Virus record (IMG/VR): IMGVR_UViG_3300031455_000002
From: an uncultured virus (IMG/VR IMGVR_UViG_3300031455_000002)
Lineage: Duplodnaviria > Heunggongvirae > Uroviricota > Caudoviricetes
Length of the DNA stretch: 64,000 nucleotides
Reading direction: 5' to 3' (one strand)
Shown here: piece by piece, positions 1 to 64,000 of the stretch
Layout: the number at the start of each line of letters is the position of its first letter
Numbering within the stretch: position 1 is the first letter of the stretch
Notes under the pieces: generated by a model
The model's database searches: none
The model's input: the letters and a program-made list of their open reading frames with translations, nothing else
What the model was told of the DNA's origin: nothing
Position numbers and translations under genes: made by a program

Positions 1-437
1 AGGTTCGCCCCGGAGAGGTTCGCCCAGGAGAGGTTCGCCCAGGAGAGATCCGCCCTGGAGAGGTTCGCCCAGGAGAGGTTCGCCCCGGAGAGGTTCGCCC
101 CGGAGAGGTCCGCCCCGGAGAGGTTCGCCCAGGAGAGGTTCGCCCCGGAGAGGTTCGCCCAGGAGAGGTTCGCCCCGGAGAGGTTCGCCCCGGAGAGGTT
201 CGCCCAGGCAGGGACGCGGATCGCCGGTATCAGCCCATTCTCCCGGAGCCACACAGAGTGCCCCGGTTGCCACACGGCGAGCCGGAGACCATGCGCCCAC
301 GTCCAATCCCACGAGAGCGCGTCGGTTATCTCTCCTTGCTCGCGCGAGAGGGCATCGAACAGGGCCAGGCCCTTCGAGCAGGCGCCGAGCTCCACCAGGT
401 CGGCCCGGTGAATCGACACAATGATGCGCGACTTCAC
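1..437 (-). CDS. Pentapeptide-repeat protein (3' end runs off the window; absent from the ORF track)
   Basis: GTG at 437 overlaps the stop of the upstream gene. Reads [28 protein letters not shown]...IRVPAW followed by ([10 protein letters not shown]/ADLSx)n, encoded by 15-bp repeats at 1-208. Confidence 0.9.
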
Positions 438-769
438 GCTGCCACCCTGCCCCGGTTCCGCGCCATGACGAGGGTTTGCGCCCGGTAGATCCCAGCGGCC
501 AAGAACACCGCGCACCGCTCGCCGTCTCCGTCTTTGATATTGAAGAGGATTTGTGTACGGAGCTTCTCGATCAGATCCGGCAATTCTTCGGTGTCGATCT
601 TCCTGTTCTCGCGCAACTCGCGCGAGACCTTGTCGAGGTACGTGTAGTAGGCAGTTCCTTCGGGCAACGAAGACATTTCCGCGAACGCTTCATTGAAAGA
701 GCATCCACGAATCCTCTGTAGAGCTCCGACGTAATCCGAAAAATAATCTGTTGGGGTTAGGGGTTTCAT
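434..769 (-). CDS. Hypothetical protein
   Basis: ATGA coupling to 766..1008; starts MKPLTPTDY. Confidence 0.65.
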
Positions 770-1008
770 TTGTTGCTTCCTCCGCACTGTTCGCACCAAC
801 TCTTCGGCTCCATAGCCCAGTCTTTCGCGAGACTCAGTGACCCGCATCCGACGATGCCTCCGTGAGTCTCACACATGACCGCCCAAGGCAGACCACCTAC
901 ATCCATGCGCGCCTGATCGGCGCAGTAAATATTCACGATCTTGCTGGTCTGTCGTGCCCTGCGTCGAAGGACGAGGCCGGACACGCCGTTCAGGTTGTAG
1001 TGTTGCAT
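766..1008 (-). CDS. Small Cys/His-containing phage protein
   Basis: WAVMCETHG and WCEQC motifs; coupled to neighbouring genes. Confidence 0.65.
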   Translation of the reverse strand: MQHYNLNGVSGLVLRRRARQTSKIVNIYCADQARMDVGGLPWAVMCETHGGIVGCGSLSLAKDWAMEPKSWCEQCGGSNK

Positions 1009-1238
1009 TCTTTCACCCGATCACTCACTGCTGACTCCACCAACCCGGAAGAGACGAGCGTCTTGAGCGTTCCGTAAGCGTTCTCTGAACGCGAGAACGG
1101 AGTCCAATCAGAAGAGTTCAGAACCTGGCAAACGAACCCGGATTCTTCTCGGAGGCATCGGAATCGGGCCCCTCCGATGTTGAGGGACCACACGATCAAG
1201 GAGGTCGTGCGAAGCTTGCCTTCTGATGTAGCGCTCAC
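990..1238 (-). CDS. Hypothetical protein
   Basis: GTG start overlapping the rhomboid stop. Confidence 0.5.
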   Translation of the reverse strand: MSATSEGKLRTTSLIVWSLNIGGARFRCLREESGFVCQVLNSSDWTPFSRSENAYGTLKTLVSSGLVESAVSDRVKECNTTT

Positions 1239-1789
1239 GCCGCCTCCAACGCTTCGTGCCCCACAACCCGGAGCGAAACCGCTACGACCGCCCCCGTGGT
1301 CAGGCCGCCCAGGTGGCACGCGAATGAGACTCCCTCAACGCTTCCAGTGAGGGCCCTCCAGATTTCGACAGCCCCGAAGGCCACCACGAACCCCATCAAC
1401 CTGGGCCTGAGAGCTCCGGCCATCGCCAGCACCCCGAAGACGCCCCCCGAGGCCCCCACGAGCGGCGTCGTGCTCGAGGGGTCGACCGCAACGTGAAGGA
1501 GCCCTCCGGCGAGCCCCGAGAGGCCGTAGACGAGCAGGAGAGCGAGACCCCCGAGGTCACGCTCGACGATGGCCCCCAGGACCAGGAGGAACGCCATGTT
1601 TCCGGCCAGGTGGTAAATCGAGGCCGGGTCATGGAGCAGCATGGCCGAGAAGATGGGAGCCAGATTTCCGGTCTGGTTGAACGTGGCCGGAACGAGCCCG
1701 AACGCCTCGCAGACCGGGAGGCCGCCCAGGGCCAGCTCCAGGCTGTAGGCCCCGACGGTGGCGAGAACGAGGGAGAAGGTGACGAGCAT
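1235..1789 (-). CDS. Rhomboid-family intramembrane serine protease
   Basis: HLAGNM, GASGG (catalytic Ser) and HLGG (catalytic His) motifs; several TM helices. Confidence 0.92.
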   Translation of the reverse strand: MLVTFSLVLATVGAYSLELALGGLPVCEAFGLVPATFNQTGNLAPIFSAMLLHDPASIYHLAGNMAFLLVLGAIVERDLGGLALLLVYGLSGLAGGLLHVAVDPSSTTPLVGASGGVFGVLAMAGALRPRLMGFVVAFGAVEIWRALTGSVEGVSFACHLGGLTTGAVVAVSLRVVGHEALEAA

Positions 1790-1824
1790 GGTCGGTCCTA
1801 CGAGGCTCGAAGGGAAACCTTCCC

Positions 1825-2016
1825 TCAGAAACCTGCGTTTCCGAACCAGATCCCGGGGCCCGTGTCCTCGTCGATCAGGAAGGCGCCCACGCGGATTTTC
1901 GTGAAAAAAGATCGCCCGCGTGGGTCCGTCTGATTCTCCCAGGAGGCGATTTCCGTCTCGGTTGAAGCACGGAGGTGAAGGCCGGTCTTGGGGTCGATCG
2001 CGACGAATCGGTTCAT
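1825..2016 (-). CDS. Hypothetical protein
   Basis: MNRFVAIDPKTG... plausible internal start of the longer ORF. Confidence 0.5.
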   Translation of the reverse strand: MNRFVAIDPKTGLHLRASTETEIASWENQTDPRGRSFFTKIRVGAFLIDEDTGPGIWFGNAGF

Positions 2017-2183
2017 GGGGTGTCGTACGTGTCTACGGGAGGAAGCTTCCCTAGTCAACCACTGATTCTCATGAGGGGGCGGAAGGCCCCACTGGTAGAC
2101 GATGACTACCAGGAGTTGACGAGAAGATTGACGTTTGATCTTTTTTCGGGGAAGGTTCGTCTGACCCCTCCGTAGGACATCCC

Positions 2184-2444
2184 ATGAACGACGTTTACCT
2201 CGATGGATGCGACCCTTGGCTCGAAGCGTTTCACGACGAGGAAGGAGCGAAGCTCGGCGATCCGCGTCGATGCTTGCACCATCCGCACATCGCCACGTCG
2301 AGCCCCGACGGGATGCACGACAGCCTCTGTGGAGCGTGTGAAGCCGCAGCCGACGAGACGGAGGTGTCAGTCGATGAACTCGTCGAACTCGGAGTGTGTG
2401 AGGCCGCAACTGACGAGCTGACCGAGCAGGACATCCCATTTTGA
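2184..2444 (+). CDS. Acidic protein with Cys/His cluster
   Basis: RCLHHP...CGACE, ends DIPF; AGGA RBS. Confidence 0.6.
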   Translation: MNDVYLDGCDPWLEAFHDEEGAKLGDPRRCLHHPHIATSSPDGMHDSLCGACEAAADETEVSVDELVELGVCEAATDELTEQDIPF

Positions 2445-2481
2445 TGTTGGTAGGGATATAGGATCGAACATTTCGTCACCT

Positions 2482-2521
2482 CGCCCCGGTAGGCTTCGAG
2501 CCCCCGGGGTTGAAGCGTCAG
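2482..2521 (+). promoter_or_regulatory. Conserved 5'-UTR hairpin element, copy 1
   Basis: CGCCCCGGTAGGCTTCGAGCCCCCGGGGTTGAAGCGTCAG, near-identical to 28503-28541; sits immediately before an RBS. Confidence 0.6.
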
Positions 2522-2534
2522 GAGAATCCAACCA

Positions 2535-2906
2535 ATGATCGGCTCCATCAACCTCCCCACCCTCCTCGCCGCCTACGCCCGCGCCGCCGACGTCTCGGCT
2601 CTCGCCCGTGGGCAGCTCGCCCAAGCCAACCTGGCCGCTCTGCCGACCATCCTGCGGGGCATGGGTCGTCCGATGCCGCTGGTCGTCCAGGAACGCTGGC
2701 TCTGGGCCGTCGAGAACGGCGACGTGCTGACCCTGCGGGCCATCGCGGTGCATCTGGCGGCTCGGCGCCCTGGGACTCCTGGAGGGCCCCGTCTGGCGCT
2801 GCTCGAGGCCATCGTGCAGGCGACGGGGGCGGCGCTGTCGCTCCGGGATCTGTCGGAGCACTATGCTGAGACAGGGACGTTGCCTTGTGGGGTGACGTCA
2901 ACGTGA
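2535..2906 (+). CDS. Hypothetical protein
   Basis: GGAG RBS; coupled to the next gene. Confidence 0.6.
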   Translation: MIGSINLPTLLAAYARAADVSALARGQLAQANLAALPTILRGMGRPMPLVVQERWLWAVENGDVLTLRAIAVHLAARRPGTPGGPRLALLEAIVQATGAALSLRDLSEHYAETGTLPCGVTST

Positions 2907-3232
2907 AAATCCTCATCGTCGACGACGACCGCCTAGTCCTACGCGCCGTCTCCCGCCTAGCCAGACGTGGCTACGCGGTACACGCCGTCTGGAGCCACCC
3001 CGAGGCGATGGCGTACGCAAGAGATTGGGCCGACGTCGCTCTCGTCGACATCGACATGCCAGAGCGCAGTGGTCCCGAGCTCGTGCGTCTGTTTTTTCCG
3101 CCGAGCCTGCCGGTCGTGTTCCACACCGGGAACCCTGAGGGTGTCCCGCGAGGCGCGCGCTACGTCGCGAAGCCGGCTTCGGTCGACGAGATCATCGCGG
3201 AACTCGAAGCTGCACAGGAGAAAACGAAATGA
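2903..3232 (+). CDS. Stand-alone response-regulator receiver (CheY-like)
   Basis: KILIVDDD, DVALVDIDMP (phospho-acceptor Asp), VVFHTG and KP motifs. Confidence 0.88.
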   Translation: MKILIVDDDRLVLRAVSRLARRGYAVHAVWSHPEAMAYARDWADVALVDIDMPERSGPELVRLFFPPSLPVVFHTGNPEGVPRGARYVAKPASVDEIIAELEAAQEKTK

Positions 3233-3444
3233 ACACCGCAGATCGGGTAGCTCAACTGGAGGCTCAGGTGGAGATGTTGCGGGAAGCGTTGAAGCCGTTC
3301 GCCTACAAGTTCTACGTCAGCTACGAAGACGACCCGCGTGAAGTAGAGACAGTCCGCGTGACCGTCGGGCAGATGCAGCGCGCCGTGAACGCGCTCGCCG
3401 CAACGGATCCAGCGCGTGAAGTCTTGACGGAGACGACGACGTAG
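3229..3444 (+). CDS. Hypothetical phage protein
   Basis: ATGA coupling; LREALKPFA motif. Confidence 0.6.
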   Translation: MNTADRVAQLEAQVEMLREALKPFAYKFYVSYEDDPREVETVRVTVGQMQRAVNALAATDPAREVLTETTT

Positions 3445-3568
3445 AGCTACAAGCTCGCCCGCCGCCTCGTGCTTGGTCACGGGGGATGGCAGGGGCGCCC
3501 GAGCCTTACACGCTCCGCGCCCTTGCCGTGGCACCAATCCCCAACGAGCGCAGCGCCCGTCGGCCGGT

Positions 3569-4099
3569 CTAGCGAGCCAGCAACGTGGCGAGCTTCGCCA
3601 CACGCTTCTGGTTGCTCCCCTGCCGTGCGAGCTCCTCCGGGCGACACGTGCGGCCGGAGCCGTAGAGCGCGAACGCGTGTCCCCAGGAGAAGCTCGGATC
3701 CAGGTTCCGGCAGTACCGCCAGCTCCGCTGTAGCCGGCTGGCAGTGACCACGGCGCAGCTCAGGGAGCTCTCGTAGTCGGTGCCCGCCAGGGACGCCCAT
3801 TCGGCCTCTGTGAGGTCGGCTTGCTGGTGCTGCCCGAGGCAGATGGCGCGCCCCTGGTCGCCCAGGCGGGCCCCTGAGTGCACGTCGGGGGCGAAGTGAC
3901 TCTCACCCCAGTAGGTGACGATCACGGCTAGCTCGAGGGCCCTCCGGCGCGGGCCGGCGGATTTCGCCACCTTGCTCACGGCTCTGTCGGTGGTCTGGGC
4001 GATGATCGCCATGCGAGCCAAAAACTCGTCTTTCGACTCGTTCCAGTGGGGGGCCGGCGCTGGCATCAGGGTGAGGATCGCAGCAAGGATGGCGGTCAT
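3569..4099 (-). CDS. Secreted lysozyme/transglycosylase-like protein
   Basis: Hydrophobic N-terminus; WGESHF...GDQGRAICLGQ...ALYGSG resembles SLT motifs. Confidence 0.6.
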   Translation of the reverse strand: MTAILAAILTLMPAPAPHWNESKDEFLARMAIIAQTTDRAVSKVAKSAGPRRRALELAVIVTYWGESHFAPDVHSGARLGDQGRAICLGQHQQADLTEAEWASLAGTDYESSLSCAVVTASRLQRSWRYCRNLDPSFSWGHAFALYGSGRTCRPEELARQGSNQKRVAKLATLLAR

Positions 4100-4157
4100 G
4101 TTGGCTTGGAGGCTAGAATGGGGTTGCGGTCGAGAAAAGGATTTTCGACCATCAATA

Positions 4158-4361
4158 ATGTCGCTGGGTTACATCACCGTCCCGCGCAGTGAGTACCAGG
4201 CACTCCTTCGTGAGGTGCACCGTGGGGCGGAAGTGTGCTCGGAGATAGGGGCGCTCAGGCTGGTGCTCCAGGCGGTCGTAGGGCGCCTAAGGCAGGACAT
4301 CAAGGCGGCGTTCGATAACTCGGTGGAGTTCGCGAGCGGGAAGAAGAAGCCGGGGGGCTAG
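4158..4361 (+). CDS. Hypothetical protein
   Basis: MSLGYITVPRSEYQALL; converges on the polyprotein gene. Confidence 0.5.
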   Translation: MSLGYITVPRSEYQALLREVHRGAEVCSEIGALRLVLQAVVGRLRQDIKAAFDNSVEFASGKKKPGG

Positions 4362-6232
4362 TGGCTGCGGCGGCGTTTCTTGCTCCCCGGAGGAACTTCT
4401 CGGTAAGGCGCTGCGGCTTCGATGATCGAAGCCACCTCGGCCCAGTAGTCGTCGACCCTGAGCGGCCCCTCCGAGTCGTCAATAGCGACGCCCGTGCGAC
4501 TGAAGATCCAGTCGTGCAGCTCGGCCATCGTGGCGTTCTCGGGGAGGCCAGAGGCGCGAGCGAGAGCGGCGCGGTCCGGTCTCCGTGCCTCGGACATCCG
4601 CTTCGCCGGCACGAACTTGACCACGCCCGCTGTCCCTGCCGCATCGTCCGCGTCGCTGTAACTCTTGAATGGGCCGCCGAGCTTGCGGCCTCGACGGTCG
4701 ACGGCGATGTAGTCGTCGACGTGACGACGCGGGGACTCGAGCATCCTGTTCGAGGCGTGATCCAGTCGTACCGGTGGGTGGACGCTCGTGTCGTGCTCGC
4801 CGTCCCACAGAACGATGACGTCCCCATCGCAGTCGACCGTTCCACGCTCGTTCTTGCGCAGCGAGTACCACTTCGGATCGATCTCTCGACCGCGTCTCAG
4901 GAAGGTATCGGACCACATGACCCGATCTCCCTTCTTGAAGTTGCTCGTTCGTCCCGGAGTCTCGGCAACGCTATACTTCCGACGAAGCTGCTTCTCCAGG
5001 ATCGTCTTCTCCTTCTCGACTTCCCATTCCCAGTCGACGTCATCCGGATCGTACCCTCGCTTGGCGTAGCGATGGCGCTCACGGTCGACCCAGGCTTCCC
5101 AGTCGATGTCGTCGGCGGAGGGGAGTTCTCTTTGTTCGCGTGTGTTTGCCATGATCAGAGCTAGGTGTCTCCAGGCATCCCGAACCTCACGACGACCAGA
5201 CATGACCTCTTCCGCAGCGTGGATCATTCTCCGAAGCTGATTGATGCGTACGTCGTGGCCGCTCCAGCTTCGCTTGGGCGGCGTCTGACTGTTCAGGTCA
5301 GCCAGTACCCGTTCGGCCTTCTTGAGGATCTTCGGGGATCGCGCGTTCGGCCCGTCGATGATGATGTTCACGAGTCCGTTGTGGACGCTGTTGTAGGCGC
5401 GCTCGTTGGCGTCAGAGCCGTCCCAGCGGCCTCGGGGCGCTTCGTTCACCTCCCGCGCCCGTCTCGGCCTCGCGGCCCCCCCCTGCGCGAATGTCACCGC
5501 CGCCTTGTACCCGAGCGCCGTGTGGATGCCGCTGTCGGGTCCGAAGTAGTCCTGCTTCGGCGGTGCGTTCTCGAAGAACCGATACCGCGTCACGCCGTCT
5601 CCGGGCGAGTAGGTCTCGACGGAGTAGCCACGCGGGAGCATGGCGCGCAGCTCGTCGATGCGGGAGGCTTCCATCGAGCGGGGTTCGTACACACGTCGGG
5701 GCGACTGACGCATGCGACCTCGTTCTGCGAGAGCAGGCTGACGCATGCGCGGCGCCTCCGCCACCGTCTCCCGCGCCCCCGGCCGCACATCGATCCGATC
5801 GTAGTTCCCCAGATCCGCCTCCGCACGGAAGTACGCCTCGAGCTGCCGAGCGGCCTCGCGCCTGGTGGCCTTGTTGAACATCTCGTGCCATCGGCCGTCG
5901 CTGCCGAACTCCTTGTTGTACTGCTTCGCACCGGTTTCGGTGAGCCACTCGAACTGCTTGACGGCCAGCTCCGGGTTGTACGTGCCCTTGCGCCACTTCC
6001 TGAGCATGTTGAGCAGAATGCTTCGTCCCTGCCCGCTAGGTCCGTCGGGAGACAGCTCGGATGTGTTCTGGATGTAGAGCACGAGCTCGTCGGCTGCGTG
6101 CTGGTCAGGCTCGCTGTCGCGGGCGGCCATGCGGGGGGCGGGCGCGCGAGAAGCGGCCACGCGGGGAGCAGGTGCGCGCACAGTTCTCTTGGTCCTTCGT
6201 GCCGTCTTCTTCGTCTTCTTTCGGGTTGCCAT
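4358..6232 (-). CDS. Multidomain polyprotein A with Arg-rich linkers
   Basis: Basic N-terminus, then ~6 unrelated small domains separated by VAEAPR, VNEAPR, VAETP, MLESPRR and MSEARR linkers. Confidence 0.8.
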   Translation of the reverse strand: MATRKKTKKTARRTKRTVRAPAPRVAASRAPAPRMAARDSEPDQHAADELVLYIQNTSELSPDGPSGQGRSILLNMLRKWRKGTYNPELAVKQFEWLTETGAKQYNKEFGSDGRWHEMFNKATRREAARQLEAYFRAEADLGNYDRIDVRPGARETVAEAPRMRQPALAERGRMRQSPRRVYEPRSMEASRIDELRAMLPRGYSVETYSPGDGVTRYRFFENAPPKQDYFGPDSGIHTALGYKAAVTFAQGGAARPRRAREVNEAPRGRWDGSDANERAYNSVHNGLVNIIIDGPNARSPKILKKAERVLADLNSQTPPKRSWSGHDVRINQLRRMIHAAEEVMSGRREVRDAWRHLALIMANTREQRELPSADDIDWEAWVDRERHRYAKRGYDPDDVDWEWEVEKEKTILEKQLRRKYSVAETPGRTSNFKKGDRVMWSDTFLRRGREIDPKWYSLRKNERGTVDCDGDVIVLWDGEHDTSVHPPVRLDHASNRMLESPRRHVDDYIAVDRRGRKLGGPFKSYSDADDAAGTAGVVKFVPAKRMSEARRPDRAALARASGLPENATMAELHDWIFSRTGVAIDDSEGPLRVDDYWAEVASIIEAAAPYREVPPGSKKRRRSH

Positions 6233-6245
6233 GATGTTCTGCCTT

Positions 6246-8126
6246 TCAGTTCGAGCAGATCATACCGTCATCGCCTACGTACAGGTACACCTCACCGTAC
6301 GCATGGGCTGCATCGGTGAGGAGTTTGCCCTCACGTTCAGGCCAGTCACTTTTTTCCCAGAAGCCCGCGCCGTGGCGATTTCGTGTAAGCCAAAAGTCGT
6401 GTCCGGCTTGGCTCCAGTTACCTGCAATCAGTTTGGCGTTGTGTCGTGCGAAACTCTCGACGTCCTGCCGCATCTTGTCCTGTGTCGAGTCGGCAACATC
6501 GGCGTCAAGCGAGTCAAGAGGTTTGCCGTCACCGTCGGTCGAAGACCATAACGCCGTCTCGACGTACTGGTCGAACATGACGTCGATGTCGCGCTTCGAC
6601 GGAGCGTTGCTTTCGTGCACGGTTTCGTCGAGATGTTCGTCCTCGTCCTCGTCTTCCTTACGCTCAGCTTCTTGCCGGCGCTCGTACTCCTCGAACCAGT
6701 CACCCCAACTGGTGACGTGGAACGTCGCTTCGTGCACGTCGTAGACGACAGTCGTGTCGTACGTATCGCCCATGTTGACGTACGTCGCGATGACGTCGCC
6801 GAAATAGCGGTCGTTCTGGTTCTCGTCTCGAAGAGCTTCTACGCCGTGCGCGCCGAGGATCTTGTCGATTTCTTCCATTGCTGCTTCGGCTTTGCGTTCG
6901 CTGCGCCCAGCGCCCTTGATCAGGCGTGCGATGCGAGCTGATTCGCGAGGAGCGTCCTTGCCGTCATGCTCGAGGTACCGCCCGAGCCCGTCGAGAACAG
7001 TGCGGGCCGTGACGGTGCCGCCGGAGGGGGTTGCCATGCGGCGGGGTTCGCGTGCTCTTCCGCTAATGTTGCGGACCGCAAGACGATACCGTCGCGCGAT
7101 ATCAGCCCCCTTGTCCGTGAGCACGTAGTAGTCGCCTAGAGAAGACAGACCTTGAGTCTTCGCCTTGCGGACGATGTAGCCATTTTGCTCGAGAGGGATG
7201 TACCCATCACGGTCGTACACCAATGAGTCGCCAGCTCGCGGTACGCGCCCGCTAGCATGCTCTCCCATGCCGTAGAGCAAAATTTCGAGCATACGTGGTT
7301 GTATGCCTTCTCGAGAAAGCTCGGGCGGTACCCACTGCATCTCGGCAACACGATGGTCGGAGGGGGCTGCCATGCGGCGGGGTTCGTCGAGACGGTCGTC
7401 TTCGTCTTCGCCGCAGTCGATATCAGCGTCGGGATATCGCTCGTTCATCTCGGCGCACGTGAGTCGGAGTGGGTCTTGATCGAACTCGCCCCAACCGTAG
7501 TGACCGGCCCACGTCTCGTACGCCCAAGCGCGTTGCATGGGGTCGGGGCTATCGAACGCCGCGCGTAGTTCCTTCGGACTTTGATCCGAAGTCTTCGCGA
7601 CCGCTTTCAGATCGCCCCATGACGGAACTCCAGGTTCGAGTTCGACGCGGTATACTGTCCAGCGCTCTTCGAAGTCTTCGCGGGGCTCGACGTACTCGAG
7701 GAAGCAGTCGTTGTCGTCAGATCCTCGACGGAAGATCGGGCCGCCGCCGTGCTCGGGCCAGTTCATGTCACCGATGTGGCCGATCTCCGTGATCTCGGGG
7801 TCGCGGGCTGCGACTCGTCTTTCACCAGGAGCCGCAACTCGCCGCCGCTCATTCATCCTCTGCTCAGGGCGCGAGAATCGTTCGAGGTGCCCCGTGTCAG
7901 TAGAAAACGGATCGGACGTTCTCGAGCGTCCACGTCCAACAGAGCCCGGGGGCCATATCTTGATGGTGCGCGCCCGCACCTCGTACGTGTACGGGGACGG
8001 ATCACCTTCGGAAGGAACGAGCTTGGTAGCACGACGATCCATCGGTGCCCGGTAGTAGAGGGGCTGCCCGGTGCGGGCGTAGGCGAGAACGTCCGCCCAT
8101 GATTTGAAAGGGATGAGGTTGGCCAT
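6246..8126 (-). CDS. Multidomain polyprotein B
   Basis: ~5 domains including HGVEAL...YVNMGDTYDTT...SWGDW and AGHDFWLTRNRHGAGFW modules; linkers RMNERRRVAAP, LDEPRRMAAP, AREPRRMATP, TVHESNAP. Confidence 0.8.
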   Translation of the reverse strand: MANLIPFKSWADVLAYARTGQPLYYRAPMDRRATKLVPSEGDPSPYTYEVRARTIKIWPPGSVGRGRSRTSDPFSTDTGHLERFSRPEQRMNERRRVAAPGERRVAARDPEITEIGHIGDMNWPEHGGGPIFRRGSDDNDCFLEYVEPREDFEERWTVYRVELEPGVPSWGDLKAVAKTSDQSPKELRAAFDSPDPMQRAWAYETWAGHYGWGEFDQDPLRLTCAEMNERYPDADIDCGEDEDDRLDEPRRMAAPSDHRVAEMQWVPPELSREGIQPRMLEILLYGMGEHASGRVPRAGDSLVYDRDGYIPLEQNGYIVRKAKTQGLSSLGDYYVLTDKGADIARRYRLAVRNISGRAREPRRMATPSGGTVTARTVLDGLGRYLEHDGKDAPRESARIARLIKGAGRSERKAEAAMEEIDKILGAHGVEALRDENQNDRYFGDVIATYVNMGDTYDTTVVYDVHEATFHVTSWGDWFEEYERRQEAERKEDEDEDEHLDETVHESNAPSKRDIDVMFDQYVETALWSSTDGDGKPLDSLDADVADSTQDKMRQDVESFARHNAKLIAGNWSQAGHDFWLTRNRHGAGFWEKSDWPEREGKLLTDAAHAYGEVYLYVGDDGMICSN

Positions 8127-8806
8127 CAGTTGTCTCTCCAGTAAACGAACCCACTTGGGGTCGTATCGTAGTTACCGTCGTAGCGTGCGACGAAGTGCTC
8201 CGGGCCATCCGTGTCGACGGCGTCTTCGGCTGCGGCGTTGACGTCGATGCCAGCGATCTCGATCGCCTTCTCGACGGCCTCCGAGGAGCTGTAAATCTCT
8301 TCGAGGTACTCCATCGGATCGCGGAGCTTCTCCTTGGTCATCTGCTCGGCGACGTCATCGATGTAGTCCTCGGGATCCGGCATGTCGCCATCGTCATCCT
8401 CATCGGGGACGTCGATGTAGTCCTTGGCCGTGCGCCAGAAGTCGCGGTCGCTCATCTCTCGCAGGTCTTCCTCGGCCATGTTCTGCACGTCGGACTCGAG
8501 GTCGCGACGAAGGCGGTCGATGTTGATGTGCCTCTTGATGAAGTCCTTGTTGAACATCGAAGGATCTTCCTCGAGATCTTGCTTGACGATCGCGAGAGCC
8601 AGCTCCCGGAACGCATCGTCGCTCTCGACGACGCCCCACGTGTTACTGCCGCCGTCGACGCTGATCTCGTAGACGTCGACACCGAAGCCTTCCATGGAGC
8701 TGGTGTCGATGCTCAACTGGTCAGGGTCGACGTCCATCGCTTTCGCGACCTCGTCGAGCACGGCGTCTTGGTCGGTGAAGTCGATCTTCTTTTTCTTGCG
8801 GGCCAT
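8126..8806 (-). CDS. Highly acidic protein (possible DNA mimic)
   Basis: Starts MARKKKK via TGATG coupling; very D/E-rich and helical. Confidence 0.7.
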   Translation of the reverse strand: MARKKKKIDFTDQDAVLDEVAKAMDVDPDQLSIDTSSMEGFGVDVYEISVDGGSNTWGVVESDDAFRELALAIVKQDLEEDPSMFNKDFIKRHINIDRLRRDLESDVQNMAEEDLREMSDRDFWRTAKDYIDVPDEDDDGDMPDPEDYIDDVAEQMTKEKLRDPMEYLEEIYSSSEAVEKAIEIAGIDVNAAAEDAVDTDGPEHFVARYDGNYDTTPSGFVYWRDN

Positions 8807-8921
8807 CAGTCGTCCTCCTCTTCGTCCTCGAACTCTTCTTCCAGCGCTTCCCAGTCTTCGGATTCCGTTTGCCATCAGTTGTCTCTCCAGTAAACGAACC
8901 CACTCGGGGTCGTGTTGTAGC
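8807..8921 (-). pseudogene. Scar made of gene-end fragments
   Basis: Encodes YNTTPSGFVYWRDN* + MAN (repeat of 8122-8172), followed by ESEDWEALEEEFEDEEEDD*. Confidence 0.7.
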
Positions 8922-9656
8922 TCAGTCGTCCTCTTCGTCGTCTTCGGATTCGTCTTCCTCGTCATCGATCAACCCGTTGATGAGATCCTCGATGTCCCTT
9001 TTGTCCTGGATCGCTTCGAGCACTTCACCGAGCTGGCTGATCTCCTGCCATCCGAGATTGAACGATTCGTAACCCATGTCTTCTGCTCGGTCGCCGCCAG
9101 GTGCGCTTGCGAGAATCCGCCAGAGCAGGGTGGGATAGTCGTCCGGTCCGTGATTGTAGTTCGGGAGCCATGATTGCAGCTCCTCGATGAGGTCTTGTAT
9201 TGCTTTGCGGGGTTTTCTGTTGGCCATCATGTTCTCCGTTGCTCTGGTTGATCTGATGCGAGCAGGCGCGTGCCGCTCCGTAACTGTTCCGTCTCGGTTC
9301 CCATACGAACCAGGAACCACGACCGACAACGGTTCGTCTGCCGGACGAGTAGCGTCTTCCCACGTCAGCTTGCGCGTGAGCCACCATGTAGGGGCGCCAG
9401 TCATCCAGCGTTCGCCGCGGGGGCTGATCTTGACGAGAAGTGCAATGATCTTGTCATCGAGCTTGTACTTGCGTTCACGAAGTGCGCTCAGTTTCTTCTC
9501 TTGTCCCGCACTGAGCCACGATGACTGGTACGAGCTGCCGTACTTGATGCGCATCGCAGAATCGAACCCGTCAAACGCGGCGTCTGCCTGCTCCAGTGCG
9601 ACGTGCAGATCATCCCACCGCTTCTTGTCCGCCTTCGTCGCCATCACATTCTCCAT
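8922..9656 (-). CDS. Two-domain protein with acidic tail
   Basis: Two modules, each preceded by ENxM-MA (MATKADKK / MANRKPRK). Confidence 0.7.
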   Translation of the reverse strand: MENVMATKADKKRWDDLHVALEQADAAFDGFDSAMRIKYGSSYQSSWLSAGQEKKLSALRERKYKLDDKIIALLVKISPRGERWMTGAPTWWLTRKLTWEDATRPADEPLSVVVPGSYGNRDGTVTERHAPARIRSTRATENMMANRKPRKAIQDLIEELQSWLPNYNHGPDDYPTLLWRILASAPGGDRAEDMGYESFNLGWQEISQLGEVLEAIQDKRDIEDLINGLIDDEEDESEDDEEDD

Positions 9657-10039
9657 TCAATCCACTCAGGGTCGACCTCGAGCGGCAGTTGTTCGGTGGG
9701 CACCCCCACCGCCTTGAGTACGTCGCGTAACGTTTTCCATTCCCTAGAAATGATCTCGTCGGTGTACTCGTCCTCCGAGTCGCTCTCGATGCCCCCGAGG
9801 CCGGCGCTTGTGAGCACCTGCGGGATCTCCTCGATGTCGACATCCGCTTCGGCTCGTGCTCGAACGAACGTGAACTCCTCGAGCTCGTAGGCGGCCCGGC
9901 GCTCCTCAAGCCCCTCGTGCTCGAGGTATCCGGCGCTCGCGTCCGGGTCGGGCTCCACGACCACGCGCACGGCGCGCAGCTCCACCGTCGGCCTACGGGG
10001 GGCCTCGACGACCGTTCGGCGTCGGGTGGGGAGGCTCAT
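9644..10039 (-). CDS. Acidic phage protein with basic RRRTVVEAPRRP leader
   Basis: SAGLGGIESDS motif; leader resembles the polyprotein linkers. Confidence 0.7.
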   Translation of the reverse strand: MSLPTRRRTVVEAPRRPTVELRAVRVVVEPDPDASAGYLEHEGLEERRAAYELEEFTFVRARAEADVDIEEIPQVLTSAGLGGIESDSEDEYTDEIISREWKTLRDVLKAVGVPTEQLPLEVDPEWIEWRM

Positions 10040-10095
10040 CTTGTCCTGGGTAGCATCACGTTTTTTTCGGTAGAAATCAAGCCCCAAGAAAAGTC

Positions 10096-10124
10096 TTGAA
10101 AAGGGCCGCAAGTTGAGCTACATC
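10096..10124 (+). promoter_or_regulatory. Sigma70-type promoter of the relE-phd pair
   Basis: TTGAAA-N17-TACATC just before the start codon (probably leaderless). Confidence 0.55.
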
Positions 10125-10129
10125 TTTCC

Positions 10130-10435
10130 TTGATGCGGTTCGAAGTTGAATGGGATGAAGAAGCGTTTGAGGATTTCGAACGACTTCGCGCGTACGACAG
10201 GCAGCGAATCTCAGCGACCATCGAGGCGCACTTGATTTTGACGCCGGACGAAGTGCAAGGACCGATCAAATACATTGACACGTTGATCCCTCCGTGGTCG
10301 GAATCTCCCGGGATATGGCAGTTGAGCGTCATCCCATTTCGAATTTTCTACGACGTGTTCCGCGATGAGCGGCGCGTGTACGTGCAAGCGGTGCGGCGCA
10401 AGCCGCACGGGAAACAAACGAAGGACATCCTATGA
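10130..10435 (+). CDS. RelE/ParE-family toxin
   Basis: FEVEWDEEAFEDFERL...WQLSVIPFRIFYDV...VYVQAVRRK. Confidence 0.85.
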   Translation: MMRFEVEWDEEAFEDFERLRAYDRQRISATIEAHLILTPDEVQGPIKYIDTLIPPWSESPGIWQLSVIPFRIFYDVFRDERRVYVQAVRRKPHGKQTKDIL

Positions 10436-10683
10436 TCACCATCGGAGCACGCGAAGCGAAGGACGGTTTCAGCGACGTGTTGGAGAACGCGCAACACGAC
10501 GAGGTCGTTATCACCAAGCACGGCAAGCCGATTGCGATCATTCGCGGTGTAGCGGGCATGGAGCTGGAAGACATCCACTGGGCAACGGATGATGACCTGC
10601 AACGTCAGTTACAGAGAGCTCGTACGCCAGGTCGACGCAAGATCCCGCACGATGAAGTGAAACGTCGACTTGGTTTACGGTAG
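10432..10683 (+). CDS. Phd/YefM-family antitoxin
   Basis: IGAREAKDGFSDVLE...VVITKHGKPIAII. Confidence 0.9.
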   Translation: MITIGAREAKDGFSDVLENAQHDEVVITKHGKPIAIIRGVAGMELEDIHWATDDDLQRQLQRARTPGRRKIPHDEVKRRLGLR

Positions 10684-10791
10684 GGGTTCGCTCTGAGACG
10701 AGAGTGCCCCCCGGGGACCGGAGTCAACCCAGGGGGCGGGACGAGCCGCTTAGGGCTTGCACCAGCCCGGATCTTAGTCTCTAGGGAGACC

Positions 10792-10820
10792 TTGACCGGG
10801 TCCACAAACGTGACTACATT
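10792..10820 (+). promoter_or_regulatory. Sigma70-type promoter of hicBA
   Basis: TTGACC-N17-TACATT. Confidence 0.6.
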
Positions 10821-10829
10821 CGGAGACTC

Positions 10830-11042
10830 ATGCAACTCACGGTTGAATACGACAAGGAAATGGACGGCAGGCATATCGCGCAGGTGCCGGAGCTGCCCGG
10901 TTGTCTCGTGTACGGCGAGACTAGGGCGGAAGCGGACACGCGCGTTCGTGCGTTGGCTCTTCACATTCTTGCCGATCAGGTGGAACACGGTGAACGTTCT
11001 GCGAGAGATATCAGTGAGCTGTACTTCGATCGGGCAGCATGA
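10830..11042 (+). CDS. hicB: HicB-family antitoxin
   Basis: DGRHIAQVPELPGCLVYGETRAEA. Confidence 0.9.
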   Translation: MQLTVEYDKEMDGRHIAQVPELPGCLVYGETRAEADTRVRALALHILADQVEHGERSARDISELYFDRAA

Positions 11043-11251
11043 GTCGGTGGTCGGCGAAAAAAGCCACGCGCGTACTAGCGGCGCTCAAGCGAATCGGTTG
11101 GTACGAAACCCGTGTGACCGGATCGCATCGCACGCTTGAGCGTCAAGGCTGGGCACCTTGTTCATTTTCGTTTCACGACAACGAAGAAATTGGTCCGCGC
11201 ATGTTGGCGAAGATTTCCAAGGAGACCGGTTTGCAACCGGAAGACTTGTGA
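11039..11251 (+). CDS. hicA: HicA-family toxin
   Basis: LKRIGW...GSHRTL...FHDNEEIGPRMLAKI. Confidence 0.9.
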   Translation: MSRWSAKKATRVLAALKRIGWYETRVTGSHRTLERQGWAPCSFSFHDNEEIGPRMLAKISKETGLQPEDL

Positions 11252-11463
11252 GACGCTCAGGCGGAACCAAGGGGCGAACGATGTCATTACGTGATGCCAA
11301 GGCTCGCTTAAGCGAGGCGGTTGACGTTTCTCAAGAGGCGTACGTGCTCATTACACGCCACGGACGTCCCGCCGCCGTACTTATCGGGGTGGCAGACTTT
11401 GATACGTTGGACGTGGCTCAAAAGTTCGCTGGGTTCAGTGCGCGCCGATTACCGTTAGGCTGA
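11248..11463 (+). CDS. Orphan Phd/YefM antitoxin
   Basis: SLRDAKARLSEAVD...VLITRHGRPAAVLIG; start could instead be ATG 11281. Confidence 0.8.
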   Translation: MRRSGGTKGRTMSLRDAKARLSEAVDVSQEAYVLITRHGRPAAVLIGVADFDTLDVAQKFAGFSARRLPLG

Positions 11464-11576
11464 AATCTGGTTTTCGCGCGAGAGATTCCGATGAGACCTC
11501 CGGGGGAGGGGAGGCGGAAGAATTTCGCCGGGGTTGCGGGAAGGTTCTGGGTCGGTGTACAGTAGGTGAATACAAG

Positions 11577-11762
11577 ATGAGCGGCGCCATTATCTACCGC
11601 TTCTGCGACACCTTGATCGCCGCTGCCCACGAGCGACGCGGGATCGACAGGTGGCCGCCAGGTGTCGCGCATCGGGCCGTCGAGGCCGAGCTCAAGGCGC
11701 GTGGGTACAGGATCGTGCAAGGGGAGCGTGGACAGTGGTTTGCGGAGAAGGAGAAGTCATGA
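11577..11762 (+). CDS. Hypothetical protein
   Basis: First gene of a coupled small-gene operon. Confidence 0.55.
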   Translation: MSGAIIYRFCDTLIAAAHERRGIDRWPPGVAHRAVEAELKARGYRIVQGERGQWFAEKEKS

Positions 11763-12071
11763 GTCGTCTTTCGGTTCAACTGGAAACAGTGGGCCCGCGC
11801 CGTCGTGAAGGACCCTTCGAGCCCAACGGCGCTCACCGTGGAGTCTCTCGGTATGCTCACCGGGCAGGACACGCGCGCTCTCGACGCCATTGCGGCGGGC
11901 TGGCAGCTCTACTCCTCTAGCGACGCTGACGGCCAACGTGGTGCACTCGATGCGGTTCGGGCGTTATTGCTGACGATGCAGCCGAAGACCCGTTGGGTGG
12001 CGCGGGAGCTTATCCCATTCGCGATGGACTGGAGCGACCGGGAGCGTTTGTGGCCGTTCGTGCAGCCGTAG
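11759..12071 (+). pseudogene. Hypothetical gene with probable 1-nt frameshift near its start
   Basis: ATG AGT CGT CTT(T)CGG TTC AAC TGG; removing one T joins MSRL to RFNWKQWARAVVKDP... Confidence 0.45.
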
Positions 12072-12147
12072 ATTTCCTGGACACCGCTCACGACCCGGTG
12101 TACGACAGGTGAGCAGCTCGAGAATGGCTTCGGCCAGGAGGTTTCAG

Positions 12148-12312
12148 ATGGACGTTTCGAAGATGACGAGGATGCAGGCGGAGCGTGCGGTGGCGAAGAC
12201 GACGGATCTGGACGTGCTCAAGAAGCTCGGGGACCACAAGAACAAGCACGTGCGGGCGAAGGCGGCTCACAAGTACGCGCGCATCGGGGTTACGACCGAG
12301 GCGGAAGCGTGA
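12148..12312 (+). CDS. Small basic protein
   Basis: AGGAGG RBS; MDVSKMTR. Confidence 0.6.
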   Translation: MDVSKMTRMQAERAVAKTTDLDVLKKLGDHKNKHVRAKAAHKYARIGVTTEAEA

Positions 12313-12605
12313 ACAAGCTAGCCGAGAATATCCTGAAGGCCGCCGCTGATCTCGATAGGGCCGATCGTGCCCGACAGATCATCGCCGAGATACGTCAGAA
12401 TCCGGCGCCGCTGAGAGTTTCATGGGAAGGTTCGGTGCCGGACCAAGATTTGCGGGAACTATGTCGAGATGCGCTTGCTAACGCGACGAACGCGCACAGA
12501 GACGCGATTCTCCTGGACGCCGACACGGCGCTCACGAAGATGAGTCGCGACGCGATCGATACGTTGCGCGCGGTCTGGTTAGGCGTGGGGGATCATGAAC
12601 TATGA
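12309..12605 (+). CDS. Hypothetical protein
   Basis: GTGA/ATGA coupling. Confidence 0.6.
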   Translation: MNKLAENILKAAADLDRADRARQIIAEIRQNPAPLRVSWEGSVPDQDLRELCRDALANATNAHRDAILLDADTALTKMSRDAIDTLRAVWLGVGDHEL

Positions 12606-12865
12606 AAACGATCTACAAGTACAAGCTCCAGTCTCTCTCCGGTCAGCGCGTAGACATCCCAAGGAACGCACATTTCCTCTCCGTCCAGGAGCAACACGGT
12701 GAGCCTGTGATGTGGTGGCTCGTCGATACGGATTATCCGCCTGAGGCACATCGTTTTGCGATCTACGGAACCGGCCACTATATGCCAGACTCGCCCGGAG
12801 CGTACCTGGGTACGTTTCAGGTTCGCGACGGTGAGCTCGTTTTCCACCTGTTCGAGGTTACGTGA
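12602..12865 (+). CDS. Conserved small phage protein
   Basis: MKTIYKY...LSVQEQHG...WWLVD...YGTGH...YLGTFQ...LVFHLFE pattern. Confidence 0.75.
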   Translation: MKTIYKYKLQSLSGQRVDIPRNAHFLSVQEQHGEPVMWWLVDTDYPPEAHRFAIYGTGHYMPDSPGAYLGTFQVRDGELVFHLFEVT

Positions 12866-13059
12866 GCTCCGTCCCGTGCAAAACATGCGGTACACCCACG
12901 CACATGAAGGGGACCCAGCTCTGCGATCCGTGCTGGGAGGTGGAGCGACGCCTCGAGAACTATCTCCACCGCGGAGGTACGAACGCGCGCGAGTTCGTGG
13001 CATCGGCGCTCGCTCAGGCGGCTACGGAAGCTTGGACGAAGTGGAAAGAGGACACGTGA
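12862..13059 (+). CDS. Zn-ribbon small protein
   Basis: CKTCG...LCDPCWEVE. Confidence 0.65.
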   Translation: MSSVPCKTCGTPTHMKGTQLCDPCWEVERRLENYLHRGGTNAREFVASALAQAATEAWTKWKEDT

Positions 13060-13280
13060 CCAAGAAGATTCTCGCTGATGATCTCTCGATCGTTCAGGCC
13101 CACTGCGATGACGAATACACGACTCTTCTCACTACAGATCCGCTCAACCCTCAATACGTCGACCTGAAACTCGTTGCTATCGAAGTCGATTCCATGCGCG
13201 ATCAAGGATGGGGTGTGCTGTGGCAGGAAATTTGTTCCTCCCACGTCTTTACCGTACTAGGTCGCCGGAGAACACGATGA
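13056..13280 (+). CDS. Hypothetical protein
   Basis: GTG coupled to the previous stop. Confidence 0.55.
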   Translation: MTKKILADDLSIVQAHCDDEYTTLLTTDPLNPQYVDLKLVAIEVDSMRDQGWGVLWQEICSSHVFTVLGRRRTR

Positions 13281-13669
13281 CCTCAACCCTCCTCGCCGAG
13301 CTCTCGACCGTGTTCTCGCTCGAGGCGTTCGAGGTCGACCTTCGCGGCGACCAAGACGAAGCCGACAGGCTCTGGGACATCGCGGAAGAACTGAGTCAAC
13401 GAAGCAAGGAAAGAACGATGAAGCGATCCTTTCAGAAATTCGAGAAGCGTCTTCAAGCGAGCGCTCTCCACGCCGAGGTCACGAGGCGCGCCCTTGTGCA
13501 TCACGTGACGCTCCAGGATCTGTACGAGGGCGCCGACCGATCGCCTTCGGTCTCAGCGGCGCGCCAGGCGGTCTACATGCGTCTCTGGCGCCTAGGCAAG
13601 GGCGTGAACGAGATCGCGAGGCTGTTCGACCGCGCGCCGAGTGGCGTGTGGAGGATGTTGCACCGATGA
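13277..13669 (+). CDS. HTH protein resembling the DnaA C-terminal domain
   Basis: RSPSVSAARQAVYMRL...EIARLFDRAPSGV. Confidence 0.6.
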   Translation: MTSTLLAELSTVFSLEAFEVDLRGDQDEADRLWDIAEELSQRSKERTMKRSFQKFEKRLQASALHAEVTRRALVHHVTLQDLYEGADRSPSVSAARQAVYMRLWRLGKGVNEIARLFDRAPSGVWRMLHR

Positions 13670-13995
13670 TCCTGTGGTCTTTCGGCTGGTCCCTCGTCGG
13701 GTTCGGATTCGCGTACGGCATCGCGCACGGGCAGCTATGGGCCGTCGGTGTCGGTTTGGTCGGTGCGGTCGTCGTGGCGATGGTGCATGCGGAGCGGGCA
13801 GCGGTGAGGTGGTGGAAGGTGAAACCTCCGATCGATGATGAGTTCTTGGTGCTCGTCGCTGGCGGTCGGATAGTGACGACTTCAGCACTGCCGCGTGCCG
13901 CCGACTGGTACGCAGTGTGGCCTGGCGTCTTGTGGAAAGAGATGCGCAAGGAGCTCGAGACCAAAGGGTTCAATTGCACGATGGAGACCCTATGA
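13666..13995 (+). CDS. Two-TM membrane protein
   Basis: Two hydrophobic N-terminal segments; coupled to neighbours. Confidence 0.55.
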   Translation: MILWSFGWSLVGFGFAYGIAHGQLWAVGVGLVGAVVVAMVHAERAAVRWWKVKPPIDDEFLVLVAGGRIVTTSALPRAADWYAVWPGVLWKEMRKELETKGFNCTMETL

Positions 13996-14603
13996 ACACG
14001 ACCCAACTTATAGTTCGCAAGCTCCTCGAGAAAGCCAGTTGGCTCGAGTGGTCCGTCCAAGGACTCGGCATGCTCCGTACCTACCTGTCGAGGGAGACGC
14101 GGCTCCATGTCTGGCACTCGGCCTTCAAGGTGCCGAACGTGTCGACGATCCACGATCACCCGTGGGACTTCGAGTCCCGTGTGATCGTCGGCCGGATCAC
14201 GAACCGTGTCTACGGTAGAGACCTGTCTCTGGATCCGTCGCACACTTTGGCGCGAATCAAGTGTGGTGAAGGAGGTGGTCTCATCCCGGGTTCCGAGGAA
14301 AGTCTAGGACTCCGGCTGGTCTCTGAGGAGACGTACACGCCCGGCGAGATGTACGACGAGATAGCCGACGTGCTACACGAGTCGGTTCCCGAAGACGGCA
14401 CCGTGACGATCGTCACGCGCCGTTTCCGTCGAGACACGGAGCACGCTCGAGTTTGCTACCCGATCGGCACGTCGTGGGTGAGCGCGGAGCCGAGGCCGGC
14501 GACGGCCGATGAGATCGCTACGGGTGTGAAGGCGGCGCTGGAGCTTCCTCGACTGGCTTTCGGAGAAGAAAGACGTAACGCTCGCGATCAGACACGAGCA
14601 TGA
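13992..14603 (+). CDS. Cupin-like protein
   Basis: RLHVW...TIHDHPWDFES...LHES metal-binding pattern. Confidence 0.7.
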   Translation: MNTTQLIVRKLLEKASWLEWSVQGLGMLRTYLSRETRLHVWHSAFKVPNVSTIHDHPWDFESRVIVGRITNRVYGRDLSLDPSHTLARIKCGEGGGLIPGSEESLGLRLVSEETYTPGEMYDEIADVLHESVPEDGTVTIVTRRFRRDTEHARVCYPIGTSWVSAEPRPATADEIATGVKAALELPRLAFGEERRNARDQTRA

Positions 14604-14769
14604 TGAACATTGCTGCAACGATCGGGGGCTATTTTCCTGCGACTACCGCATGGACGAGTTGATGCCAGGAAACTTCCGTGTCGAGGATCTTCTGGCAGAG
14701 TTCTTCGAGATCGACCGAAAGAAGATCGAGGACGAGAAGCAGACGATGCTAGAGGAGCTCCGCAAGTGA
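14542..14769 (+). pseudogene. 5'-truncated phage gene fragment
   Basis: Start-less frame SFLDWLSEKK...EDLLAEFFEIDRKKIEDEKQTMLEELRK* whose stop overlaps the dam GTG. Confidence 0.55.
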
Positions 14770-15584
14770 TCGCGCATCCATTTTGTAAATGGGCTGGCGG
14801 GAAGACCAAGCTCCTCACCGAGATCCTCCCCCGCCTCCCCGACAAGATCAAAACCTACTACGAACCCTTCGTCGGTGCAGGCGCCGTGTTCTTCGCGCTC
14901 GCGAACGAGAAACGTTTCCAGCACGCCGTCATCGGGGACTCGAACGCCGACCTGATGCTCACGTACACGACGTTGCGATCGAACCCCGCCGGCGTGATCG
15001 CCGAACTCGGTAAGCACGTGTGGCCGCACTCCGAGGACTACTACTACAAGGTGCGCGCGAGCAACCCGAAGGATGACGCGGTGCGATCCGCCAGGTTCAT
15101 CTACCTGAACAGAACCTGCTTCAACGGCCTCTATCGCGTCAACAAGAAGGGCGAGTTCAACGTTCCGTTCGGCAAGTACACGAACCCTACGATCTGCGAC
15201 ACGGAGACGCTTCGAGCTGCGTCGGGGGCACTCAAGAACACAAAGATGTTGTGGGGCGACTTCGAAGGCGTGGTCTCCTTCGCGATGAAGGGCGACGCGG
15301 TCTATTTCGATTCTCCGTACGCACCCGTGTCGGAGACAGCAGACTTCACCTCCTACACGAAGGAAGGGTTCGGTTACAACGAGCAAGAACGTTTAGCCAA
15401 GATAGCTCAGAGACTCATCGACCGCGGTGTACACGTGCTCCTCAGCAACGCCGACACGCCGTTCGTGCGGAAGCTCTACAAGGAGTTCAAGCTCGAGGAG
15501 GTGTCGGCGCCCAGGAGGATCAACTCGAAGGGCGGGAAACGAGGGAACGTGGGGGAGTTGTTGATCTCAGGAGGTTCACGATGA
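14766..15584 (+). CDS. dam: Dam-family DNA adenine methyltransferase
   Basis: KWAGGK, YYEPFVGAGAV, YLNRTCFNGLYRVN and YFDSPY (DPPY variant). Confidence 0.93.
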   Translation: MIAHPFCKWAGGKTKLLTEILPRLPDKIKTYYEPFVGAGAVFFALANEKRFQHAVIGDSNADLMLTYTTLRSNPAGVIAELGKHVWPHSEDYYYKVRASNPKDDAVRSARFIYLNRTCFNGLYRVNKKGEFNVPFGKYTNPTICDTETLRAASGALKNTKMLWGDFEGVVSFAMKGDAVYFDSPYAPVSETADFTSYTKEGFGYNEQERLAKIAQRLIDRGVHVLLSNADTPFVRKLYKEFKLEEVSAPRRINSKGGKRGNVGELLISGGSR

Positions 15585-15928
15585 CGAGAGATGCCGCACT
15601 AGCGTGGATTCGCGCTCACGAGACGGATAGCAACGAAGAGGCAGCTCAAGCGCTTCTCGCCCTGCTCGACGAAGAGACGAGCGTCCTACGTGATTACTAC
15701 CGGAGCAGGATCGATGAACTTCGGCAACCAGCTACGGTACCTCTCGGTGGGTCACCTCCTTGGACGATTTTCGCTGAGACGTCACCCAGAAAATGTAAGA
15801 AGGTTCCGGATGGTGTCGTAGAGGAAGTGGTTCGAAGTGTGAACGCCGGAACAATGACCGTGGAGCAGGCGCTGAGCGTCTTTTCGATCATGAACTGTCA
15901 AATCTGTCATGAGGCGAGATTTATCTGA
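15581..15928 (+). CDS. Hypothetical protein
   Basis: AGGAGG RBS; MTRDAALAW. Confidence 0.55.
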   Translation: MTRDAALAWIRAHETDSNEEAAQALLALLDEETSVLRDYYRSRIDELRQPATVPLGGSPPWTIFAETSPRKCKKVPDGVVEEVVRSVNAGTMTVEQALSVFSIMNCQICHEARFI

Positions 15929-16149
15929 AAGAAGAGACGAACGTTTGCGGCGCCTGTGTCCTGATCGCGTTTCAAGCGGTCGCTTCGACTTTGCGCGAAG
16001 GGGTCGATAGACTTACGCAACCATTCAAAGGTCACTACGATCCGATCACAGATTTACCTGTCGTAGGTGAAATTCGGATCAAAACCAACTGGCACGCCGA
16101 TTCGCAGATGACCTATGAATCCCTTCGTGAATCAAGGCGCACCGAATGA
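15890..16149 (+). pseudogene. Frameshifted Zn-ribbon gene
   Basis: MNCQICHEA continues in the -1 frame as EIYLKEETNVCGAC...RRTE*. Confidence 0.45.
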
Positions 16150-16271
16150 ACCGCTGGCTACTCGCAATCCGCCGCCTCCTGTGCTCACACACCCGCCGTC
16201 ACTGGATCCACGGCGGCGGGTGGTCTCGCTGGGTCTGTCGGGATTGCTGGTACAACGAATGGGAGGCGTGA
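16146..16271 (+). CDS. Small Cys-containing protein
   Basis: MNRWLLAIRRLLCSH...CRDCW; coupled on both sides. Confidence 0.55.
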   Translation: MNRWLLAIRRLLCSHTRRHWIHGGGWSRWVCRDCWYNEWEA

Positions 16272-16507
16272 TGAATCAAGAACTTTGGAAACAGGTCGAA
16301 GCCCGTGTGATGGCAATACGGACAATCAGGGCAGCGATGCTGCCGTTAGACGAGGACGACCGTCGCTCAGTACTGCTGGACGCTCTTCTCGAGTTTGCCC
16401 CAGAGATGTTTGCTCTGTTGCAGAACGCGGAGCGTGTTCGTCAGGAGCGAGATCACTACCGTGAGAAGACGCTGGGGATGTTCCCTGAACCTCTGACAAA
16501 GCCATGA
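16271..16507 (+). CDS. Hypothetical protein
   Basis: GGAGG RBS; TGATG coupling. Confidence 0.55.
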   Translation: MNQELWKQVEARVMAIRTIRAAMLPLDEDDRRSVLLDALLEFAPEMFALLQNAERVRQERDHYREKTLGMFPEPLTKP

Positions 16508-16716
16508 GAATCCGCCGCACCGAAAACAACGGCGTCCGCCTCGAGATGTCTGGTGCCGAAGCCAAGGCGCTCCTGGATGAGCTCCTGGATGTACCTGGCG
16601 GGTCCCGCATGCCGAAAATCAGCCAAGCGTGTCGGATGCTCGGTCTATGGCGAAAATTCGGGGAAGATCCGGGTGAAGATCCGCGTAACGTTGCTCGTCG
16701 GAAAAAGAAGGAATAG
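16504..16716 (+). CDS. Hypothetical protein
   Basis: ATGA coupling. Confidence 0.55.
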   Translation: MRIRRTENNGVRLEMSGAEAKALLDELLDVPGGSRMPKISQACRMLGLWRKFGEDPGEDPRNVARRKKKE

Positions 16717-16724
16717 GTTTTCAG

Positions 16725-17375
16725 ATGAAGTCAACGATTTTGGCTGCTTTTTTGATCGGGTGCGGCGGTAGCTCCTTCGATGCCAGCTTCGGGGCTGGCG
16801 ACGACGAGGACGGTGGGGCCCTACACGACGACGCGGGCGCTCTGGGCGATGCGGATCCGCTCCCCGATGGTGGGAGCCTCGGGGCCGGCGGTTCGGGCTC
16901 TGGGGGACGCTCCGAGGCCGGGGGCGCTGGCTCCGGGGGACGCTCCGAGGCCGGGGGCGCTGGCTCCGGGGGACGCTCCGAGGCCGGGGGCGCCTCCTCT
17001 AGTGGAGGGGCAGCCGCGGGCGGAGAGGTCGGGACCGGGGGGGTCACGGTCGGGGCCGGGGGCGCGCCGGCCGCTGGCGGGGCTCCGGCGGCGGGAGGAG
17101 CCCTCATCATCGAGTGCGTACCAGGGCACCGCTCGTGCGCAAATGGCACGCAACCACAAGTCTGCGGGGCTGATGGCAGATGGGCACAGGAAACCGCTTG
17201 TGATCGCTCGCAGGATCAAGGGTGCATCGACGGGGCATGCGTCAAGTTGTGCTGCGTAGGAAGCGGGAGTTCTTCCCCTTGTCTCCAGTGTTGTTGCGAT
17301 GTTGATGCCTACTGCTACGTCGCTTCGGCGTCTGGAGGTATCCTGGGGCCAGGAACCATCACTGCGTGTAGGTGA
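16725..17375 (+). CDS. Gly-rich, Cys-rich lipoprotein
   Basis: Lipobox LIGC; three 33-bp SGGRSEAGGAG repeats; Cys-rich C-terminus. Confidence 0.8.
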   Translation: MKSTILAAFLIGCGGSSFDASFGAGDDEDGGALHDDAGALGDADPLPDGGSLGAGGSGSGGRSEAGGAGSGGRSEAGGAGSGGRSEAGGASSSGGAAAGGEVGTGGVTVGAGGAPAAGGAPAAGGALIIECVPGHRSCANGTQPQVCGADGRWAQETACDRSQDQGCIDGACVKLCCVGSGSSSPCLQCCCDVDAYCYVASASGGILGPGTITACR

Positions 17376-17424
17376 CGAAATCCGCCGGTTTACCTAACCG
17401 GCCCGTCAGTGCTACCTTGACGGC

Positions 17425-17820
17425 ATGATCGCATACGACCTGGAGTTCGGCCCCAAAACCGACGAGGCCCACAAGAAGATCATCTACGGGCTCTTCGCAC
17501 CGCGTCAGCTCCTGAGTCTGTACCGGATCGCCAGGCGCCAGCACGGGACGCCCGATCTGGCAATGGTGCTCCCGCCGAACACGGATCCAAGCCATATCTA
17601 CGCCGGCCCGCGCGCGGACATGAGTGTGCACCTGCGAGAGAAGTTCAAGTTCCCTGCGCCGCTCCTGTCAGCGCAGAAGGTGATGCAGCTCCCGCACGAT
17701 CATGATGCCTTCTGGCTGATCATCTTCCTGCCGAACTGCGACATCCCGGTCATGGTCACCATGTACCCGCTCGAGTACGAGCGAGCTGCCGAAGGGGAGC
17801 AGCTCGTCGGTCAGGCCTGA
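17425..17820 (+). CDS. Hypothetical protein
   Basis: Clean GC3-biased ORF. Confidence 0.65.
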   Translation: MIAYDLEFGPKTDEAHKKIIYGLFAPRQLLSLYRIARRQHGTPDLAMVLPPNTDPSHIYAGPRADMSVHLREKFKFPAPLLSAQKVMQLPHDHDAFWLIIFLPNCDIPVMVTMYPLEYERAAEGEQLVGQA

Positions 17821-17823
17821 ACC

Positions 17824-18060
17824 GTGGCGAGCGCTCGCACAGGGATCTGGAGCGCGGTCGGCGCATTTGTCCTAGGGACCGTGGGTGCGCTCGCTGGGCG
17901 TGAGGTCGCCAAGGCACATCCTGGTGTTCGCTACGCCGTGCGGCGTCGGAGCGGTCACGTGACCGATGTTATGGTTGCCGGAGGCGCCGCGGGCGCTGTG
18001 GTCGGGGCTTTCATCGGAGGGGCGCTGGCTGGTGATACTCCGGCGTTGCCGCCGAAATGA
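17824..18060 (+). CDS. Small two-TM protein (holin or virion membrane candidate)
   Basis: Two Gly/Ala-rich hydrophobic segments; directly upstream of the endolysin. Confidence 0.55.
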   Translation: MASARTGIWSAVGAFVLGTVGALAGREVAKAHPGVRYAVRRRSGHVTDVMVAGGAAGAVVGAFIGGALAGDTPALPPK

Positions 18061-18851
18061 TGCTCGCGATCTTGCGCGTCGGCGCGAACGGACCTCTCGT
18101 CGAGTCCGTGCAGTTGTTCCTTCGCGGCATCGACATGTATCTGGGCCCGGTTGACGGCGCGTTCGGACCGAAGACGAAAGCAGCGGTGCAGACATGGCAA
18201 CGCGCTCGAGGGATCCAGGACGACGGTGTAATTGGCAACGTCACCTGGGGCTCGTTCATGTCTGCCGGGTTGTCGATGATCCCTCCTGACGATCCCGACG
18301 ATGACAAGACCGGCGCCAACTGGCCACCGAAACCAGTAGGACTGCGTTCGCTCAACGCTTCTCAGCGCCAGCAGATTTTCGGAGATCTTGTCACTGAACC
18401 AAATCCGATACCGGGTAACCCGGAGAACTGCCGCGTAATCCGGAAGGGATCTGAGTACCGAATCGTCGAGGTCGAGTTACCTCTTCTGATCGGTGTGGCT
18501 GGGTTTCCGAAATCGGGCAAGGTGTTTTTCCACGCGAAAGGCGCGCGGCAACTGCAATCACTCGTGCAGTCGTGGCACGACGCAGGTCTTCTTGATCGCG
18601 TGCTGACGTGGGGAGGATCGCTCGCCGTACGTTACGTTCGAGGCTCGAACACGACGTTGTCGCCTCATGCTTGGGGGTCATCCTTCGACATCAACGTGGC
18701 GTGGAATGGTCTCGGGCGGCAACCTGCGCTCGTCGGACGGCAAGGATCTGTGCGCGAGTTGGTACAAATCGCGAACGCTCAGAAATGGTTCTGGGGGGGC
18801 CACTTTTCTAGGCTTGATGGCATGCACCTCGAGATGGCGGAAATCCGATGA
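18057..18851 (+). CDS. Endolysin: peptidoglycan-binding domain + M15 peptidase
   Basis: VDGAFGPKTKAAV...DGVIGNVTW; LSPHAWGSSFDIN; DGMHLE. Confidence 0.9.
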   Translation: MMLAILRVGANGPLVESVQLFLRGIDMYLGPVDGAFGPKTKAAVQTWQRARGIQDDGVIGNVTWGSFMSAGLSMIPPDDPDDDKTGANWPPKPVGLRSLNASQRQQIFGDLVTEPNPIPGNPENCRVIRKGSEYRIVEVELPLLIGVAGFPKSGKVFFHAKGARQLQSLVQSWHDAGLLDRVLTWGGSLAVRYVRGSNTTLSPHAWGSSFDINVAWNGLGRQPALVGRQGSVRELVQIANAQKWFWGGHFSRLDGMHLEMAEIR

Positions 18852-19252
18852 ACAACCTGAGCAACCTCATGGTCCCCATCGAGCTCGTGACCGTCGCGGT
18901 GCTCGGTCTCGTTGCCGCGCTCGGCTGGCTATCTCGTCGTTACGACAAGGCGATGCAGCGATCTCGTGCGGATCAGCGTGAGACGGCGATCATGATGCGT
19001 GAGCTGCTGCGCGAGCGCAATCCGCGTCTCGATCCTCTATCGTTCGACGAGGATAGCGCACTATTCGATGTCGAGCACAAGAAGGACATCGCCAGCGTTC
19101 GGAACCTGTCGGAGCGTCCTAGCAGGTTGTCCCCCCGCCAGGAGCGGCGCCTCGAGCGGTTCACGCGAGATGGCGATCCTGGGGACCCGTCTACTCCGCC
19201 GGATCCGGTTGAGCCTGTCCGGAAGAAGTTTCCTTCTCGCGGCGGGGAGTAG
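18848..19252 (+). CDS. Single-TM protein in the lysis cassette
   Basis: N-terminal TM helix, charged tail. Confidence 0.6.
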   Translation: MNNLSNLMVPIELVTVAVLGLVAALGWLSRRYDKAMQRSRADQRETAIMMRELLRERNPRLDPLSFDEDSALFDVEHKKDIASVRNLSERPSRLSPRQERRLERFTRDGDPGDPSTPPDPVEPVRKKFPSRGGE

Positions 19253-19727
19253 CGCTCCTTGTCTTGATCAAGATCACGCCTCCCACAACGACGGCGGCAA
19301 CGAGTACAACGCCGCCTAGCACCCAAGAGACAGTACGCAGCCCGCTGACCGGAACCTCGATCTCTCCGAGCCTGTCGAGAGGATCTTTCTCTTTCGGTGG
19401 ACGTTGAGCTGTGTCATCCGAGCCCTTCACGTGCGCTTCGGCGATCGTGGGGAAACCAGGGCCGTTCCAAGATACGGGAGCAGTCACCTCGAACAGCCGC
19501 CACACGCGACCTTCGTATCCCCCGAAAGTCGAAGAAGGGTAGCTCTCGGTAGTGATGACGCGCACAGAGCCCTTGTGTTCGTTCAGCCACGCTCGGAAAG
19601 CATTTTCTTGCGAATCGAAGATGTCGATCCAGTAGCGTCCTACCGGCAGAGGATTGCGGCGCTCGACGGCGCCGATACCAAATCCTTGTACTGGCTGCCC
19701 TCCTAGCGAGATCACTTCGTTCATCAT
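19191..19727 (-). CDS. C-terminally anchored membrane protein
   Basis: VQGFGIG motif; TM helix WVLGGVVLVAAVVVGGVILIK. Confidence 0.65.
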   Translation of the reverse strand: MMNEVISLGGQPVQGFGIGAVERRNPLPVGRYWIDIFDSQENAFRAWLNEHKGSVRVITTESYPSSTFGGYEGRVWRLFEVTAPVSWNGPGFPTIAEAHVKGSDDTAQRPPKEKDPLDRLGEIEVPVSGLRTVSWVLGGVVLVAAVVVGGVILIKTRSATPRREKETSSGQAQPDPAE

Positions 19728-20137
19728 CGTTTTCGCTTCTTCCATGCCGAGATCGTCGCCGCAGTACCGACAGCAAGGCTCAGGACCGTGAGCACGCCGA
19801 CCGTGATCTCGAGCTTCGAGGGTCCACTCTTGTCAGGCGCAAGAACAGTTTCGTGTCCGGTAGGCACGTACACTCCCCCAGACTGAAAGCACCCTTTGAT
19901 GAGAGCCCCCGATTCGTCGTACCCCCACACGTGAGGCTCGGACCGAATCAGAGCGGTCACACCTGGGATTGGGAAGCTCTCGACGGTTCCGATAGGAGAT
20001 TCGGCGACTTGCTTCGATCTCTCGAGTAGATCAGGGGGCAAAGGGCCGTCTGTTTCTACCGCCCACGGGCGCCACATTGGCGGAGGGCGCATCGCTGTGC
20101 ATTGCGCAGCAAGCTGAGATCCGGGCCCGAATTGCAC
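19724..20137 (-). CDS. C-terminally anchored membrane protein
   Basis: TM helix followed by WKKRKR. Confidence 0.6.
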   Translation of the reverse strand: MQFGPGSQLAAQCTAMRPPPMWRPWAVETDGPLPPDLLERSKQVAESPIGTVESFPIPGVTALIRSEPHVWGYDESGALIKGCFQSGGVYVPTGHETVLAPDKSGPSKLEITVGVLTVLSLAVGTAATISAWKKRKR

Positions 20138-20238
20138 CCAGCGAGTCTACGCTTCCCCTCTTGACACGTCCACCTAGTCGGGAGCAGGATGCCAATCGGC
20201 AGACAGCGGGCCTCCAGTCGGCAGTCTATTAACAACGA

Positions 20239-20439
20239 ATGGCCGCACGTTCTACGGTTAAATCGCACCCGATGACGGTGAAGCTCACTCCCGAGCAAAG
20301 CCGTGCGATCGCCCAACGGGCGGAACGGTGCGGGCTCCGACCGAGCGCGTGGGCCAGGTGGATTCTGGTCCAAGCGGCGAACAAGCCTGCGACGGATGGC
20401 CGAATCCACATCAAGGAACCAGACGGGACGATGATCTGA
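20239..20439 (+). CDS. Ribbon-helix-helix-like DNA-binding protein
   Basis: MTVKLTPEQSRAIAQRAERCGLRPSAWARWIL. Confidence 0.65.
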   Translation: MAARSTVKSHPMTVKLTPEQSRAIAQRAERCGLRPSAWARWILVQAANKPATDGRIHIKEPDGTMI

Positions 20440-20440
20440 G

Positions 20441-20998
20441 ATGGACCCAAAGCAGCTCATGGGATTCGAGACACCGGGCGATCAGAAGGTGTCGGTTACG
20501 GTGCGGGACTGGGAAGCGATGCGGCGCGCGATATGGCGTAGCGCGATCGCGTGGGAAATCGTTGTTCACGAGGCTGACGAAATCCTCGATCGGTGCAAGC
20601 ACGTCGAGGGGTGCCCAGGTATCGAATCGGAGACCGAGGCGTGTCTCCAGGACAAGTACGGGAGACCCCAGACGTCACACGGCAAATTGCGAGCCTTTCT
20701 GTTGGTGTGCTGGGCTGTGCTCGTTGCTCTGTTCGTGAAGCGCCCCGTTTCCGATACTGCTCCGCAGGTGATCATCTCGCACGGATGCCCGGATCGTGAG
20801 ATTCGGATGAGCGCTCTGGTGATTCTGAACGCCGCGCGTCAACACTCACCGACGGACGCAACCAAGCCTTCGGACGGTCCGTATTTCGCCCCGAGCCGAG
20901 AGTATTTCAGCGAGGTGCTATCCTCGCTTCATGCAGCTCAGGTGGAGAACCAGGAGTTGCGCAAGACACAAACCGTGACCATCAAGGAGCTCCCATGA
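20441..20998 (+). CDS. Hypothetical protein
   Basis: In operon; Cys motifs. Confidence 0.6.
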   Translation: MDPKQLMGFETPGDQKVSVTVRDWEAMRRAIWRSAIAWEIVVHEADEILDRCKHVEGCPGIESETEACLQDKYGRPQTSHGKLRAFLLVCWAVLVALFVKRPVSDTAPQVIISHGCPDREIRMSALVILNAARQHSPTDATKPSDGPYFAPSREYFSEVLSSLHAAQVENQELRKTQTVTIKELP

Positions 20999-21345
20999 AG
21001 TTCGAAGCTGTCGGCCACTGGATGATTGCAATCCCCATGCTCCATGCGGCGTCTCGAGAGAGCGGGATCATCCTGCCGAGTACCGGCAAGAAAACCACCC
21101 GCTGCTACCTGATCCAGGAGGTCAGCGAGAAGGCTCGCGAGCAAGGGTACTCTCCTGGGGAAATCGTCGTTGCGAAGGGAGGAAACGACCTTCTGTTCTA
21201 CGGAGGTGTTTTCGTTCGCACCGTGATCGATCTCCTCGAGAACAACGGCAACAACATCATCCTTCGTGTGAAGGGTGTGAGTCTCGAAGAGTTCACCGAC
21301 ATCGACGGCAAACCGATCCTCGAGACGCTTCCGAGGGCAGCGTGA
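20995..21345 (+). CDS. GroES-like co-chaperonin
   Basis: FEAVGHWMIA...ESGIILP...PGEIVV. Confidence 0.6.
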   Translation: MKFEAVGHWMIAIPMLHAASRESGIILPSTGKKTTRCYLIQEVSEKAREQGYSPGEIVVAKGGNDLLFYGGVFVRTVIDLLENNGNNIILRVKGVSLEEFTDIDGKPILETLPRAA

Positions 21346-21959
21346 ACCGCGGGTCCTGCGGTTGTGCGACGCCTCGCCGCCCTCGCGGTCTGATGCGCGA
21401 ACGGACCTTCGGTGGAGGCATACGAGAGCAGAGCGCCCCCAAGCGACCTCGGGAGACGGATCCGGTCGTCGTGCAGGGGAGCTCCAAGCGGGCGCAGTGT
21501 CGCCCGTTCCTCAAGGTCGAAAAGGACGCCGCTCTCTTCGCCGCGTGCAACGCGCTCGCGGACGAGCTTGGACCGATCAACACGCCGAAGAAAGCGTTCG
21601 AGCTGATCTCGGAAGCCATCGGTGACGAGGTGAACGAGGTTTTCGGTATCGTCACGCTCGATCTGCATCTGCGGTTCAAGGGTCTCGCTGAGACCGGGCG
21701 TGGTGAACCGGACAGCGTGATGGCACCGCTCAAGCCGACGATGCAGACGGCGATCGCCGATGGAGCTCACGCCGTAATCTTGTTCCATATCCACCCCTCA
21801 GGGGTCGAAGCTGAACCCAGCGAAGCGGACAAGGAGACGACAGAGGCGTTCGCGGACGCTTTCGAGGTCATCGACATGCCGCTGATTGATCATTTGATAC
21901 TGGGTGGGTCTGAGAGCAACCAGTCGTACTTCAGCTTCGCAGAGGCTGGGCTGTTGTAA
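21342..21959 (+). CDS. RadC-like JAB-domain protein with basic N-terminal extension
   Basis: EVFGIVTLD...ILFHIHPSG..EPSEAD...LIDHLILG...YFSFAEAGLL. Confidence 0.88.
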   Translation: MNRGSCGCATPRRPRGLMRERTFGGGIREQSAPKRPRETDPVVVQGSSKRAQCRPFLKVEKDAALFAACNALADELGPINTPKKAFELISEAIGDEVNEVFGIVTLDLHLRFKGLAETGRGEPDSVMAPLKPTMQTAIADGAHAVILFHIHPSGVEAEPSEADKETTEAFADAFEVIDMPLIDHLILGGSESNQSYFSFAEAGLL

Positions 21960-21978
21960 CCCAAGAAAAGAGATCCGC

Positions 21979-22425
21979 ATGACCGAAACACGCACCATCG
22001 AGCTGCCCCCAGCTCTTCCTCCCGTCACCACCCGCATGATCACGTCCAACCCTTCGTCGGACTCCGAGGATCTTTCGTGGGAGGCCGGCAAGGAGCATCC
22101 TCTCATCAAGGGCGCCGTGATCGTCCGCATGTACGTCATCCCTGACGGCGGCGGCGTGGACGTGTACTCCGTGCTCGCAGGAGGACGCGGAGCAACGCGG
22201 CATCACATTCCTGATTCGCGAATCCACATCACGGAAGAAGCGATGCCAATCGACGTTCTGATCGAAGAGCTCAAGGTGGCCGAGAGCACGGACGACGAGG
22301 AAGAGGAGGAAGAGGAAGAGGAAGAGGATGAAGTCATCCAAGCTGCGTCTTCTGCTCCTGTACCTACGTCTCCGGTCGCTCCGTCGATCGCTTCGGCCAC
22401 TCCTACGGCCACTTCGACGCCATGA
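21979..22425 (+). CDS. Hypothetical protein with poly-Glu tract
   Basis: MTETRTIEL start; DDEEEEEEEEEEDE. Confidence 0.6.
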   Translation: MTETRTIELPPALPPVTTRMITSNPSSDSEDLSWEAGKEHPLIKGAVIVRMYVIPDGGGVDVYSVLAGGRGATRHHIPDSRIHITEEAMPIDVLIEELKVAESTDDEEEEEEEEEEDEVIQAASSAPVPTSPVAPSIASATPTATSTP

Positions 22426-24158
22426 TCAAAGAAGGGCTCGTCCGAATGCCTCCGAAGAAGAAGACGGAAGGGGAGCGTCGCGCTGAGAAGCGAGTGATGG
22501 TGCAGCAGGATCAGAGCGAGATCCTGGAAGAGGTCGGTGCGGAGCTCGACGAAGAGACGGGCGAGCTTCTCGTTGATGCCGAGCGTGTGCGAGAGATCGG
22601 TGCGGTCGACGTCGGGGCCGTCATCGAAAACCGTCGACAGAAAGAGTTCATCGACAAGAAACGAGGCGGCGAGAAGGTCACGTTCAACACCGACGATCCT
22701 CTTCAGAGGTACGAGATGTTGATCGCGACGTGGCCGCCGAACACGATCGACATCTACGTTCGGCGACTCACCGGGGCTGCGGCGCAGCACGTGATCACGA
22801 GCCGACCCAGATCCGGAACGGAGCTGTACGAAGCGATCAAGCAGCAGATCCATCGTGAGCATCCCGAGGCCGACTACGAGCTCAAATTCAACGACTCGAA
22901 CCACAAGGTGTGGCGTGGCACCGGGCGTATCACGATGCCAGATACGCGGCCGACGGGAGGTGCCTCCATGAACCAGACGTACTACCCCCAGCAACCTCCT
23001 CAGGCGCCGCCCGTCGTAACAGCGCCGGTCACGCCTCCTGTCGCTCCTCAGCAGCCGCAGGACATGAACGGCATGATGAACACGGTGCAGGGGATGTTCG
23101 AGCTGTTCCAACGGATGCAACCGAAACCCGAGCCTGCGGCGCCTGCGGCACCTCCGCCTCCGCCGATCATCCAGATGCCGCCGCAGCCTGCGGCGAACGA
23201 TCCCGCCGGACAGCTCGTGTGGATCCAGCAGATGTTCGAGATGTTCCAGAAGATGCAGCCGCCCGGCGCGCCTCCGGTTGCTGCGCCCGTTCCCGCGCCT
23301 GCGCCTGTCGTCGTTCAGCCACCGCCCCCGCCTCCTCAAGACAGCATGGCCAGCACGATGACCATGATGCAGCAGATGTTCGAGCTGTTTCAGAAGATGC
23401 AGCCTCAGCAACCGCAGCCTCAAAGGCGTCCGGCGTACTATCCGCAGGAAGACAGAGACCCGAGAGGCGAACGGTACAGAGAGGCGTACGAGCCTCGACG
23501 AGAACCGCGCGGATACGATCCTCGAGACCCACGCGGATACCCGCAACATCAACCTCCCCCTCCTCCCCGCACGCCAGCGGACGAGCTTCGTGACGCGATG
23601 TCGGTCATGCGCACGACAATGCAGAGCTTGCAAGAGTTCCAAGCGATGCTTCCTCAGCAACAGCAGCGACAAGAACCCGTTGCTCAAGGTGTCGACGATG
23701 ACGACGACAGTCCGATCCAGATGGTCGAAGCTGGTCCTGCGAAGCTTGTGTTCGATCGGTCGAGCGGAGACCTCCGCACGATAGAGAGCCTCGGAGCGAA
23801 CCTACCGACCGCCTTCAAGTGGGTCGGAGAACAACTGCAAGAACTCAGCAAATCGCAGCAACGGGCACAAGGTCAGACACGTCAACAGCTCCCTCCCGGG
23901 TTCGTCGAGGTGACGCCCGGGTACGAGCCCCCTCCAGGGTACGTCGCGGTCTCGATCGAGCAGGAGGAACGGTTGCCGCCGCCTCCGGAGCGGATGCCGC
24001 CGCCCGTCCGTCAGCAGGCCCCGCAGGCGCCCCAGCAGGCGTGGGGAGCCCCTCCTGTCCAGACATGGGGAGCGCCCACTACGCCGGCACCGCCGCCTCC
24101 TGAGGAACCGGAAGAAGTGGCCCCTTGGGGGGACCCACCTGATCAAGAGGAAGAGTGA
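22422..24158 (+). CDS. Large Pro/Gln-rich protein with internal repeats
   Basis: Three copies of QxMFE(L/M)FQ(K/R)MQP between Pro-rich linkers. Confidence 0.75.
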   Translation: MIKEGLVRMPPKKKTEGERRAEKRVMVQQDQSEILEEVGAELDEETGELLVDAERVREIGAVDVGAVIENRRQKEFIDKKRGGEKVTFNTDDPLQRYEMLIATWPPNTIDIYVRRLTGAAAQHVITSRPRSGTELYEAIKQQIHREHPEADYELKFNDSNHKVWRGTGRITMPDTRPTGGASMNQTYYPQQPPQAPPVVTAPVTPPVAPQQPQDMNGMMNTVQGMFELFQRMQPKPEPAAPAAPPPPPIIQMPPQPAANDPAGQLVWIQQMFEMFQKMQPPGAPPVAAPVPAPAPVVVQPPPPPPQDSMASTMTMMQQMFELFQKMQPQQPQPQRRPAYYPQEDRDPRGERYREAYEPRREPRGYDPRDPRGYPQHQPPPPPRTPADELRDAMSVMRTTMQSLQEFQAMLPQQQQRQEPVAQGVDDDDDSPIQMVEAGPAKLVFDRSSGDLRTIESLGANLPTAFKWVGEQLQELSKSQQRAQGQTRQQLPPGFVEVTPGYEPPPGYVAVSIEQEERLPPPPERMPPPVRQQAPQAPQQAWGAPPVQTWGAPTTPAPPPPEEPEEVAPWGDPPDQEEE

Positions 24159-24159
24159 C

Positions 24160-24342
24160 GTGCGCTACCGCATCCTCCTGGCCGTAGATGTGGACGCCCC
24201 GAACGCTGCCCAGGCGCGTGAATGGGCGAAGGAGCTCGAGGCGCTCATGAAGGAGCCTATCGTGCAGATGACGCTCGAGGGGAAAGGGATCCGGTTGGCG
24301 GGAGATGGGCACCCGACTGCGTACGAGCCACAAAGGATCTGA
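24160..24342 (+). CDS. Hypothetical protein
   Basis: In operon. Confidence 0.55.
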   Translation: MRYRILLAVDVDAPNAAQAREWAKELEALMKEPIVQMTLEGKGIRLAGDGHPTAYEPQRI

Positions 24343-24344
24343 AC

Positions 24345-24596
24345 ATGGCATTTGTAATTGTTATCGGATGCGACCTGTGCGGTGTGATCGGACATCAAAA
24401 AGAATTTGTCCGACCGCAGATCAGAACCGCGTTCGACGAGTCTCCTGAATACTGCTTCGACTCCGTTACTCTGTGTGCTGCTTGTGCGAAGCCTCTCAAG
24501 GATCTCGCTAACAAGGTCGGTTCTATGAACAGAGAGAACTACGGAGCCGACTTGGCTCAGAAGGTCGACTCTGCTCTAGGGATCAAGGGTCGCTAA
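24345..24596 (+). CDS. Zn-ribbon protein
   Basis: CDLCG...LCAACAK. Confidence 0.55.
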   Translation: MAFVIVIGCDLCGVIGHQKEFVRPQIRTAFDESPEYCFDSVTLCAACAKPLKDLANKVGSMNRENYGADLAQKVDSALGIKGR

Positions 24597-24666
24597 TATC
24601 CACAAAACGTTGGGGTTTTCGACGACGTCCTAGACGCCAACCAACTCTTGCGCGTAAGCTCCAGGT

Positions 24667-25887
24667 GTGCGCCAGTACACCGTTCGACCGGGCGACTCTC
24701 CTGCAACGATTGCTGCCGAACACGCGGGCTGCCCTCGCTGCGCAAAAGACCTAGTCCGGGCGAACCCACACAAGCCCACCGTCGTCCACCCGAACGGTTA
24801 CGAGACCTTCGTCGAGCTCGTAGAGAACGAGACGCTCAACCTCCCTGACAAGTGGTTCTCCGCCGAGTTCGAGGCTCTCCCTCCCGTCTATTTCGCTGCT
24901 CTGCCGGCGGCAGACGGAGTGACTCCTTCGAGGCTCGGCGACCTAGCCGGTGGCGTCCTAGGTGACTTCGCCACCCTGGAGAACGCAGCGGCGCAGCTTG
25001 GTTCTCTCGCTTCGATGGGCGACGCCGACTTCGCGGCCAACGTCGACGCTGTCGCTGCCACGTTGGACCAAGCTGTCTCGGATGCGATTTCGAGTCAAGA
25101 GGCAGGGATCACTCGAGCTGCTACGGCTCTCGCTCGTCGTCTGCACGTTGATCTGGTCTCGGCCTTGGCAGCCGGAGACAGCGCCTCCGGGTTCAAAGTG
25201 CGTACCGACATCCTGCGTGCTCTCAGTGAGGGCCTCAGCGCCGCCAGGCGAGCGCTCGAGGCCAAGCAGCCTCCGATCCCTGTGTCGACCACGACGCCCG
25301 CTACGGTGACGCAGGTCGCAGCGATCGACCCGTGCTCGGCCGTGAACGTTACTGCCGTGTGCGCAGCTCAGGCGGCGCTCGGTATCACGGTCGATGGGAA
25401 GTACGGGGACGGGACCGCCGCTGCGGTACGTGCGCGTATTCCTGGGGCTCCTGTAGGGTGCTCACCTCGGCCTTCATGGTGGGCCCCCACCAACGTGAGC
25501 AACTGCCCTGGAGCCGGATCCATCGTTCCGGTGAAGCCGCCGCAGCCGGCTGATTTGCAGCTACCGATCGCGAAGAAGAGCGGCGGGATCTCGATGGGGA
25601 TGATAGCTGGGATGGCGGCGCTCGGAGCGGGAACGGTGGGGCTTGCGATCTATCTGACGAAGAAACCGAAGGTGAGCGCGGTCCCGCAGCGGACGAAACC
25701 GAAATCACGTCGCAAGTTCAAATCCGAAGCTTGGTACGTGGATCGTGAGAAGGACGGAGAGGTCGTGGGCGTCATCGGTCCTTTCGATACGAAGGATGCT
25801 GCGCACAGCGCCGTCAGGAAAAAGAAGAACTGGGCATCTTACGGGGATCCCTATCAAGGCATGGACGCGCACTATTCCTGGAGCTGA
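24667..25887 (+). CDS. LysM + peptidoglycan-binding + TM virion protein
   Basis: YTVRPGDSPATIAAEH...LVRANP; QAALGITVDGKYGDGT; TM helix and basic tail. Confidence 0.8.
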   Translation: MRQYTVRPGDSPATIAAEHAGCPRCAKDLVRANPHKPTVVHPNGYETFVELVENETLNLPDKWFSAEFEALPPVYFAALPAADGVTPSRLGDLAGGVLGDFATLENAAAQLGSLASMGDADFAANVDAVAATLDQAVSDAISSQEAGITRAATALARRLHVDLVSALAAGDSASGFKVRTDILRALSEGLSAARRALEAKQPPIPVSTTTPATVTQVAAIDPCSAVNVTAVCAAQAALGITVDGKYGDGTAAAVRARIPGAPVGCSPRPSWWAPTNVSNCPGAGSIVPVKPPQPADLQLPIAKKSGGISMGMIAGMAALGAGTVGLAIYLTKKPKVSAVPQRTKPKSRRKFKSEAWYVDREKDGEVVGVIGPFDTKDAAHSAVRKKKNWASYGDPYQGMDAHYSWS

Positions 25888-25889
25888 TC

Positions 25890-26549
25890 ATGATCGACAA
25901 GCCCGTAGAAGGTGTCGTAACGGACGCACGACCGCATCCTGCTGGTGCGAAGGGCGCGAAGATTTCGCTCAACGAAGTCGCTGAGCGTGCATGGAAAGCT
26001 CGTATGAGCCCGCGTGTTCGAGCTTGGACCACCCAGGAACTTGCCAAGGCCAACGCTTCTACTGCGGATCGGCGCAAGAAGGTGGAATGCATCCTTGCTG
26101 CGTACCGTGAGAAGGTTCCGTACGTACAAGATCCAGTGATGGGTGAGTTCATGGCAACCCCGGATCAGGTTCTTTGTCTAGACGAGGGAGGACTCTGCAT
26201 TGTCGGATCGGATTGCGACGAAGCAACGATCACGATGCTCGCTGCCATCATGTCGATCGGGATCCCAGGCATGGTGATCGGCAGCAGTCACAAGACTCCA
26301 GTCAACGTCCCCACGCACGTGTTCGGTGCGTTCCAGAACGAAGCCGGCAAATGGATCAAGTTCGACGGCACGACGAAACACCCGGTCGGCAAAGCGCCGC
26401 CGACGTTGCGTGAGTGGTGGGTCGAGCCCGGCAAGAAAGCGAAGCAGACCGGCGAAGGAGACTTCGTCGGAATGGCAGGATCGGGAACGCTGTCGGGAGC
26501 ATCAAAACTCCCAAGCACGTTCGATCTGCGCTATCCCGGCATCCGATAG
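25890..26549 (+). CDS. Transglutaminase-like Cys protease (candidate maturation protease)
   Basis: YVQDP...GSDCDE...THVF...WIKFDGT, giving a Cys-His-Asp triad. Confidence 0.8.
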   Translation: MIDKPVEGVVTDARPHPAGAKGAKISLNEVAERAWKARMSPRVRAWTTQELAKANASTADRRKKVECILAAYREKVPYVQDPVMGEFMATPDQVLCLDEGGLCIVGSDCDEATITMLAAIMSIGIPGMVIGSSHKTPVNVPTHVFGAFQNEAGKWIKFDGTTKHPVGKAPPTLREWWVEPGKKAKQTGEGDFVGMAGSGTLSGASKLPSTFDLRYPGIR

Positions 26550-26834
26550 TCCGACGTGTGTGATCCGACGGGCATCCCGTCGTCAGACAACACGAAAGAA
26601 TATCGACGTCTGATCTTCAGGCTAGATCGGCGTGTATCGCCACGATCTACGCTCGTAGCGAGTGCGTCGTAAGTCGTTGTTCTTATTGAGGTTGTCGCCC
26701 TGTGTCAGGTGCGACATTCACGACGGTCTGAGAGTGCGCATTCGTCGCTTCGTCCGCAAGAGTCGTGCGTTCGTTTCGTGCATTGTATTGACGCGGTGAT
26801 CCCCTAACTGGGACCTTAAGGGCCGCACCGTGAC

Positions 26835-28481
26835 ATGGGCCTCTACGACGACCGCTTGGCTTCGCTCAGTGAATCGCGCTCCCCGCGCGGTGCTGGGCGC
26901 CGAGCTCGCGTGCCTTCGCCCAAGCGATCTGCCGCACGTGTTCAATCGTTCCTGTTCGAACGAGACGCGGGATGGACGCCGATCAAGGCACGCGCGTGGG
27001 CTGAGGCTCAAGGCTACAGCCGAGGGAAGGTCCACGTCACAGACCAGCACGTTCGCATTCGCCAGTTCGGATCCGACGAAGGGGCGAAGATCCATAGGAC
27101 TGTGCCTTTCGGTCGCGGGATCCGCGCCGTAGTTGCACGAGAAGGACAAGGAAGCACAAGCATGGCCACTCCCCGCACCGTCAACGCCAGCCGCCGCAAG
27201 AAGACGACCCGTCGCCGCAAGAAGGCAGGCAAGCGCCGAATGCGAACAACGACCGTCGCTGCTCCGAAGCGTCGACGGAAGCGCAAGGTTCGGGCAGTCG
27301 CAGAGGCGCCCCGCAAGAGGCGCGCAGCGAAGCGGCGCCCAGCGAAGCGACGTCCGGCGAAGCGGAGGAAGACCAAGGCGTCCGAGGCATGGCGTGGAGA
27401 CACGGCCGGTCATCGGAAGGCGGCCAAGAAGGGTTGGAAGGGACGCAAGAAGTCAGATCGCATCAAGGCCAGGCGCCCGAAGCGTCGTCGGAAGGTTCGT
27501 GCGGTCTCGGAGGTCGTGCAGGCCCCCAAGAGGCGCCGCAGCCCGAAGCGTCGTCGGTCGAGCATGGTCATGGCGCCCAAGCGTCGCAGCTCGAAGCGTC
27601 GATCGCGCACGATGCGTGCTCCGATGAGCGGCGGAGGCGGCATCGGATCCATGGCCCTGAGTGTCGTCTCCGGCGGCTTCGGGTTCGTGCTGGCCGACGG
27701 TCTCGATCGTCTGCTCGCCACGTACAACCCTGCGGCCACCGAGCAGGACACGAAGGACGGGAAGTTCCGTTCTGACGGAGCCGGAACGTTGGGCAACGTG
27801 CTCAACGTCGGGTCACGCCCGGGTCTCATGCGTACCGGAGCCGCTGTCGGCGTCGTTGCGCTCCCGGCCCTCGGCGCGATGTACGTCAAGAACCGGACGG
27901 CGAAGACGGTGCTCACGGCAGCCGCCTTCGGCGCCGGGATCAACGGCTTCAAGCTGCTCTGGAACAACGCGATCATGCCGATGCTCCGTCCGAAGGACGC
28001 AACGCCTACGGAGCTCCAGAAGTCGGTCATCGCACGGCTCTACCCGTCGGAGGTTGCTGCGGCCATCAACCTGGCCAAGAAGAACGCCGACGGATCCGAG
28101 CGCATCCCGCAGACGAGCGTCTCGAGCGGTAGCGCTGCCGGCGCTCTGTCCGGTGTTCCTGGAGACGTCGGTCCGTTCGCTCTCTCGGGTCCCGGAGCGG
28201 ACTATCCGACGGCGGCCCAGGCGCTCGCACTAGCGGCTGGTGTCTCGAGCCCAGGAGCAGACTGGCCGACCGTGCAGCAGGCGCTTGCCAAACAGACGGG
28301 TCTGGTCGGAGACCAGTATCCGACCGTGGCTCAGGCGCTTGCCCAGCAAGCAGGACAGGTTGGCGCGGCATGGCAGCCGGGTCCGCCTTCGTCCCCCGGA
28401 CCGGGCCCGCAGCCGGCCGACGAGGCGTCCTGCGGATGTGCCGGGATCGATCCCTACTCGGCGTTCCTCGACGAGAACTGA
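26835..28481 (+). CDS. Arg/Lys-rich core-like virion protein with hydrophobic segments
   Basis: Long protamine-like tract; hydrophobic helices; three (Y/W)PTxxQALA repeats; lies directly upstream of the capsid candidate. Confidence 0.75.
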   Translation: MGLYDDRLASLSESRSPRGAGRRARVPSPKRSAARVQSFLFERDAGWTPIKARAWAEAQGYSRGKVHVTDQHVRIRQFGSDEGAKIHRTVPFGRGIRAVVAREGQGSTSMATPRTVNASRRKKTTRRRKKAGKRRMRTTTVAAPKRRRKRKVRAVAEAPRKRRAAKRRPAKRRPAKRRKTKASEAWRGDTAGHRKAAKKGWKGRKKSDRIKARRPKRRRKVRAVSEVVQAPKRRRSPKRRRSSMVMAPKRRSSKRRSRTMRAPMSGGGGIGSMALSVVSGGFGFVLADGLDRLLATYNPAATEQDTKDGKFRSDGAGTLGNVLNVGSRPGLMRTGAAVGVVALPALGAMYVKNRTAKTVLTAAAFGAGINGFKLLWNNAIMPMLRPKDATPTELQKSVIARLYPSEVAAAINLAKKNADGSERIPQTSVSSGSAAGALSGVPGDVGPFALSGPGADYPTAAQALALAAGVSSPGADWPTVQQALAKQTGLVGDQYPTVAQALAQQAGQVGAAWQPGPPSSPGPGPQPADEASCGCAGIDPYSAFLDEN

Positions 28482-28502
28482 ACCGTCCACCCCCCAAACA
28501 CC

Positions 28503-28541
28503 CGCCCCGGTAGGCCTCGAGCCCCGGGGTTGAGGTGTCAG
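28503..28541 (+). promoter_or_regulatory. Conserved 5'-UTR hairpin element, copy 2
   Basis: CGCCCCGGTAGGCCTCGAGCCCCGGGGTTGAGGTGTCAG; matches 2482-2521. Confidence 0.6.
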
Positions 28542-28596
28542 AAAGACCAAAGCTCGCGTCGGACCAAGAAACGGCGAGCTATCAGGAGAAGAAGAC

Positions 28597-29913
28597 ATGG
28601 CAACCAACAAAGTCGTTTCGCGCATGGCAGGACAGAAGAAGTACACGTTCCAGCGGGAGAAGCGCCGCGTGCCGTTCGGTCGCGGTCTCACCGTCGAGCA
28701 GGCGCAGTCGGGTCTCGGTGGTCACGAGGGAGGCGCTCTCGGCGCCGCCGACAAGTGCATCCGCTGCTCGTTCGGCAACATCCCAGTGATCGAGGAGGTC
28801 GTGTGGACGATTCCTCTGCCGCTCACGAGCTCCGAGGCGATCTCCGTCTTCGGTGAGACCGTGAACCTGCTCTCGGGTTCCTCGAGCGTTCCGGGTGTGG
28901 CGTCGATCGACTCGACGTTCCTCATCAACGGCATCCTCCAGACGGACATCTTCGCGCAGGGCATCGGCGTGCATGTTTTCTGTGAGCCGATGTCGTTCTC
29001 GACGATCGGCAACGCCTTCGCAGCGCCGGCACAGGACGTGGCAACACCGCCTTCGCCCGACGTGTTCACGTCCAACGACATCGCGAACGGCGCACTCGGG
29101 ACGACGGTGACTACGGAGACGTTCGGTCCGGCCGTGTTCGAGTTCGGCAACCCCACGTGGCGCGCCGGCTGGAACTTCATCAATGCGTACATGTTCCTGT
29201 GGAAGACGAACCAGCGGGAGCTCGTGATGAACGAGCTGGCCGCCGACGTCTCCTACTTCGGGAGCTTCGCGGACGCAGCGGCGGCAGGTACCTCCGAGGT
29301 CGCCATCATCGAGTTCGTCGCGGCCGTCAACGCCGCGTACCGCTCGAAGGGAAGTGCCACGATCTTCCTCCCGGTGAGCTTCCGCAGGGTCGGCAGCGTC
29401 ACGACGGACGGACCGGGATCTGGCGTAGGCAACGGCAATCGAGGTCTCTTTCACCCGACGCGCGATTTCGATCTCGCGCCGGTCACGTGGGGCGGTCTCA
29501 GGTGGCAGGGCTACGGCTGCCGTGGGCAGATGTTCCGTCCCATCGAGAGCCCGTGCTTCATCGAGCGCGGTATCCCGATCGGTATGTTGTTCCAGTCGCA
29601 GGACGCCGTGCATCAGGCGCTCATGCTCGAGGCTCTCACGATCGACAACGATCCGTTCGGCACGAACGTGTCGCCCGACGAGAACCTTCTTGTCACGACT
29701 GCCACTGGCACTGCCGTCATGCTGGAGCAGACGCTGGATGCAACTCCTGCGTACGCTCCTCAGGTGGTCAACGTCTCCCGCCAGACCTTCAAGGGCGGCA
29801 TCCTCAAGATCGGCATCAAGATCAAGGGGTGGGAGTTGCCCGGCGGCTGGAAGGCTTGGTGCTCGGAGAACATTCTGAACATGGTCGGTCCCGAAGCGGC
29901 TGTCCGGAACTGA
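28597..29913 (+). CDS. Putative major capsid protein (jelly-roll candidate)
   Basis: AGGAG RBS, strong codon bias, beta-strand-rich, followed by a terminator, structural gene context; fold not verified. Confidence 0.6.
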   Translation: MATNKVVSRMAGQKKYTFQREKRRVPFGRGLTVEQAQSGLGGHEGGALGAADKCIRCSFGNIPVIEEVVWTIPLPLTSSEAISVFGETVNLLSGSSSVPGVASIDSTFLINGILQTDIFAQGIGVHVFCEPMSFSTIGNAFAAPAQDVATPPSPDVFTSNDIANGALGTTVTTETFGPAVFEFGNPTWRAGWNFINAYMFLWKTNQRELVMNELAADVSYFGSFADAAAAGTSEVAIIEFVAAVNAAYRSKGSATIFLPVSFRRVGSVTTDGPGSGVGNGNRGLFHPTRDFDLAPVTWGGLRWQGYGCRGQMFRPIESPCFIERGIPIGMLFQSQDAVHQALMLEALTIDNDPFGTNVSPDENLLVTTATGTAVMLEQTLDATPAYAPQVVNVSRQTFKGGILKIGIKIKGWELPGGWKAWCSENILNMVGPEAAVRN

Positions 29914-29932
29914 ATACCTGACCCGGTAGCAG

Positions 29933-29975
29933 ACGAGTGGCGTGGCGAAAGGCGCCGCGCCACTCGTTTCGTTTT
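29933..29975 (+). terminator. Rho-independent terminator
   Basis: ACGAGTGGCGTGGCG-aaagg-CGCCGCGCCACTCGT followed by TTCGTTTT. Confidence 0.8.
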
Positions 29976-29999
29976 CAGACCTAGGAAAGAAGGCTCACT

Positions 30000-30599
30000 T
30001 TGGAACCAAGATACGCAGACGTGAGGGCGCTCGCGATGTACGCCCCGAAGATCGCGTACGGGATGATCGTGGGCGTCCCCCGGGTCCCGTTCGTGAACGA
30101 GATCCCCATCCAGTTCTCCTCGAGCGCCGTCAATGCGTCGCCGATCGTGCAGAGCTTCCAGAACAACATCTCGCAGGACACGTTGATCGAGCGCGTCTCG
30201 TTCGGGATTTCGCAACCGAACACGTTCCCTGGAAGCCCGTTCCAGAGCACGTACTTCAATCAGTTGAAGCAGAGCGGCCAGACCGGGATCGGCATTCAGA
30301 TGCAGGTCTTCGGCGGACCGAAGTACGCGATCAACGACACGTACACGGATCTCGGTCAGCTCCTCGACGTGTTCGCGATGACGTGGCCAAACGGGTGGCC
30401 GCTCGCGAAGCAGAGCAACGTGAGCGTGAGCGCGGTGCTGCTCCAGACGCCGGTTAGTGTGCCGGTGGATGTGACGTTGACGTTCCTTGGATGGCAAAAC
30501 CTCGACAAGGCACTCGATGATCTCAGCGCCGATGAATGCAGGAATCGTCTCAAGGCGTTCGGTATCGAAGTTCCCAACCTCGGAGATGTGAACCTATGA
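30000..30599 (+). CDS. Putative second/minor capsid protein
   Basis: Beta-rich; NNISQDTLIERVSF echoes NGILQTDIFAQGIG of the capsid candidate. Confidence 0.5.
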   Translation: MEPRYADVRALAMYAPKIAYGMIVGVPRVPFVNEIPIQFSSSAVNASPIVQSFQNNISQDTLIERVSFGISQPNTFPGSPFQSTYFNQLKQSGQTGIGIQMQVFGGPKYAINDTYTDLGQLLDVFAMTWPNGWPLAKQSNVSVSAVLLQTPVSVPVDVTLTFLGWQNLDKALDDLSADECRNRLKAFGIEVPNLGDVNL

Positions 30600-30811
30600 A
30601 CTGGTACATGCTTCAGTTTCCCAAACTCCCTATCCAGATCCCTGGAATGAAGACGCACACCATGTTCTACGCCGAGACCGACGTATTCATGCTCGTGCAG
30701 TTGGCCCTCAAGGCCGGGATCGTGCCGTCAACCATCCAAGGTATCCCGATCGCGGGAGCTGCCCTCTACGAGTACACCCCGAGCGGGTGGAGACTCGTGT
30801 ACCAGTTCTGA
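30596..30811 (+). CDS. Small protein, paralog 1
   Basis: MNWYML...TMFY...LYEY...W. Confidence 0.6.
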   Translation: MNWYMLQFPKLPIQIPGMKTHTMFYAETDVFMLVQLALKAGIVPSTIQGIPIAGAALYEYTPSGWRLVYQF

Positions 30812-30818
30812 GGCGATC

Positions 30819-30998
30819 ATGAACTGGTACCTAATCAAAAGCAGCGGACACCAATCGATGATGTTCTATGGAGACCCCACTCTCCCAATACTCGTGTCGG
30901 CGTGTCTTCGTACGAACCCTGCCAGCCCATGGGGATCAGGTTTCATCGATGTGTACCAGTGGGGATCTGGTACCTGGCAACATATCAATCAGGTCTGA
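30819..30998 (+). CDS. Small protein, paralog 2 (absent from the ORF track)
   Basis: MNWYLI...MMFY...VYQW...W. Confidence 0.6.
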   Translation: MNWYLIKSSGHQSMMFYGDPTLPILVSACLRTNPASPWGSGFIDVYQWGSGTWQHINQV

Positions 30999-31001
30999 TT
31001 C

Positions 31002-31889
31002 GTGAATAAAAGCCCCTCCAACGTCCTCAACCTCCAGCGGCACCCCGACGGTCCGATGGCGGCGATGCGTTCGGTGAGGCACGCGGGTCGGTACGAGGTC
31101 GTAACCGTCGGCCGGAATCCCGAGTTCGAGTTCATCGGGAGCGACCCGTACAACACGAACGTCGGAACCGGCCTGGTCATCCCGAGCACTCCTAGTGCAG
31201 ACATCGGTGGAGCTCGCTATCTGTTTCTTCTCGCTCGAGCGAGCTTCGGAACCGGTGAACAGAGCCCGACGATGGAAGGCGCACGCCTCGTCGGGATCCG
31301 TCAGTACGTGGATCTCGTCGCGCGCATCCCGGCACGAACGGCGCCTCTCGCCACCGACTCGGGTCCGCCCGAAGGCTCCACGGTCACGTTCCGCAAGGAG
31401 ATCGTGAGCCCGCTCTGGCACCCGTTCGATGGCGACATCTCCTGGCACGTGATGGTGATCGGAAAGACGCAGCGAGACACGCGCAACCCGCTGAATGCCG
31501 ACAGCGTCATCTTCCAGGACGCGAAGTCTCCTGCGCTCCTCTACCAGACGCAGGGCCCATACACGCCTCCGAACGGCGGTCGCCCATGGGGAGTCCCCAT
31601 CGGCGCGAGCCTCGGCAACATCCACGATCTGAGGTACCAGTGGCGCGAAGAACGCGCCGAGTACGTCTTCGATATGCCGATCCCGACACCGTGCGACGTC
31701 GCGTTGTTCGCGAGCGTTCGACAGAACGATCCAGCGTTGAACCCGACCATCGACTCCGAGGATTGTGGGTTCTTCGGCGCGCTCGGTCCCGAGGATCAGT
31801 TCGTCGTCGCTTACCCGACGTTCGCTCAGTACGGATCGATCGCTGGAAGCCTAGTGTTCGAGGACAATCTCGGAAGGGAAGTCCCATGA
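31002..31889 (+). CDS. Putative virion structural protein (vertex/penton candidate)
   Basis: Beta-rich 295-aa protein in the capsid operon. Confidence 0.5.
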   Translation: MNKSPSNVLNLQRHPDGPMAAMRSVRHAGRYEVVTVGRNPEFEFIGSDPYNTNVGTGLVIPSTPSADIGGARYLFLLARASFGTGEQSPTMEGARLVGIRQYVDLVARIPARTAPLATDSGPPEGSTVTFRKEIVSPLWHPFDGDISWHVMVIGKTQRDTRNPLNADSVIFQDAKSPALLYQTQGPYTPPNGGRPWGVPIGASLGNIHDLRYQWREERAEYVFDMPIPTPCDVALFASVRQNDPALNPTIDSEDCGFFGALGPEDQFVVAYPTFAQYGSIAGSLVFEDNLGREVP

Positions 31890-32167
31890 GCAGATTGGGA
31901 GCAGGCGCAGGAGCACTGACCTTCGGTTTCGTCGGAGCGTTGCTCGGCAACGCCATCGGAGCGCACGTGCGAGGGCGTTCGGCTATCGCCTCGGGCGTGT
32001 CGCTCAATTCGGATGAGGAGCAGCTCGGGACCGGTGTCGGCGGAGTGCTCGGGATCTTGGTCGGTGCGGCGGTCGGTGCTGGATCTCCCACGGCGTCGTG
32101 TCCGACGAACCAGGCAGGGATCTCGGGTGCGGACATGTACCTCGGATCCAACGGAGCGTTCCCATGA
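31886..32167 (+). CDS. Small Gly-rich membrane protein
   Basis: Two TM segments; ends NGAFP. Confidence 0.65.
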   Translation: MSRLGAGAGALTFGFVGALLGNAIGAHVRGRSAIASGVSLNSDEEQLGTGVGGVLGILVGAAVGAGSPTASCPTNQAGISGADMYLGSNGAFP

Positions 32168-32583
32168 CCAACCAGGTTGTAGGGACAGCTCTCGGGCTCG
32201 GGTTTGCCGCTGGATCGGCTGCGGTTGGCGCCGCTGTTGCCGATCGACATCCTTCGGTAGGAGCGGTGGTTGGTGTCGGTGTTGGTATCGGTGCGCTTGT
32301 CGCAATGGCCGCATCCGCATGGGGAGTACCGTATTCTCGTTTCATCCAAGCACACCTGATCGGCACGGCAGTCGTAGGCGGAGGCGGAGCAATCGGCGCC
32401 GCTGTGGCACGCAGGAGCCCCGCAACAGGGGCTGCTGTCGGCGCTGCGACGGCAGCTCTGACCGGGAACCTGATCGCCGCCGTGTATGGTCCGATCAATC
32501 TCGACTCTTCCAAGAAGAACGGCGAACTCCAAGGCGCCGGCATCGGAACACGCTACGTCGTTCGTGATGGGGTGTTCCCATGA
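32164..32583 (+). CDS. Gly/Ala-rich multi-TM protein
   Basis: About four hydrophobic segments; ends DGVFP. Confidence 0.65.
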   Translation: MTNQVVGTALGLGFAAGSAAVGAAVADRHPSVGAVVGVGVGIGALVAMAASAWGVPYSRFIQAHLIGTAVVGGGGAIGAAVARRSPATGAAVGAATAALTGNLIAAVYGPINLDSSKKNGELQGAGIGTRYVVRDGVFP

Positions 32584-33263
32584 CCCCCGCCCAAGCTGCC
32601 GGGTTCCCCAACTTCGTCACCGACGTCCCTGTTCAGGGACCCACCGATCCAGACATGCGGGCGGCCGCCTGCTTCTACACCGAGAACATGTTGCCGAAGC
32701 ACCCCGAGTGCGTCGATTGTGAAGGAACAGTACCCATGTGGACCAAGCAGAACTTCGTCAGCCCTCGTCACTACCCTGGCCTCTCCGGTGAGCAGATTTC
32801 GCTCGGCGGACACGGTGCTCTTGGCTTCGCGATCGGCGATTCGGAGGTCTGGACGAAGCTCACTCAGCAACAGCAGACGTGGATCATCCAGTCACTTACG
32901 CATCTCAACAACCTGATCTACCAGAACACAGGTACGACGTGTCCGGACTGGGGTAACGCTCCAACGATCACCGGTCCTGCCAAATGCTTCCAGAGTTGGT
33001 TCAACGCGAACAAGATTGATCCGGTCACGCTCCGCACTGATGGGGTGTTCGATCAGAGCACGCTCGACGCACTTCTCACCGTTGCCCGGATCGATCCAGG
33101 TCAGTTTCCGACGCCATACCCGGGTGATCCGATCCAGGCTACTGCCGAAGAAGAGAAGAAGGGTCTGTCGAAGGGTGCGATGTACGGCATCGCAGCCGGC
33201 GGCGCACTCGTCGTGGGCGGGACCATCTGGGCAATCACCCGCAAGAAGAGCAAGAGGAGCTGA
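32580..33263 (+). CDS. Peptidoglycan-binding-like + C-terminal TM protein
   Basis: LRTDGVFDQSTLDAL; KKGLS-TM-RKKSKRS. Confidence 0.7.
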   Translation: MTPAQAAGFPNFVTDVPVQGPTDPDMRAAACFYTENMLPKHPECVDCEGTVPMWTKQNFVSPRHYPGLSGEQISLGGHGALGFAIGDSEVWTKLTQQQQTWIIQSLTHLNNLIYQNTGTTCPDWGNAPTITGPAKCFQSWFNANKIDPVTLRTDGVFDQSTLDALLTVARIDPGQFPTPYPGDPIQATAEEEKKGLSKGAMYGIAAGGALVVGGTIWAITRKKSKRS

Positions 33264-33265
33264 TC

Positions 33266-34579
33266 ATGTTCAAGATGTTCCATCGCGTGAAGCCCGGCGA
33301 GTCGCCGGCAATGATCGCGCGTCGCTACAACATCCCGGTCGCGCAGCTCATGGCGGCCAACCCCCACAAGCCGATCAAGCAGGTCGGGAACAAGCAGACC
33401 TGGCAAAGCCTCGTCTCGCGTGAGCCCGTGAAGATCCCGGCTGCCAACATGATCCAGGCCATTGCGGCTCGGGCAGCGGGCGCCGTGCACGGGCTCGGTG
33501 ATCCCGTAAGCGATCTGATCTACGCGCTCACGCAGGCAGGCGGTCCCTGCATTCAGGCGAACGCTGGATACGTCTGCGCGATCCAGCAAGCACTTGGACT
33601 CTCGATGGACGGAAAGTGGGGCAACGACACCTCCAAGGCCGCGCGAGTGTTCGTCTCGAACGCACCTCCGGGATGTCCCGGTCCGCCTTCTTGGTGGGGG
33701 ATCAAGGCGCAAGGAACCGCGGGACCCAAGTGCCCTTCGGTGCTGCCGACGATTCCGGTGGCGGCTCTGCCGCCGCCTCCTCAGACGGTGGGACCTCCGG
33801 GAGTGGTGATGCCGCCCACACCGGTCATGCCTCCGCCTCCGGTGATGCCGCCACCTCCAACGACCGTGGCGGTGCAGCCGGGAAATTCGGTGACCGATTT
33901 CGTGGTCGCGCTCATGCAGTCCGGAGGTCCCTGCAATCAGGCGAATGCCGGGTACGTCTGCGCGATCCAGAAGGCGCTCGGGCTCACCGTCGATGGCAAA
34001 TGGGGCAACGACACTTCGAACGCCGTGCGGCGCGTCGTGTCCAATGCGCCTCCCGGGTGCTCTCCTGCTCCCTCTTGGTGGGGAATCAAGGCACAAGGCA
34101 CCGCCGGGCCGAAGTGTCCTCCCACGTTCCCGACGATTCCGGGTGGCGGTGGCGGGATGGTTCAGCCGCCACCTCCGATTCAGCCGCCCCCGATCACGCC
34201 GGTGGTTCCCCCGCCTCCGGTCGTGCCTCCGCCGCCGCCTCCGCCGGTGTTGCCCCCGCCTCCGGTGGTCCCTCCGCCGCCGCCTCCGCCGCCTCGAGAC
34301 GAGCCGGAGAAGGACCAGCCTCCGATCATCGATGGTAGGCCCCAACCCGGCCAGCTCGTGACCACTTCCGAAAAGAAGGGTCTTTCCACCGGCGCACTCG
34401 TGGCCGGCGGCATCGGAATCGCCGCAGTGGTCGGGCTCATCGCGGTGGCCGCCAGCGGGGGCAAACGTTCGTCGATCACGAAGACGACGACCGTTCGGCG
34501 GTTGCCGGCACGACGGAAGCCGGCGAAGCGCAAGGCTCCGGCGCGCAAGAAGGCAACGAAGCGCAAGAAGAAGAAGTGA
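33266..34579 (+). CDS. LysM + two peptidoglycan-binding repeats + Pro-rich stalk + TM protein
   Basis: HRVKPGESPAMIARRY...LMAANP; duplicated CAIQxALGLxxDGKWGNDT module; histone-like basic tail. Confidence 0.85.
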   Translation: MFKMFHRVKPGESPAMIARRYNIPVAQLMAANPHKPIKQVGNKQTWQSLVSREPVKIPAANMIQAIAARAAGAVHGLGDPVSDLIYALTQAGGPCIQANAGYVCAIQQALGLSMDGKWGNDTSKAARVFVSNAPPGCPGPPSWWGIKAQGTAGPKCPSVLPTIPVAALPPPPQTVGPPGVVMPPTPVMPPPPVMPPPPTTVAVQPGNSVTDFVVALMQSGGPCNQANAGYVCAIQKALGLTVDGKWGNDTSNAVRRVVSNAPPGCSPAPSWWGIKAQGTAGPKCPPTFPTIPGGGGGMVQPPPPIQPPPITPVVPPPPVVPPPPPPPVLPPPPVVPPPPPPPPRDEPEKDQPPIIDGRPQPGQLVTTSEKKGLSTGALVAGGIGIAAVVGLIAVAASGGKRSSITKTTTVRRLPARRKPAKRKAPARKKATKRKKKK

Positions 34580-34608
34580 CCCGCGTCGGCGGAGAAGGTT
34601 GAAACCAA

Positions 34609-35148
34609 ATGTCTGAGTTCGTCGGCCGCACGGGATCGCACCGCGTCTACTCTTACCCGGAGGCGAGACGCGGTGGCGGCGTTCTGTCTCTTGCGCGGAA
34701 CTTCGCATACGGTCCCGCCGAAACGGAAACCCGGATTACGACGGACGGGACAGATGTGCCATGGGGTCTCATCGAAAGCGGGGAGGCCCCTGGGGTTTTG
34801 GTGCCGATCACACCAAGACTCAGCGGAATCGTTCGAGTCAGCGGTGTCATCACGATCGTGAACAACGACGACGCCAGACAGGACGTGCAACTTCAAGTTG
34901 GTGCATCAAACGGCGTGGATCCGCCTACTTTCTTTCCTCCTACTCAAGAGTTGAACTCAATCGCTGAAGATTTGGGTGAAGAGCCTGGACACGAAGCTAT
35001 TCCGTTCACGGCTCTCGTAACAGGTGCCGATGTCGGTATCCTTTTTTACATCCTGATCCGTTTGACAGCGAACGAGAACGACGCGCTGTCTCTTCTCGTC
35101 AATTCTTCGACGATCGATCTGCAAGAGGTTCCGCCCGCCACAGGGTGA
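34609..35148 (+). CDS. Fibre/spike-family protein 1
   Basis: MSEFVGRTGSHRVYSYP + LARNF beta domain. Confidence 0.7.
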   Translation: MSEFVGRTGSHRVYSYPEARRGGGVLSLARNFAYGPAETETRITTDGTDVPWGLIESGEAPGVLVPITPRLSGIVRVSGVITIVNNDDARQDVQLQVGASNGVDPPTFFPPTQELNSIAEDLGEEPGHEAIPFTALVTGADVGILFYILIRLTANENDALSLLVNSSTIDLQEVPPATG

Positions 35149-35159
35149 AAGGTACGGTC

Positions 35160-35654
35160 ATGGGTAGTTTCAGAGTCGGTCGCAAGTTCGCTTCACACGC
35201 CTACCCGGAGCCTCACCGTGGTGGAGGCGGTCCTGCGCCGCTTCTGGCGCGTGTCTTCGCAACCACGGAGGAAGACACATCGACCCCGGTCCCTACTGGA
35301 GATCCTGTTCTGATCCCGTGGGACGGAATCGGGGATGAAATACCTGTGACGCCGCTATCGACCGGCGTGCTCGAGGTTTCCGGAGTCGTTGTCCTCGAGA
35401 ACGAGAGCGAGACGGACACGTACATCATCACGGTCTTCGTGCTGATCGATGGCAACCCAATGGATCCTCCGACTAGCTCTCAGATGAGCATTCCTCCGGA
35501 ATCTACGATTTCGATTCCGTATCTGGCTCAAAGTGAAGCTCTTACTCCAGATACTCCAGTAGACGTATCGGTCGCTGTCATCTCGGACACGGATCCAGAA
35601 GGAGACGTCGACATCGTCAGCGCCACCGTCGCGATCCAAGAAGTGGCGGCCTGA
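35160..35654 (+). CDS. Fibre/spike-family protein 2
   Basis: MGSFRVGRKFASHAYP; paralog of protein 1 (VTP..G...VSGV, QEV). Confidence 0.7.
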   Translation: MGSFRVGRKFASHAYPEPHRGGGGPAPLLARVFATTEEDTSTPVPTGDPVLIPWDGIGDEIPVTPLSTGVLEVSGVVVLENESETDTYIITVFVLIDGNPMDPPTSSQMSIPPESTISIPYLAQSEALTPDTPVDVSVAVISDTDPEGDVDIVSATVAIQEVAA

Positions 35655-35657
35655 ACC

Positions 35658-35918
35658 ATGCGTGTCGTAATCCCGGAATCAGAGCTCGAGCGCCTGAAGT
35701 CGTGCGGTGACCACCTCACGTCTCCGTGGTGGGATGAGGGCGAACGTTCTCTCGTCTACCCTGACTGGGATGAGGCTGCTGCGAAGATGTCATTGAGTCG
35801 AGACGGTGCGCGCCGCCTGAAGTGGCTCGTACTCCACAAGATGGTCCCGACGACGTTGACACGGTACATGGAGCTGCGTCAGCAAGCCGCCAAGGCGACG
35901 GAGAAGACCGATGGGTGA
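35658..35918 (+). CDS. Hypothetical protein
   Basis: In operon. Confidence 0.55.
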   Translation: MRVVIPESELERLKSCGDHLTSPWWDEGERSLVYPDWDEAAAKMSLSRDGARRLKWLVLHKMVPTTLTRYMELRQQAAKATEKTDG

Positions 35919-36417
35919 GTTCAGGATAGGGCGTACTCACGCGCAACACTTCTATCCAGTACGGCGATTGGGCGGTGGTGACACCCCGGATCTCGCTCGC
36001 AATTTCGCTTCGACGTCTATGTTGAAGGACAATGAGTTCAGTAATGAACCTGTTTTCATCCAGTGGTCGTCTATCGGAACAGATCCGCCATACCCGACTG
36101 AGGTACCTATCACTCCTCTGTTCTCCGGTGTCATCGAGATTTCCGGAGTCTTGAACATCGACAACGAAGGCGTGGATCCGTATCACGTAATCATTCGTGT
36201 ATACGTGAACGAGATTGAAGTACCTGTGACGATGGGTTCTCAGACCACAATCGCCGGTGGATCACTCATCTCAATCCCGTTTCTTGCGCAAGTAGGCGGG
36301 CTGGATCTCGACGAAGAAGCTCTGGTGACCGTGTCTGTTGAGACGGCAGAAGCTCAAGAAGGTACATCCTACAACAGCGCGCAGATGGCTGTGCAGGAAG
36401 TCGTTCCGAACCCTTGA
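35911..36417 (+). CDS. Fibre/spike-family protein 3
   Basis: MGEFRIGRTHAQHFYP; paralog of proteins 1 and 2. Confidence 0.7.
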   Translation: MGEFRIGRTHAQHFYPVRRLGGGDTPDLARNFASTSMLKDNEFSNEPVFIQWSSIGTDPPYPTEVPITPLFSGVIEISGVLNIDNEGVDPYHVIIRVYVNEIEVPVTMGSQTTIAGGSLISIPFLAQVGGLDLDEEALVTVSVETAEAQEGTSYNSAQMAVQEVVPNP

Positions 36418-36614
36418 TGGAGATCACCATGGAACGCCGTAAGATCCACGAAGAAACTCTCCAGTGCGGTTACCGCAAATGCTGTCCGACCGTGAAGATC
36501 TTCGACGACGGCTCGATGGAGCTCTCCGACGACGACCCCGAGATCGGTTCCGTAGGCACGATCAAGCTCTGGCCTGAGGTCGTTCAGCGACTCCTCGAGC
36601 TGGCGAAGAAGTAG
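36414..36614 (+). CDS. Small Cys-containing protein
   Basis: CGYRKCCPTV. Confidence 0.55.
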   Translation: MMEITMERRKIHEETLQCGYRKCCPTVKIFDDGSMELSDDDPEIGSVGTIKLWPEVVQRLLELAKK

Positions 36615-36625
36615 GAAGAACCACC

Positions 36626-37852
36626 ATGAGCCACCTAATTGGACGCGGGCAGTACAAGAGTGAGACGTATCCAGGGCGTGGAGCGTCCGGCGGTAGCGGC
36701 GGCTCGATCGTGCCTCTATCGAGGCAGCGATTCATCGACGGTGGAACCGTGCAGTCCGGGCGAGACGGATCGGTTGCGCGACCGTTTCTCACGATCGCTG
36801 AGTTCACTGCATCGCGACCGAACGGCACCGTCCCGGACAGGCGGAACAACTACGTCGGGTGGGTCACGCCAGCGATCGACGGATACACGGGGGTGATCAG
36901 CCTCCCACCGAATGCTTCAACGGAGCTGCGAGCTGATTCGTACTCGAACCCCACCCTTGGCACGTCTGTCACCGGAAACGTGTTCTGGTCCAATCTAGCG
37001 TTACCCGAGACCACGGGACCTGTTACCGCCGCATTGCACAACGTGTCTGTAGTGGGGCAGGTTCAGATCACCGACGTAGCCGAGTCTCCTATCTCGCAGT
37101 TCTTCTTCAGCGCCGACGAGTCTCTCTTCTTGGGAGCGATCTTATCTGGTGGTTTCGTCTCGAATACGACCGTGCAGTTGTCGTTTGCTTCCTTCCTCAA
37201 CGTGAGCGTGGACAACTCGATCGATGCGGGCACTTCTGTAGACAGCGCGGCCGTACTACTTCAAGGAAGCAATGTCATAGGAGGTATCGCAGCCAGACAG
37301 TTGAACTGCTACAACTCCGTACTGGCCGTAGCAACCATCGAGGCGCGCGAAGCGACGTTCGTAGATACGAGTTTCGAGTCGGGAACCAATCCTTTACTGA
37401 TGGTCGTCATTGCCCCTCCAATTTTCGACGGACCCTCCTGGGCGTCGTTCATCCGAGCTGGCGGGACACGAAGCGCTGCGACCGCAGTCCTGGTCACTGG
37501 TGGGTACAACGGAGCAGAAGTTGCGGGAGCGGCGTTGACTGCGGCTTCTACGAGCGTCGCACTCAATGGGGCAGGAGCGACGGCCGGTTTCACGGGATCA
37601 AATTCCGGGAACCACTACTCGACGGCGGACGTCACACCGACCAGCGTCACTCTTTTGACGGCTGGGGCACTCCCAGGAGACACATTACTCATCACCAGGA
37701 CCGACCTCGTGGCAAGCGTGCTCGCGGTGATCAACGGCGGCCCTGGTGCCGGCACGATAGGATCGATCCCTACTTCTCATCGCGGGTCCGTGCTCGCTCG
37801 ATTCAACGGAACGGACTGGTTGTTCGAAGCGGGAGGATCACTCGCTGCCTGA
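36626..37852 (+). CDS. Fibre/spike-family protein 4 (beta-helix-like)
   Basis: MSHLIGRGQYKSETYP; DGSVARPFLTI motif. Confidence 0.7.
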   Translation: MSHLIGRGQYKSETYPGRGASGGSGGSIVPLSRQRFIDGGTVQSGRDGSVARPFLTIAEFTASRPNGTVPDRRNNYVGWVTPAIDGYTGVISLPPNASTELRADSYSNPTLGTSVTGNVFWSNLALPETTGPVTAALHNVSVVGQVQITDVAESPISQFFFSADESLFLGAILSGGFVSNTTVQLSFASFLNVSVDNSIDAGTSVDSAAVLLQGSNVIGGIAARQLNCYNSVLAVATIEAREATFVDTSFESGTNPLLMVVIAPPIFDGPSWASFIRAGGTRSAATAVLVTGGYNGAEVAGAALTAASTSVALNGAGATAGFTGSNSGNHYSTADVTPTSVTLLTAGALPGDTLLITRTDLVASVLAVINGGPGAGTIGSIPTSHRGSVLARFNGTDWLFEAGGSLAA

Positions 37853-37866
37853 TTTCGACTAACTAC

Positions 37867-38139
37867 ATGTCGCACTTGTTCCTCATCACTGCCCTCATCG
37901 GCGCAACGCTCCTCATCGTTCGAGGAACGATTCTCGCTCCAGTGCGCAAGCTCTGGCCTGCGCTCTTCGGGTGCGCCCAGTGCGTCGGGACGTGGGTCGG
38001 AGTCGCCGCAGGTGCCAGCAGCATCGTCTCGGTTGGTCACGGACGGATCCTAGACGCCGTGATCGTTGGTGCCGCCACGAGCTTTCTATCTCTGCTCGCT
38101 GATGGTGTACTATTGAAGCTCCTGGGGGATCCTTCATGA
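37867..38139 (+). CDS. DUF1360-like membrane protein
   Basis: LFGCAQCVGTWVG; hydrophobic. Confidence 0.6.
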   Translation: MSHLFLITALIGATLLIVRGTILAPVRKLWPALFGCAQCVGTWVGVAAGASSIVSVGHGRILDAVIVGAATSFLSLLADGVLLKLLGDPS

Positions 38140-38663
38140 GCTATCTCATCGGCAGAGGGCCTCGAGCCAGCCAGACCTACCCGAGTCGCGCGGCCACGGG
38201 CGCGGTCGGTCCGCAGGGACCCGCTGGCCCTCAAGGAACGACCGGGGCGACGGGCACACAACTGGCCCCCAAGGATCGACTGGATTGACGGGCCCCCAGG
38301 GGCCTCAGGGCCCCACCGGAGAGAACAATGTCGTGTTCGAACACCACTACGATAGCCAGTGCGGCCATAACGGTGGCCGCCGGATCTAGGATCAAGATCG
38401 AAGGAAGCATCTCTGTCAGAGAGCAGGATGCCGACTGCGACGCAGTGCTGGCGATCACTGGGATGGTGAACGTCGGGGCCGTGATATATCTCGGGCTCGC
38501 CGATTTCGGATCGCTGTCGTTCACGCACGTCACCGCCCCGCAAGCCGGAGGACAGGTTACGGTCGACATGACGATCAGCGCACTCGGTGCCGGGGCTTCA
38601 CTTATAGGCCCTGTGTCACCCGGCATGACGACACTCGTTCTGACGGAGATCCCAGCCCCATGA
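38136..38663 (+). pseudogene. Fibre-family collagen gene 5, broken by two frameshifts
   Basis: MSYLIGRGPRASQTYP + GPQ repeats; collagen resumes in another frame at ~38262, and the C-terminal beta domain in a third frame at ~38340. Confidence 0.7.
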
Positions 38664-38743
38664 CCTCGGGAACGTTCCCTATCTGTACTCACCCTCACGG
38701 AGATCCTGCCGTGACATTGTTTTCGTAAAGAAAGAGAGAAGCC

Positions 38744-39937
38744 ATGAGCCAGATCATCGGAAGAGGGAGGTACGCGCGCGAGACATACCCGCAGAGAAGC
38801 GTCCAGGACAACAGCGAGCTCGATATTCTCGTAGCGATCCTCGAGCACAACGTGCAGCTCCAGGGAGAGCCGTTACAGGTCAACGCGAGCACACTTGTGC
38901 TCGACTCGCCTCTTTACACACTGCTCCCCGGCGTTGTTCTTTTCCCCGGTTCACCGACCGTGAAGGTGACCGGCAGCATCACACTGGAAGGCGATACGGA
39001 TGATATCATCTCATTCACTTTGGTACGTGATCGCGGAACTCCTGAAGAAGTCGTTCTGACCACGCAAGGTAGCAGACTAGGTACTGACGAAGACGATTTG
39101 GCTTTGACTGCCACTCTGGTGTCTTTGGACGTCAACCTCGTCGAGGGATCGACACACGTATGGTCGATAGTGGCAACTTCTCTTGGCGCAAAGGATATCG
39201 CTCCTACAGCGTTTCCAGCACTCATCCTGGTCGAGCAGAAGCCATCAGGAACCTCCGTCAGTATCCCGACGCCTCCGACGGCTACGGTCGATCTGCTCAC
39301 GGCCGGCAACTTCGCCGCGTTCGGTGGAAGCGGGATCACGACCACCGGCGGCTCGACCATCGACGGCAATATCGGTGTCAGCCCGGCGGTCACATCCACT
39401 GCGATCACCGGCTTCGATCTTGTTCTTGATGGGGACGGCGAGTTCGCTACATCCACCCAGGTGACAGGACAGGTATTCGCATTCAACTACGCGAACCTGA
39501 CACCTGCTCTGGTCAATCAGGCAACCCTGGACATGATCACTGCGTACAACGACGCAGCAGGACGGCCCGCAGACGTCACCGCAGCCGGCGGAGACATCAG
39601 TGGCCCTCTCGCAACGGATGCGGTGTACCGGTACACCGGCGCGTCCAGTGTTCTGGCGGCACCGCTCGTACTGGACGGCGGAGGCCCCGGTGGCGTCATC
39701 ATCATCCAGGTGGCGGGCGCCCTCAACATCCAGAACGACATCCTTCTCGCGGACGGGCAGCTCGCTTCGAACGTGTTCATCGTCACGGCCGGTCAGGTCA
39801 CTATCGCCCCCGGCGTGACGGTCAACGCGAACATCCTGAGCCAGACCGGTATCGCTATGCAGGCCGGCGCGGTGCTCAACGGACGAGCTCTCGCACAGAC
39901 GGCAGTCACGCTCATCAACAACACGATCAACCCCTGA
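38744..39937 (+). CDS. Fibre-family protein 6 with ice-binding (DUF3494) domain
   Basis: MSQIIGRGRYARETYP; VDLLTAGNFA...IDGNIGVSP...AITGF...DMITAYNDAAGR...GRALAQTAVTL. Confidence 0.88.
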   Translation: MSQIIGRGRYARETYPQRSVQDNSELDILVAILEHNVQLQGEPLQVNASTLVLDSPLYTLLPGVVLFPGSPTVKVTGSITLEGDTDDIISFTLVRDRGTPEEVVLTTQGSRLGTDEDDLALTATLVSLDVNLVEGSTHVWSIVATSLGAKDIAPTAFPALILVEQKPSGTSVSIPTPPTATVDLLTAGNFAAFGGSGITTTGGSTIDGNIGVSPAVTSTAITGFDLVLDGDGEFATSTQVTGQVFAFNYANLTPALVNQATLDMITAYNDAAGRPADVTAAGGDISGPLATDAVYRYTGASSVLAAPLVLDGGGPGGVIIIQVAGALNIQNDILLADGQLASNVFIVTAGQVTIAPGVTVNANILSQTGIAMQAGAVLNGRALAQTAVTLINNTINP

Positions 39938-39950
39938 TGAGGCCTCCCAC

Positions 39951-40160
39951 ATGCGCCGCAAATTGACCACTCTCAAAGCCAAGTCCGGTCACTCCGAGAA
40001 CGGCGCTCCTCGCCAGCTCATCGACGAAGCGCTCTACCTCGAGCGCCGACGAGTCGCCACCAACCCGTACTCCACCGTGTTCTCGGGATGGAGCAACGCG
40101 ACCAGGCCGCGTGACTCAGCAATCAGTCTGCGTCGGACGGTCGAAGTCGAGCCTGGATAG
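39951..40160 (+). CDS. Hypothetical protein (possibly truncated)
   Basis: GAGG RBS; short ORF. Confidence 0.4.
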   Translation: MRRKLTTLKAKSGHSENGAPRQLIDEALYLERRRVATNPYSTVFSGWSNATRPRDSAISLRRTVEVEPG

Positions 40161-40226
40161 CCTGCGTTTCCGCAGGTTTGCACACCTCCTCTTCGCATCC
40201 ACCGGGAAATACGGTAGATTTCCCAC

Positions 40227-40601
40227 ATGACCGAAGCCCGTCTCTACCTCGAGTCGCTCTGGATCGGTCTGCCTTGGCTGCTCCTCACCGTAGGCATTTT
40301 CGGCACCGTGTACGGCTCGAGGAAGCATGTCCCGCAGGCATGGGTGTGGTTCGACAACGTCTCGCCCGACGGCAATCTTCGCCACCTCGTGCAGGGGCTC
40401 CCCTCGGTCGCCGCAGGCGCGTTCATTGGGGCTCTCCTGACCAACGACTGGACGGAGTACCGCGGTATCCTGTCCGGCGCAGCGGCCCCTGTTGCGCACC
40501 TGATCTTGAAGGCGCTCCCGATCCGGTACCAGGGCGCTGTGCGCGCTGTGGTGAAGCGCGTCGGGCTCATCGCCCTAATTCTGTTCATCGAGGTTTCATG
40601 A
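40227..40601 (+). CDS. Membrane protein (holin-like)
   Basis: Three to four hydrophobic segments. Confidence 0.55.
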   Translation: MTEARLYLESLWIGLPWLLLTVGIFGTVYGSRKHVPQAWVWFDNVSPDGNLRHLVQGLPSVAAGAFIGALLTNDWTEYRGILSGAAAPVAHLILKALPIRYQGAVRAVVKRVGLIALILFIEVS

Positions 40602-40750
40602 GCCACATCATCGGTAGAGGTCGTTACCAGAGTGAGACGTACGGGATGACGCCGGCCGCGCTGCTCACGCTCTGGAAGGCGCAGTGCCTGATCCGGGTTG
40701 CTGCGGCGGAGCAGGAGAGCGTTGGAGCTATCAGCGGAGCCGGCGAATGA
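40598..40750 (+). pseudogene. Fibre-family remnant 7
   Basis: MSHIIGRGRYQSETYG; only 50 aa. Confidence 0.6.
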
Positions 40751-40947
40751 AAGATCCGATGCTCCAGTTTTTCACGTGGGCGCATTTACCCCCGCGCCTC
40801 CAGGAAGTCTCGCGGCCGTTCGGTGAGCTCGCTGAGAAGATCGTCGACACGCTCCCGAGAAACCCAGAACGCACCGCGGCACTCAGGAAGCTTCTCGAGG
40901 CAAAGGACTGCGCGGTGCGCGCACTGCTCTACAAGGATTCCGAGTGA
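40747..40947 (+). CDS. Conserved small helical phage protein
   Basis: LQFFTWAHLP...SRPFGELA...PERTAALRKLLEAKDCAVRA. Confidence 0.8.
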   Translation: MKDPMLQFFTWAHLPPRLQEVSRPFGELAEKIVDTLPRNPERTAALRKLLEAKDCAVRALLYKDSE

Positions 40948-41747
40948 AGTTCCTCGATCGCCTCCGAGGCTTCTCGAACCGTGGCACAGGCTGGGTCGAT
41001 GGCCTGTACCCGACGGTGGAGCGCATCGCTCTGTCCGATCGTCTCGTCGCGGCGTCCTCGAGCACGCGCGTACGTCCCGACGAGGGTGGCTGCACACGTC
41101 CCCTCTGGGTGACGGATCAGGGCTCCGAAGAGAGCTGCACAGACCACGCGGGGACCGGCTGCGCGTACGAGCTCACCGGCTTCAAAGGTGTACCTGGCGT
41201 CGCGTGGTGGTTCGGTCGCGCTTTCGATCTCGGGTTCGGTGAGACGCCGCCAAAATACACCGTGCTACCCAACGTAGGCGTGTCGATGCATGGGTTCTGT
41301 CGAGCGCTCGAGAAGCACGGCATCACGACCGAAGGGACGTGGGGGCCAGGGAAGCCGAATTACCCGCACCGGATCCCTCCGGGGCTCGCCAGGCTCTCGG
41401 CGCAGCGACTCAACCTGGAGCTCCAACCGATCTACGCGGTCGGGCGTGCAGCGGTCGATGCACTGCTCGATCATCTGCTCACGGAGCGCCCTGCAATCCT
41501 CGTAGTGCGCGCCGACTCAGCTTACCGCCACCCGAATGCGAATGGGGTAGTCGGCCCCGCGTCGGGCTCCGGAGGACTCCACGCGGTCCGTGTGCGCCGA
41601 TACCGCCGGGTGTCCGATGGGAGCTACCAGTTCCTCTCTCCAGGCTCCTGGGGACCCTTCTTCGGCATCCAGGGGGAGGTCTGGCTCGACGAGTCGCGCG
41701 TCTCGCACGCGCCGGCTGCAATCAACCTGGCGATGAAGGTGTCTTGA
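40944..41747 (+). CDS. Papain-like (C1) cysteine peptidase
   Basis: DQGSEESCT (Gln, Cys), GLHAV (His), GSWG..FGIQG.VWL. Confidence 0.75.
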   Translation: MKFLDRLRGFSNRGTGWVDGLYPTVERIALSDRLVAASSSTRVRPDEGGCTRPLWVTDQGSEESCTDHAGTGCAYELTGFKGVPGVAWWFGRAFDLGFGETPPKYTVLPNVGVSMHGFCRALEKHGITTEGTWGPGKPNYPHRIPPGLARLSAQRLNLELQPIYAVGRAAVDALLDHLLTERPAILVVRADSAYRHPNANGVVGPASGSGGLHAVRVRRYRRVSDGSYQFLSPGSWGPFFGIQGEVWLDESRVSHAPAAINLAMKVS

Positions 41748-42001
41748 TGCTGCGCTATTTGCTGGCTCTGTGGTTGGTTTCCTGCGGTCCGCCGCCTGTC
41801 GTGGTCGTTCCGGACGGCCCGGGGGATTGCACCAGCGCGTGCGCGAACCTCGAGCGGCTCGGCGGGTGCGGGATCGATCTGACGAACTGCGAAGGGCTGT
41901 GCCGCGACGCGGAGCAGGCTGAGGCGGAGCTCGGGGTGACGTTCCCGGTCGGGTGTTTCTCGGCGTCGCAGAGCTGCGATGAAGCGGGAGGGTGCTCGTA
42001 A
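41747..42001 (+). CDS. Cys-rich lipoprotein
   Basis: Lipobox [12 protein letters not shown]...C. Confidence 0.7.
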
Positions 42002-42576
42002 TGCCTGTTTGTCCGGGTGGTGGAGGGGAACCGGGGCCGCAGGGGCCTCAGGGTCCGCAAGGGCCGGCAGGGCCACAGGGGCCTCAAGGGCCGCAAGGTG
42101 CGGTCGGGCCGCAGGGGCCTCAAGGGCCGCAAGGTGCGGTCGGGCCGCAGGGGCCTCAGGGTCCGGTCGGGCCGCAGGGGCCACAAGGGGAATCAGGATT
42201 CCCGACTATCGCACAATGGGGATTCCAAGCCGCTCCGGCAGCAGACGCTGATAGATATATTCCGTCAAATTTTGGAGCGGTAATTACACCTGGTGCGGCA
42301 GCGGCCGGTAATACACTAGTTAGTAAGAGCGGGACTATTCGTCAGATAGCTGTATTCGTGAATAGTGCATTAGTCTCTAACGCTATAACGTTTACGGTAA
42401 GAATCAATGGCGTCGATTCGGCAATAACGGTAACAGTTCCGCCAATGACTAATAGTGTAAATGTAACTGGACTTGCTGTTGCCGTAGTAATTGGGGATGT
42501 ACTAACCGTGAAAGTGCGCCAAAACGGTACTGAAGTAAACAGCCTTTTGAGCGCAAGAGTGTCAATTTCAGGTTAA
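42001..42576 (+). CDS. Collagen-like fibre protein
   Basis: About 18 G-X-Y (mostly GPQ) triplets plus a beta-rich head. Confidence 0.85.
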
Positions 42577-42578
42577 TC

Positions 42579-42905
42579 ATGAGATATGCTCAACTAAACC
42601 CCGTATCGTTGGTTATGAATGTTATTGACGTCACCCCAGCACAAGCGGCACAGCTCACTACTCAGACGATACCAATCTTTGATGCTCCTGCGCCTGATCC
42701 TGGAAGCTTTTGGAATGGTTTCTCATTCGACCCCCCAGAGAAACCTGTCACACCGTCATTGACCGAGTTGAAAATCGAGGTCGAACGGATGATCCTGAAT
42801 CGGAAGAAACTATCCGATGCGATCCAAGACGGATCATTAGTTGATCGTGTAGCCGCTGCTACAACCAAAGAAGAAGTTCAAGCCATCGAAGCGGAACTCT
42901 TCTGA
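42579..42905 (+). CDS. Fibre-associated chaperone-like protein
   Basis: MRYAQL...WNGFSFDPP...AATTKEEVQAI pattern typical of fibre partner genes. Confidence 0.6.
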   Translation: MRYAQLNPVSLVMNVIDVTPAQAAQLTTQTIPIFDAPAPDPGSFWNGFSFDPPEKPVTPSLTELKIEVERMILNRKKLSDAIQDGSLVDRVAAATTKEEVQAIEAELF

Positions 42906-42986
42906 AGAAGCCCCGCGCGAGAGTGAAACAATGGAGTTCAAGCATTACAAGTCGGACTCGACTACGATTATTTCCGCTACCTCAGC

Positions 42987-43087
42987 GTGCATAGACATGG
43001 TACCGTAGATACATCTATGCCCTACATCATCGGAAAACGCAGCTACGCCACCGAGACGTACCCCGTGGGGCCGCGTGGTGGCGGCGG
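42987..43087 (+). repeat. 101-bp direct repeat, copy 1 (copy 2 at 43941-44041)
   Basis: Two mismatches; covers 30 nt upstream and the first ~24 codons of two fibre genes. Confidence 0.9.
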
Positions 43088-43616
43088 CGGGGGCGTCCTG
43101 CAATGGGGTTTCGATCAGACGCTCAAGGGTCAGGACGGCGTGCTCTCGCTGTCGCGGCTGCGGCGGGACTTCGACGGCAACCCGATCCGGGTGCGACTGA
43201 CGAACCTCACCCCCGGCAACGGCCTGCGCGTGCTGTGGACCGGGAATTTCGAGAATGATGCGCTCGAAGAGTTCAATTCGATCAGCGTGATTCCGATCGT
43301 GTCCTTCGCCCCGGTGCCGGAGCCGGCTTTCCCCGCTGACTATGGGCTGCTCATCATGGCCGGCGACTACGAGCCGTTTCTCAGCGGCGAGCAAGACGAC
43401 TACCGCACGCTCGCCGGGCTTGGTGTGAGCATCATTCCCGACGGCGTCACGCAGGCCACGATCGAGCTCATGGGGCAGTCCAACGCCTCGGTGAGGTACG
43501 GAATTACCTTCGTCATGCGCGGCGTGCAGCTCGAGGCATCAGAGCTCGCTGCGTCCATCCTCGCACCCACGGCGTATCCGGACGATCCAGGCTGGAGCGA
43601 AGTCGTCCCCATCTAG
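43017..43616 (+). CDS. Fibre-family protein 8
   Basis: [16 protein letters not shown] + beta domain. Confidence 0.75.
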   Translation: MPYIIGKRSYATETYPVGPRGGGGGGVLQWGFDQTLKGQDGVLSLSRLRRDFDGNPIRVRLTNLTPGNGLRVLWTGNFENDALEEFNSISVIPIVSFAPVPEPAFPADYGLLIMAGDYEPFLSGEQDDYRTLAGLGVSIIPDGVTQATIELMGQSNASVRYGITFVMRGVQLEASELAASILAPTAYPDDPGWSEVVPI

Positions 43617-43631
43617 GAAAGGAAACTCCCG

Positions 43632-43886
43632 ATGCGAATCCGGATCACTCGTGCCGAGCTCGTCGCCGCCCACGCGTGCCAGCTCGACGCCTTCGACGCT
43701 TCGCCCAATCGCGTGGGCGATGTCGTCGAAACGACGCCGGAGCAGTGGGCCGAGCGCGATCCGATCGGCCTGCTGTGGGCGATCCGCAAGGGCCTCGTGC
43801 GCCTGTCGTACACCGAGGCGATCGCGCTCGTGCGCGCCAAGCACGGCGCCGACTGGGAGAAAACACGAGGGCGGCCTGTGGCTTAG
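43632..43886 (+). CDS. Hypothetical protein related to the N-terminus of the pentapeptide protein
   Basis: RITRAELVAAHAC..DAFD versus [13 protein letters not shown]...ALFD. Confidence 0.55.
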   Translation: MRIRITRAELVAAHACQLDAFDASPNRVGDVVETTPEQWAERDPIGLLWAIRKGLVRLSYTEAIALVRAKHGADWEKTRGRPVA

Positions 43887-43970
43887 GGTAGTCGCTGCCT
43901 GCACCGGTACGAACGTGGAGCTTCTCGGCGCCGAGATGATGTGCATAGACATGGTACCGTAGATACATCT

Positions 43971-44624
43971 ATGCCCTACATCATCGGAAAACGCAGCTAC
44001 GCCACCGAGACGTACCCCTCGGGGCCGCGTGGTGGCGGCGGTGGGCCCGGTCCGCCAGGGCCTCAAGGGCCGCAAGGGGACACGGGGGCCGCAGGCCCTC
44101 AAGGGGCGCCGGGGGCCCAGGGGCCTCAGGGCAATGCCGGCGTGGCGGGCTCTCAAGGCCCCCAAGGAACCAGTGGCCCCCAAGGCCCGCAGGGCAACAT
44201 CGGCGCCCAGGGGCCCCAAGGAGACGCCGGAGCGACGGGCCCCCAAGGACCCCAGGGGAACGACGGCGCAGCGGGTCCTCAGGGCGCTCAGGGGGCACAA
44301 GGGGCACAGGGGCCAGAGGGGCCCGTCTCCCTGACAACCGTCGGGAGCGGCTCCACGAACGTACAGGGCTTCGGCTCCGTCACCCTTGGGCCCTTCACGC
44401 GGGCGGCGACGAGTGAGCGGCCCTGGGCCTGGTGCTACCCAAGGACGACGGGCGGAGGCGATGACTGGTTCCCGCACAACGATTCAGACGTACAAGGCGC
44501 ATTCGCGTGGGTGCTCCTGAACAATGCCGAGGCCGATCCGTCCCTGGAGTTCAGCATGCGGATCTGGAACAATACAGGGAGCGACTCGATCGTCGATTGG
44601 TCCGTGCTGGGATACACGCCATGA
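43971..44624 (+). CDS. Fibre-family collagen protein 9
   Basis: [16 protein letters not shown] + ~31 G-X-Y triplets + head domain. Confidence 0.85.
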
Positions 44625-44827
44625 TCTGCGACAACTGCCAGAAAGTGATCCCCCCGGGAGCATTTCGCACACGCCGGACGCAATGGTCCGACCGCGCGAG
44701 CCAAAAACGGGCACAAGCGACGCTGGGGAGGACCCGGGTGTTCGATGCATCCGAAGCGGCATCGGACGAGACGTTGTGCGAGACATGCCTCCCGAAAACA
44801 GCGCCGGTCACTAGGCACACTCCGTAG
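44621..44827 (+). CDS. Zn-ribbon protein
   Basis: MICDNCQK...LCETC. Confidence 0.55.
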
Positions 44828-44837
44828 GAATAAGACC

Positions 44838-45013
44838 ATGACCAAAGTGATCGGCAGAGGCAGGTACGCGACCCGGGCTCACCCGCGGACAGCCGGCGGG
44901 AGCTTGGCTACTCCAGGGATGAACGTCTCTCTCTCTCTCTCCGCGTGACCGAGCTCCTCGCTTCGGCCGTATCGCAGGCGGGCCCGGGCGCGCTGTCCCC
45001 GCTGGTTCCGTAG
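44838..45013 (+). pseudogene. Fibre-family remnant 10 containing a (TC)8 tract
   Basis: MTKVIGRGRYAT; losing one TC gives ...SLRVTELLASAVSQAGPG...*, similar to the C-terminus of protein 8. Confidence 0.55.
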
Positions 45014-45072
45014 CCATATCGCCCGGTTATCTCCCGTAGCGTTGACCGCGCCTGCGGTGGTATCCTCCCGGG

Positions 45073-46737
45073 ATGCACGATCGATCGCCGGGCGCAGCCC
45101 CCTTCGCCTCCAGAATGCGCCCTATGGTCGACGAGCGGCTTTTGTCCGGCGTCGGCCAGCTCGATCCGGAAGCGTGGGCGGAACAGCAAGTCGGTTTGCA
45201 GAAAGTGCGCGAAGATCGGGCCAAGCATCAATTTGGCCCTGACAAGTGGGCTGAGTTCGAACGGCGAGCTCCTGGACGCCGCGTTACTCGCGAGAACTAT
45301 CAAGAGCGTTTCGTGCTGCTAGATCAAATGGGCTACAAGCCCAGCACCCGCAGTCAAGGCTTTCATCTTTTCGATTCTGCCGGTAGCACTGTCAAGAAGG
45401 TCGGTAAGGCGGCCATCAAGCTCGGAGGAGACATCATCACGGCCCCAACCAAGGGTCTCGCCGCACTCACGAAGAACATCCCCGTACTCGGCGACGTGAC
45501 CCGCATCGTGGACAACGTTGCGTCTGGTCCCGCGAATCTCGCGAACTCGATCGCGTCTGGAGCACGTCTTGATCAAGCTGCGCTCAAGCACCTCAAGTCA
45601 GAGCTCAAGAACATCAAGGACGCAGCGCCGTACGCGCAGATGGTCGTGTCGGTCGTCCCTGGTGTCGGCACTGGAGTAGCTGCTGCGATCGGTGCAGGCG
45701 CTGCGCTCGCCGAGGGCAAGAGCATCGACGACATCGCGAAGGCAGTCATCCGAAGCTCGTTGCCGGGAGGTGCGCTTGCAGCGTCAGCGTATGACACAGC
45801 GCTCAAGGTCGCTGCCGGAGGCAACGTGGCGCAAGCCACGCTCGAAGCCGCCCGTGCGCAGTTGCCAAAAGCGGCTCGTCATGCGTTCGACATCGGTCTC
45901 GCCGTCGTAACCGGAGAGAACATCCAGAACGCGCTTGCCGATGGATTTACCAATCTGACCCAAGAGAAACTCAGTGAAATCGTCAAGGGTGGCGCTGGCG
46001 CTTTGGTGAAGAGCCAGTTTCTAGTGAAGACGCTGGGGGCGCTACCTAAAGGAGGAGACACGAAGCGAGGTTTCCTTACAGCTATCGGGTTGTTAGGCCA
46101 GACAGGCATCAATGCAAAGGCTCTCGCTGCTGTACGTCACAAGCTGTCGGAGGTCGAGCGAACAGGATTCGATGCTGCACTGAGATCCCAACAGGGCGAA
46201 GTCGCATGGCTCGCGGATGTCCCGAACATGCCGCCTCCTAGTCGACGTACTCCTGCTCTGACTGCAATAGCGGCTGCTCTGACTGCAATAGCGGCCCCGG
46301 CGCGCAAGCCACCTGCGATGACCCCTATCCCTGCTGCCGTGAGGACCCCACCGGCGATGAAAGCGGCCCCGGCGCGCAAGCCACCTGCGATGACCCCTAT
46401 CCCTGCTGCCGTGAGGAAGCCTCCGGCAATGAAAGCAATCGCCCCCAAGGCGCCCTCGAGCCCCGCTGCGTCGGCCGCTCGAAGCCTGTACGGCCCCTAC
46501 CCGCAGCCCCCAGCCTCCGGCGTCGGAGCGTGGTCAAGCGACGCCTGGCGCTGGTTCACGCTTCACGACCGCGGCACTCCGCTGGTGCAGCGCGGACCCG
46601 TCTGGCTCTCCGACAACGCAGCTTTCCAGGAAGAGGCTGAGCTCATCGAGTCAGCACAGCGGCACGGCCGTATCGCCAACGTCGCGAGGTGGGACTGGGA
46701 TGCCGACGCACGTCGCTGGCAGCAAGCGCTGGGGTAA
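45073..46737 (+). CDS. Large Ala-rich helical virion/membrane protein
   Basis: VPGVGTGVAAAIGAGAALA segment; ARKPPAMTPIPAAVR repeats; LSGVG and SGVG motifs. Confidence 0.7.
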   Translation: MHDRSPGAAPFASRMRPMVDERLLSGVGQLDPEAWAEQQVGLQKVREDRAKHQFGPDKWAEFERRAPGRRVTRENYQERFVLLDQMGYKPSTRSQGFHLFDSAGSTVKKVGKAAIKLGGDIITAPTKGLAALTKNIPVLGDVTRIVDNVASGPANLANSIASGARLDQAALKHLKSELKNIKDAAPYAQMVVSVVPGVGTGVAAAIGAGAALAEGKSIDDIAKAVIRSSLPGGALAASAYDTALKVAAGGNVAQATLEAARAQLPKAARHAFDIGLAVVTGENIQNALADGFTNLTQEKLSEIVKGGAGALVKSQFLVKTLGALPKGGDTKRGFLTAIGLLGQTGINAKALAAVRHKLSEVERTGFDAALRSQQGEVAWLADVPNMPPPSRRTPALTAIAAALTAIAAPARKPPAMTPIPAAVRTPPAMKAAPARKPPAMTPIPAAVRKPPAMKAIAPKAPSSPAASAARSLYGPYPQPPASGVGAWSSDAWRWFTLHDRGTPLVQRGPVWLSDNAAFQEEAELIESAQRHGRIANVARWDWDADARRWQQALG

Positions 46738-46740
46738 CAG

Positions 46741-47406
46741 GTGGCCTTCGCAGCGGTCATCCCGTGGGCGCAGCGCGGAGCCGCTACCTACCTCCCCCCG
46801 GCGCAGCTCGCCGAGGGGCTCGTCGCGACCTGGAAGGAGCTGACTGGAGGACTGCCTTACCGTGAGGTCGCCGAGCTCCTTCTGGCCCAAGTGCTGATTG
46901 AGACCAATTGGAGCCGCTCCATGTGGCGATACAACTGGGGAAACATCACGGCAGGTAGCTCGTGGACGGGCGCTATCTGGAGGCCCTCGTGGTACGAGCT
47001 CACACCAGAGTCGAGCGCTCGTGACCTTGATTTGAACGCGAAGATGCTCGTCGGGAAAGCGCCGAAAGCGTTTCGCGCCTACTCATCGCACCAGGAGGGC
47101 GCTGCGGACTACGTGCGGCTCTTGCTTCGTCAGTTTCGACCAATGGTGGTCGCCGCCGAGACCGGAGATCCCGTCGCATTCTCAGAAGCCGTTCGCACCT
47201 CGAGTTACTGTCCTGATTGCGGTAGTGAAAAGTTCGTTCGATCGATCCGATCTCTTCAATCCCAGATCCGTGCCGGAGGGTGGCTGTCCTATCTACCGAG
47301 CGCCAGAAGTGGATCGTCGTGGGTACTTCCTGCGCTTGGGGCTGCGGTGCTCGGAGGGGCTGCTGCGGCCGGAGCGGTCTTGCTGATCAGGGCGACTGAG
47401 CGATGA
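46741..47406 (+). CDS. GH73/FlgJ-like muramidase with C-terminal TM anchor
   Basis: LAQVLIETNW...YNWGNI...FRAYSS.QEGAADYVRLL; TM tail. Confidence 0.75.
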   Translation: MAFAAVIPWAQRGAATYLPPAQLAEGLVATWKELTGGLPYREVAELLLAQVLIETNWSRSMWRYNWGNITAGSSWTGAIWRPSWYELTPESSARDLDLNAKMLVGKAPKAFRAYSSHQEGAADYVRLLLRQFRPMVVAAETGDPVAFSEAVRTSSYCPDCGSEKFVRSIRSLQSQIRAGGWLSYLPSARSGSSWVLPALGAAVLGGAAAAGAVLLIRATER

Positions 47407-47408
47407 GG

Positions 47409-47720
47409 CTACAGGCCAGTTGTTTCCGGGAGTCGACGTATCCTCTTGATGGCCCGATGATCTGCTTCCAACTCAGCAAGCCGAAGATCGTAGTCAGCCT
47501 GAAGGTTCATCCATATCTGAGCACTGGTGCCAAAGAACTGTTCCAGACGAAGCGCAGTATCCGGAGTCAACGCTCGTTCTTCGTTCAAGATCCCGGTGAT
47601 ACGGTTCGTAGGAACGTGCAACTCTCTGGCGAACGCGGCCGCAGACAACTGCAACGCATCGAGCTGCTCCTGCAAAATCTCTCCCGGGCTGATCGGGCGC
47701 ATCTTGTTACGAGGGACCAT
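47409..47720 (-). CDS. higA: HigA antitoxin
   Basis: PISPGEILQE...NRITGILNEERALTPDTALRL..FFGTSAQIWMNLQ. Confidence 0.93.
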   Translation of the reverse strand: MVPRNKMRPISPGEILQEQLDALQLSAAAFARELHVPTNRITGILNEERALTPDTALRLEQFFGTSAQIWMNLQADYDLRLAELEADHRAIKRIRRLPETTGL

Positions 47721-47737
47721 GTTGTTACTCTGCTTTT

Positions 47738-48016
47738 TCAGTGGTAATCTACGATTTCAACTTCATCGGCGTCGTGTCCGCTCCAAGTGAAACACAGGCG
47801 CCACTGCTTTGTGATGCGAAGCGAATACTGCCCTTTTCGGTCACCTATGAGTTTCTCCAGACGATTTCCTGGAAACAATGAGAGATCCTGAAGGGACGAG
47901 GCTGAATCAAGAAGCTTCAATTTTCGCTCTGAAACTTCTCGGATTTGCCGGAAACGAGCCACGTCGTGTCCTGACCAAAGTCGTTCCGTGCTACTACAAG
48001 CAAACGAGCGAATCAC
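47738..48016 (-). CDS. higB: HigB toxin
   Basis: VIRSFA...PGNRLEKLIGDRKGQYSLRITKQWRLCF.W...VEIVDYH. Confidence 0.93.
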   Translation of the reverse strand: MIRSFACSSTERLWSGHDVARFRQIREVSERKLKLLDSASSLQDLSLFPGNRLEKLIGDRKGQYSLRITKQWRLCFTWSGHDADEVEIVDYH

Positions 48017-48023
48017 CGTAGCT

Positions 48024-48060
48024 ATATTAGCCTGAATTACGAGTAACGTCAAGCGTAATT
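48024..48060 (-). promoter_or_regulatory. higBA promoter/operator
   Basis: TTGACG-N17-TAATAT, overlapped by the inverted repeat AATTACG-N12-CGTAATT. Confidence 0.7.
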
Positions 48061-48251
48061 TTTCCCCAGGAATCCCCGATGCTTCGCCGCCTGATCTGTT
48101 ACCTGCTCGGGCATCTGCTCTGGACACCGTTCGACACGGTGTGCGCGCGGTGCGGTCGAGTGGTTGTGCCATCGAGAATAGATCCAGAGGAAGACGTGGA
48201 CACGATCGTGGATTGCCCTCACCCACACCAAAGAGACGAAAAAGAGTGACG

Positions 48252-48602
48252 ATGTACAACCGAGAAGCAAGAAAACGGAAACAGAAACCAGAAGCCAGAG
48301 AGTGGCTCGAGAACAACGAAAACGAATATGCGTTTGCGTCGAACCATTTCGGGTCAACTGACGAAGCGTTAGTTTTCGTGGACAACTTGTACAGCGCCGG
48401 AGCCAAATACGTCGCTGTGTCGGATGTGTACGATGACGCGGGCCGCATCTCTGAAGAAGGAGGACCGTACTCTGCCACGTTGGAGGTAACGATCCCGAAC
48501 AACGCCGATGTGGCCCTGGTGGTCATGGTGGTAGTGGCCTCTGGTCACCCAGATGAGATTGACGTGATCAAGGATCTGACGGTCCGTCTCTGGTGGGACT
48601 AA
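48252..48602 (+). CDS. Hypothetical protein ending in WWD
   Basis: Basic leader, acidic body; coupled to the next gene. Confidence 0.6.
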   Translation: MYNREARKRKQKPEAREWLENNENEYAFASNHFGSTDEALVFVDNLYSAGAKYVAVSDVYDDAGRISEEGGPYSATLEVTIPNNADVALVVMVVVASGHPDEIDVIKDLTVRLWWD

Positions 48603-49027
48603 TGTCTGACTACACCTACCTGATCCCTCACAAGCTCGCCCAGGGGAGCGCACCGCCTCCAGGCGTCGCTCTACCCTTCGACACCATTGTGCTCGCGGCA
48701 CGTGAGTACCAACCTGATCTCCCAGGGTACGAAGTGATCCGGGTGCCACTCTCCGACGAAGGGCCTCCGCCGACCCCTGAAGAGCAGGAGCTGATCCGCA
48801 TCAACTCGAGCCGCATCGTCCGGCGTCTCCTGGCCGGCAGACGCGTCCTGGTGACCTGCTGGCGGGGACGCAACCGTTCTGGGGTCCTGGCGGGGCGCGC
48901 CCTCGTCGAGCTGGGAAACGAGCCTGGACGAGTGGTCGAGACGATCAGAAGACTTCGGAACGGCCTAACCAACCTCTACTTCGCTGATATGGTGTTGAAT
49001 CATGGCGCACAAAGACAGTCTGCCTGA
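48602..49027 (+). CDS. Dual-specificity protein phosphatase
   Basis: PLSD...VLVTCWRGRNRSG (CX5R). Confidence 0.85.
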   Translation: MSDYTYLIPHKLAQGSAPPPGVALPFDTIVLAAREYQPDLPGYEVIRVPLSDEGPPPTPEEQELIRINSSRIVRRLLAGRRVLVTCWRGRNRSGVLAGRALVELGNEPGRVVETIRRLRNGLTNLYFADMVLNHGAQRQSA

Positions 49028-49160
49028 GTGGTTTCCGTTCGCGCTCGTCGCGTCTGGTCTCGTCATGATCGCGGCGGGCGCCAAGTCAGGATGGAAACTC
49101 GGCGGGAAAAAGGAAGCTTCGACTCAGCCTCCGCCGGTCGATAGGGCGGCATTCCCATGA
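49002..49160 (+). CDS. Small single-TM protein (absent from the ORF track)
   Basis: WFPFALVASGLVMIAAG; ends RAAFP; stop overlaps the next ATG. Confidence 0.55.
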   Translation: MAHKDSLPEWFPFALVASGLVMIAAGAKSGWKLGGKKEASTQPPPVDRAAFP

Positions 49161-49972
49161 CCAAAGTAATCGGCAGAGGTAGATACGCGACAGAAACCTA
49201 TCCCAGTAAAAGTGGAGGTATCCCTGTCCCGACGACAAACACCAACAACTGGTGCTGGATCTATTCAGGCACCTCTGTCCCGCTGAGTGAGCAAACCGGC
49301 GCAGAAGATCGCCCGTTTTCTACTCTAGCAGCGGCGCTCGCTGCCGGATTCATCCAGTTCTACATCTCCGACTCCGCAGGAGACGTGACACTGACGGCTC
49401 TGTACTATCAATTTCAATCGGTCACAGGCCGCGCAGTGCTCCAGAACATCCAACTGACGGGCGCACAATCGGTGTTTCTGGAAGGTTGCATCGCACGTAA
49501 CTGGTCGTGGGCACCGGAGGCTACGCAGTTTGCAGGCGTGCACCTCACCGGAGGCCCGTACTCGCCTCCGTTTGCTCCAGCGTCGGCCGACGTCGTCGAC
49601 ATCGTACTTCCTGGCGCTCTGGTGACCATCGAAGGATGGGGGATCTCGGGAGACCTGGTGTGCGATCGCCTGGCGCTCGTAGGTAGCTCACTCAACGCCG
49701 CAGCGGTGGAGTACGATTCCGGCGCACAGTTCCTGAACTGCAACTTTCATTCGGAGGTCACCTGCGTAGGAAGTGCCCCCGGCCAGTGGGTGTCATGCGT
49801 ATGGCGGAACACGATGACGATCCAGGTTCCGCTCGGCTCAGTGGTGACGTCTGAAACGTTGGCGGCCATCACTTGGACCAATGCTTCTCCAATTGAGCTG
49901 GACGCCTACAGCGACGCCCGTATGACCGCAGCGAGCGCGACTTTTAGCGGGGGCTCTACTGTGATAGGGTAA
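49157..49972 (+). CDS. Fibre-family protein 11
   Basis: MTKVIGRGRYATETYP; TGAEDRPFSTL; beta-helix-like. Confidence 0.75.
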   Translation: MTKVIGRGRYATETYPSKSGGIPVPTTNTNNWCWIYSGTSVPLSEQTGAEDRPFSTLAAALAAGFIQFYISDSAGDVTLTALYYQFQSVTGRAVLQNIQLTGAQSVFLEGCIARNWSWAPEATQFAGVHLTGGPYSPPFAPASADVVDIVLPGALVTIEGWGISGDLVCDRLALVGSSLNAAAVEYDSGAQFLNCNFHSEVTCVGSAPGQWVSCVWRNTMTIQVPLGSVVTSETLAAITWTNASPIELDAYSDARMTAASATFSGGSTVIG

Positions 49973-49990
49973 CAAGACATACAAAGACCC

Positions 49991-50230
49991 ATGAAAGTTC
50001 GTCGCAACGGTCACGATCAAGTAGGGTTCGGCGACGAACAGATCACCCGTACGCCGCCCCCACTCGAGCTCCGCACGGCCTACACCGTGAAAGGTCTCGG
50101 TATCGGAGCCGGAGGTCTGATCGGTTTTTTGGCCTTCGGCCCGCTCGGGATGGTGCTCGCCGGGTGCGCTGGGTGGTACGTCGGCAACCGTATCGCGATC
50201 AAAGCTGAGAAGGACTACACCGGAGGGTGA
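49991..50230 (+). CDS. Small membrane protein
   Basis: QVGFGD motif; Gly-zipper TM segment. Confidence 0.6.
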   Translation: MKVRRNGHDQVGFGDEQITRTPPPLELRTAYTVKGLGIGAGGLIGFLAFGPLGMVLAGCAGWYVGNRIAIKAEKDYTGG

Positions 50231-50697
50231 CGAAATGGCTCCTGCTCGGCGTCGGCGGTGTCGCCGCCTGGGAGACGGCCTGGTGGGCCCGTAGGCGCCA
50301 CCTACGGTCCTCGCAGTACGGGTGCGCCAAACGTGAGGCGGTCCGCCTAGGGAAGCCCCTGGTGGTCGTAGGGGCCCCGGACGGAGGGGTGACTTCCGGG
50401 TACGGGTGCGGTGACGTGACCGTGGACGTCGCTGGCAGCATCTGCCCGAATACGATTCAGGCCGACATCACGAAGCCTCTCCCGTTCACGGATGACTCGG
50501 TCGTGGTCTTCGTGGCGTGCGTGCTCGAGTACGTGTCGAACTACGAAGCGGCGATGCGAGAACTCCGGCGTGTTGCTGGCAAGCACGTGTACGTTGTAAG
50601 GGTCGAGCCTTGGACGTTGGCCGGGTGGTTCTACCCGGGGGCTAAGCGTCGTCTTTCGGCGACCCAGGCGCCTGTGTGTGAGGCGGCGTTTCCATAG
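50227..50697 (+). CDS. Membrane-anchored methyltransferase-like protein
   Basis: LVVVGAP...QADITKPLPFTDDS...CVLEYV...AMRELRRV; ends EAAFP. Confidence 0.6.
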   Translation: MTKWLLLGVGGVAAWETAWWARRRHLRSSQYGCAKREAVRLGKPLVVVGAPDGGVTSGYGCGDVTVDVAGSICPNTIQADITKPLPFTDDSVVVFVACVLEYVSNYEAAMRELRRVAGKHVYVVRVEPWTLAGWFYPGAKRRLSATQAPVCEAAFP

Positions 50698-51016
50698 GGT
50701 GCTTGTGTTCGACGCACAAAGGTTCCCTTAGCACCGTGGTGTTGGGGCAATCCACTAGGTACTGTGCTCCGCTCGGGCTGGTGTACACCTTCACTGCTGC
50801 GCACAATTGCAACCGCTCATTGAGACCCGCCTCGACAAGCTCTTGAGAGAAAGCGTCAGTCTTGACCTTGTCATGTCGATCGAGCTGAGCACGAACCATC
50901 GCGCGCAAACGTGGAGAGTGACGCAGACCCAGGTTGACCATCTTCGAACCCAACATCATCGCCACCACGACTCCCAGAACGAAAGCTGCCAGCAACGCCA
51001 AAATCTTCTCTGCCAT
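50642..51016 (-). CDS. Single-TM hypothetical protein
   Basis: N-terminal TM helix; RBS. Confidence 0.55.
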   Translation of the reverse strand: MAEKILALLAAFVLGVVVAMMLGSKMVNLGLRHSPRLRAMVRAQLDRHDKVKTDAFSQELVEAGLNERLQLCAAVKVYTSPSGAQYLVDCPNTTVLREPLCVEHKHPMETPPHTQAPGSPKDDA

Positions 51017-51176
51017 GATCATTCCTTCCTTTGCTCCGGTGGAGACTTGGGTTTCTTGGGCGCCTCCTGCTGCCTACGCAGCTCGAGGCACCCGTCGCAG
51101 AACCGTTCGCTGGGCCTGATCGAGCGTAGGCGGTGGCAGCGGGGGCAGATGGTTTTCTCTTTCATCGCTTGCTACT

Positions 51177-51539
51177 CTATTGCTTGGGGTACTTTGGCGC
51201 AGGCCGATGCGGCTCTCCGATGCCACCTGGCTCATCGACCAGCGCCTCGTTCTTGACGCAGAACACACGCAATCCCAGCGTGAGGACTGGCACGCCACCG
51301 CGAGTGAAGCAGGACTGGGCGGAACTGTTGCGTTCGTCGAGCCACTTGTCGTTCTCTGCTTCGAACTTGGCGTAAACTTCTGTGCGCGTGTCGATGACCG
51401 TCGACCTGGATGAGGGATCGACCGCAGGGGCCGGAGCGGTCTGATCCGGGATCGTTACGATAAAGATCCCCACAGCCCATGCCAAAATCACTGCAACAAC
51501 AGCTAACACGGTAACTAACACACCATCGTAATTCTTCAT
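51177..51539 (-). CDS. Single-TM hypothetical protein
   Basis: N-terminal TM helix; coupled. Confidence 0.6.
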   Translation of the reverse strand: MKNYDGVLVTVLAVVAVILAWAVGIFIVTIPDQTAPAPAVDPSSRSTVIDTRTEVYAKFEAENDKWLDERNSSAQSCFTRGGVPVLTLGLRVFCVKNEALVDEPGGIGEPHRPAPKYPKQ

Positions 51540-51757
51540 CGACTCATCCTCTCATGCAGAAACCCCACCGGATCGACGAGCGCAGCGAATACCATTTTCA
51601 CCGCATCAGGACCATCGATCGACATGATCTGTTTCCTGAGTTCCGACCGTTCCTTCGTGTCTGCCAGGACAGCGTGCGCAGACTTGTACCACATCTTGAG
51701 ACGACGCTCACGTTTCGCCGCCGAGCGGGCCTTCCTGGTTCGCTTGGCGCGGCTCAT
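51536..51757 (-). CDS. Small basic protein
   Basis: ATGA coupling. Confidence 0.55.
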   Translation of the reverse strand: MSRAKRTRKARSAAKRERRLKMWYKSAHAVLADTKERSELRKQIMSIDGPDAVKMVFAALVDPVGFLHERMSR

Positions 51758-52146
51758 TTGGACGGAGCCAAGATGTAGAAGGCCCTAGCGAGATGCTTGT
51801 TCTTGTCGGACGGACAGTGAGGACAAGTGGTAGGCAAAGGAAAACCGACGCAAACACTGACGGCGCACCCACACCTACGACAGAACAACACCTCGACCCG
51901 GCTTGGTCCCGGAGAATCTAATAGCAATTCACGCTCTCGTTTCTCGAGTTGCAGGAGAACCTCTTCAACTGTGTCTCCAGTAACGTCCATCGCCAAGCGT
52001 CGGTTGACGTGAAAACCGTGCAGCGAAACACGGATACACTGCCCTTCTTCACGGGTCTGACGATCGACCCAGAGATGCGACGTCGCGTAGCGTTTGCTGA
52101 GAAGGTCGTACAGAGATTGCAGTTCTGGATCACCTGTCTTGGTCAT
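51754..52146 (-). CDS. Zn-ribbon protein
   Basis: CRRCG...CPHC. Confidence 0.55.
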   Translation of the reverse strand: MTKTGDPELQSLYDLLSKRYATSHLWVDRQTREEGQCIRVSLHGFHVNRRLAMDVTGDTVEEVLLQLEKRERELLLDSPGPSRVEVLFCRRCGCAVSVCVGFPLPTTCPHCPSDKNKHLARAFYILAPSK

Positions 52147-52454
52147 TCGTCGTTCCTCCGCCACTCTCCATCGATCCGTTGCCACGAAACGCTCTCACAG
52201 GCTCGAAGCACCGAGTGCGCGATCCACGGACCGTGAAAAACTCCTGGCACACTCGACGAAGAGATCCCTAACTCCACGACGAGGTGCGCGCGATTCTCCA
52301 CGTTCTCACCTAACATCTGTGGGTAGTCCGCGAGCGCGACGTCAGCGCACTCGGCGGCCACTTCATACGACGGCGCGATGACCAGGAAGTTCGTGTCCTC
52401 TCCGTCTGGGCCGTCCTTCGGATTGCCCCAGCGTGTGACCATGTAGGTGTTCAC
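52143..52454 (-). CDS. Hypothetical protein
   Basis: YMVTRWGN..DGPDGEDTNFLV; coupled. Confidence 0.6.
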   Translation of the reverse strand: MNTYMVTRWGNPKDGPDGEDTNFLVIAPSYEVAAECADVALADYPQMLGENVENRAHLVVELGISSSSVPGVFHGPWIAHSVLRACESVSWQRIDGEWRRNDE

Positions 52455-52660
52455 TTGATCTTCTCCCGCAGCGCCGTCAGCGCACGCATCACGACCGTCA
52501 TCTCGTCTTCGTCCCCGATGCTGACGGCCCGCTCAGTCTCTTCGTAGTCCCCGAAGATGACGTCCACAACGATCGTTCCCTCGATGTTGCGCACGGACTC
52601 GATCCGTACGTCGTTGAGTAGGACAGTTTCCGGTGAATATGCTCGGTCAGGCTCGGTCAT
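52451..52660 (-). CDS. Hypothetical protein
   Basis: Coupled. Confidence 0.55.
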   Translation of the reverse strand: MTEPDRAYSPETVLLNDVRIESVRNIEGTIVVDVIFGDYEETERAVSIGDEDEMTVVMRALTALREKIK

Positions 52661-52947
52661 TCGTCATCCAGCTCCGGCTCCAGAAAATTTCGCGTCACCG
52701 GGCAATTCGCCGCTCTCGCCCGCGACCGATGGAACTGCACGCCACAGCTCTTCGAGGTCGCCGCCTTGAGCGAACAAGGCATCCCGGGTACCGCGAGGCA
52801 CGTCTTGCACGAGTACGAGAGCAGGCGCACCACGTACTGCGCGAAGGTCTCGCGGTTCTTCTCGAGGCGCTTCTTCATCTCGAAGGAGGGCTCGAAGTCG
52901 ACGGCGCGGTCGACGCACTGGATGAAGACGGAGGGGGTGGGGGTCAT
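52657..52947 (-). CDS. Zn-finger protein
   Basis: CKTCLAVPGMPC...FHRSR. Confidence 0.6.
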   Translation of the reverse strand: MTPTPSVFIQCVDRAVDFEPSFEMKKRLEKNRETFAQYVVRLLSYSCKTCLAVPGMPCSLKAATSKSCGVQFHRSRARAANCPVTRNFLEPELDDE

Positions 52948-53297
52948 TTGCGCCGCCACCTTGGTTGACGCTGGAGCCAATGAACGAACTCCAGTTGCAT
53001 ATCAGCCTGATGGATCCCCTCACGTTTCATCTGAAGGTATACCGACTCAGGCATCACGATAGCCCTCACCGGAACCTTCAACCTTCTTGCTCGAAGAACA
53101 CGGTGATGTCCGTCTAGAACGTGGATCCTTCCCTTGTTGTCCTCGTATGTAAGAATGGCGTCCGTTGGATCTCCTCGATACGGGCCTGTATTTTGTCCTC
53201 TTTCCGTGAAGAAGATTTTGCTCGGATCAAGATCGAACAGATACGGGTTGTCAGGGCTCACCTGAACCTTAGCGGGAATAAATGGTCTTCTGATCAC
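52944..53297 (-). CDS. ParB/Srx-like domain protein
   Basis: IHVLDGHHRV. Confidence 0.7.
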   Translation of the reverse strand: MIRRPFIPAKVQVSPDNPYLFDLDPSKIFFTERGQNTGPYRGDPTDAILTYEDNKGRIHVLDGHHRVLRARRLKVPVRAIVMPESVYLQMKREGIHQADMQLEFVHWLQRQPRWRRK

Positions 53298-53496
53298 CTT
53301 GGGTTCTTTCTTGCGCGTCGCTGCATATGACGAATCGCTTCGCGAATCGTGTCGATGTCTCTGCTAGAGGCAACACAGAACAGAGCGGTCCTGGATCTTG
53401 ACCCGGCCCATCGACGACTACATCTTGCAGATCCACGTCCACTACGATGTCCTCGAACGGGAGAACCGTTCTGGAAAAAAGAGGCAGATCGGTCAT
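53269..53496 (-). CDS. Hypothetical protein
   Basis: Coupled to the recombinase stop. Confidence 0.45.
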   Translation of the reverse strand: MTDLPLFSRTVLPFEDIVVDVDLQDVVVDGPGQDPGPLCSVLPLAETSTRFAKRFVICSDAQERTQGDQKTIYSR

Positions 53497-54608
53497 GTGT
53501 TCAAGATCCTCATCTTGCGTACACGATCAAACAGCTCCTTGTGATCACGCTTGTCATACTTCGATGTCGTATCGGACGACTCGTGCCCCATGAGGACTTG
53601 GAGCTGTCGAATATCAAGACCGGCATCCAGCATCCGTGTGGCGAACGTTCTTCGGAAATCGTGTGGCCCAGTAACGACCTTGGCGCACGGGCATTTATCT
53701 CCGCATTCGCTGGTGCCCCCGAACGCAGTGTGTGCGACGTCTCGCACGAGCGCCCATAGCGCCCATCTCGAGAGACCTTTACTCGGGTACTTCGGCGAGC
53801 AGAAAACGTTTGGTTCCTTCGGGGTCAATCGAACACGTTCGACAAACCACACGTCGAGCGATGTCTGTACTTGATCCATGATCGGGATTTTCCGTTCCTT
53901 GTTCCCTTTACCGATGATGGTCACGGCGCCAGGCTCGAGTGCGATGAGAGGTAACCCTGCGATCTCGTCCCGTCGTGCCCCTGCCCCGATCGCAAGCGCC
54001 ATGATCGCGTCGAAGAGTTGCGGTTTGTACCCGCTGAGTCCACGTGATGCTTCGCGGAGGGCGCGTTCCTCCTGCGCAGTTATCGCTCGCCCGCGAGTCG
54101 ACCGTGACCCACGGATATTCTTCATCGCGTTGGAGTGAGAGAGCTCGTGTTGGGCAGGGGTGATCAACCCGAGGCCATACATCGTTCGAATGAGTCCCCG
54201 CAGGTGGGAGAGCGTCAGGTTCGCGGTGCCCGGGGCAATCACCCCTGCGCTCGACATCTCGGAAAGACCTGTGCGCACCAGGGTCACCTCCCGGAAACCC
54301 CACGTGGGCCACGGAACGATCCCCAGATCCGAGCTGCGGCCTCCCGTGACCAGACGGACGATGCGACGTAAGGCGTCGGCAGCCGTCTCCCTGCTTCGTT
54401 TGGAGGTTTGACCTACCAGGTACGCCTTCACGGCCTCTACGCCTGCGACGTAGGGGTCACTCGTCGAAATGGGCGGCAGCGGCGCCAGACGCCCGTCTCC
54501 GCTCGAAGTAGGCACCAGCTCAACCTCCGGCGCACAGACGACGATCGCCTCTCCTGGAGGTGCCTGGGTGCCGTCGTTGCCATCGCCTTTGCCTACATCA
54601 CCCGACAT
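53493..54608 (-). CDS. Tyrosine recombinase/integrase
   Basis: GARRDE, GKGNKER, HDFRR, LMGH and TSKYD catalytic residues. Confidence 0.93.
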   Translation of the reverse strand: MSGDVGKGDGNDGTQAPPGEAIVVCAPEVELVPTSSGDGRLAPLPPISTSDPYVAGVEAVKAYLVGQTSKRSRETAADALRRIVRLVTGGRSSDLGIVPWPTWGFREVTLVRTGLSEMSSAGVIAPGTANLTLSHLRGLIRTMYGLGLITPAQHELSHSNAMKNIRGSRSTRGRAITAQEERALREASRGLSGYKPQLFDAIMALAIGAGARRDEIAGLPLIALEPGAVTIIGKGNKERKIPIMDQVQTSLDVWFVERVRLTPKEPNVFCSPKYPSKGLSRWALWALVRDVAHTAFGGTSECGDKCPCAKVVTGPHDFRRTFATRMLDAGLDIRQLQVLMGHESSDTTSKYDKRDHKELFDRVRKMRILNT

Positions 54609-54849
54609 ATTAGCCTAGATCGAATCTTACTAATCTAAGGTGGCACCGGCAAGACTATTCGAGCCGCCCCGCGCACGTGTGATCGCCGCCTCCATCACAC
54701 CCGAAACGTTTCGACCCCCCAGGCTCCACCGACGGCTTTTCTTCGGCGCCACCGACGGTATGTGCGCGGCTCTCGTGCTGGCTCTTTACCGGAGGTCCCT
54801 CGAGCGCCCTCAGAGACTCCAGAAGGCCCTGGTTCTGGTAATCTGCCCC

Positions 54850-56301
54850 ATGCCCACCAAAATCATCCTCGCGTGGTCGATCGACACGGCCGGAACCACT
54901 CTCAGTCCCACCCAGGCGATCACTGTGCTCGAGGGCGTCGATCTCTACGAGGACGAAGACAACGATGCCGTGCTCGGACAGCTCTTCGGTCTCAGCGTCG
55001 AGGACGACGACACACAAGCCGTCGGCCCCATCGTGACGCGCACGCTCACATTGAACATGTTCAAGGACACGGACTCGGAGTCAGCGCCTCCACCGTTCCC
55101 GTGTCACCCGCGGACCGACAACGAGCTCCCGTTTCAGCTCCGTCAGTCGGAACTACTCTCCGGAGTGTTCGTTCCGGTCACCGGAAGCGTCACCGTGGCG
55201 ACGTCTCAACAGCAGGTGTCGACGCTCTCGATCGGCGACGAGATCCGGTTCGCATCACAGTCCGGGGTCCTCTACACAGTGGCCGGAGTCTCAGCGACTG
55301 CGGTCACGCTTGGTGTCGCTTTCACCGGCAAGACCGGCAACACGAGCGCCACCAAGGAAGCCCTCGCGCCTGTCGCACTGGATCGAGCCGCTGTGTACTC
55401 GACGTCGGATCTCGATACGGACGGCGTGGCAACAGTCCCCGCGATCGCATCAGGAAGCGGCGCACGTACCGTCGTGGTGCACTACCTTGATTCAACCGGA
55501 GCCGGACCCTTCGAAGCCGAAGCAGATCTTACCGGGAAACGTCCCGTGCTTCTGGTACCCGACGGCCCCGCAGGTGAGGACATCGCCACGATCGTCGCTT
55601 TCTTCGTGGAGGACGTCGGCGACTTCGAAAACAGCGTCGGCCAGATCACGTTCGCCGAGCTCTCCGGTCCACTCCCCGACATCCGCCCCGACGCGACCCC
55701 CGAGCAGTTCTATGGCCCCGTCACCGACGAGGCGCAACTCCTCATTGGACGACACCTGGCGTACCTGCCGCCAAGCTTCTTCGCGCTGGCGCAGCCCGGG
55801 GCAGCAGCGACGCAGCTCGAGGGAGACTTCGTCGTCACGACCGGATCGGTCGGTGTCCCCACGACGGAAGATCAATCGGCTGTGCTTTCGCCTGGGGACG
55901 AGATCGAGTTCGTTGCTCAGAAGGGTACCCGGTACGAGGTATCCACAGTGACCGCGAAGAGCGTGTTCCTGACAGAAGCATACTCCGGGATCGACGACAA
56001 CTTCACCGGCGAGAACAACCAAGCGAACGTCGGTACGAAGGGCAACCTCGGAACGGCCGTCACTGCAAAGCTCACCGGAGCGTCGCTTGTGCCGGCTCCT
56101 GCTGCGCCCCCCACGAACGCGCAGCTTGCTGCGTTGCTCGCGGAATACTCGCTACCCATGACGGCGGTTCCTCCGCCGTTCCCGCCGCTATCGCCGATGA
56201 CGATCCCGACCCCCACGTTCCTGAGCGGGCTCTACGCTCGAACGATTCAGTTGAAGCTGGCGGGGGTGCCGGTGGTGTCGGAAGAGATTACGTTCGCCTG
56301 A
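54850..56301 (+). CDS. Large beta-rich, probably virion, protein
   Basis: Duplicated GSV.V.T...LS.GDEI.F..Q.G..Y.V module. Confidence 0.65.
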   Translation: MPTKIILAWSIDTAGTTLSPTQAITVLEGVDLYEDEDNDAVLGQLFGLSVEDDDTQAVGPIVTRTLTLNMFKDTDSESAPPPFPCHPRTDNELPFQLRQSELLSGVFVPVTGSVTVATSQQQVSTLSIGDEIRFASQSGVLYTVAGVSATAVTLGVAFTGKTGNTSATKEALAPVALDRAAVYSTSDLDTDGVATVPAIASGSGARTVVVHYLDSTGAGPFEAEADLTGKRPVLLVPDGPAGEDIATIVAFFVEDVGDFENSVGQITFAELSGPLPDIRPDATPEQFYGPVTDEAQLLIGRHLAYLPPSFFALAQPGAAATQLEGDFVVTTGSVGVPTTEDQSAVLSPGDEIEFVAQKGTRYEVSTVTAKSVFLTEAYSGIDDNFTGENNQANVGTKGNLGTAVTAKLTGASLVPAPAAPPTNAQLAALLAEYSLPMTAVPPPFPPLSPMTIPTPTFLSGLYARTIQLKLAGVPVVSEEITFA

Positions 56302-56360
56302 GAGAAGAGTGAGGCGATTCGCCTCAGCCGCCCTCGAGTACCCCGAGCTAGGATCTGGAG

Positions 56361-56543
56361 ATGACCATTCCGTTTATCCCCATCATCGTCACGCTCGTGA
56401 TCTCTGGCCTTATCCTTTGGGCAATCACGCAGTTCCCGCTCGACGCCACGATCGTCAAACTGATCCGCGTCGTAGTGATCGTCGTCGCAGTGCTCTACGT
56501 GCTCAACGCGCTCTTCGGTGGGCGCATGATCACGTGGGGATGA
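56361..56543 (+). CDS. Small two-TM membrane protein
   Basis: LVISGLILWAITQFPLDATIVKLIRVVVIVV. Confidence 0.7.
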   Translation: MTIPFIPIIVTLVISGLILWAITQFPLDATIVKLIRVVVIVVAVLYVLNALFGGRMITWG

Positions 56544-56627
56544 AAGAGAAACGGCCCGGGATCACCGAGCCGTTTCTGGGGGCGAGGACATCACCTCTAC
56601 CCTCCACCATCCCGCGCGAGGCGGGAG

Positions 56628-56992
56628 TGGAGCCGCCGGGTATCGAACCCGGGTCCGCGAGACTTCCGGACAATCTTCGTTCACGTGCGTAGCCGGCTCA
56701 TCCTGTCCAATACCAGGGAGCACCACCGGCAGCGCCCTTCTGGTTTCCTCGGGATCTCGCCCGAGCAGAGCCTTCTTCATGTCGGTACCGGGTGGTTGGC
56801 GATCCCCGTAACCCTAGCTCGTGTCTTGGTTGGCGTCGGGAGGGCTTACTCGAGCTCCTTGCCCACCGACGGATCAGGCCGCTAGAGCCTGGTCGATTGC
56901 GTTGTCGTTCGCAGATGCACGACCCGTTGGAGGGACGGGCGCCCTAGCACGCAGACTGTCCTTTCGTTCCCACGTCGAAGCCATTCGGCCCC
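56628..56992 (-). ncRNA. ssrA: tmRNA
   Basis: 5' GGGGCCGAATGGCTTCGAC; 3' CCCGGGTTCGATACCCGGCGGCTCCA with a G3-U acceptor pair; tag ORF ANDNAIDQALAA* at 56912-56874. Confidence 0.95.
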
Positions 56993-57092
56993 GTTGGTAC
57001 GGTAAGAATACTGAAACCAGAAACGGTGAGCAAGCGGGTTTGCTCGGGGGTCGAAGAGATGAAGCCTCTTCGTGGGCTTTGATAACCGGCGC

Positions 57093-57453
57093 GTCGCAGA
57101 CACGAAGCCCCTGCGCAGGCTCTGAAACTCCCACGGCACGTTCCTGGCGCCCTTGGAGGAGTTGGTCGCAGACACGAAGCCCCTGCGCAGGCTCTGAAAC
57201 AAAAAGGCCGAGGTCGAAAAAAGTTGGGCGCCTTGCTCGTCGCAGACACGAAGCCCCTGCGCCGTCGGTTGAGTCGCAGACACGAAGCCCCTGCGCAGGC
57301 TCTGAAACGCCGTCGCCGAGGTACATCGGCGAGAGCAGACCGAGTCGCAGACACGAAGCCCCTGCGCAGGCTCTGAAACGCGGCTACCGGCCCGATTGCG
57401 GGGGCATGCACGGACAGGTCGCAGACACGAAGCCCCTGCGCAGGCTCTGAAAC
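57093..57453 (+). CRISPR. cas-less CRISPR mini-array: 6 repeats (one truncated), 4 full spacers + 1 remnant
   Basis: Repeat GTCGCAGACACGAAGCCCCTGCGCAGGCTCTGAAAC (36 nt) at 57093, 57165, 57239 (24 nt only), 57273, 57344 and 57418; spacers of 36, 38, 10, 35 and 38 nt. Confidence 0.95.
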
Positions 57454-57701
57454 ACGTCCACCGTAGCACCAGCAATTCCAGCAAGATAGCGCACGGTTCG
57501 CGAGCGGTCCATTTTCACGTCGTCCAACCTCCTGTCTGAGGGCCCCTTGAGCCCTTGATTCAAGGTAGAATGCAGCATGTTTTCCGCCTTGCGAGCGACC
57601 CCCTGGGGTCAAGAGACCCGTCGCCGCTCGCTCATCGAGGTAGCCCACCTGGTACGCCCAGGGGCACCTCCACGCGAGCTCTGGATACTCATCGACGCCA
57701 C

Positions 57702-58046
57702 TCATCCACTCAAGGCACAGCGGACGCCTCCGGGGACACCTGGTCCGAAGACACGGCTCTTACCGTAGTCTCCGGTGCTCACGGAGCCGACCGTGGGCGG
57801 CATCCCTCTGGCGCCGCATTCAAGGCACGCCCACGCGCAAGCAACGTCAGCCTTACGCACGTTCGGACACACGCCGTATCGAGACCAGTTACGCGAATCT
57901 AAAACAGTCAAGTCAGGGTAGTAGAGAAACTCGCTTCCTAACCTGAGGTCGTAACTAGCCGGATTGATCTGCGCGTCGTCGAACGGATCGATGAGGATAC
58001 GTCCTTCGGTGCGCTGCTTTCGGATCTCGGGGCCGGATAGGATCAT
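57702..58046 (-). pseudogene. dcd: Truncated dCTP deaminase fused to unrelated sequence
   Basis: MILSGPEI...IDPFDDAQINPASYDLRLG; homology stops after ~50 aa. Confidence 0.75.
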
Positions 58047-58278
58047 TGGTTAAGGTCCTAATGTATTCAGCAACTCTAATAATCGAGCGACGGCCTTAGC
58101 GGTCGGCATGCTGCGCCACGCCCACGACTCGCCTCCCTCACCGCCACCCGCCACTCCCACGGCCTCCCCGGGTCCGGCGCCACCGGCCACCACCCGACCA
58201 CGACGTCGGGCGCCATGAGCCGTACCAGCCACTCCGGGGGCTCCCGGGGCGGCTCCGGTGGGCAGGGACCGACGAGGG

Positions 58279-58479
58279 TCACCGGCGCTCTCCCGCCTGC
58301 CACTCCGCCGCGACACGGTCCAGCGCTCGCCGCATCCAGTCCGTCAGCGCGCGCCCGTCCAGGTCCGCCGCAGTCTGCCACCGTGCGCGCTGCTCCGGGC
58401 TGTAGCGCAGCAGGAACCCCGGCAGCGTGTGCGGTCCGCTGGGGCCGGATTGGCGCTTCCGCGGCTTGCGAGTGGCCAT
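58279..58479 (-). CDS. RHH-like DNA-binding protein
   Basis: FLLRYSPEQRARWQTAADLDGRALTDWMRRALD; TGATG coupling. Confidence 0.65.
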   Translation of the reverse strand: MATRKPRKRQSGPSGPHTLPGFLLRYSPEQRARWQTAADLDGRALTDWMRRALDRVAAEWQAGERR

Positions 58480-59288
58480 CAGCGATCGTCCCCCGTCGCG
58501 ATCATCTCCGGAGTGAACACCTTCTTCGGTGCCATGCCCTCGAGCGCCAGTTCCCACGTGCGCGGGAACGCCTGCTCGATAGCGTGCGCGAGCGCGAACG
58601 CGAACTGCCGGATCTCGAACTGCGCAGCGCCATCCATGCGAAGGGTCAGGAACGCAGACACGCGCTTGGTCGCTTCGGATGAGCCCTTGCACCTGCCGCG
58701 CGAGTTCTTCCTGCGTGTAGCGCAGCGGCTGATCGGGGATGACGAGCTCTCCGCCGCCGCTCGCTTGCCGGTTGCCACTCTTCTTCGTCGACGCGATGAT
58801 GCGGCCGACGCTCGGGACGTAGTGCAGGTTGGGCATCTGCACGTACCTAGCGCTCATCTCGGAGTACGCCTGTGTGTCCGATGCCGGTGCCATTCCCGGT
58901 ACACCATGATGGGCGCCTGGATCTCGACGGTGAGCCCGGCGAACTCGAACGGCGTTGAGTGTTTGTGTTCGTAGAGGAACCGAAGGAGCTTCGCGTCACC
59001 GGGGATCGTGCCCTTACCGCCGCAATCAGGGCACGGAACGATGTCAGCATCTTCCAGCGTTACAGCGTCAGGATTCCGAGGAACAAACCCATTCGCACAA
59101 TTCGGGCAAGGGCCTGCATCCCATCCGAGAAAGCCCTTATTCGTGCTCATCCGAGCGGTCTCGACGATGCCATCGTCGGAGCCCCAAGTCTCGATGATCT
59201 TCAAGTACCCGTGATCGAGCACGCTGTAGCTCTCGTCGGTCGCACGCCATTCGATCGCACCTTCGTTAGCGTAGAGTTGATTTTTCAT
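58479..59288 (-). pseudogene. thyX: Flavin-dependent thymidylate synthase, disrupted
   Basis: LDHGY...ARMS...HSTPFE...WHRHRT|QAYSEMSARY split by an extra CA; C-terminal FLTLR...AQFEIR lies in a third frame with the middle missing. Confidence 0.85.
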
Positions 59289-59294
59289 CTTGGT

Positions 59295-59513
59295 TTACTC
59301 CTTGAACGGTTCCCATCCGTGAGTTTCACTCTCGAAAGGAGTCTGCTGCGCCCATCCGTTGTACAAAAGACGCCACACACGACCGTGTTCATCGAGTCCG
59401 TAAACAGCCTCGTAACTCGTTTTCTCTCCGTAAGGAGGATGGACGGCGACAGCGATCTGTTTGAACGGAGGCACCATCTTCTGGGGCTCCTCTGGAACCT
59501 TCTTCTTGGCCAT
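59295..59513 (-). CDS. Hypothetical protein
   Basis: FKQIAV...VYGLDEHGRVW. Confidence 0.6.
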   Translation of the reverse strand: MAKKKVPEEPQKMVPPFKQIAVAVHPPYGEKTSYEAVYGLDEHGRVWRLLYNGWAQQTPFESETHGWEPFKE

Positions 59514-59534
59514 CTGCCGTCCATCCTTCCTGAG

Positions 59535-59804
59535 CTACTTCTTCTTGCTCTTCGGTTCGCGAACCGGACGAGGTTCCGCGGCAGCCTTGGGCTCGACGTA
59601 CGGCTCGAATCCGTCACCCCATCCCAGATCGAGCTTCTGCCACTCCTTGTCAAGCTTCTCGTACGTCTTGAACATGTCCTTCGACATGACGAACGAGTCG
59701 GCGACACCGGCGTCGTCGAAACCTTCGTCGAGCAACGACGCCTTCCGCCGTAGTAGCTCGAAATACTTCTCGTTCACCAAGACTCTCTTCTCTTGCTTTG
59801 CCAT
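59535..59804 (-). CDS. Hypothetical protein
   Basis: RBS; codon bias. Confidence 0.6.
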   Translation of the reverse strand: MAKQEKRVLVNEKYFELLRRKASLLDEGFDDAGVADSFVMSKDMFKTYEKLDKEWQKLDLGWGDGFEPYVEPKAAAEPRPVREPKSKKK

Positions 59805-59829
59805 TTTCCTGCTTTCTGTTGCCCCGGGG

Positions 59830-60033
59830 TTAGCGGGGAGGGGTTTCTGAGAGAGCGCGCTTCTCTAACTCAGCAACGCGCTTCTGTAGCTCGCGCACTG
59901 CGCCGCACAGATTGGAATGCGTCTCCATGCCATTGCTATACTTGGGTTGGCCGCATAATTCACATCCGGAGACGGAGTATTCGGCAAGCAGCTCCTTGAC
60001 GCGCGAACTTAGGTCGAACTTCTTCTTTGCCAT
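59830..60033 (-). CDS. Zn-ribbon small protein
   Basis: GGAGG RBS; CELCG...H..LC. Confidence 0.6.
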   Translation of the reverse strand: MAKKKFDLSSRVKELLAEYSVSGCELCGQPKYSNGMETHSNLCGAVRELQKRVAELEKRALSETPPR

Positions 60034-60036
60034 GTG

Positions 60037-60471
60037 TCACCTCCCTTTCAGTTTCTGAAAAAACGAGAACGACGACCATAGTGCCATGGTGCCAACGATG
60101 AGTTCCGACATCGTGCCTGTGCCAATCAGCGTCGTGTGTTGACGATGCCTCTTTGTCACGCGGTCGTACTCGATGACATGATCCTCCAGGCAAACGATCC
60201 GTATTCCTCGAATGAATATCTCGATGCGCGGAGCATCCGGTAGAATAACTGGCAACGCACCAAACCAAGACACTGCGCCGGAATGAACCTTCGGCGCCTG
60301 AAAACCAAGCGCGTCGAGCTCACCCCAGGCGCTCCCGCAGACGGGACACACGAAGTCGATGTGAAACCCGCTCGGGACGGTGTCCATATTCCGGTTCTCG
60401 GGCTCCGTCACATTGGCCCAGCCGAAGGTGTCCCAAAACTTCGCTTCCTCGATCGATTGCTCCGTTGTCAT
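60037..60471 (-). CDS. Hypothetical protein
   Basis: CPVCG; coupled. Confidence 0.5.
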   Translation of the reverse strand: MTTEQSIEEAKFWDTFGWANVTEPENRNMDTVPSGFHIDFVCPVCGSAWGELDALGFQAPKVHSGAVSWFGALPVILPDAPRIEIFIRGIRIVCLEDHVIEYDRVTKRHRQHTTLIGTGTMSELIVGTMALWSSFSFFQKLKGR

Positions 60472-60680
60472 GGAAAACGAATCCTCCATTCCTTGCTTTC
60501 GATCGGCATCGTCACTGTCAGATCCTGCCTAGCGGTGCCGCACCACAGCTTAATCCTGACCTCCTTGTCGGTCACCTTCGTCACGACGCCCATCCAGAAA
60601 CCGTCACGCTCGAGGGGCTCGGGGCCTCTGAGCGTGACGGCGCGGCGACGGACCAGGACCATTCTGTTGAGGGGGCTCAT
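60468..60680 (-). CDS. Small SH3-like protein
   Basis: Beta-rich; coupled. Confidence 0.5.
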   Translation of the reverse strand: MSPLNRMVLVRRRAVTLRGPEPLERDGFWMGVVTKVTDKEVRIKLWCGTARQDLTVTMPIESKEWRIRFP

Positions 60681-60888
60681 GGGTATTCCTGGACGATCTC
60701 TGCATCAATGAGCATCCGACGAGCCTTCTTCGAGAGCTCTGTCAATAGGGGCTCACCTTGAATCTGAATCCCGAACCCGCCAACTAACGCGAACGCTGCG
60801 CGCTGACTGATGACTGCTCGCTGGTTCCCTACGACCAGGTGCCACTGGTGGCCCCGGTCGTAGGGGAGCTCGATATGAGCAACGAGTG

Positions 60889-62406
60889 TCACTTCTTCTC
60901 TTTCTTCCCGATCTCTCCGTGAACCACGTACAGCTCCTTCCGAGCCCTGGTCACGGCGACATAGTAGAGGTTCTCCTCTTCGATCTCGGGTCGCCTCCGA
61001 TACGTGGACGCCAGCATCCACACCGTGTCTCGCTCCATCCCCTTCGCCTTATGTGTGCTCGAGAGCACGATGCGTTTTGCGTTGTCATCGTCGGCGAAGA
61101 GTCGTTCGATGGTGTTGACCACGTCCATCACGGTCTTCGCTCCGTCGCTGAGAGCCAGGATGCACTCCGCGCGGTCCTCAACGGCCTGGGTGTCCCGGCG
61201 CTTGGCGGCCAGGCGCTTGCATTCCGTGTCGCGCCACTTCTCGATGTACTCGCAGAGCTCGACGACGCTGTTCGCCGCGCTCTTCTTGACGAACGCTGCG
61301 AGAGAGGTACCGATGTCCCGACCCTGGATGGTTGCTGGCCTACCGTTCTTGAGGAAGTACATACAGAGCGAGATCAGTGGAGCGTTCGTTCGACTCAGGA
61401 TGAACTCACCCGGCCTTACGTTGGCCTTCATCTCCGCAACGGTCGCATTGGTCACCGAACCCTCGATCACCTCGGGGGCCCACTCGATCTCCGGGACAAC
61501 TTCCTTCGCCGTCCTGATGACCGACTTGCAGCATCGGTAACACACGCTCAACGGAAGCACGGTCGCCTCGAGCCTGCGCACCACGTTGTCGACGGCGGCA
61601 GAGTCGGCCCCACGAAAACCGTAGATCGCCTGGCGCGGGTCACCCACTGCACAGATTCGACCGTTCGGCTTGACAGCGCGCAGGGTCATCTCGATCTGGG
61701 CCGGGTTGAGATCCTGTGTCTCGTCAACGAACACCCGATCGAACGTCGGCTGACGCAGCTCGAGGACTACCGGAAGCCAGATCATGTCGTCGAAATTGAT
61801 CTCACCGTCGCTAGTGTCGGAGCTCCGAACGAGCAACGTAAGTACGTCACGGATGAACGCGGCACGCAGCGCTGCCAACTGATGCTCGTCGAGTACCACG
61901 CCGCCGATTCTCGGCCTCTTCGGGGACTCGATGTCGAAGGTGTCGATGATCTCGTCGATGTGGCTCTCCTCGCCCGATAGAGCTCCCTTCGCGAGAGAGA
62001 CGGTCTTTTCGAGGTCGCGACGCATCTCGTACCCGATGTCCTTGTCCTTTTCTCCTGCCTTGATCGCAGCAACGAACCCAGCAACCTCGAGCTGCATAGA
62101 ATCCATAAGGTTGTAGACTCGGTTCTTGTTGATGCGTAGGCGCTCTAGAGAGCGCGTGATCGTCTTCAGTCCGTACGAGTGAAGAGTCGACACCTCGATT
62201 CCTTGCGGAGCTTGCTTCTGTAGCTCGTCGGCGATGCTCTTGTTGAAGGCCACGAACAGCGTCGAGCACCCCCTGGGGACATGTTTGAGCGCCTCGACGA
62301 TCGTGGTGGTCTTGCCGCTCCCGGCGACCGCCCTCACGACGGTATTACCGGTTCCAGTGGCGATGTTATCGAATACGTCCTGCTGATACTTGCTCCAGGT
62401 TCTCAT
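60889..62406 (-). CDS. Superfamily 1 (UvrD/Rep-like) helicase
   Basis: AVAGSGKT, VDETQD, VGDPRQAIYGFRGA, THKAKGME and YVAVTRAR. Confidence 0.93.
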   Translation of the reverse strand: MRTWSKYQQDVFDNIATGTGNTVVRAVAGSGKTTTIVEALKHVPRGCSTLFVAFNKSIADELQKQAPQGIEVSTLHSYGLKTITRSLERLRINKNRVYNLMDSMQLEVAGFVAAIKAGEKDKDIGYEMRRDLEKTVSLAKGALSGEESHIDEIIDTFDIESPKRPRIGGVVLDEHQLAALRAAFIRDVLTLLVRSSDTSDGEINFDDMIWLPVVLELRQPTFDRVFVDETQDLNPAQIEMTLRAVKPNGRICAVGDPRQAIYGFRGADSAAVDNVVRRLEATVLPLSVCYRCCKSVIRTAKEVVPEIEWAPEVIEGSVTNATVAEMKANVRPGEFILSRTNAPLISLCMYFLKNGRPATIQGRDIGTSLAAFVKKSAANSVVELCEYIEKWRDTECKRLAAKRRDTQAVEDRAECILALSDGAKTVMDVVNTIERLFADDDNAKRIVLSSTHKAKGMERDTVWMLASTYRRRPEIEEENLYYVAVTRARKELYVVHGEIGKKEKK

Positions 62407-62436
62407 ATCGGGGGATCTCCTTTTCCCCTTGGTGGT

Positions 62437-62459
62437 GTGGGCGGAATGTCTCCGCCCAC
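62437..62459. terminator. Intergenic hairpin
   Basis: GTGGGCGGA-atgtc-TCCGCCCAC. Confidence 0.45.
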
Positions 62460-62503
62460 GTTCCGTTTCACTTCACTACGTGGTGGCTCTCAGAAACCTT
62501 CCC

Positions 62504-62977
62504 TCAGAACGGAGGCGCCGAACCACCCCCCGACGGAGCGCTGCTTCCGCCCCCACCGACGGCCTTGAGCCGAGCTTTGAAGGTGTCAGCAGTGAGGGGC
62601 TTGTTCAGGGTCACGGTGCCTGCTCCGGTCAGGATCTCGAGCTTGGAGGCACCCATCTTCGTGGTTCCATCCGCGGCCTTGTAGGACTCCGGGGCGGTCA
62701 CCCGGCAGGGCACCCGGTTGTCGTAGATCCCGTCCAGCTTGTCGATGTCCTCGGGACCGTTCCCTTTCCATCCCAGGAGACGAAGCCGCTCGTACGAGTA
62801 CACGGCTGCGCCTTCGGAGAAGTACAGGAACGTGGTCATCTGACCGGACGGCTCCTTCGCGTCCTTGTCCACGAACAGATCCATGTCGATCGCCATCTGT
62901 AGGACGCCCTTGTCGGTCTCGCCGAGCTGTACCTTGCCCTTGATTGCCTTGCCTTCGAAGTTTCCTGCGGTGATCAT
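62504..62977 (-). CDS. Putative ssDNA-binding protein
   Basis: Follows the Sak4-like gene; OB-like beta pattern; Gly-rich tail ending PPF. Confidence 0.65.
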   Translation of the reverse strand: MITAGNFEGKAIKGKVQLGETDKGVLQMAIDMDLFVDKDAKEPSGQMTTFLYFSEGAAVYSYERLRLLGWKGNGPEDIDKLDGIYDNRVPCRVTAPESYKAADGTTKMGASKLEILTGAGTVTLNKPLTADTFKARLKAVGGGGSSAPSGGGSAPPF

Positions 62978-63891
62978 TTGGTTGCTTCTCCTGTGTCCTT
63001 GGTGACGGTTGACTGTTTCTCTTCGAGTCGTGCGGCGACACGGTTACGTGCCTCGACGATCATTCCTGGGTTTGCGCGCAGGTATTCCTTCACCTGCGCA
63101 TCGAGAGTCTTGTCCCCGATCTCGAGGAGCATATTGTCGATCTCCTTACGGAGAGCTTCCGCGCGTTCGGTGTCCGCGGCACACGCCTTCGAGAACTCGT
63201 CCCACGAGAGAAGGATCTTCTCGGGGAACATGGTCGTGCCTCGAGACTTGGCATCGTATGCCGGAGATCGCTGGGTGTGAAACCAGCGAGTCCCGGTGGC
63301 GACCGCCTTGGTCTCACCTCCGACCTTCTGGTGAGCCACGTCGATCGTAGCGAACAGGACGTAGTCCGCCCACTGGCGGAGCAGACCAGCGATCTGACGA
63401 CGCATGGCGAGCTCGTGACGATCGTATCCGACTCCGAGCGGATCGTCGAACCGCTTCACCTGCATGTGCCCGATCAGGACGATCGACTTGCCGGACAACC
63501 AGACGCGCTCCAGGGCGCTCAGGAGTTCGCGCCAGCGAGTCAGCGCGTACGTTTCTCCGCGTCCGTAGCCACCGTCCCACTTGTCGATCGTGGTATTCGG
63601 GAAGAATTCCGAGTTCCCATGATGCTCGAGGTCGCTCACCGAGTCGAGAACGAGCGTCTTGCACTTCACGGAACCGTTTTCCACGGCGCCGACCCACTCC
63701 ATTGTTTCGGTCCACGTGTCTGGGATGACGCGCTTGACGTCGTACTTGAAGCTGCCTCGGTTCACGTCGATGAAGAACGGATCGGGAGCGCCGGCTGCAA
63801 ACCGGGTCTTCCCTACACCGTCCGCCGAGTACAGGAGCACCCGGGGTTCTCGTTGCTGCTTACCTTGGGTGATTCGTTTCAGATCGATCAT
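62974..63891 (-). CDS. Sak4-like (AAA_24) recombinase/ATPase
   Basis: LLYSADGVGKT, TLVLDS, GGYGRG, LIGH, WADYVLF and AYDAKSR. Confidence 0.88.
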   Translation of the reverse strand: MIDLKRITQGKQQREPRVLLYSADGVGKTRFAAGAPDPFFIDVNRGSFKYDVKRVIPDTWTETMEWVGAVENGSVKCKTLVLDSVSDLEHHGNSEFFPNTTIDKWDGGYGRGETYALTRWRELLSALERVWLSGKSIVLIGHMQVKRFDDPLGVGYDRHELAMRRQIAGLLRQWADYVLFATIDVAHQKVGGETKAVATGTRWFHTQRSPAYDAKSRGTTMFPEKILLSWDEFSKACAADTERAEALRKEIDNMLLEIGDKTLDAQVKEYLRANPGMIVEARNRVAARLEEKQSTVTKDTGEATK

Positions 63892-64000
63892 TCGGGTACC
63901 TCTCTACTTGTGTGGGAAGCTCCGTGTGCAACACGGAGCCCCGTTAGAAATCACTCTCCCCGTACCTTCCTCCACTCCCCGCTCCTGATCCCCTTGAGGA

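Follow-up and report, generated by a model that had tools for sequence, protein, structure and literature searches.

One N-terminal peptide shared by diverse payload proteins of an undescribed virus family: a candidate tag for virion docking

Why do eleven neighbouring genes of one virus begin with the same short peptide and continue into different proteins? The genes are found in a window of 64,000 nucleotides, the whole stretch of DNA analysed here, which is part of an 89-kb contig from an uncultivated soil virus. A first-pass annotation had proposed that the peptide docks a repertoire of adhesins onto one capsid or vertex site. Its family is undescribed; the members measure 80-125 kb and have bacterial-type features (an endolysin, a tmRNA, and LysM and peptidoglycan-binding proteins). 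The window is not a typical prophage: it comes from this family, and tailed-phage structural genes were not recognised.

The tagged genes

Eleven plus-strand open reading frames between 34609 and 49972 have N-termini that fit M-x-x-[ILVF]-[IV]-G-[RK]-x5-6-Y-P; all of them were re-read identically to the first-pass annotation. They constitute one co-oriented block directly downstream of conserved particle-module genes (Table 1). Eight are intact and three are broken.

Table 1. Tagged genes, neighbouring genes and the duplicated cassette in the window.
Feature	Coordinates	Strand	Remarks
438-aa hallmark protein	28597..29913	+	candidate shell protein, candidate socket
199-aa and 295-aa proteins	30000..31889	+	adjoin hallmark gene; further candidate shell proteins or sockets
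Type A protein, 179 aa	34609..35148	+	tag MSEFVGRTGSHRVYSYP, GGG linker, TNF/C1q-like knob
Type A paralogue, 164 aa	35160..35654	+	tag MGSFRVGRKFASHAYP
Four small conserved ORFs among tagged genes	35658..40160	+	35658-35918, 36414-36614 (66 aa, Cys-rich), 37867-38139 (90 aa, hydrophobic), 39951-40160; 11 to 20 matches each (BLASTP, ORFs of L001-L030)
Type A paralogue, 168 aa	35911..36417	+	tag MGEFRIGRTHAQHFYP
Type B protein, 408 aa	36626..37852	+	tag, Gly/Ser linker, PLSRQRFIDG... body
Broken type B gene	38136..38663	+	tag, collagen repeats, C-terminal domain; two frameshifts
Type B protein, 397 aa	38744..39937	+	Ice_binding (DUF3494) solenoid, residues 194-396
Orphan tag	40598..40750	+	16 intact tag codons ending YG, then unrelated sequence
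Tag-less collagen-like protein	42001..42576	+	Pfam Collagen 35 bits; N-terminus set beside that of 43971
120-nt 5' cassette	42987..43106	+	30 nt upstream, tag, Gly linker; repeat family D7
Type B protein, 199 aa	43017..43616	+	orthologue in G003 at 50690
Type B collagen protein, 217 aa	43971..44624	+	Pfam Collagen 52.6 bits; C-terminal domain
Orphan tag remnant	44838..44948	+	12 tag codons; repeat family D5
Type B protein, 271 aa	49157..49972	+	P0042

A six-frame search of the window with the regular expression [ILVFR][IV]G[RK]x5-9Y[PG] returned 11 matches, ten of them immediately after an ATG on the plus strand. The match at 14184 is an internal off-target, and the copy at 44838 is too truncated to be detected. 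Block-shuffled windows (n = 200) gave 0.7 matches on average (maximum 4) and 0.015 matches behind Met (maximum 1).

Two forms of the tag are present. The canonical type-B tag, M-x-x-[IVL]-I-G-R-G-R-Y-A-x-E-T-Y-P, is on eight of the genes. The variant type-A tag, MxEF[VR][IV]GR...YP, is on 34609, 35160 and 35911, full-length paralogues from one family ("type A", about 165-180 aa). The HMM of the type-B tag gives the type-A tags about 1 bit, which is the background level; aligned within the type A family, the type-A tag is in register with the canonical tag.

Of 148 representatives, 145 have the motif beginning at residue 4; 13 residues carry 2.7-4.3 bits per position. The peptide is of polar and basic character and shows neither signal-peptide nor lipobox features. 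The 12 residues that follow are mainly Gly (28%), Ala (15%), Ser (14%) and Pro (11%) in the 148 representatives. A Gly-rich hinge, defined as at least three Gly within these 12 residues, is present in seven of the nine readable proteins, much as the first-pass annotation had it; it is absent from 38744 and weak in 49157. In the monomer model of the type A protein, residues 1-25, the tag region, show pLDDT of 52-55 and no fold, as would be expected for a peptide that folds upon binding.

Selection on the peptide

In 26 tags, the invariant residues are encoded by freely varying synonymous codons. The codon for G6 is GGC in 7, GGA in 8, GGT in 10 and GGG in 1, and R9 uses six codons. The DNA alignment of the tags shows 53% mean column identity and only 6 invariant columns. 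This codon freedom indicates that selection acts on the tag peptide. Conservation as a by-product of DNA, through a recombination site, a cassette-switching sequence or an early-codon translational signal, is largely refuted by the same data and is highly improbable, even though DNA identity reaches upstream of the ATG in two pairs (42987-43106/43941-44060 and 44836-44872/49155-49191) and orphan tags mark recombination scars. Moreover, neither inverted repeats nor an invertase were found flanking the tagged genes, and all tag copies are on the same strand.

Distribution of the tag

Among 1.84 billion representatives, the tag heads 265 protein clusters (E<=0.001), and 149 of the best 150 clusters are matched from residue 1-2 onward. 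Tagged representatives are 33 to 1476 aa long. The 48 tagged ORFs from the window and the loci L001-L030 fall into 17 BLASTP clusters. These results support the claim that many mutually unrelated payloads are fused to one peptide with protein-level conservation.

All eight IMG/VR contigs with an exact match to the tag-coding sequence carry the 438-aa hallmark protein. The motif was thus not found to be common in non-virion proteins, the observation named beforehand as refuting the docking proposal. In these sequences, the tag is widespread but specific to one virus family. Canonical tags are present in 6 of the 11 whole records searched, with 2-6 copies each, and weak in G009. In four related records (G006, G007, G008 and G010) the canonical tag was not found, and variant N-terminal motifs replace it. 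Two of these, G006 and G010, are complete, and G008 reaches 98% completeness, indicating that the tag is dispensable within the family; this counts against the docking reading.

The hallmark protein has 30 relatives in IMG/VR (46-74% identity) and no match in Pfam, PHROG or PDB. Its model is of low confidence, and the jelly-roll-like matches are at noise level. The 199-aa and 295-aa proteins are conserved in 30 of 30 loci; they have no PDB match and are unrelated to each other in hhalign.

Payloads and cassette exchange

In keeping with the adhesins first proposed, the payloads include fibre- or adhesin-like parts: collagen stalks, a TNF/C1q-like knob and an ice-binding-like solenoid. A Pfam scan left 125 of 134 tagged representatives without any family, so an adhesin role is what we infer for most of them. 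Pfam confirmed the earlier collagen and DUF3494 (Ice_binding) labels. The payload of 38744 matches PF11999 at 157 bits and has an orthologue in L012; the collagen match of 38136 is weak. The beta-sandwich label agrees with a confident model for type A. The beta-helix label for 36626 and 49157 obtained no confirming result; 36626 belongs to a conserved family of ~410 aa with no match in Pfam, PDB or NCBIfam.

The type A knob is placed directly after the tag, and elsewhere after a canonical tag and a collagen stalk (L007:18933-19748). Among its PDB matches are the tips of tail fibres or spikes from cyanophage A-1(L), phi812 and lactococcal phage 1358. Its best structural relatives in BFVD include uncultured Caudovirales proteins, some of them collagen-repeat or tail-fibre proteins.

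The three broken genes, 38136, 40598 and 44838, had been identified correctly. The reading frame of 38136 runs in the order 0, 2, 0, and its C-terminal domain is legible up to 38663. Logan contigs, an independent assembly of the same reads, come from the one run that holds this DNA, a DNA run, and show 0 differences and 0 gaps against 38000-42105 and 44020-45200. The breaks recur in this assembly and are therefore not artefacts of one assembler. The DNA at 44836-44872 is 92% identical to 49155-49191, the start of 49157. The 120-nt cassette recurs at 43941-44060 with 92% identity before an unrelated payload, and contig depth is doubled at 43941-44018 in the Logan contigs. Canonical tags are also found on type A bodies (P0091, P0132, P0141 and P0154). 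Two orphan tags persist in the window. Exchange behind the tag and decay of cassettes are thus visible in the window, in line with the swappable payloads and turnover first suggested.

Candidate function of the tag

The best reading is that the tag docks proteins on the virion, which we consider slightly better than an even chance. The N-terminal peptide of ~16 residues would be a shared attachment plug for one conserved virion socket, fastening a variable repertoire of fibre or knob proteins, most of them trimeric. Behind the tag, each protein would continue through a flexible linker of Gly/Ala/Ser/Pro, or through a collagen triple-helix stalk, to a distal head, which may be a TNF/C1q-like knob, an ice-binding-like solenoid or, in many cases, a domain without recognised fold. 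Heads would swap through recombination just behind the tag. They would be swappable because the tag alone must fit the particle, and therefore one virus could carry at least eight different binding heads. Two solved systems, the adenovirus fibre tail and the Bacillus exosporium leader peptide, offer precedents for such a design.

The tagged proteins are probably virion components and probably trimeric, and the tag is likely to bind non-covalently. The socket would be in the shell module, with the 438-, 199- and 295-aa proteins as candidates, along with the conserved small proteins of 66 and 90 aa. The particle would be tailless. Attachment may be to the capsid or a vertex rather than to a tail, as hinted by the lack of recognised tailed-phage genes, the noise-level jelly-roll matches of 28597 and a HerA-like ATPase in a relative. 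With such a plug, interchangeable host-binding fibres would hang on one common particle site.

The same plug could instead be on a tail. The virus would then be a tailed phage with head, tail and baseplate genes diverged beyond recognition, and the tag would fix multiple tail fibres or tailspikes to a baseplate or adaptor, much as multi-depolymerase phages do. Tail fibres of tailed phages are just as typical a setting for TNF/C1q knobs and collagen stalks, which counts against docking on the particle. The PDB and BFVD matches of the knob, the PHROG tail-fibre families matched by the collagen proteins and the phage-like replication genes (PolA, Dda-like helicase, and Sak4-like protein) also point to a tailed phage. 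Nevertheless, this is unlikely. The complete 85.6-kb relative G003 was searched with PHROGs for 93 of its 109 ORFs and with Pfam for 36; it yielded no family for a portal, HK97-type capsid, tail tube, sheath, baseplate or tape measure, and tail-labelled matches were limited to collagen repeats and a lysozyme domain. The sole packaging-type protein is HerA/FtsK-like rather than a terminase. The particle module has no ORF of tape-measure length, and contains a protamine-like membrane-anchored protein and several membrane proteins.

It is decidedly unlikely that the tag is a recognition or processing signal for a viral enzyme, leading to trimming or to covalent cross-linking to the particle. The register fixed from the first Met and the small-residue motif followed by basic residues would suit such a signal, and BclA attachment has reportedly been linked to sequence motifs and proteolytic cleavage, as a 2010 title by Tan and Turnbough has it. 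A maturation protease cutting near I-I-G-R is one candidate enzyme; however, the best-conserved half (GRYAxETYP) would survive a cut after residue 7 and still call for a docking role. The other candidate is the transglutaminase-like protein at 25890-26549, a core protein of the particle module that is 60-69% identical across most relatives. Its full-length Transglut_core match (E 0.039, profile positions 10-107 of 108) is weak and under the Pfam threshold, and the tag has no conserved Lys or Gln for a transglutaminase. The window also encodes a weak papain-like protein (ervatamin B, E 3e-4), but its gene belongs to an accessory stretch that has an orphan tag on one side and the tag-less collagen gene on the other. 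Finally, the tag could address proteins away from the virion surface, to an assembly site, an internal membrane or the infected-cell envelope, where payloads would act in the cell, for example in superinfection exclusion or cell aggregation. In favour of this, several neighbour genes encode membrane proteins or lipoproteins, and an R-V-P-F-G-x-G motif is seen here. This is improbable, considering the character of the tag and its Gly-rich linker, without signal-peptide or lipobox features, the location of the genes within the late particle module, and the collagen stalk with C1q-like knob, a surface-fibre design in all solved matches.

Comparison with known attachment systems

Modular receptor-binding proteins of tailed phages combine a conserved anchor domain at the N-terminus with C-terminal heads that can be exchanged. 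Their anchors are folded, roughly 100-300 residues long, and bind the baseplate or another fibre. The tagged proteins resemble them in the conserved N-terminus, exchangeable heads, several such proteins per genome and recombination at the domain boundary, but no such anchor family was detected here with Pfam and PHROG, and tail genes are unrecognisable.

The spike P5 of PRD1/PR772 binds the particle through its N-terminal part and also has a collagen-like motif and, C-terminally, a trimeric knob (PMC6750898). It is likewise a bacterial-virus fibre, on a membrane-containing, tailless particle (PMC6750898). Its anchor is described as a folded domain of 124 residues that resembles the penton protein P31 by homology and forms part of the penton (PMC6750898), whereas the tag has ~16 residues and is predicted to have no fold of its own.

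In the Bacillus exosporium, the leader peptide of collagen-like proteins is reported to sit on ExsF trimers (PMC12357932); the leaders of BclA and F-Anchor dock on the TNF-like trimer ExsF/BxpB (PMC12357932, PMC4674009). That is a spore system, whereas the tagged proteins are viral, and the NCBIfam/Pfam leader families gave no match to them. The TNF-like type A protein was ruled out as a general receptor because the complete G011 has five tagged genes and no type A gene.

The N-terminal tail of the adenovirus fibre (FNPVYPY) is described as occupying the cleft between penton-base monomers (PMC8156859). Both designs would share a short, conserved peptide at the N-terminus, the one part that has to fit the particle, as well as a trimeric fibre, a shaft and a distal knob. 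The sequences are unrelated to the tag, and the tagged family has a candidate socket only, with no penton base identified; the two are analogous in design, which does not imply membership. The adenovirus shaft is a beta-spiral, whereas that of the tagged proteins is collagen or a Gly linker. Fibre genes number one or two in adenoviruses; the tagged family reaches eleven per genome, and its payloads run to hundreds.

Conservation of the Tag as a Peptide

The first-pass annotation had listed eleven genes that begin with one shared peptide of ~16 aa (the tag), and translation reproduces each of these N-termini exactly. A six-frame search of the window with a regular expression recovered 10 of the eleven starts, all on the + strand and each immediately after ATG. 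The truncated tag at 44838 was missed, and a single internal off-target was found at position 14184. The pattern matched 11 times in total and 10 times after Met, while the means in 200 block-shuffles were 0.7 and 0.015.

When the eleven starts are aligned as DNA, mean column identity is 53%, and six columns are invariant. Among 26 tags from the window and its relatives, the codons of the invariant residues are freely synonymous. For example, G6 is encoded by GGC (7), GGA (8), GGT (10), and GGG (1), and five codons are used at R7 and six at R9. The synonymous codons and the 53% DNA identity indicate that the tag is conserved as a peptide rather than as DNA. A DNA-level cause of the conservation is largely refuted by this codon usage and is very improbable.

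The tagged genes fall into two types. The three type A genes are paralogous along their entire length and start with variant tags, MSEFVGRTGSxRVYSYP or MGEFRIGRxxAxHxYP, on which the HMM of the canonical tag scores ~1 bit, equal to background. The canonical tag is present on relatives of type A found in the census described below (P0091, P0132, P0141, and P0154), and MAFFT aligns all of them in register. The remaining eight genes, type B, carry the canonical tag.

Distribution of the Tag in Related Viruses

The hallmark protein, the 438-aa product of 28597..29913, has 30 relatives in IMG/VR (loci L001 to L030) with 46-74% identity. A strict regular expression, applied to the 10 kb on the downstream side of the hallmark gene, found 40 tagged ORFs in 16 of the 30 loci. 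Four matches (L001:3683, L015:20185, and window positions 14181 and 15747) were discarded as false. In whole related records, the tag HMM finds 2-6 copies in each of the five records G001 to G005 and 5 copies in G011. There is one weak match in G009 and no copy in G006, G007, G008, and G010. Variant start motifs are seen in records that lack the canonical tag: [IL][LT]G[IT]KNRSPxTYE in two proteins of L026, ITGRHGRFEAYP-type starts and MGTRITGRHGRFEAYP ahead of collagen in L029, and MGYLTNSKRKSPEVYP in L015. Several proteins of L010 have the motif R-x-V-x-F-G-x-G at their start.

The first-pass annotation had proposed to search viral metagenomes for the motif. A census with a first-40-residue profile against 1.84 billion cluster representatives yielded 265 clusters at E ≤ 0.001. 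The match starts at residue 1 or 2 in 149 of the best 150 clusters; only P0097, which is a repeat protein, departs from this. The logo of 148 representatives reads [IVL]-I-G-R-G-R-Y-A-R-E-T-Y-P with 2.7-4.3 bits per position, and the motif begins at residue 4 in 145 of them. The linker after the motif is rich in G (28%), followed by A at 15%, S at 14%, and P at 11%, and at least six consecutive G-X-Y triplets are present in 23 of the 149 tagged representatives. A degenerate exact DNA pattern for I-G-R-G-R-Y-A-x-E-T-Y-P occurs at 9 places in 8 of 2.9 million IMG/VR contigs. All eight contigs encode the hallmark protein: seven were already in the list of its relatives, and the eighth bears it as well (E 7e-239). 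A crude hydropathy scan was uninformative; hydrophobic 19-residue windows were seen in 20 of 149 tagged proteins, beta-strand-like and none of them N-terminal.

Payloads behind the Tag

The 48 tagged ORFs from the window and L001 to L030 form 17 BLASTP clusters. They include type A (17 members), a ~410-aa family and collagen (6 each), three families with 2-3 members, and ten singletons. The Pfam scan of 134 census representatives, which left out 16 of the 150 (thirteen short ones, P0035, P0040, and the false positive P0097), assigned Collagen to 6, Ice_binding to 2, and BclA_C, below cut-off, to 1; the other 125 show no match. In the window, PF01391 collagen (cut-off 27.2) scores 52.6 bits on 43971, 35 bits on the tag-less collagen gene at 41992, and 18.1 bits, under the cut-off, on 38136. 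Residues 194-396 of the 38744 product match PF11999 (DUF3494, ice-binding-like) with 157.2 bits against a cut-off of 28.7.

The structural model of the type A family is confident (pLDDT 86.6, pTM 0.78), with residues 1-25, the tag and linker, unstructured (pLDDT 52-55). The body is modeled as a TNF/C1q-like jelly roll, and its whole-domain structural match is well above noise. Foldseek gave 137 PDB matches at E ≤ 0.001, the top ones being a TNF, the BclA C-terminal domain, 4-1BBL, TRAIL, and CD40L. In BFVD there are at least 500 matches at E ≤ 0.001; proteins of uncultured phages with collagen repeats or a C1q domain and tail-fibre proteins are among those ranked highest. For the ~410-aa family, the PDB sequence search returned no match, and the 408-aa protein at 36626, used alone as query, found no relatives in viral contigs.

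The order of these proteins is tag, hinge or stalk, and head. It is seen in L007:18933-19748, where the type A body stands at the end behind a canonical tag and a collagen stalk, and in a 1875-aa protein of L027, which has a divergent tag, ~700 residues of G-X-T collagen, and the ~410-aa body twice.

Broken Members and Turnover

The first-pass annotation had called three of the eleven genes broken, and the claim holds for 38136, 40598, and 44838. Independently assembled contigs show 0 differences over 38000-42105 and 44020-45200, although they derive from the same single public run, possibly the source of the window. That run, the only public one containing the window DNA, is a DNA run; no RNA run is listed.

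A stretch of 120 nt, spanning the tag with its Gly linker and 30 nt of upstream sequence, recurs with 92% identity, and the two copies precede unrelated payloads. The type A body bears both canonical and variant tags in different members of the family. Two orphan tags and one frameshifted gene are also present in the window. Together, these features indicate that the region directly behind the tag is a recurrent junction.

Tagged genes and other features of the window
Feature	Position	Strand	Remarks
Rhomboid protease	1235-1789	-	Also in G003
Response-regulator receiver domain	2885-3232	+	
578-aa protein	22422-24158	+	Mostly Pro/Gln-rich low-complexity repeats, recurring MFE[ML]FQKMQP units; N-terminus conserved in G003
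219-aa core protein	25890-26549	+	60-69% identity in most relatives; full-length but weak Transglut_core match (E 0.039, below cut-off)
548-aa very basic protein	26835-28481	+	Long Arg/Lys-rich protamine-like middle, then hydrophobic segments; conserved immediately upstream of hallmark gene
438-aa hallmark protein	28597-29913	+	
199- and 295-aa proteins	30000-31889	+	
Type A tagged genes	34609, 35160, 35911	+	Intact
Type B tagged genes	36626, 38744, 43017, 43971, 49157	+	Intact
Small conserved ORFs	36414-36614, 37867-38139, 39951-40160, 35658-35918	+	Kept across the family
Broken tagged gene	38136-38663	+	Tag, collagen repeats, frame to +2 and back, C-terminal domain still readable
Orphan tag	40598	+	16 tag codons, then unrelated sequence
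Accessory block behind orphan tag 40598	40684-42001	+	Three genes: 87-aa phrog_1761 protein; 267-aa protein with weak papain-like peptidase similarity (ervatamin B, E 3e-4); 84-aa lipoprotein, lipobox LVSCG
Collagen gene	42001-42576		No tag
120-nt repeat	42987-43106 and 43941-44060		
Orphan tag	44838	+	12 tag codons; DNA 92% identical to start of 49157
554-aa conserved protein	45073-46737	+	50% identity to a 626-aa G003 protein
Repeats in 554-aa gene	46253-46433		Exact 21-nt and 94%-identical 72-nt tandem, coding PARKPPAMTPIPAAVR-type units
Glucosaminidase-like protein	46741-47406		Directly after 554-aa gene
Integrase	53493-54608		
tmRNA gene	56625-56992	-	Full length, Rfam 78.2 bits, model 1-374/374

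The Virus Family and Its Particle Module

The first impression of the window was a prophage beside a tmRNA gene. This reading was rejected in view of the 89,252-bp contig on which the window's own proteins sit, the 30 IMG/VR relatives, and the whole records of these relatives, which are 80-125 kb long and in several cases bear direct terminal repeats and are 100% complete by CheckV. Synteny with the complete record G003 also speaks against it, as the gene order is shared on either side of the integrase/tmRNA region. The genes of the 85.6-kb G003 include those for a split PolA with UDG, ThyX, kinases, deaminases, VapE, helicases, Dam, and an integrase, as well as a rhomboid protease, glycosyl- and methyltransferases, and lysozymes.

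The conserved particle module is ordered as follows: LysM membrane protein, 219-aa protein, 548-aa protein, the 438-, 199-, and 295-aa proteins, two membrane proteins, and the tagged genes. The tagged genes are interspersed with the four small conserved ORFs, possibly assembly factors or sockets for the tag. The Cys-rich 66-aa protein from one of these ORFs shows 54-79% identity in 20 matches. Judged from their sequences, the 219-aa protein could be a protease or cross-linking enzyme of the module, and the 548-aa protein looks like a membrane-anchored DNA-condensing protein.

Neither Pfam nor PHROGs revealed terminase, portal, HK97-fold capsid, or tail families in the window or in G003 (36 ORFs of G003 for Pfam; 93 of 109 for PHROGs), a search that divergent members can escape. 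Tail-labelled matches in G003 are only collagen repeats and a lysozyme domain. Because the tail families are absent from these results and the module includes membrane proteins, a tailless, membrane-containing particle is a reasonable guess, but not a result. The family's candidate for a packaging ATPase, of the FtsK/HerA type known from membrane-containing, Varidnaviria-like viruses with jelly-roll capsids, is a 687-aa protein of G003 (54928-56991 on the - strand, corresponding to L035:14928-16991). It is HerA/FtsK-like at sub-threshold scores (NCBIfam HerA E 1.3e-6, below cut-off; PDB HerA E 0.002-0.2), a Walker A motif is seen by eye, and it partially matches a PHROG labelled terminase large subunit. 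There is no orthologue of it within the window.

Searches with the 438-aa protein gave no match among INPHARED phages, no PDB sequence match, and no BFVD structural match at E ≤ 0.001. For the vertical jelly-roll expected of a Varidnaviria-like major capsid protein, its low-confidence model gave structural matches at noise level. Its only real relative in 185,579 species genomes is on a 5.8-kb MAG contig. The PDB sequence search was also empty for the 199-aa and 295-aa families, which are unrelated to each other according to hhalign. ESM Atlas searches gave sub-threshold leads only. No description of the virus group or of the tag was found in the open-access papers searched.

Proposed Attachment of the Tagged Proteins

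The best reading, towards which we lean, is that the tag is a common attachment plug for the fibre and head proteins. In precedents with solved structures, the carrier is contacted solely by the short N-terminal peptide of a trimeric fibre (PMC8156859; PMC12357932; PMC4674009). The N-terminal tail of the adenovirus fibre occupies a cleft of the penton base (PMC8156859), and the exosporium leader of collagen-like proteins docks on ExsF trimers, with three peptides per trimer (PMC12357932; PMC4674009). PRD1/PR772 P5, by contrast, is anchored through a folded base of 124 residues (PMC6750898).

The adenovirus fibre is similar in having a short conserved N-terminal peptide, a shaft, and a knob, which correspond here to the tag, the collagen stalks, and the TNF-like knob. 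However, its motif is of the FNPVYPY type, different from the tag logo. The leader-collagen-C1q-like architecture of the exosporium system is also found here, but no known leader family was detected in NCBIfam (E ≤ 0.01; 10 tagged among 17 proteins scanned) or in Pfam. PRD1 P5 differs in that its folded N-terminal base is homologous to the penton protein, whereas the ~25 N-terminal residues here are unstructured in the model and the tag HMM has no match in the shell-module proteins.

Other explanations place the tag elsewhere or give it another role. The same plug might be mounted on a cryptic tail; the Pfam and PHROGs searches show no tail family, and a divergent one can escape them. This explanation is unlikely. 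It is slightly less likely that the tag is a processing or cross-linking signal, and the possibility that it is an address to a non-virion site is more doubtful still.

For a plug, the socket might be any of the universal proteins of 438, 199, and 295 aa or one of two small conserved proteins, of 66 aa (36414) and 90 aa (37867). The N-terminus of the 438-aa protein (M..SI[IV]GR...[FY]G in relatives) resembles the tag, but not significantly; the tag HMM gives it at most 3.8 bits, which does not exceed background N-termini. The type A protein was considered as a general tag receptor because its body resembles ExsF/BxpB as much as the BclA head. It was rejected as a general socket, since the gene is missing both in the complete record G011, with its 5 tagged genes, and in G004, which is 67% complete and tagged. 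Thus, unlike in the exosporium system, the TNF-like trimer is not an obligatory receptor here.

A wider and more tentative proposal, less probable than the plug itself, is that the tag and its socket serve for protein display in general, on the shell of large, tailless bacterial viruses that contain a membrane and form a new lineage. A nearly invariant 13-residue peptide would then suffice to mount any trimeric (or other) protein, each virion would be coated with a mixture of at least eight different binding heads, and head swaps behind the tag would let the lineage explore its host range. In a bolder variant, the conserved transglutaminase-like core protein would fix the tagged fibres covalently.

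As a design, exchangeable heads on a conserved N-terminal anchor are already known. Distinctive here are the minimal and nearly invariant tag, the many tagged genes per genome with hundreds of payloads overall, and the carrier, an undescribed virus family. Should the tag be a plug, host recognition across this whole family would come down to one small portable interface, which would explain the carriage and exchange of so many different binding heads. The tag would also serve as a handle for receptor-binding proteins in metagenomes, where every ORF starting with it is a candidate, and such a minimal peptide might find use in protein display on particles. It also offers a concrete way into the structure of these viruses, in which none of the proteins for capsid, packaging, and entry can be recognised by sequence.

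Other Observations

Residues 24-30 of the 438-aa protein (28660-28680) form another short motif, R-x-V-P-F-G-x-G, which is also present in the basic protein (27096-27120). A related motif, R-x-V-x-F-G-x-G, stands at the start of four or five proteins of the L010 subclade (L010:15058-19344). The complete G003 carries neither tmRNA nor tRNA. In the window, the tmRNA gene is embedded in viral gene order and adjoins the integrase gene, and its tag peptide is ANDNAIDQALAA.
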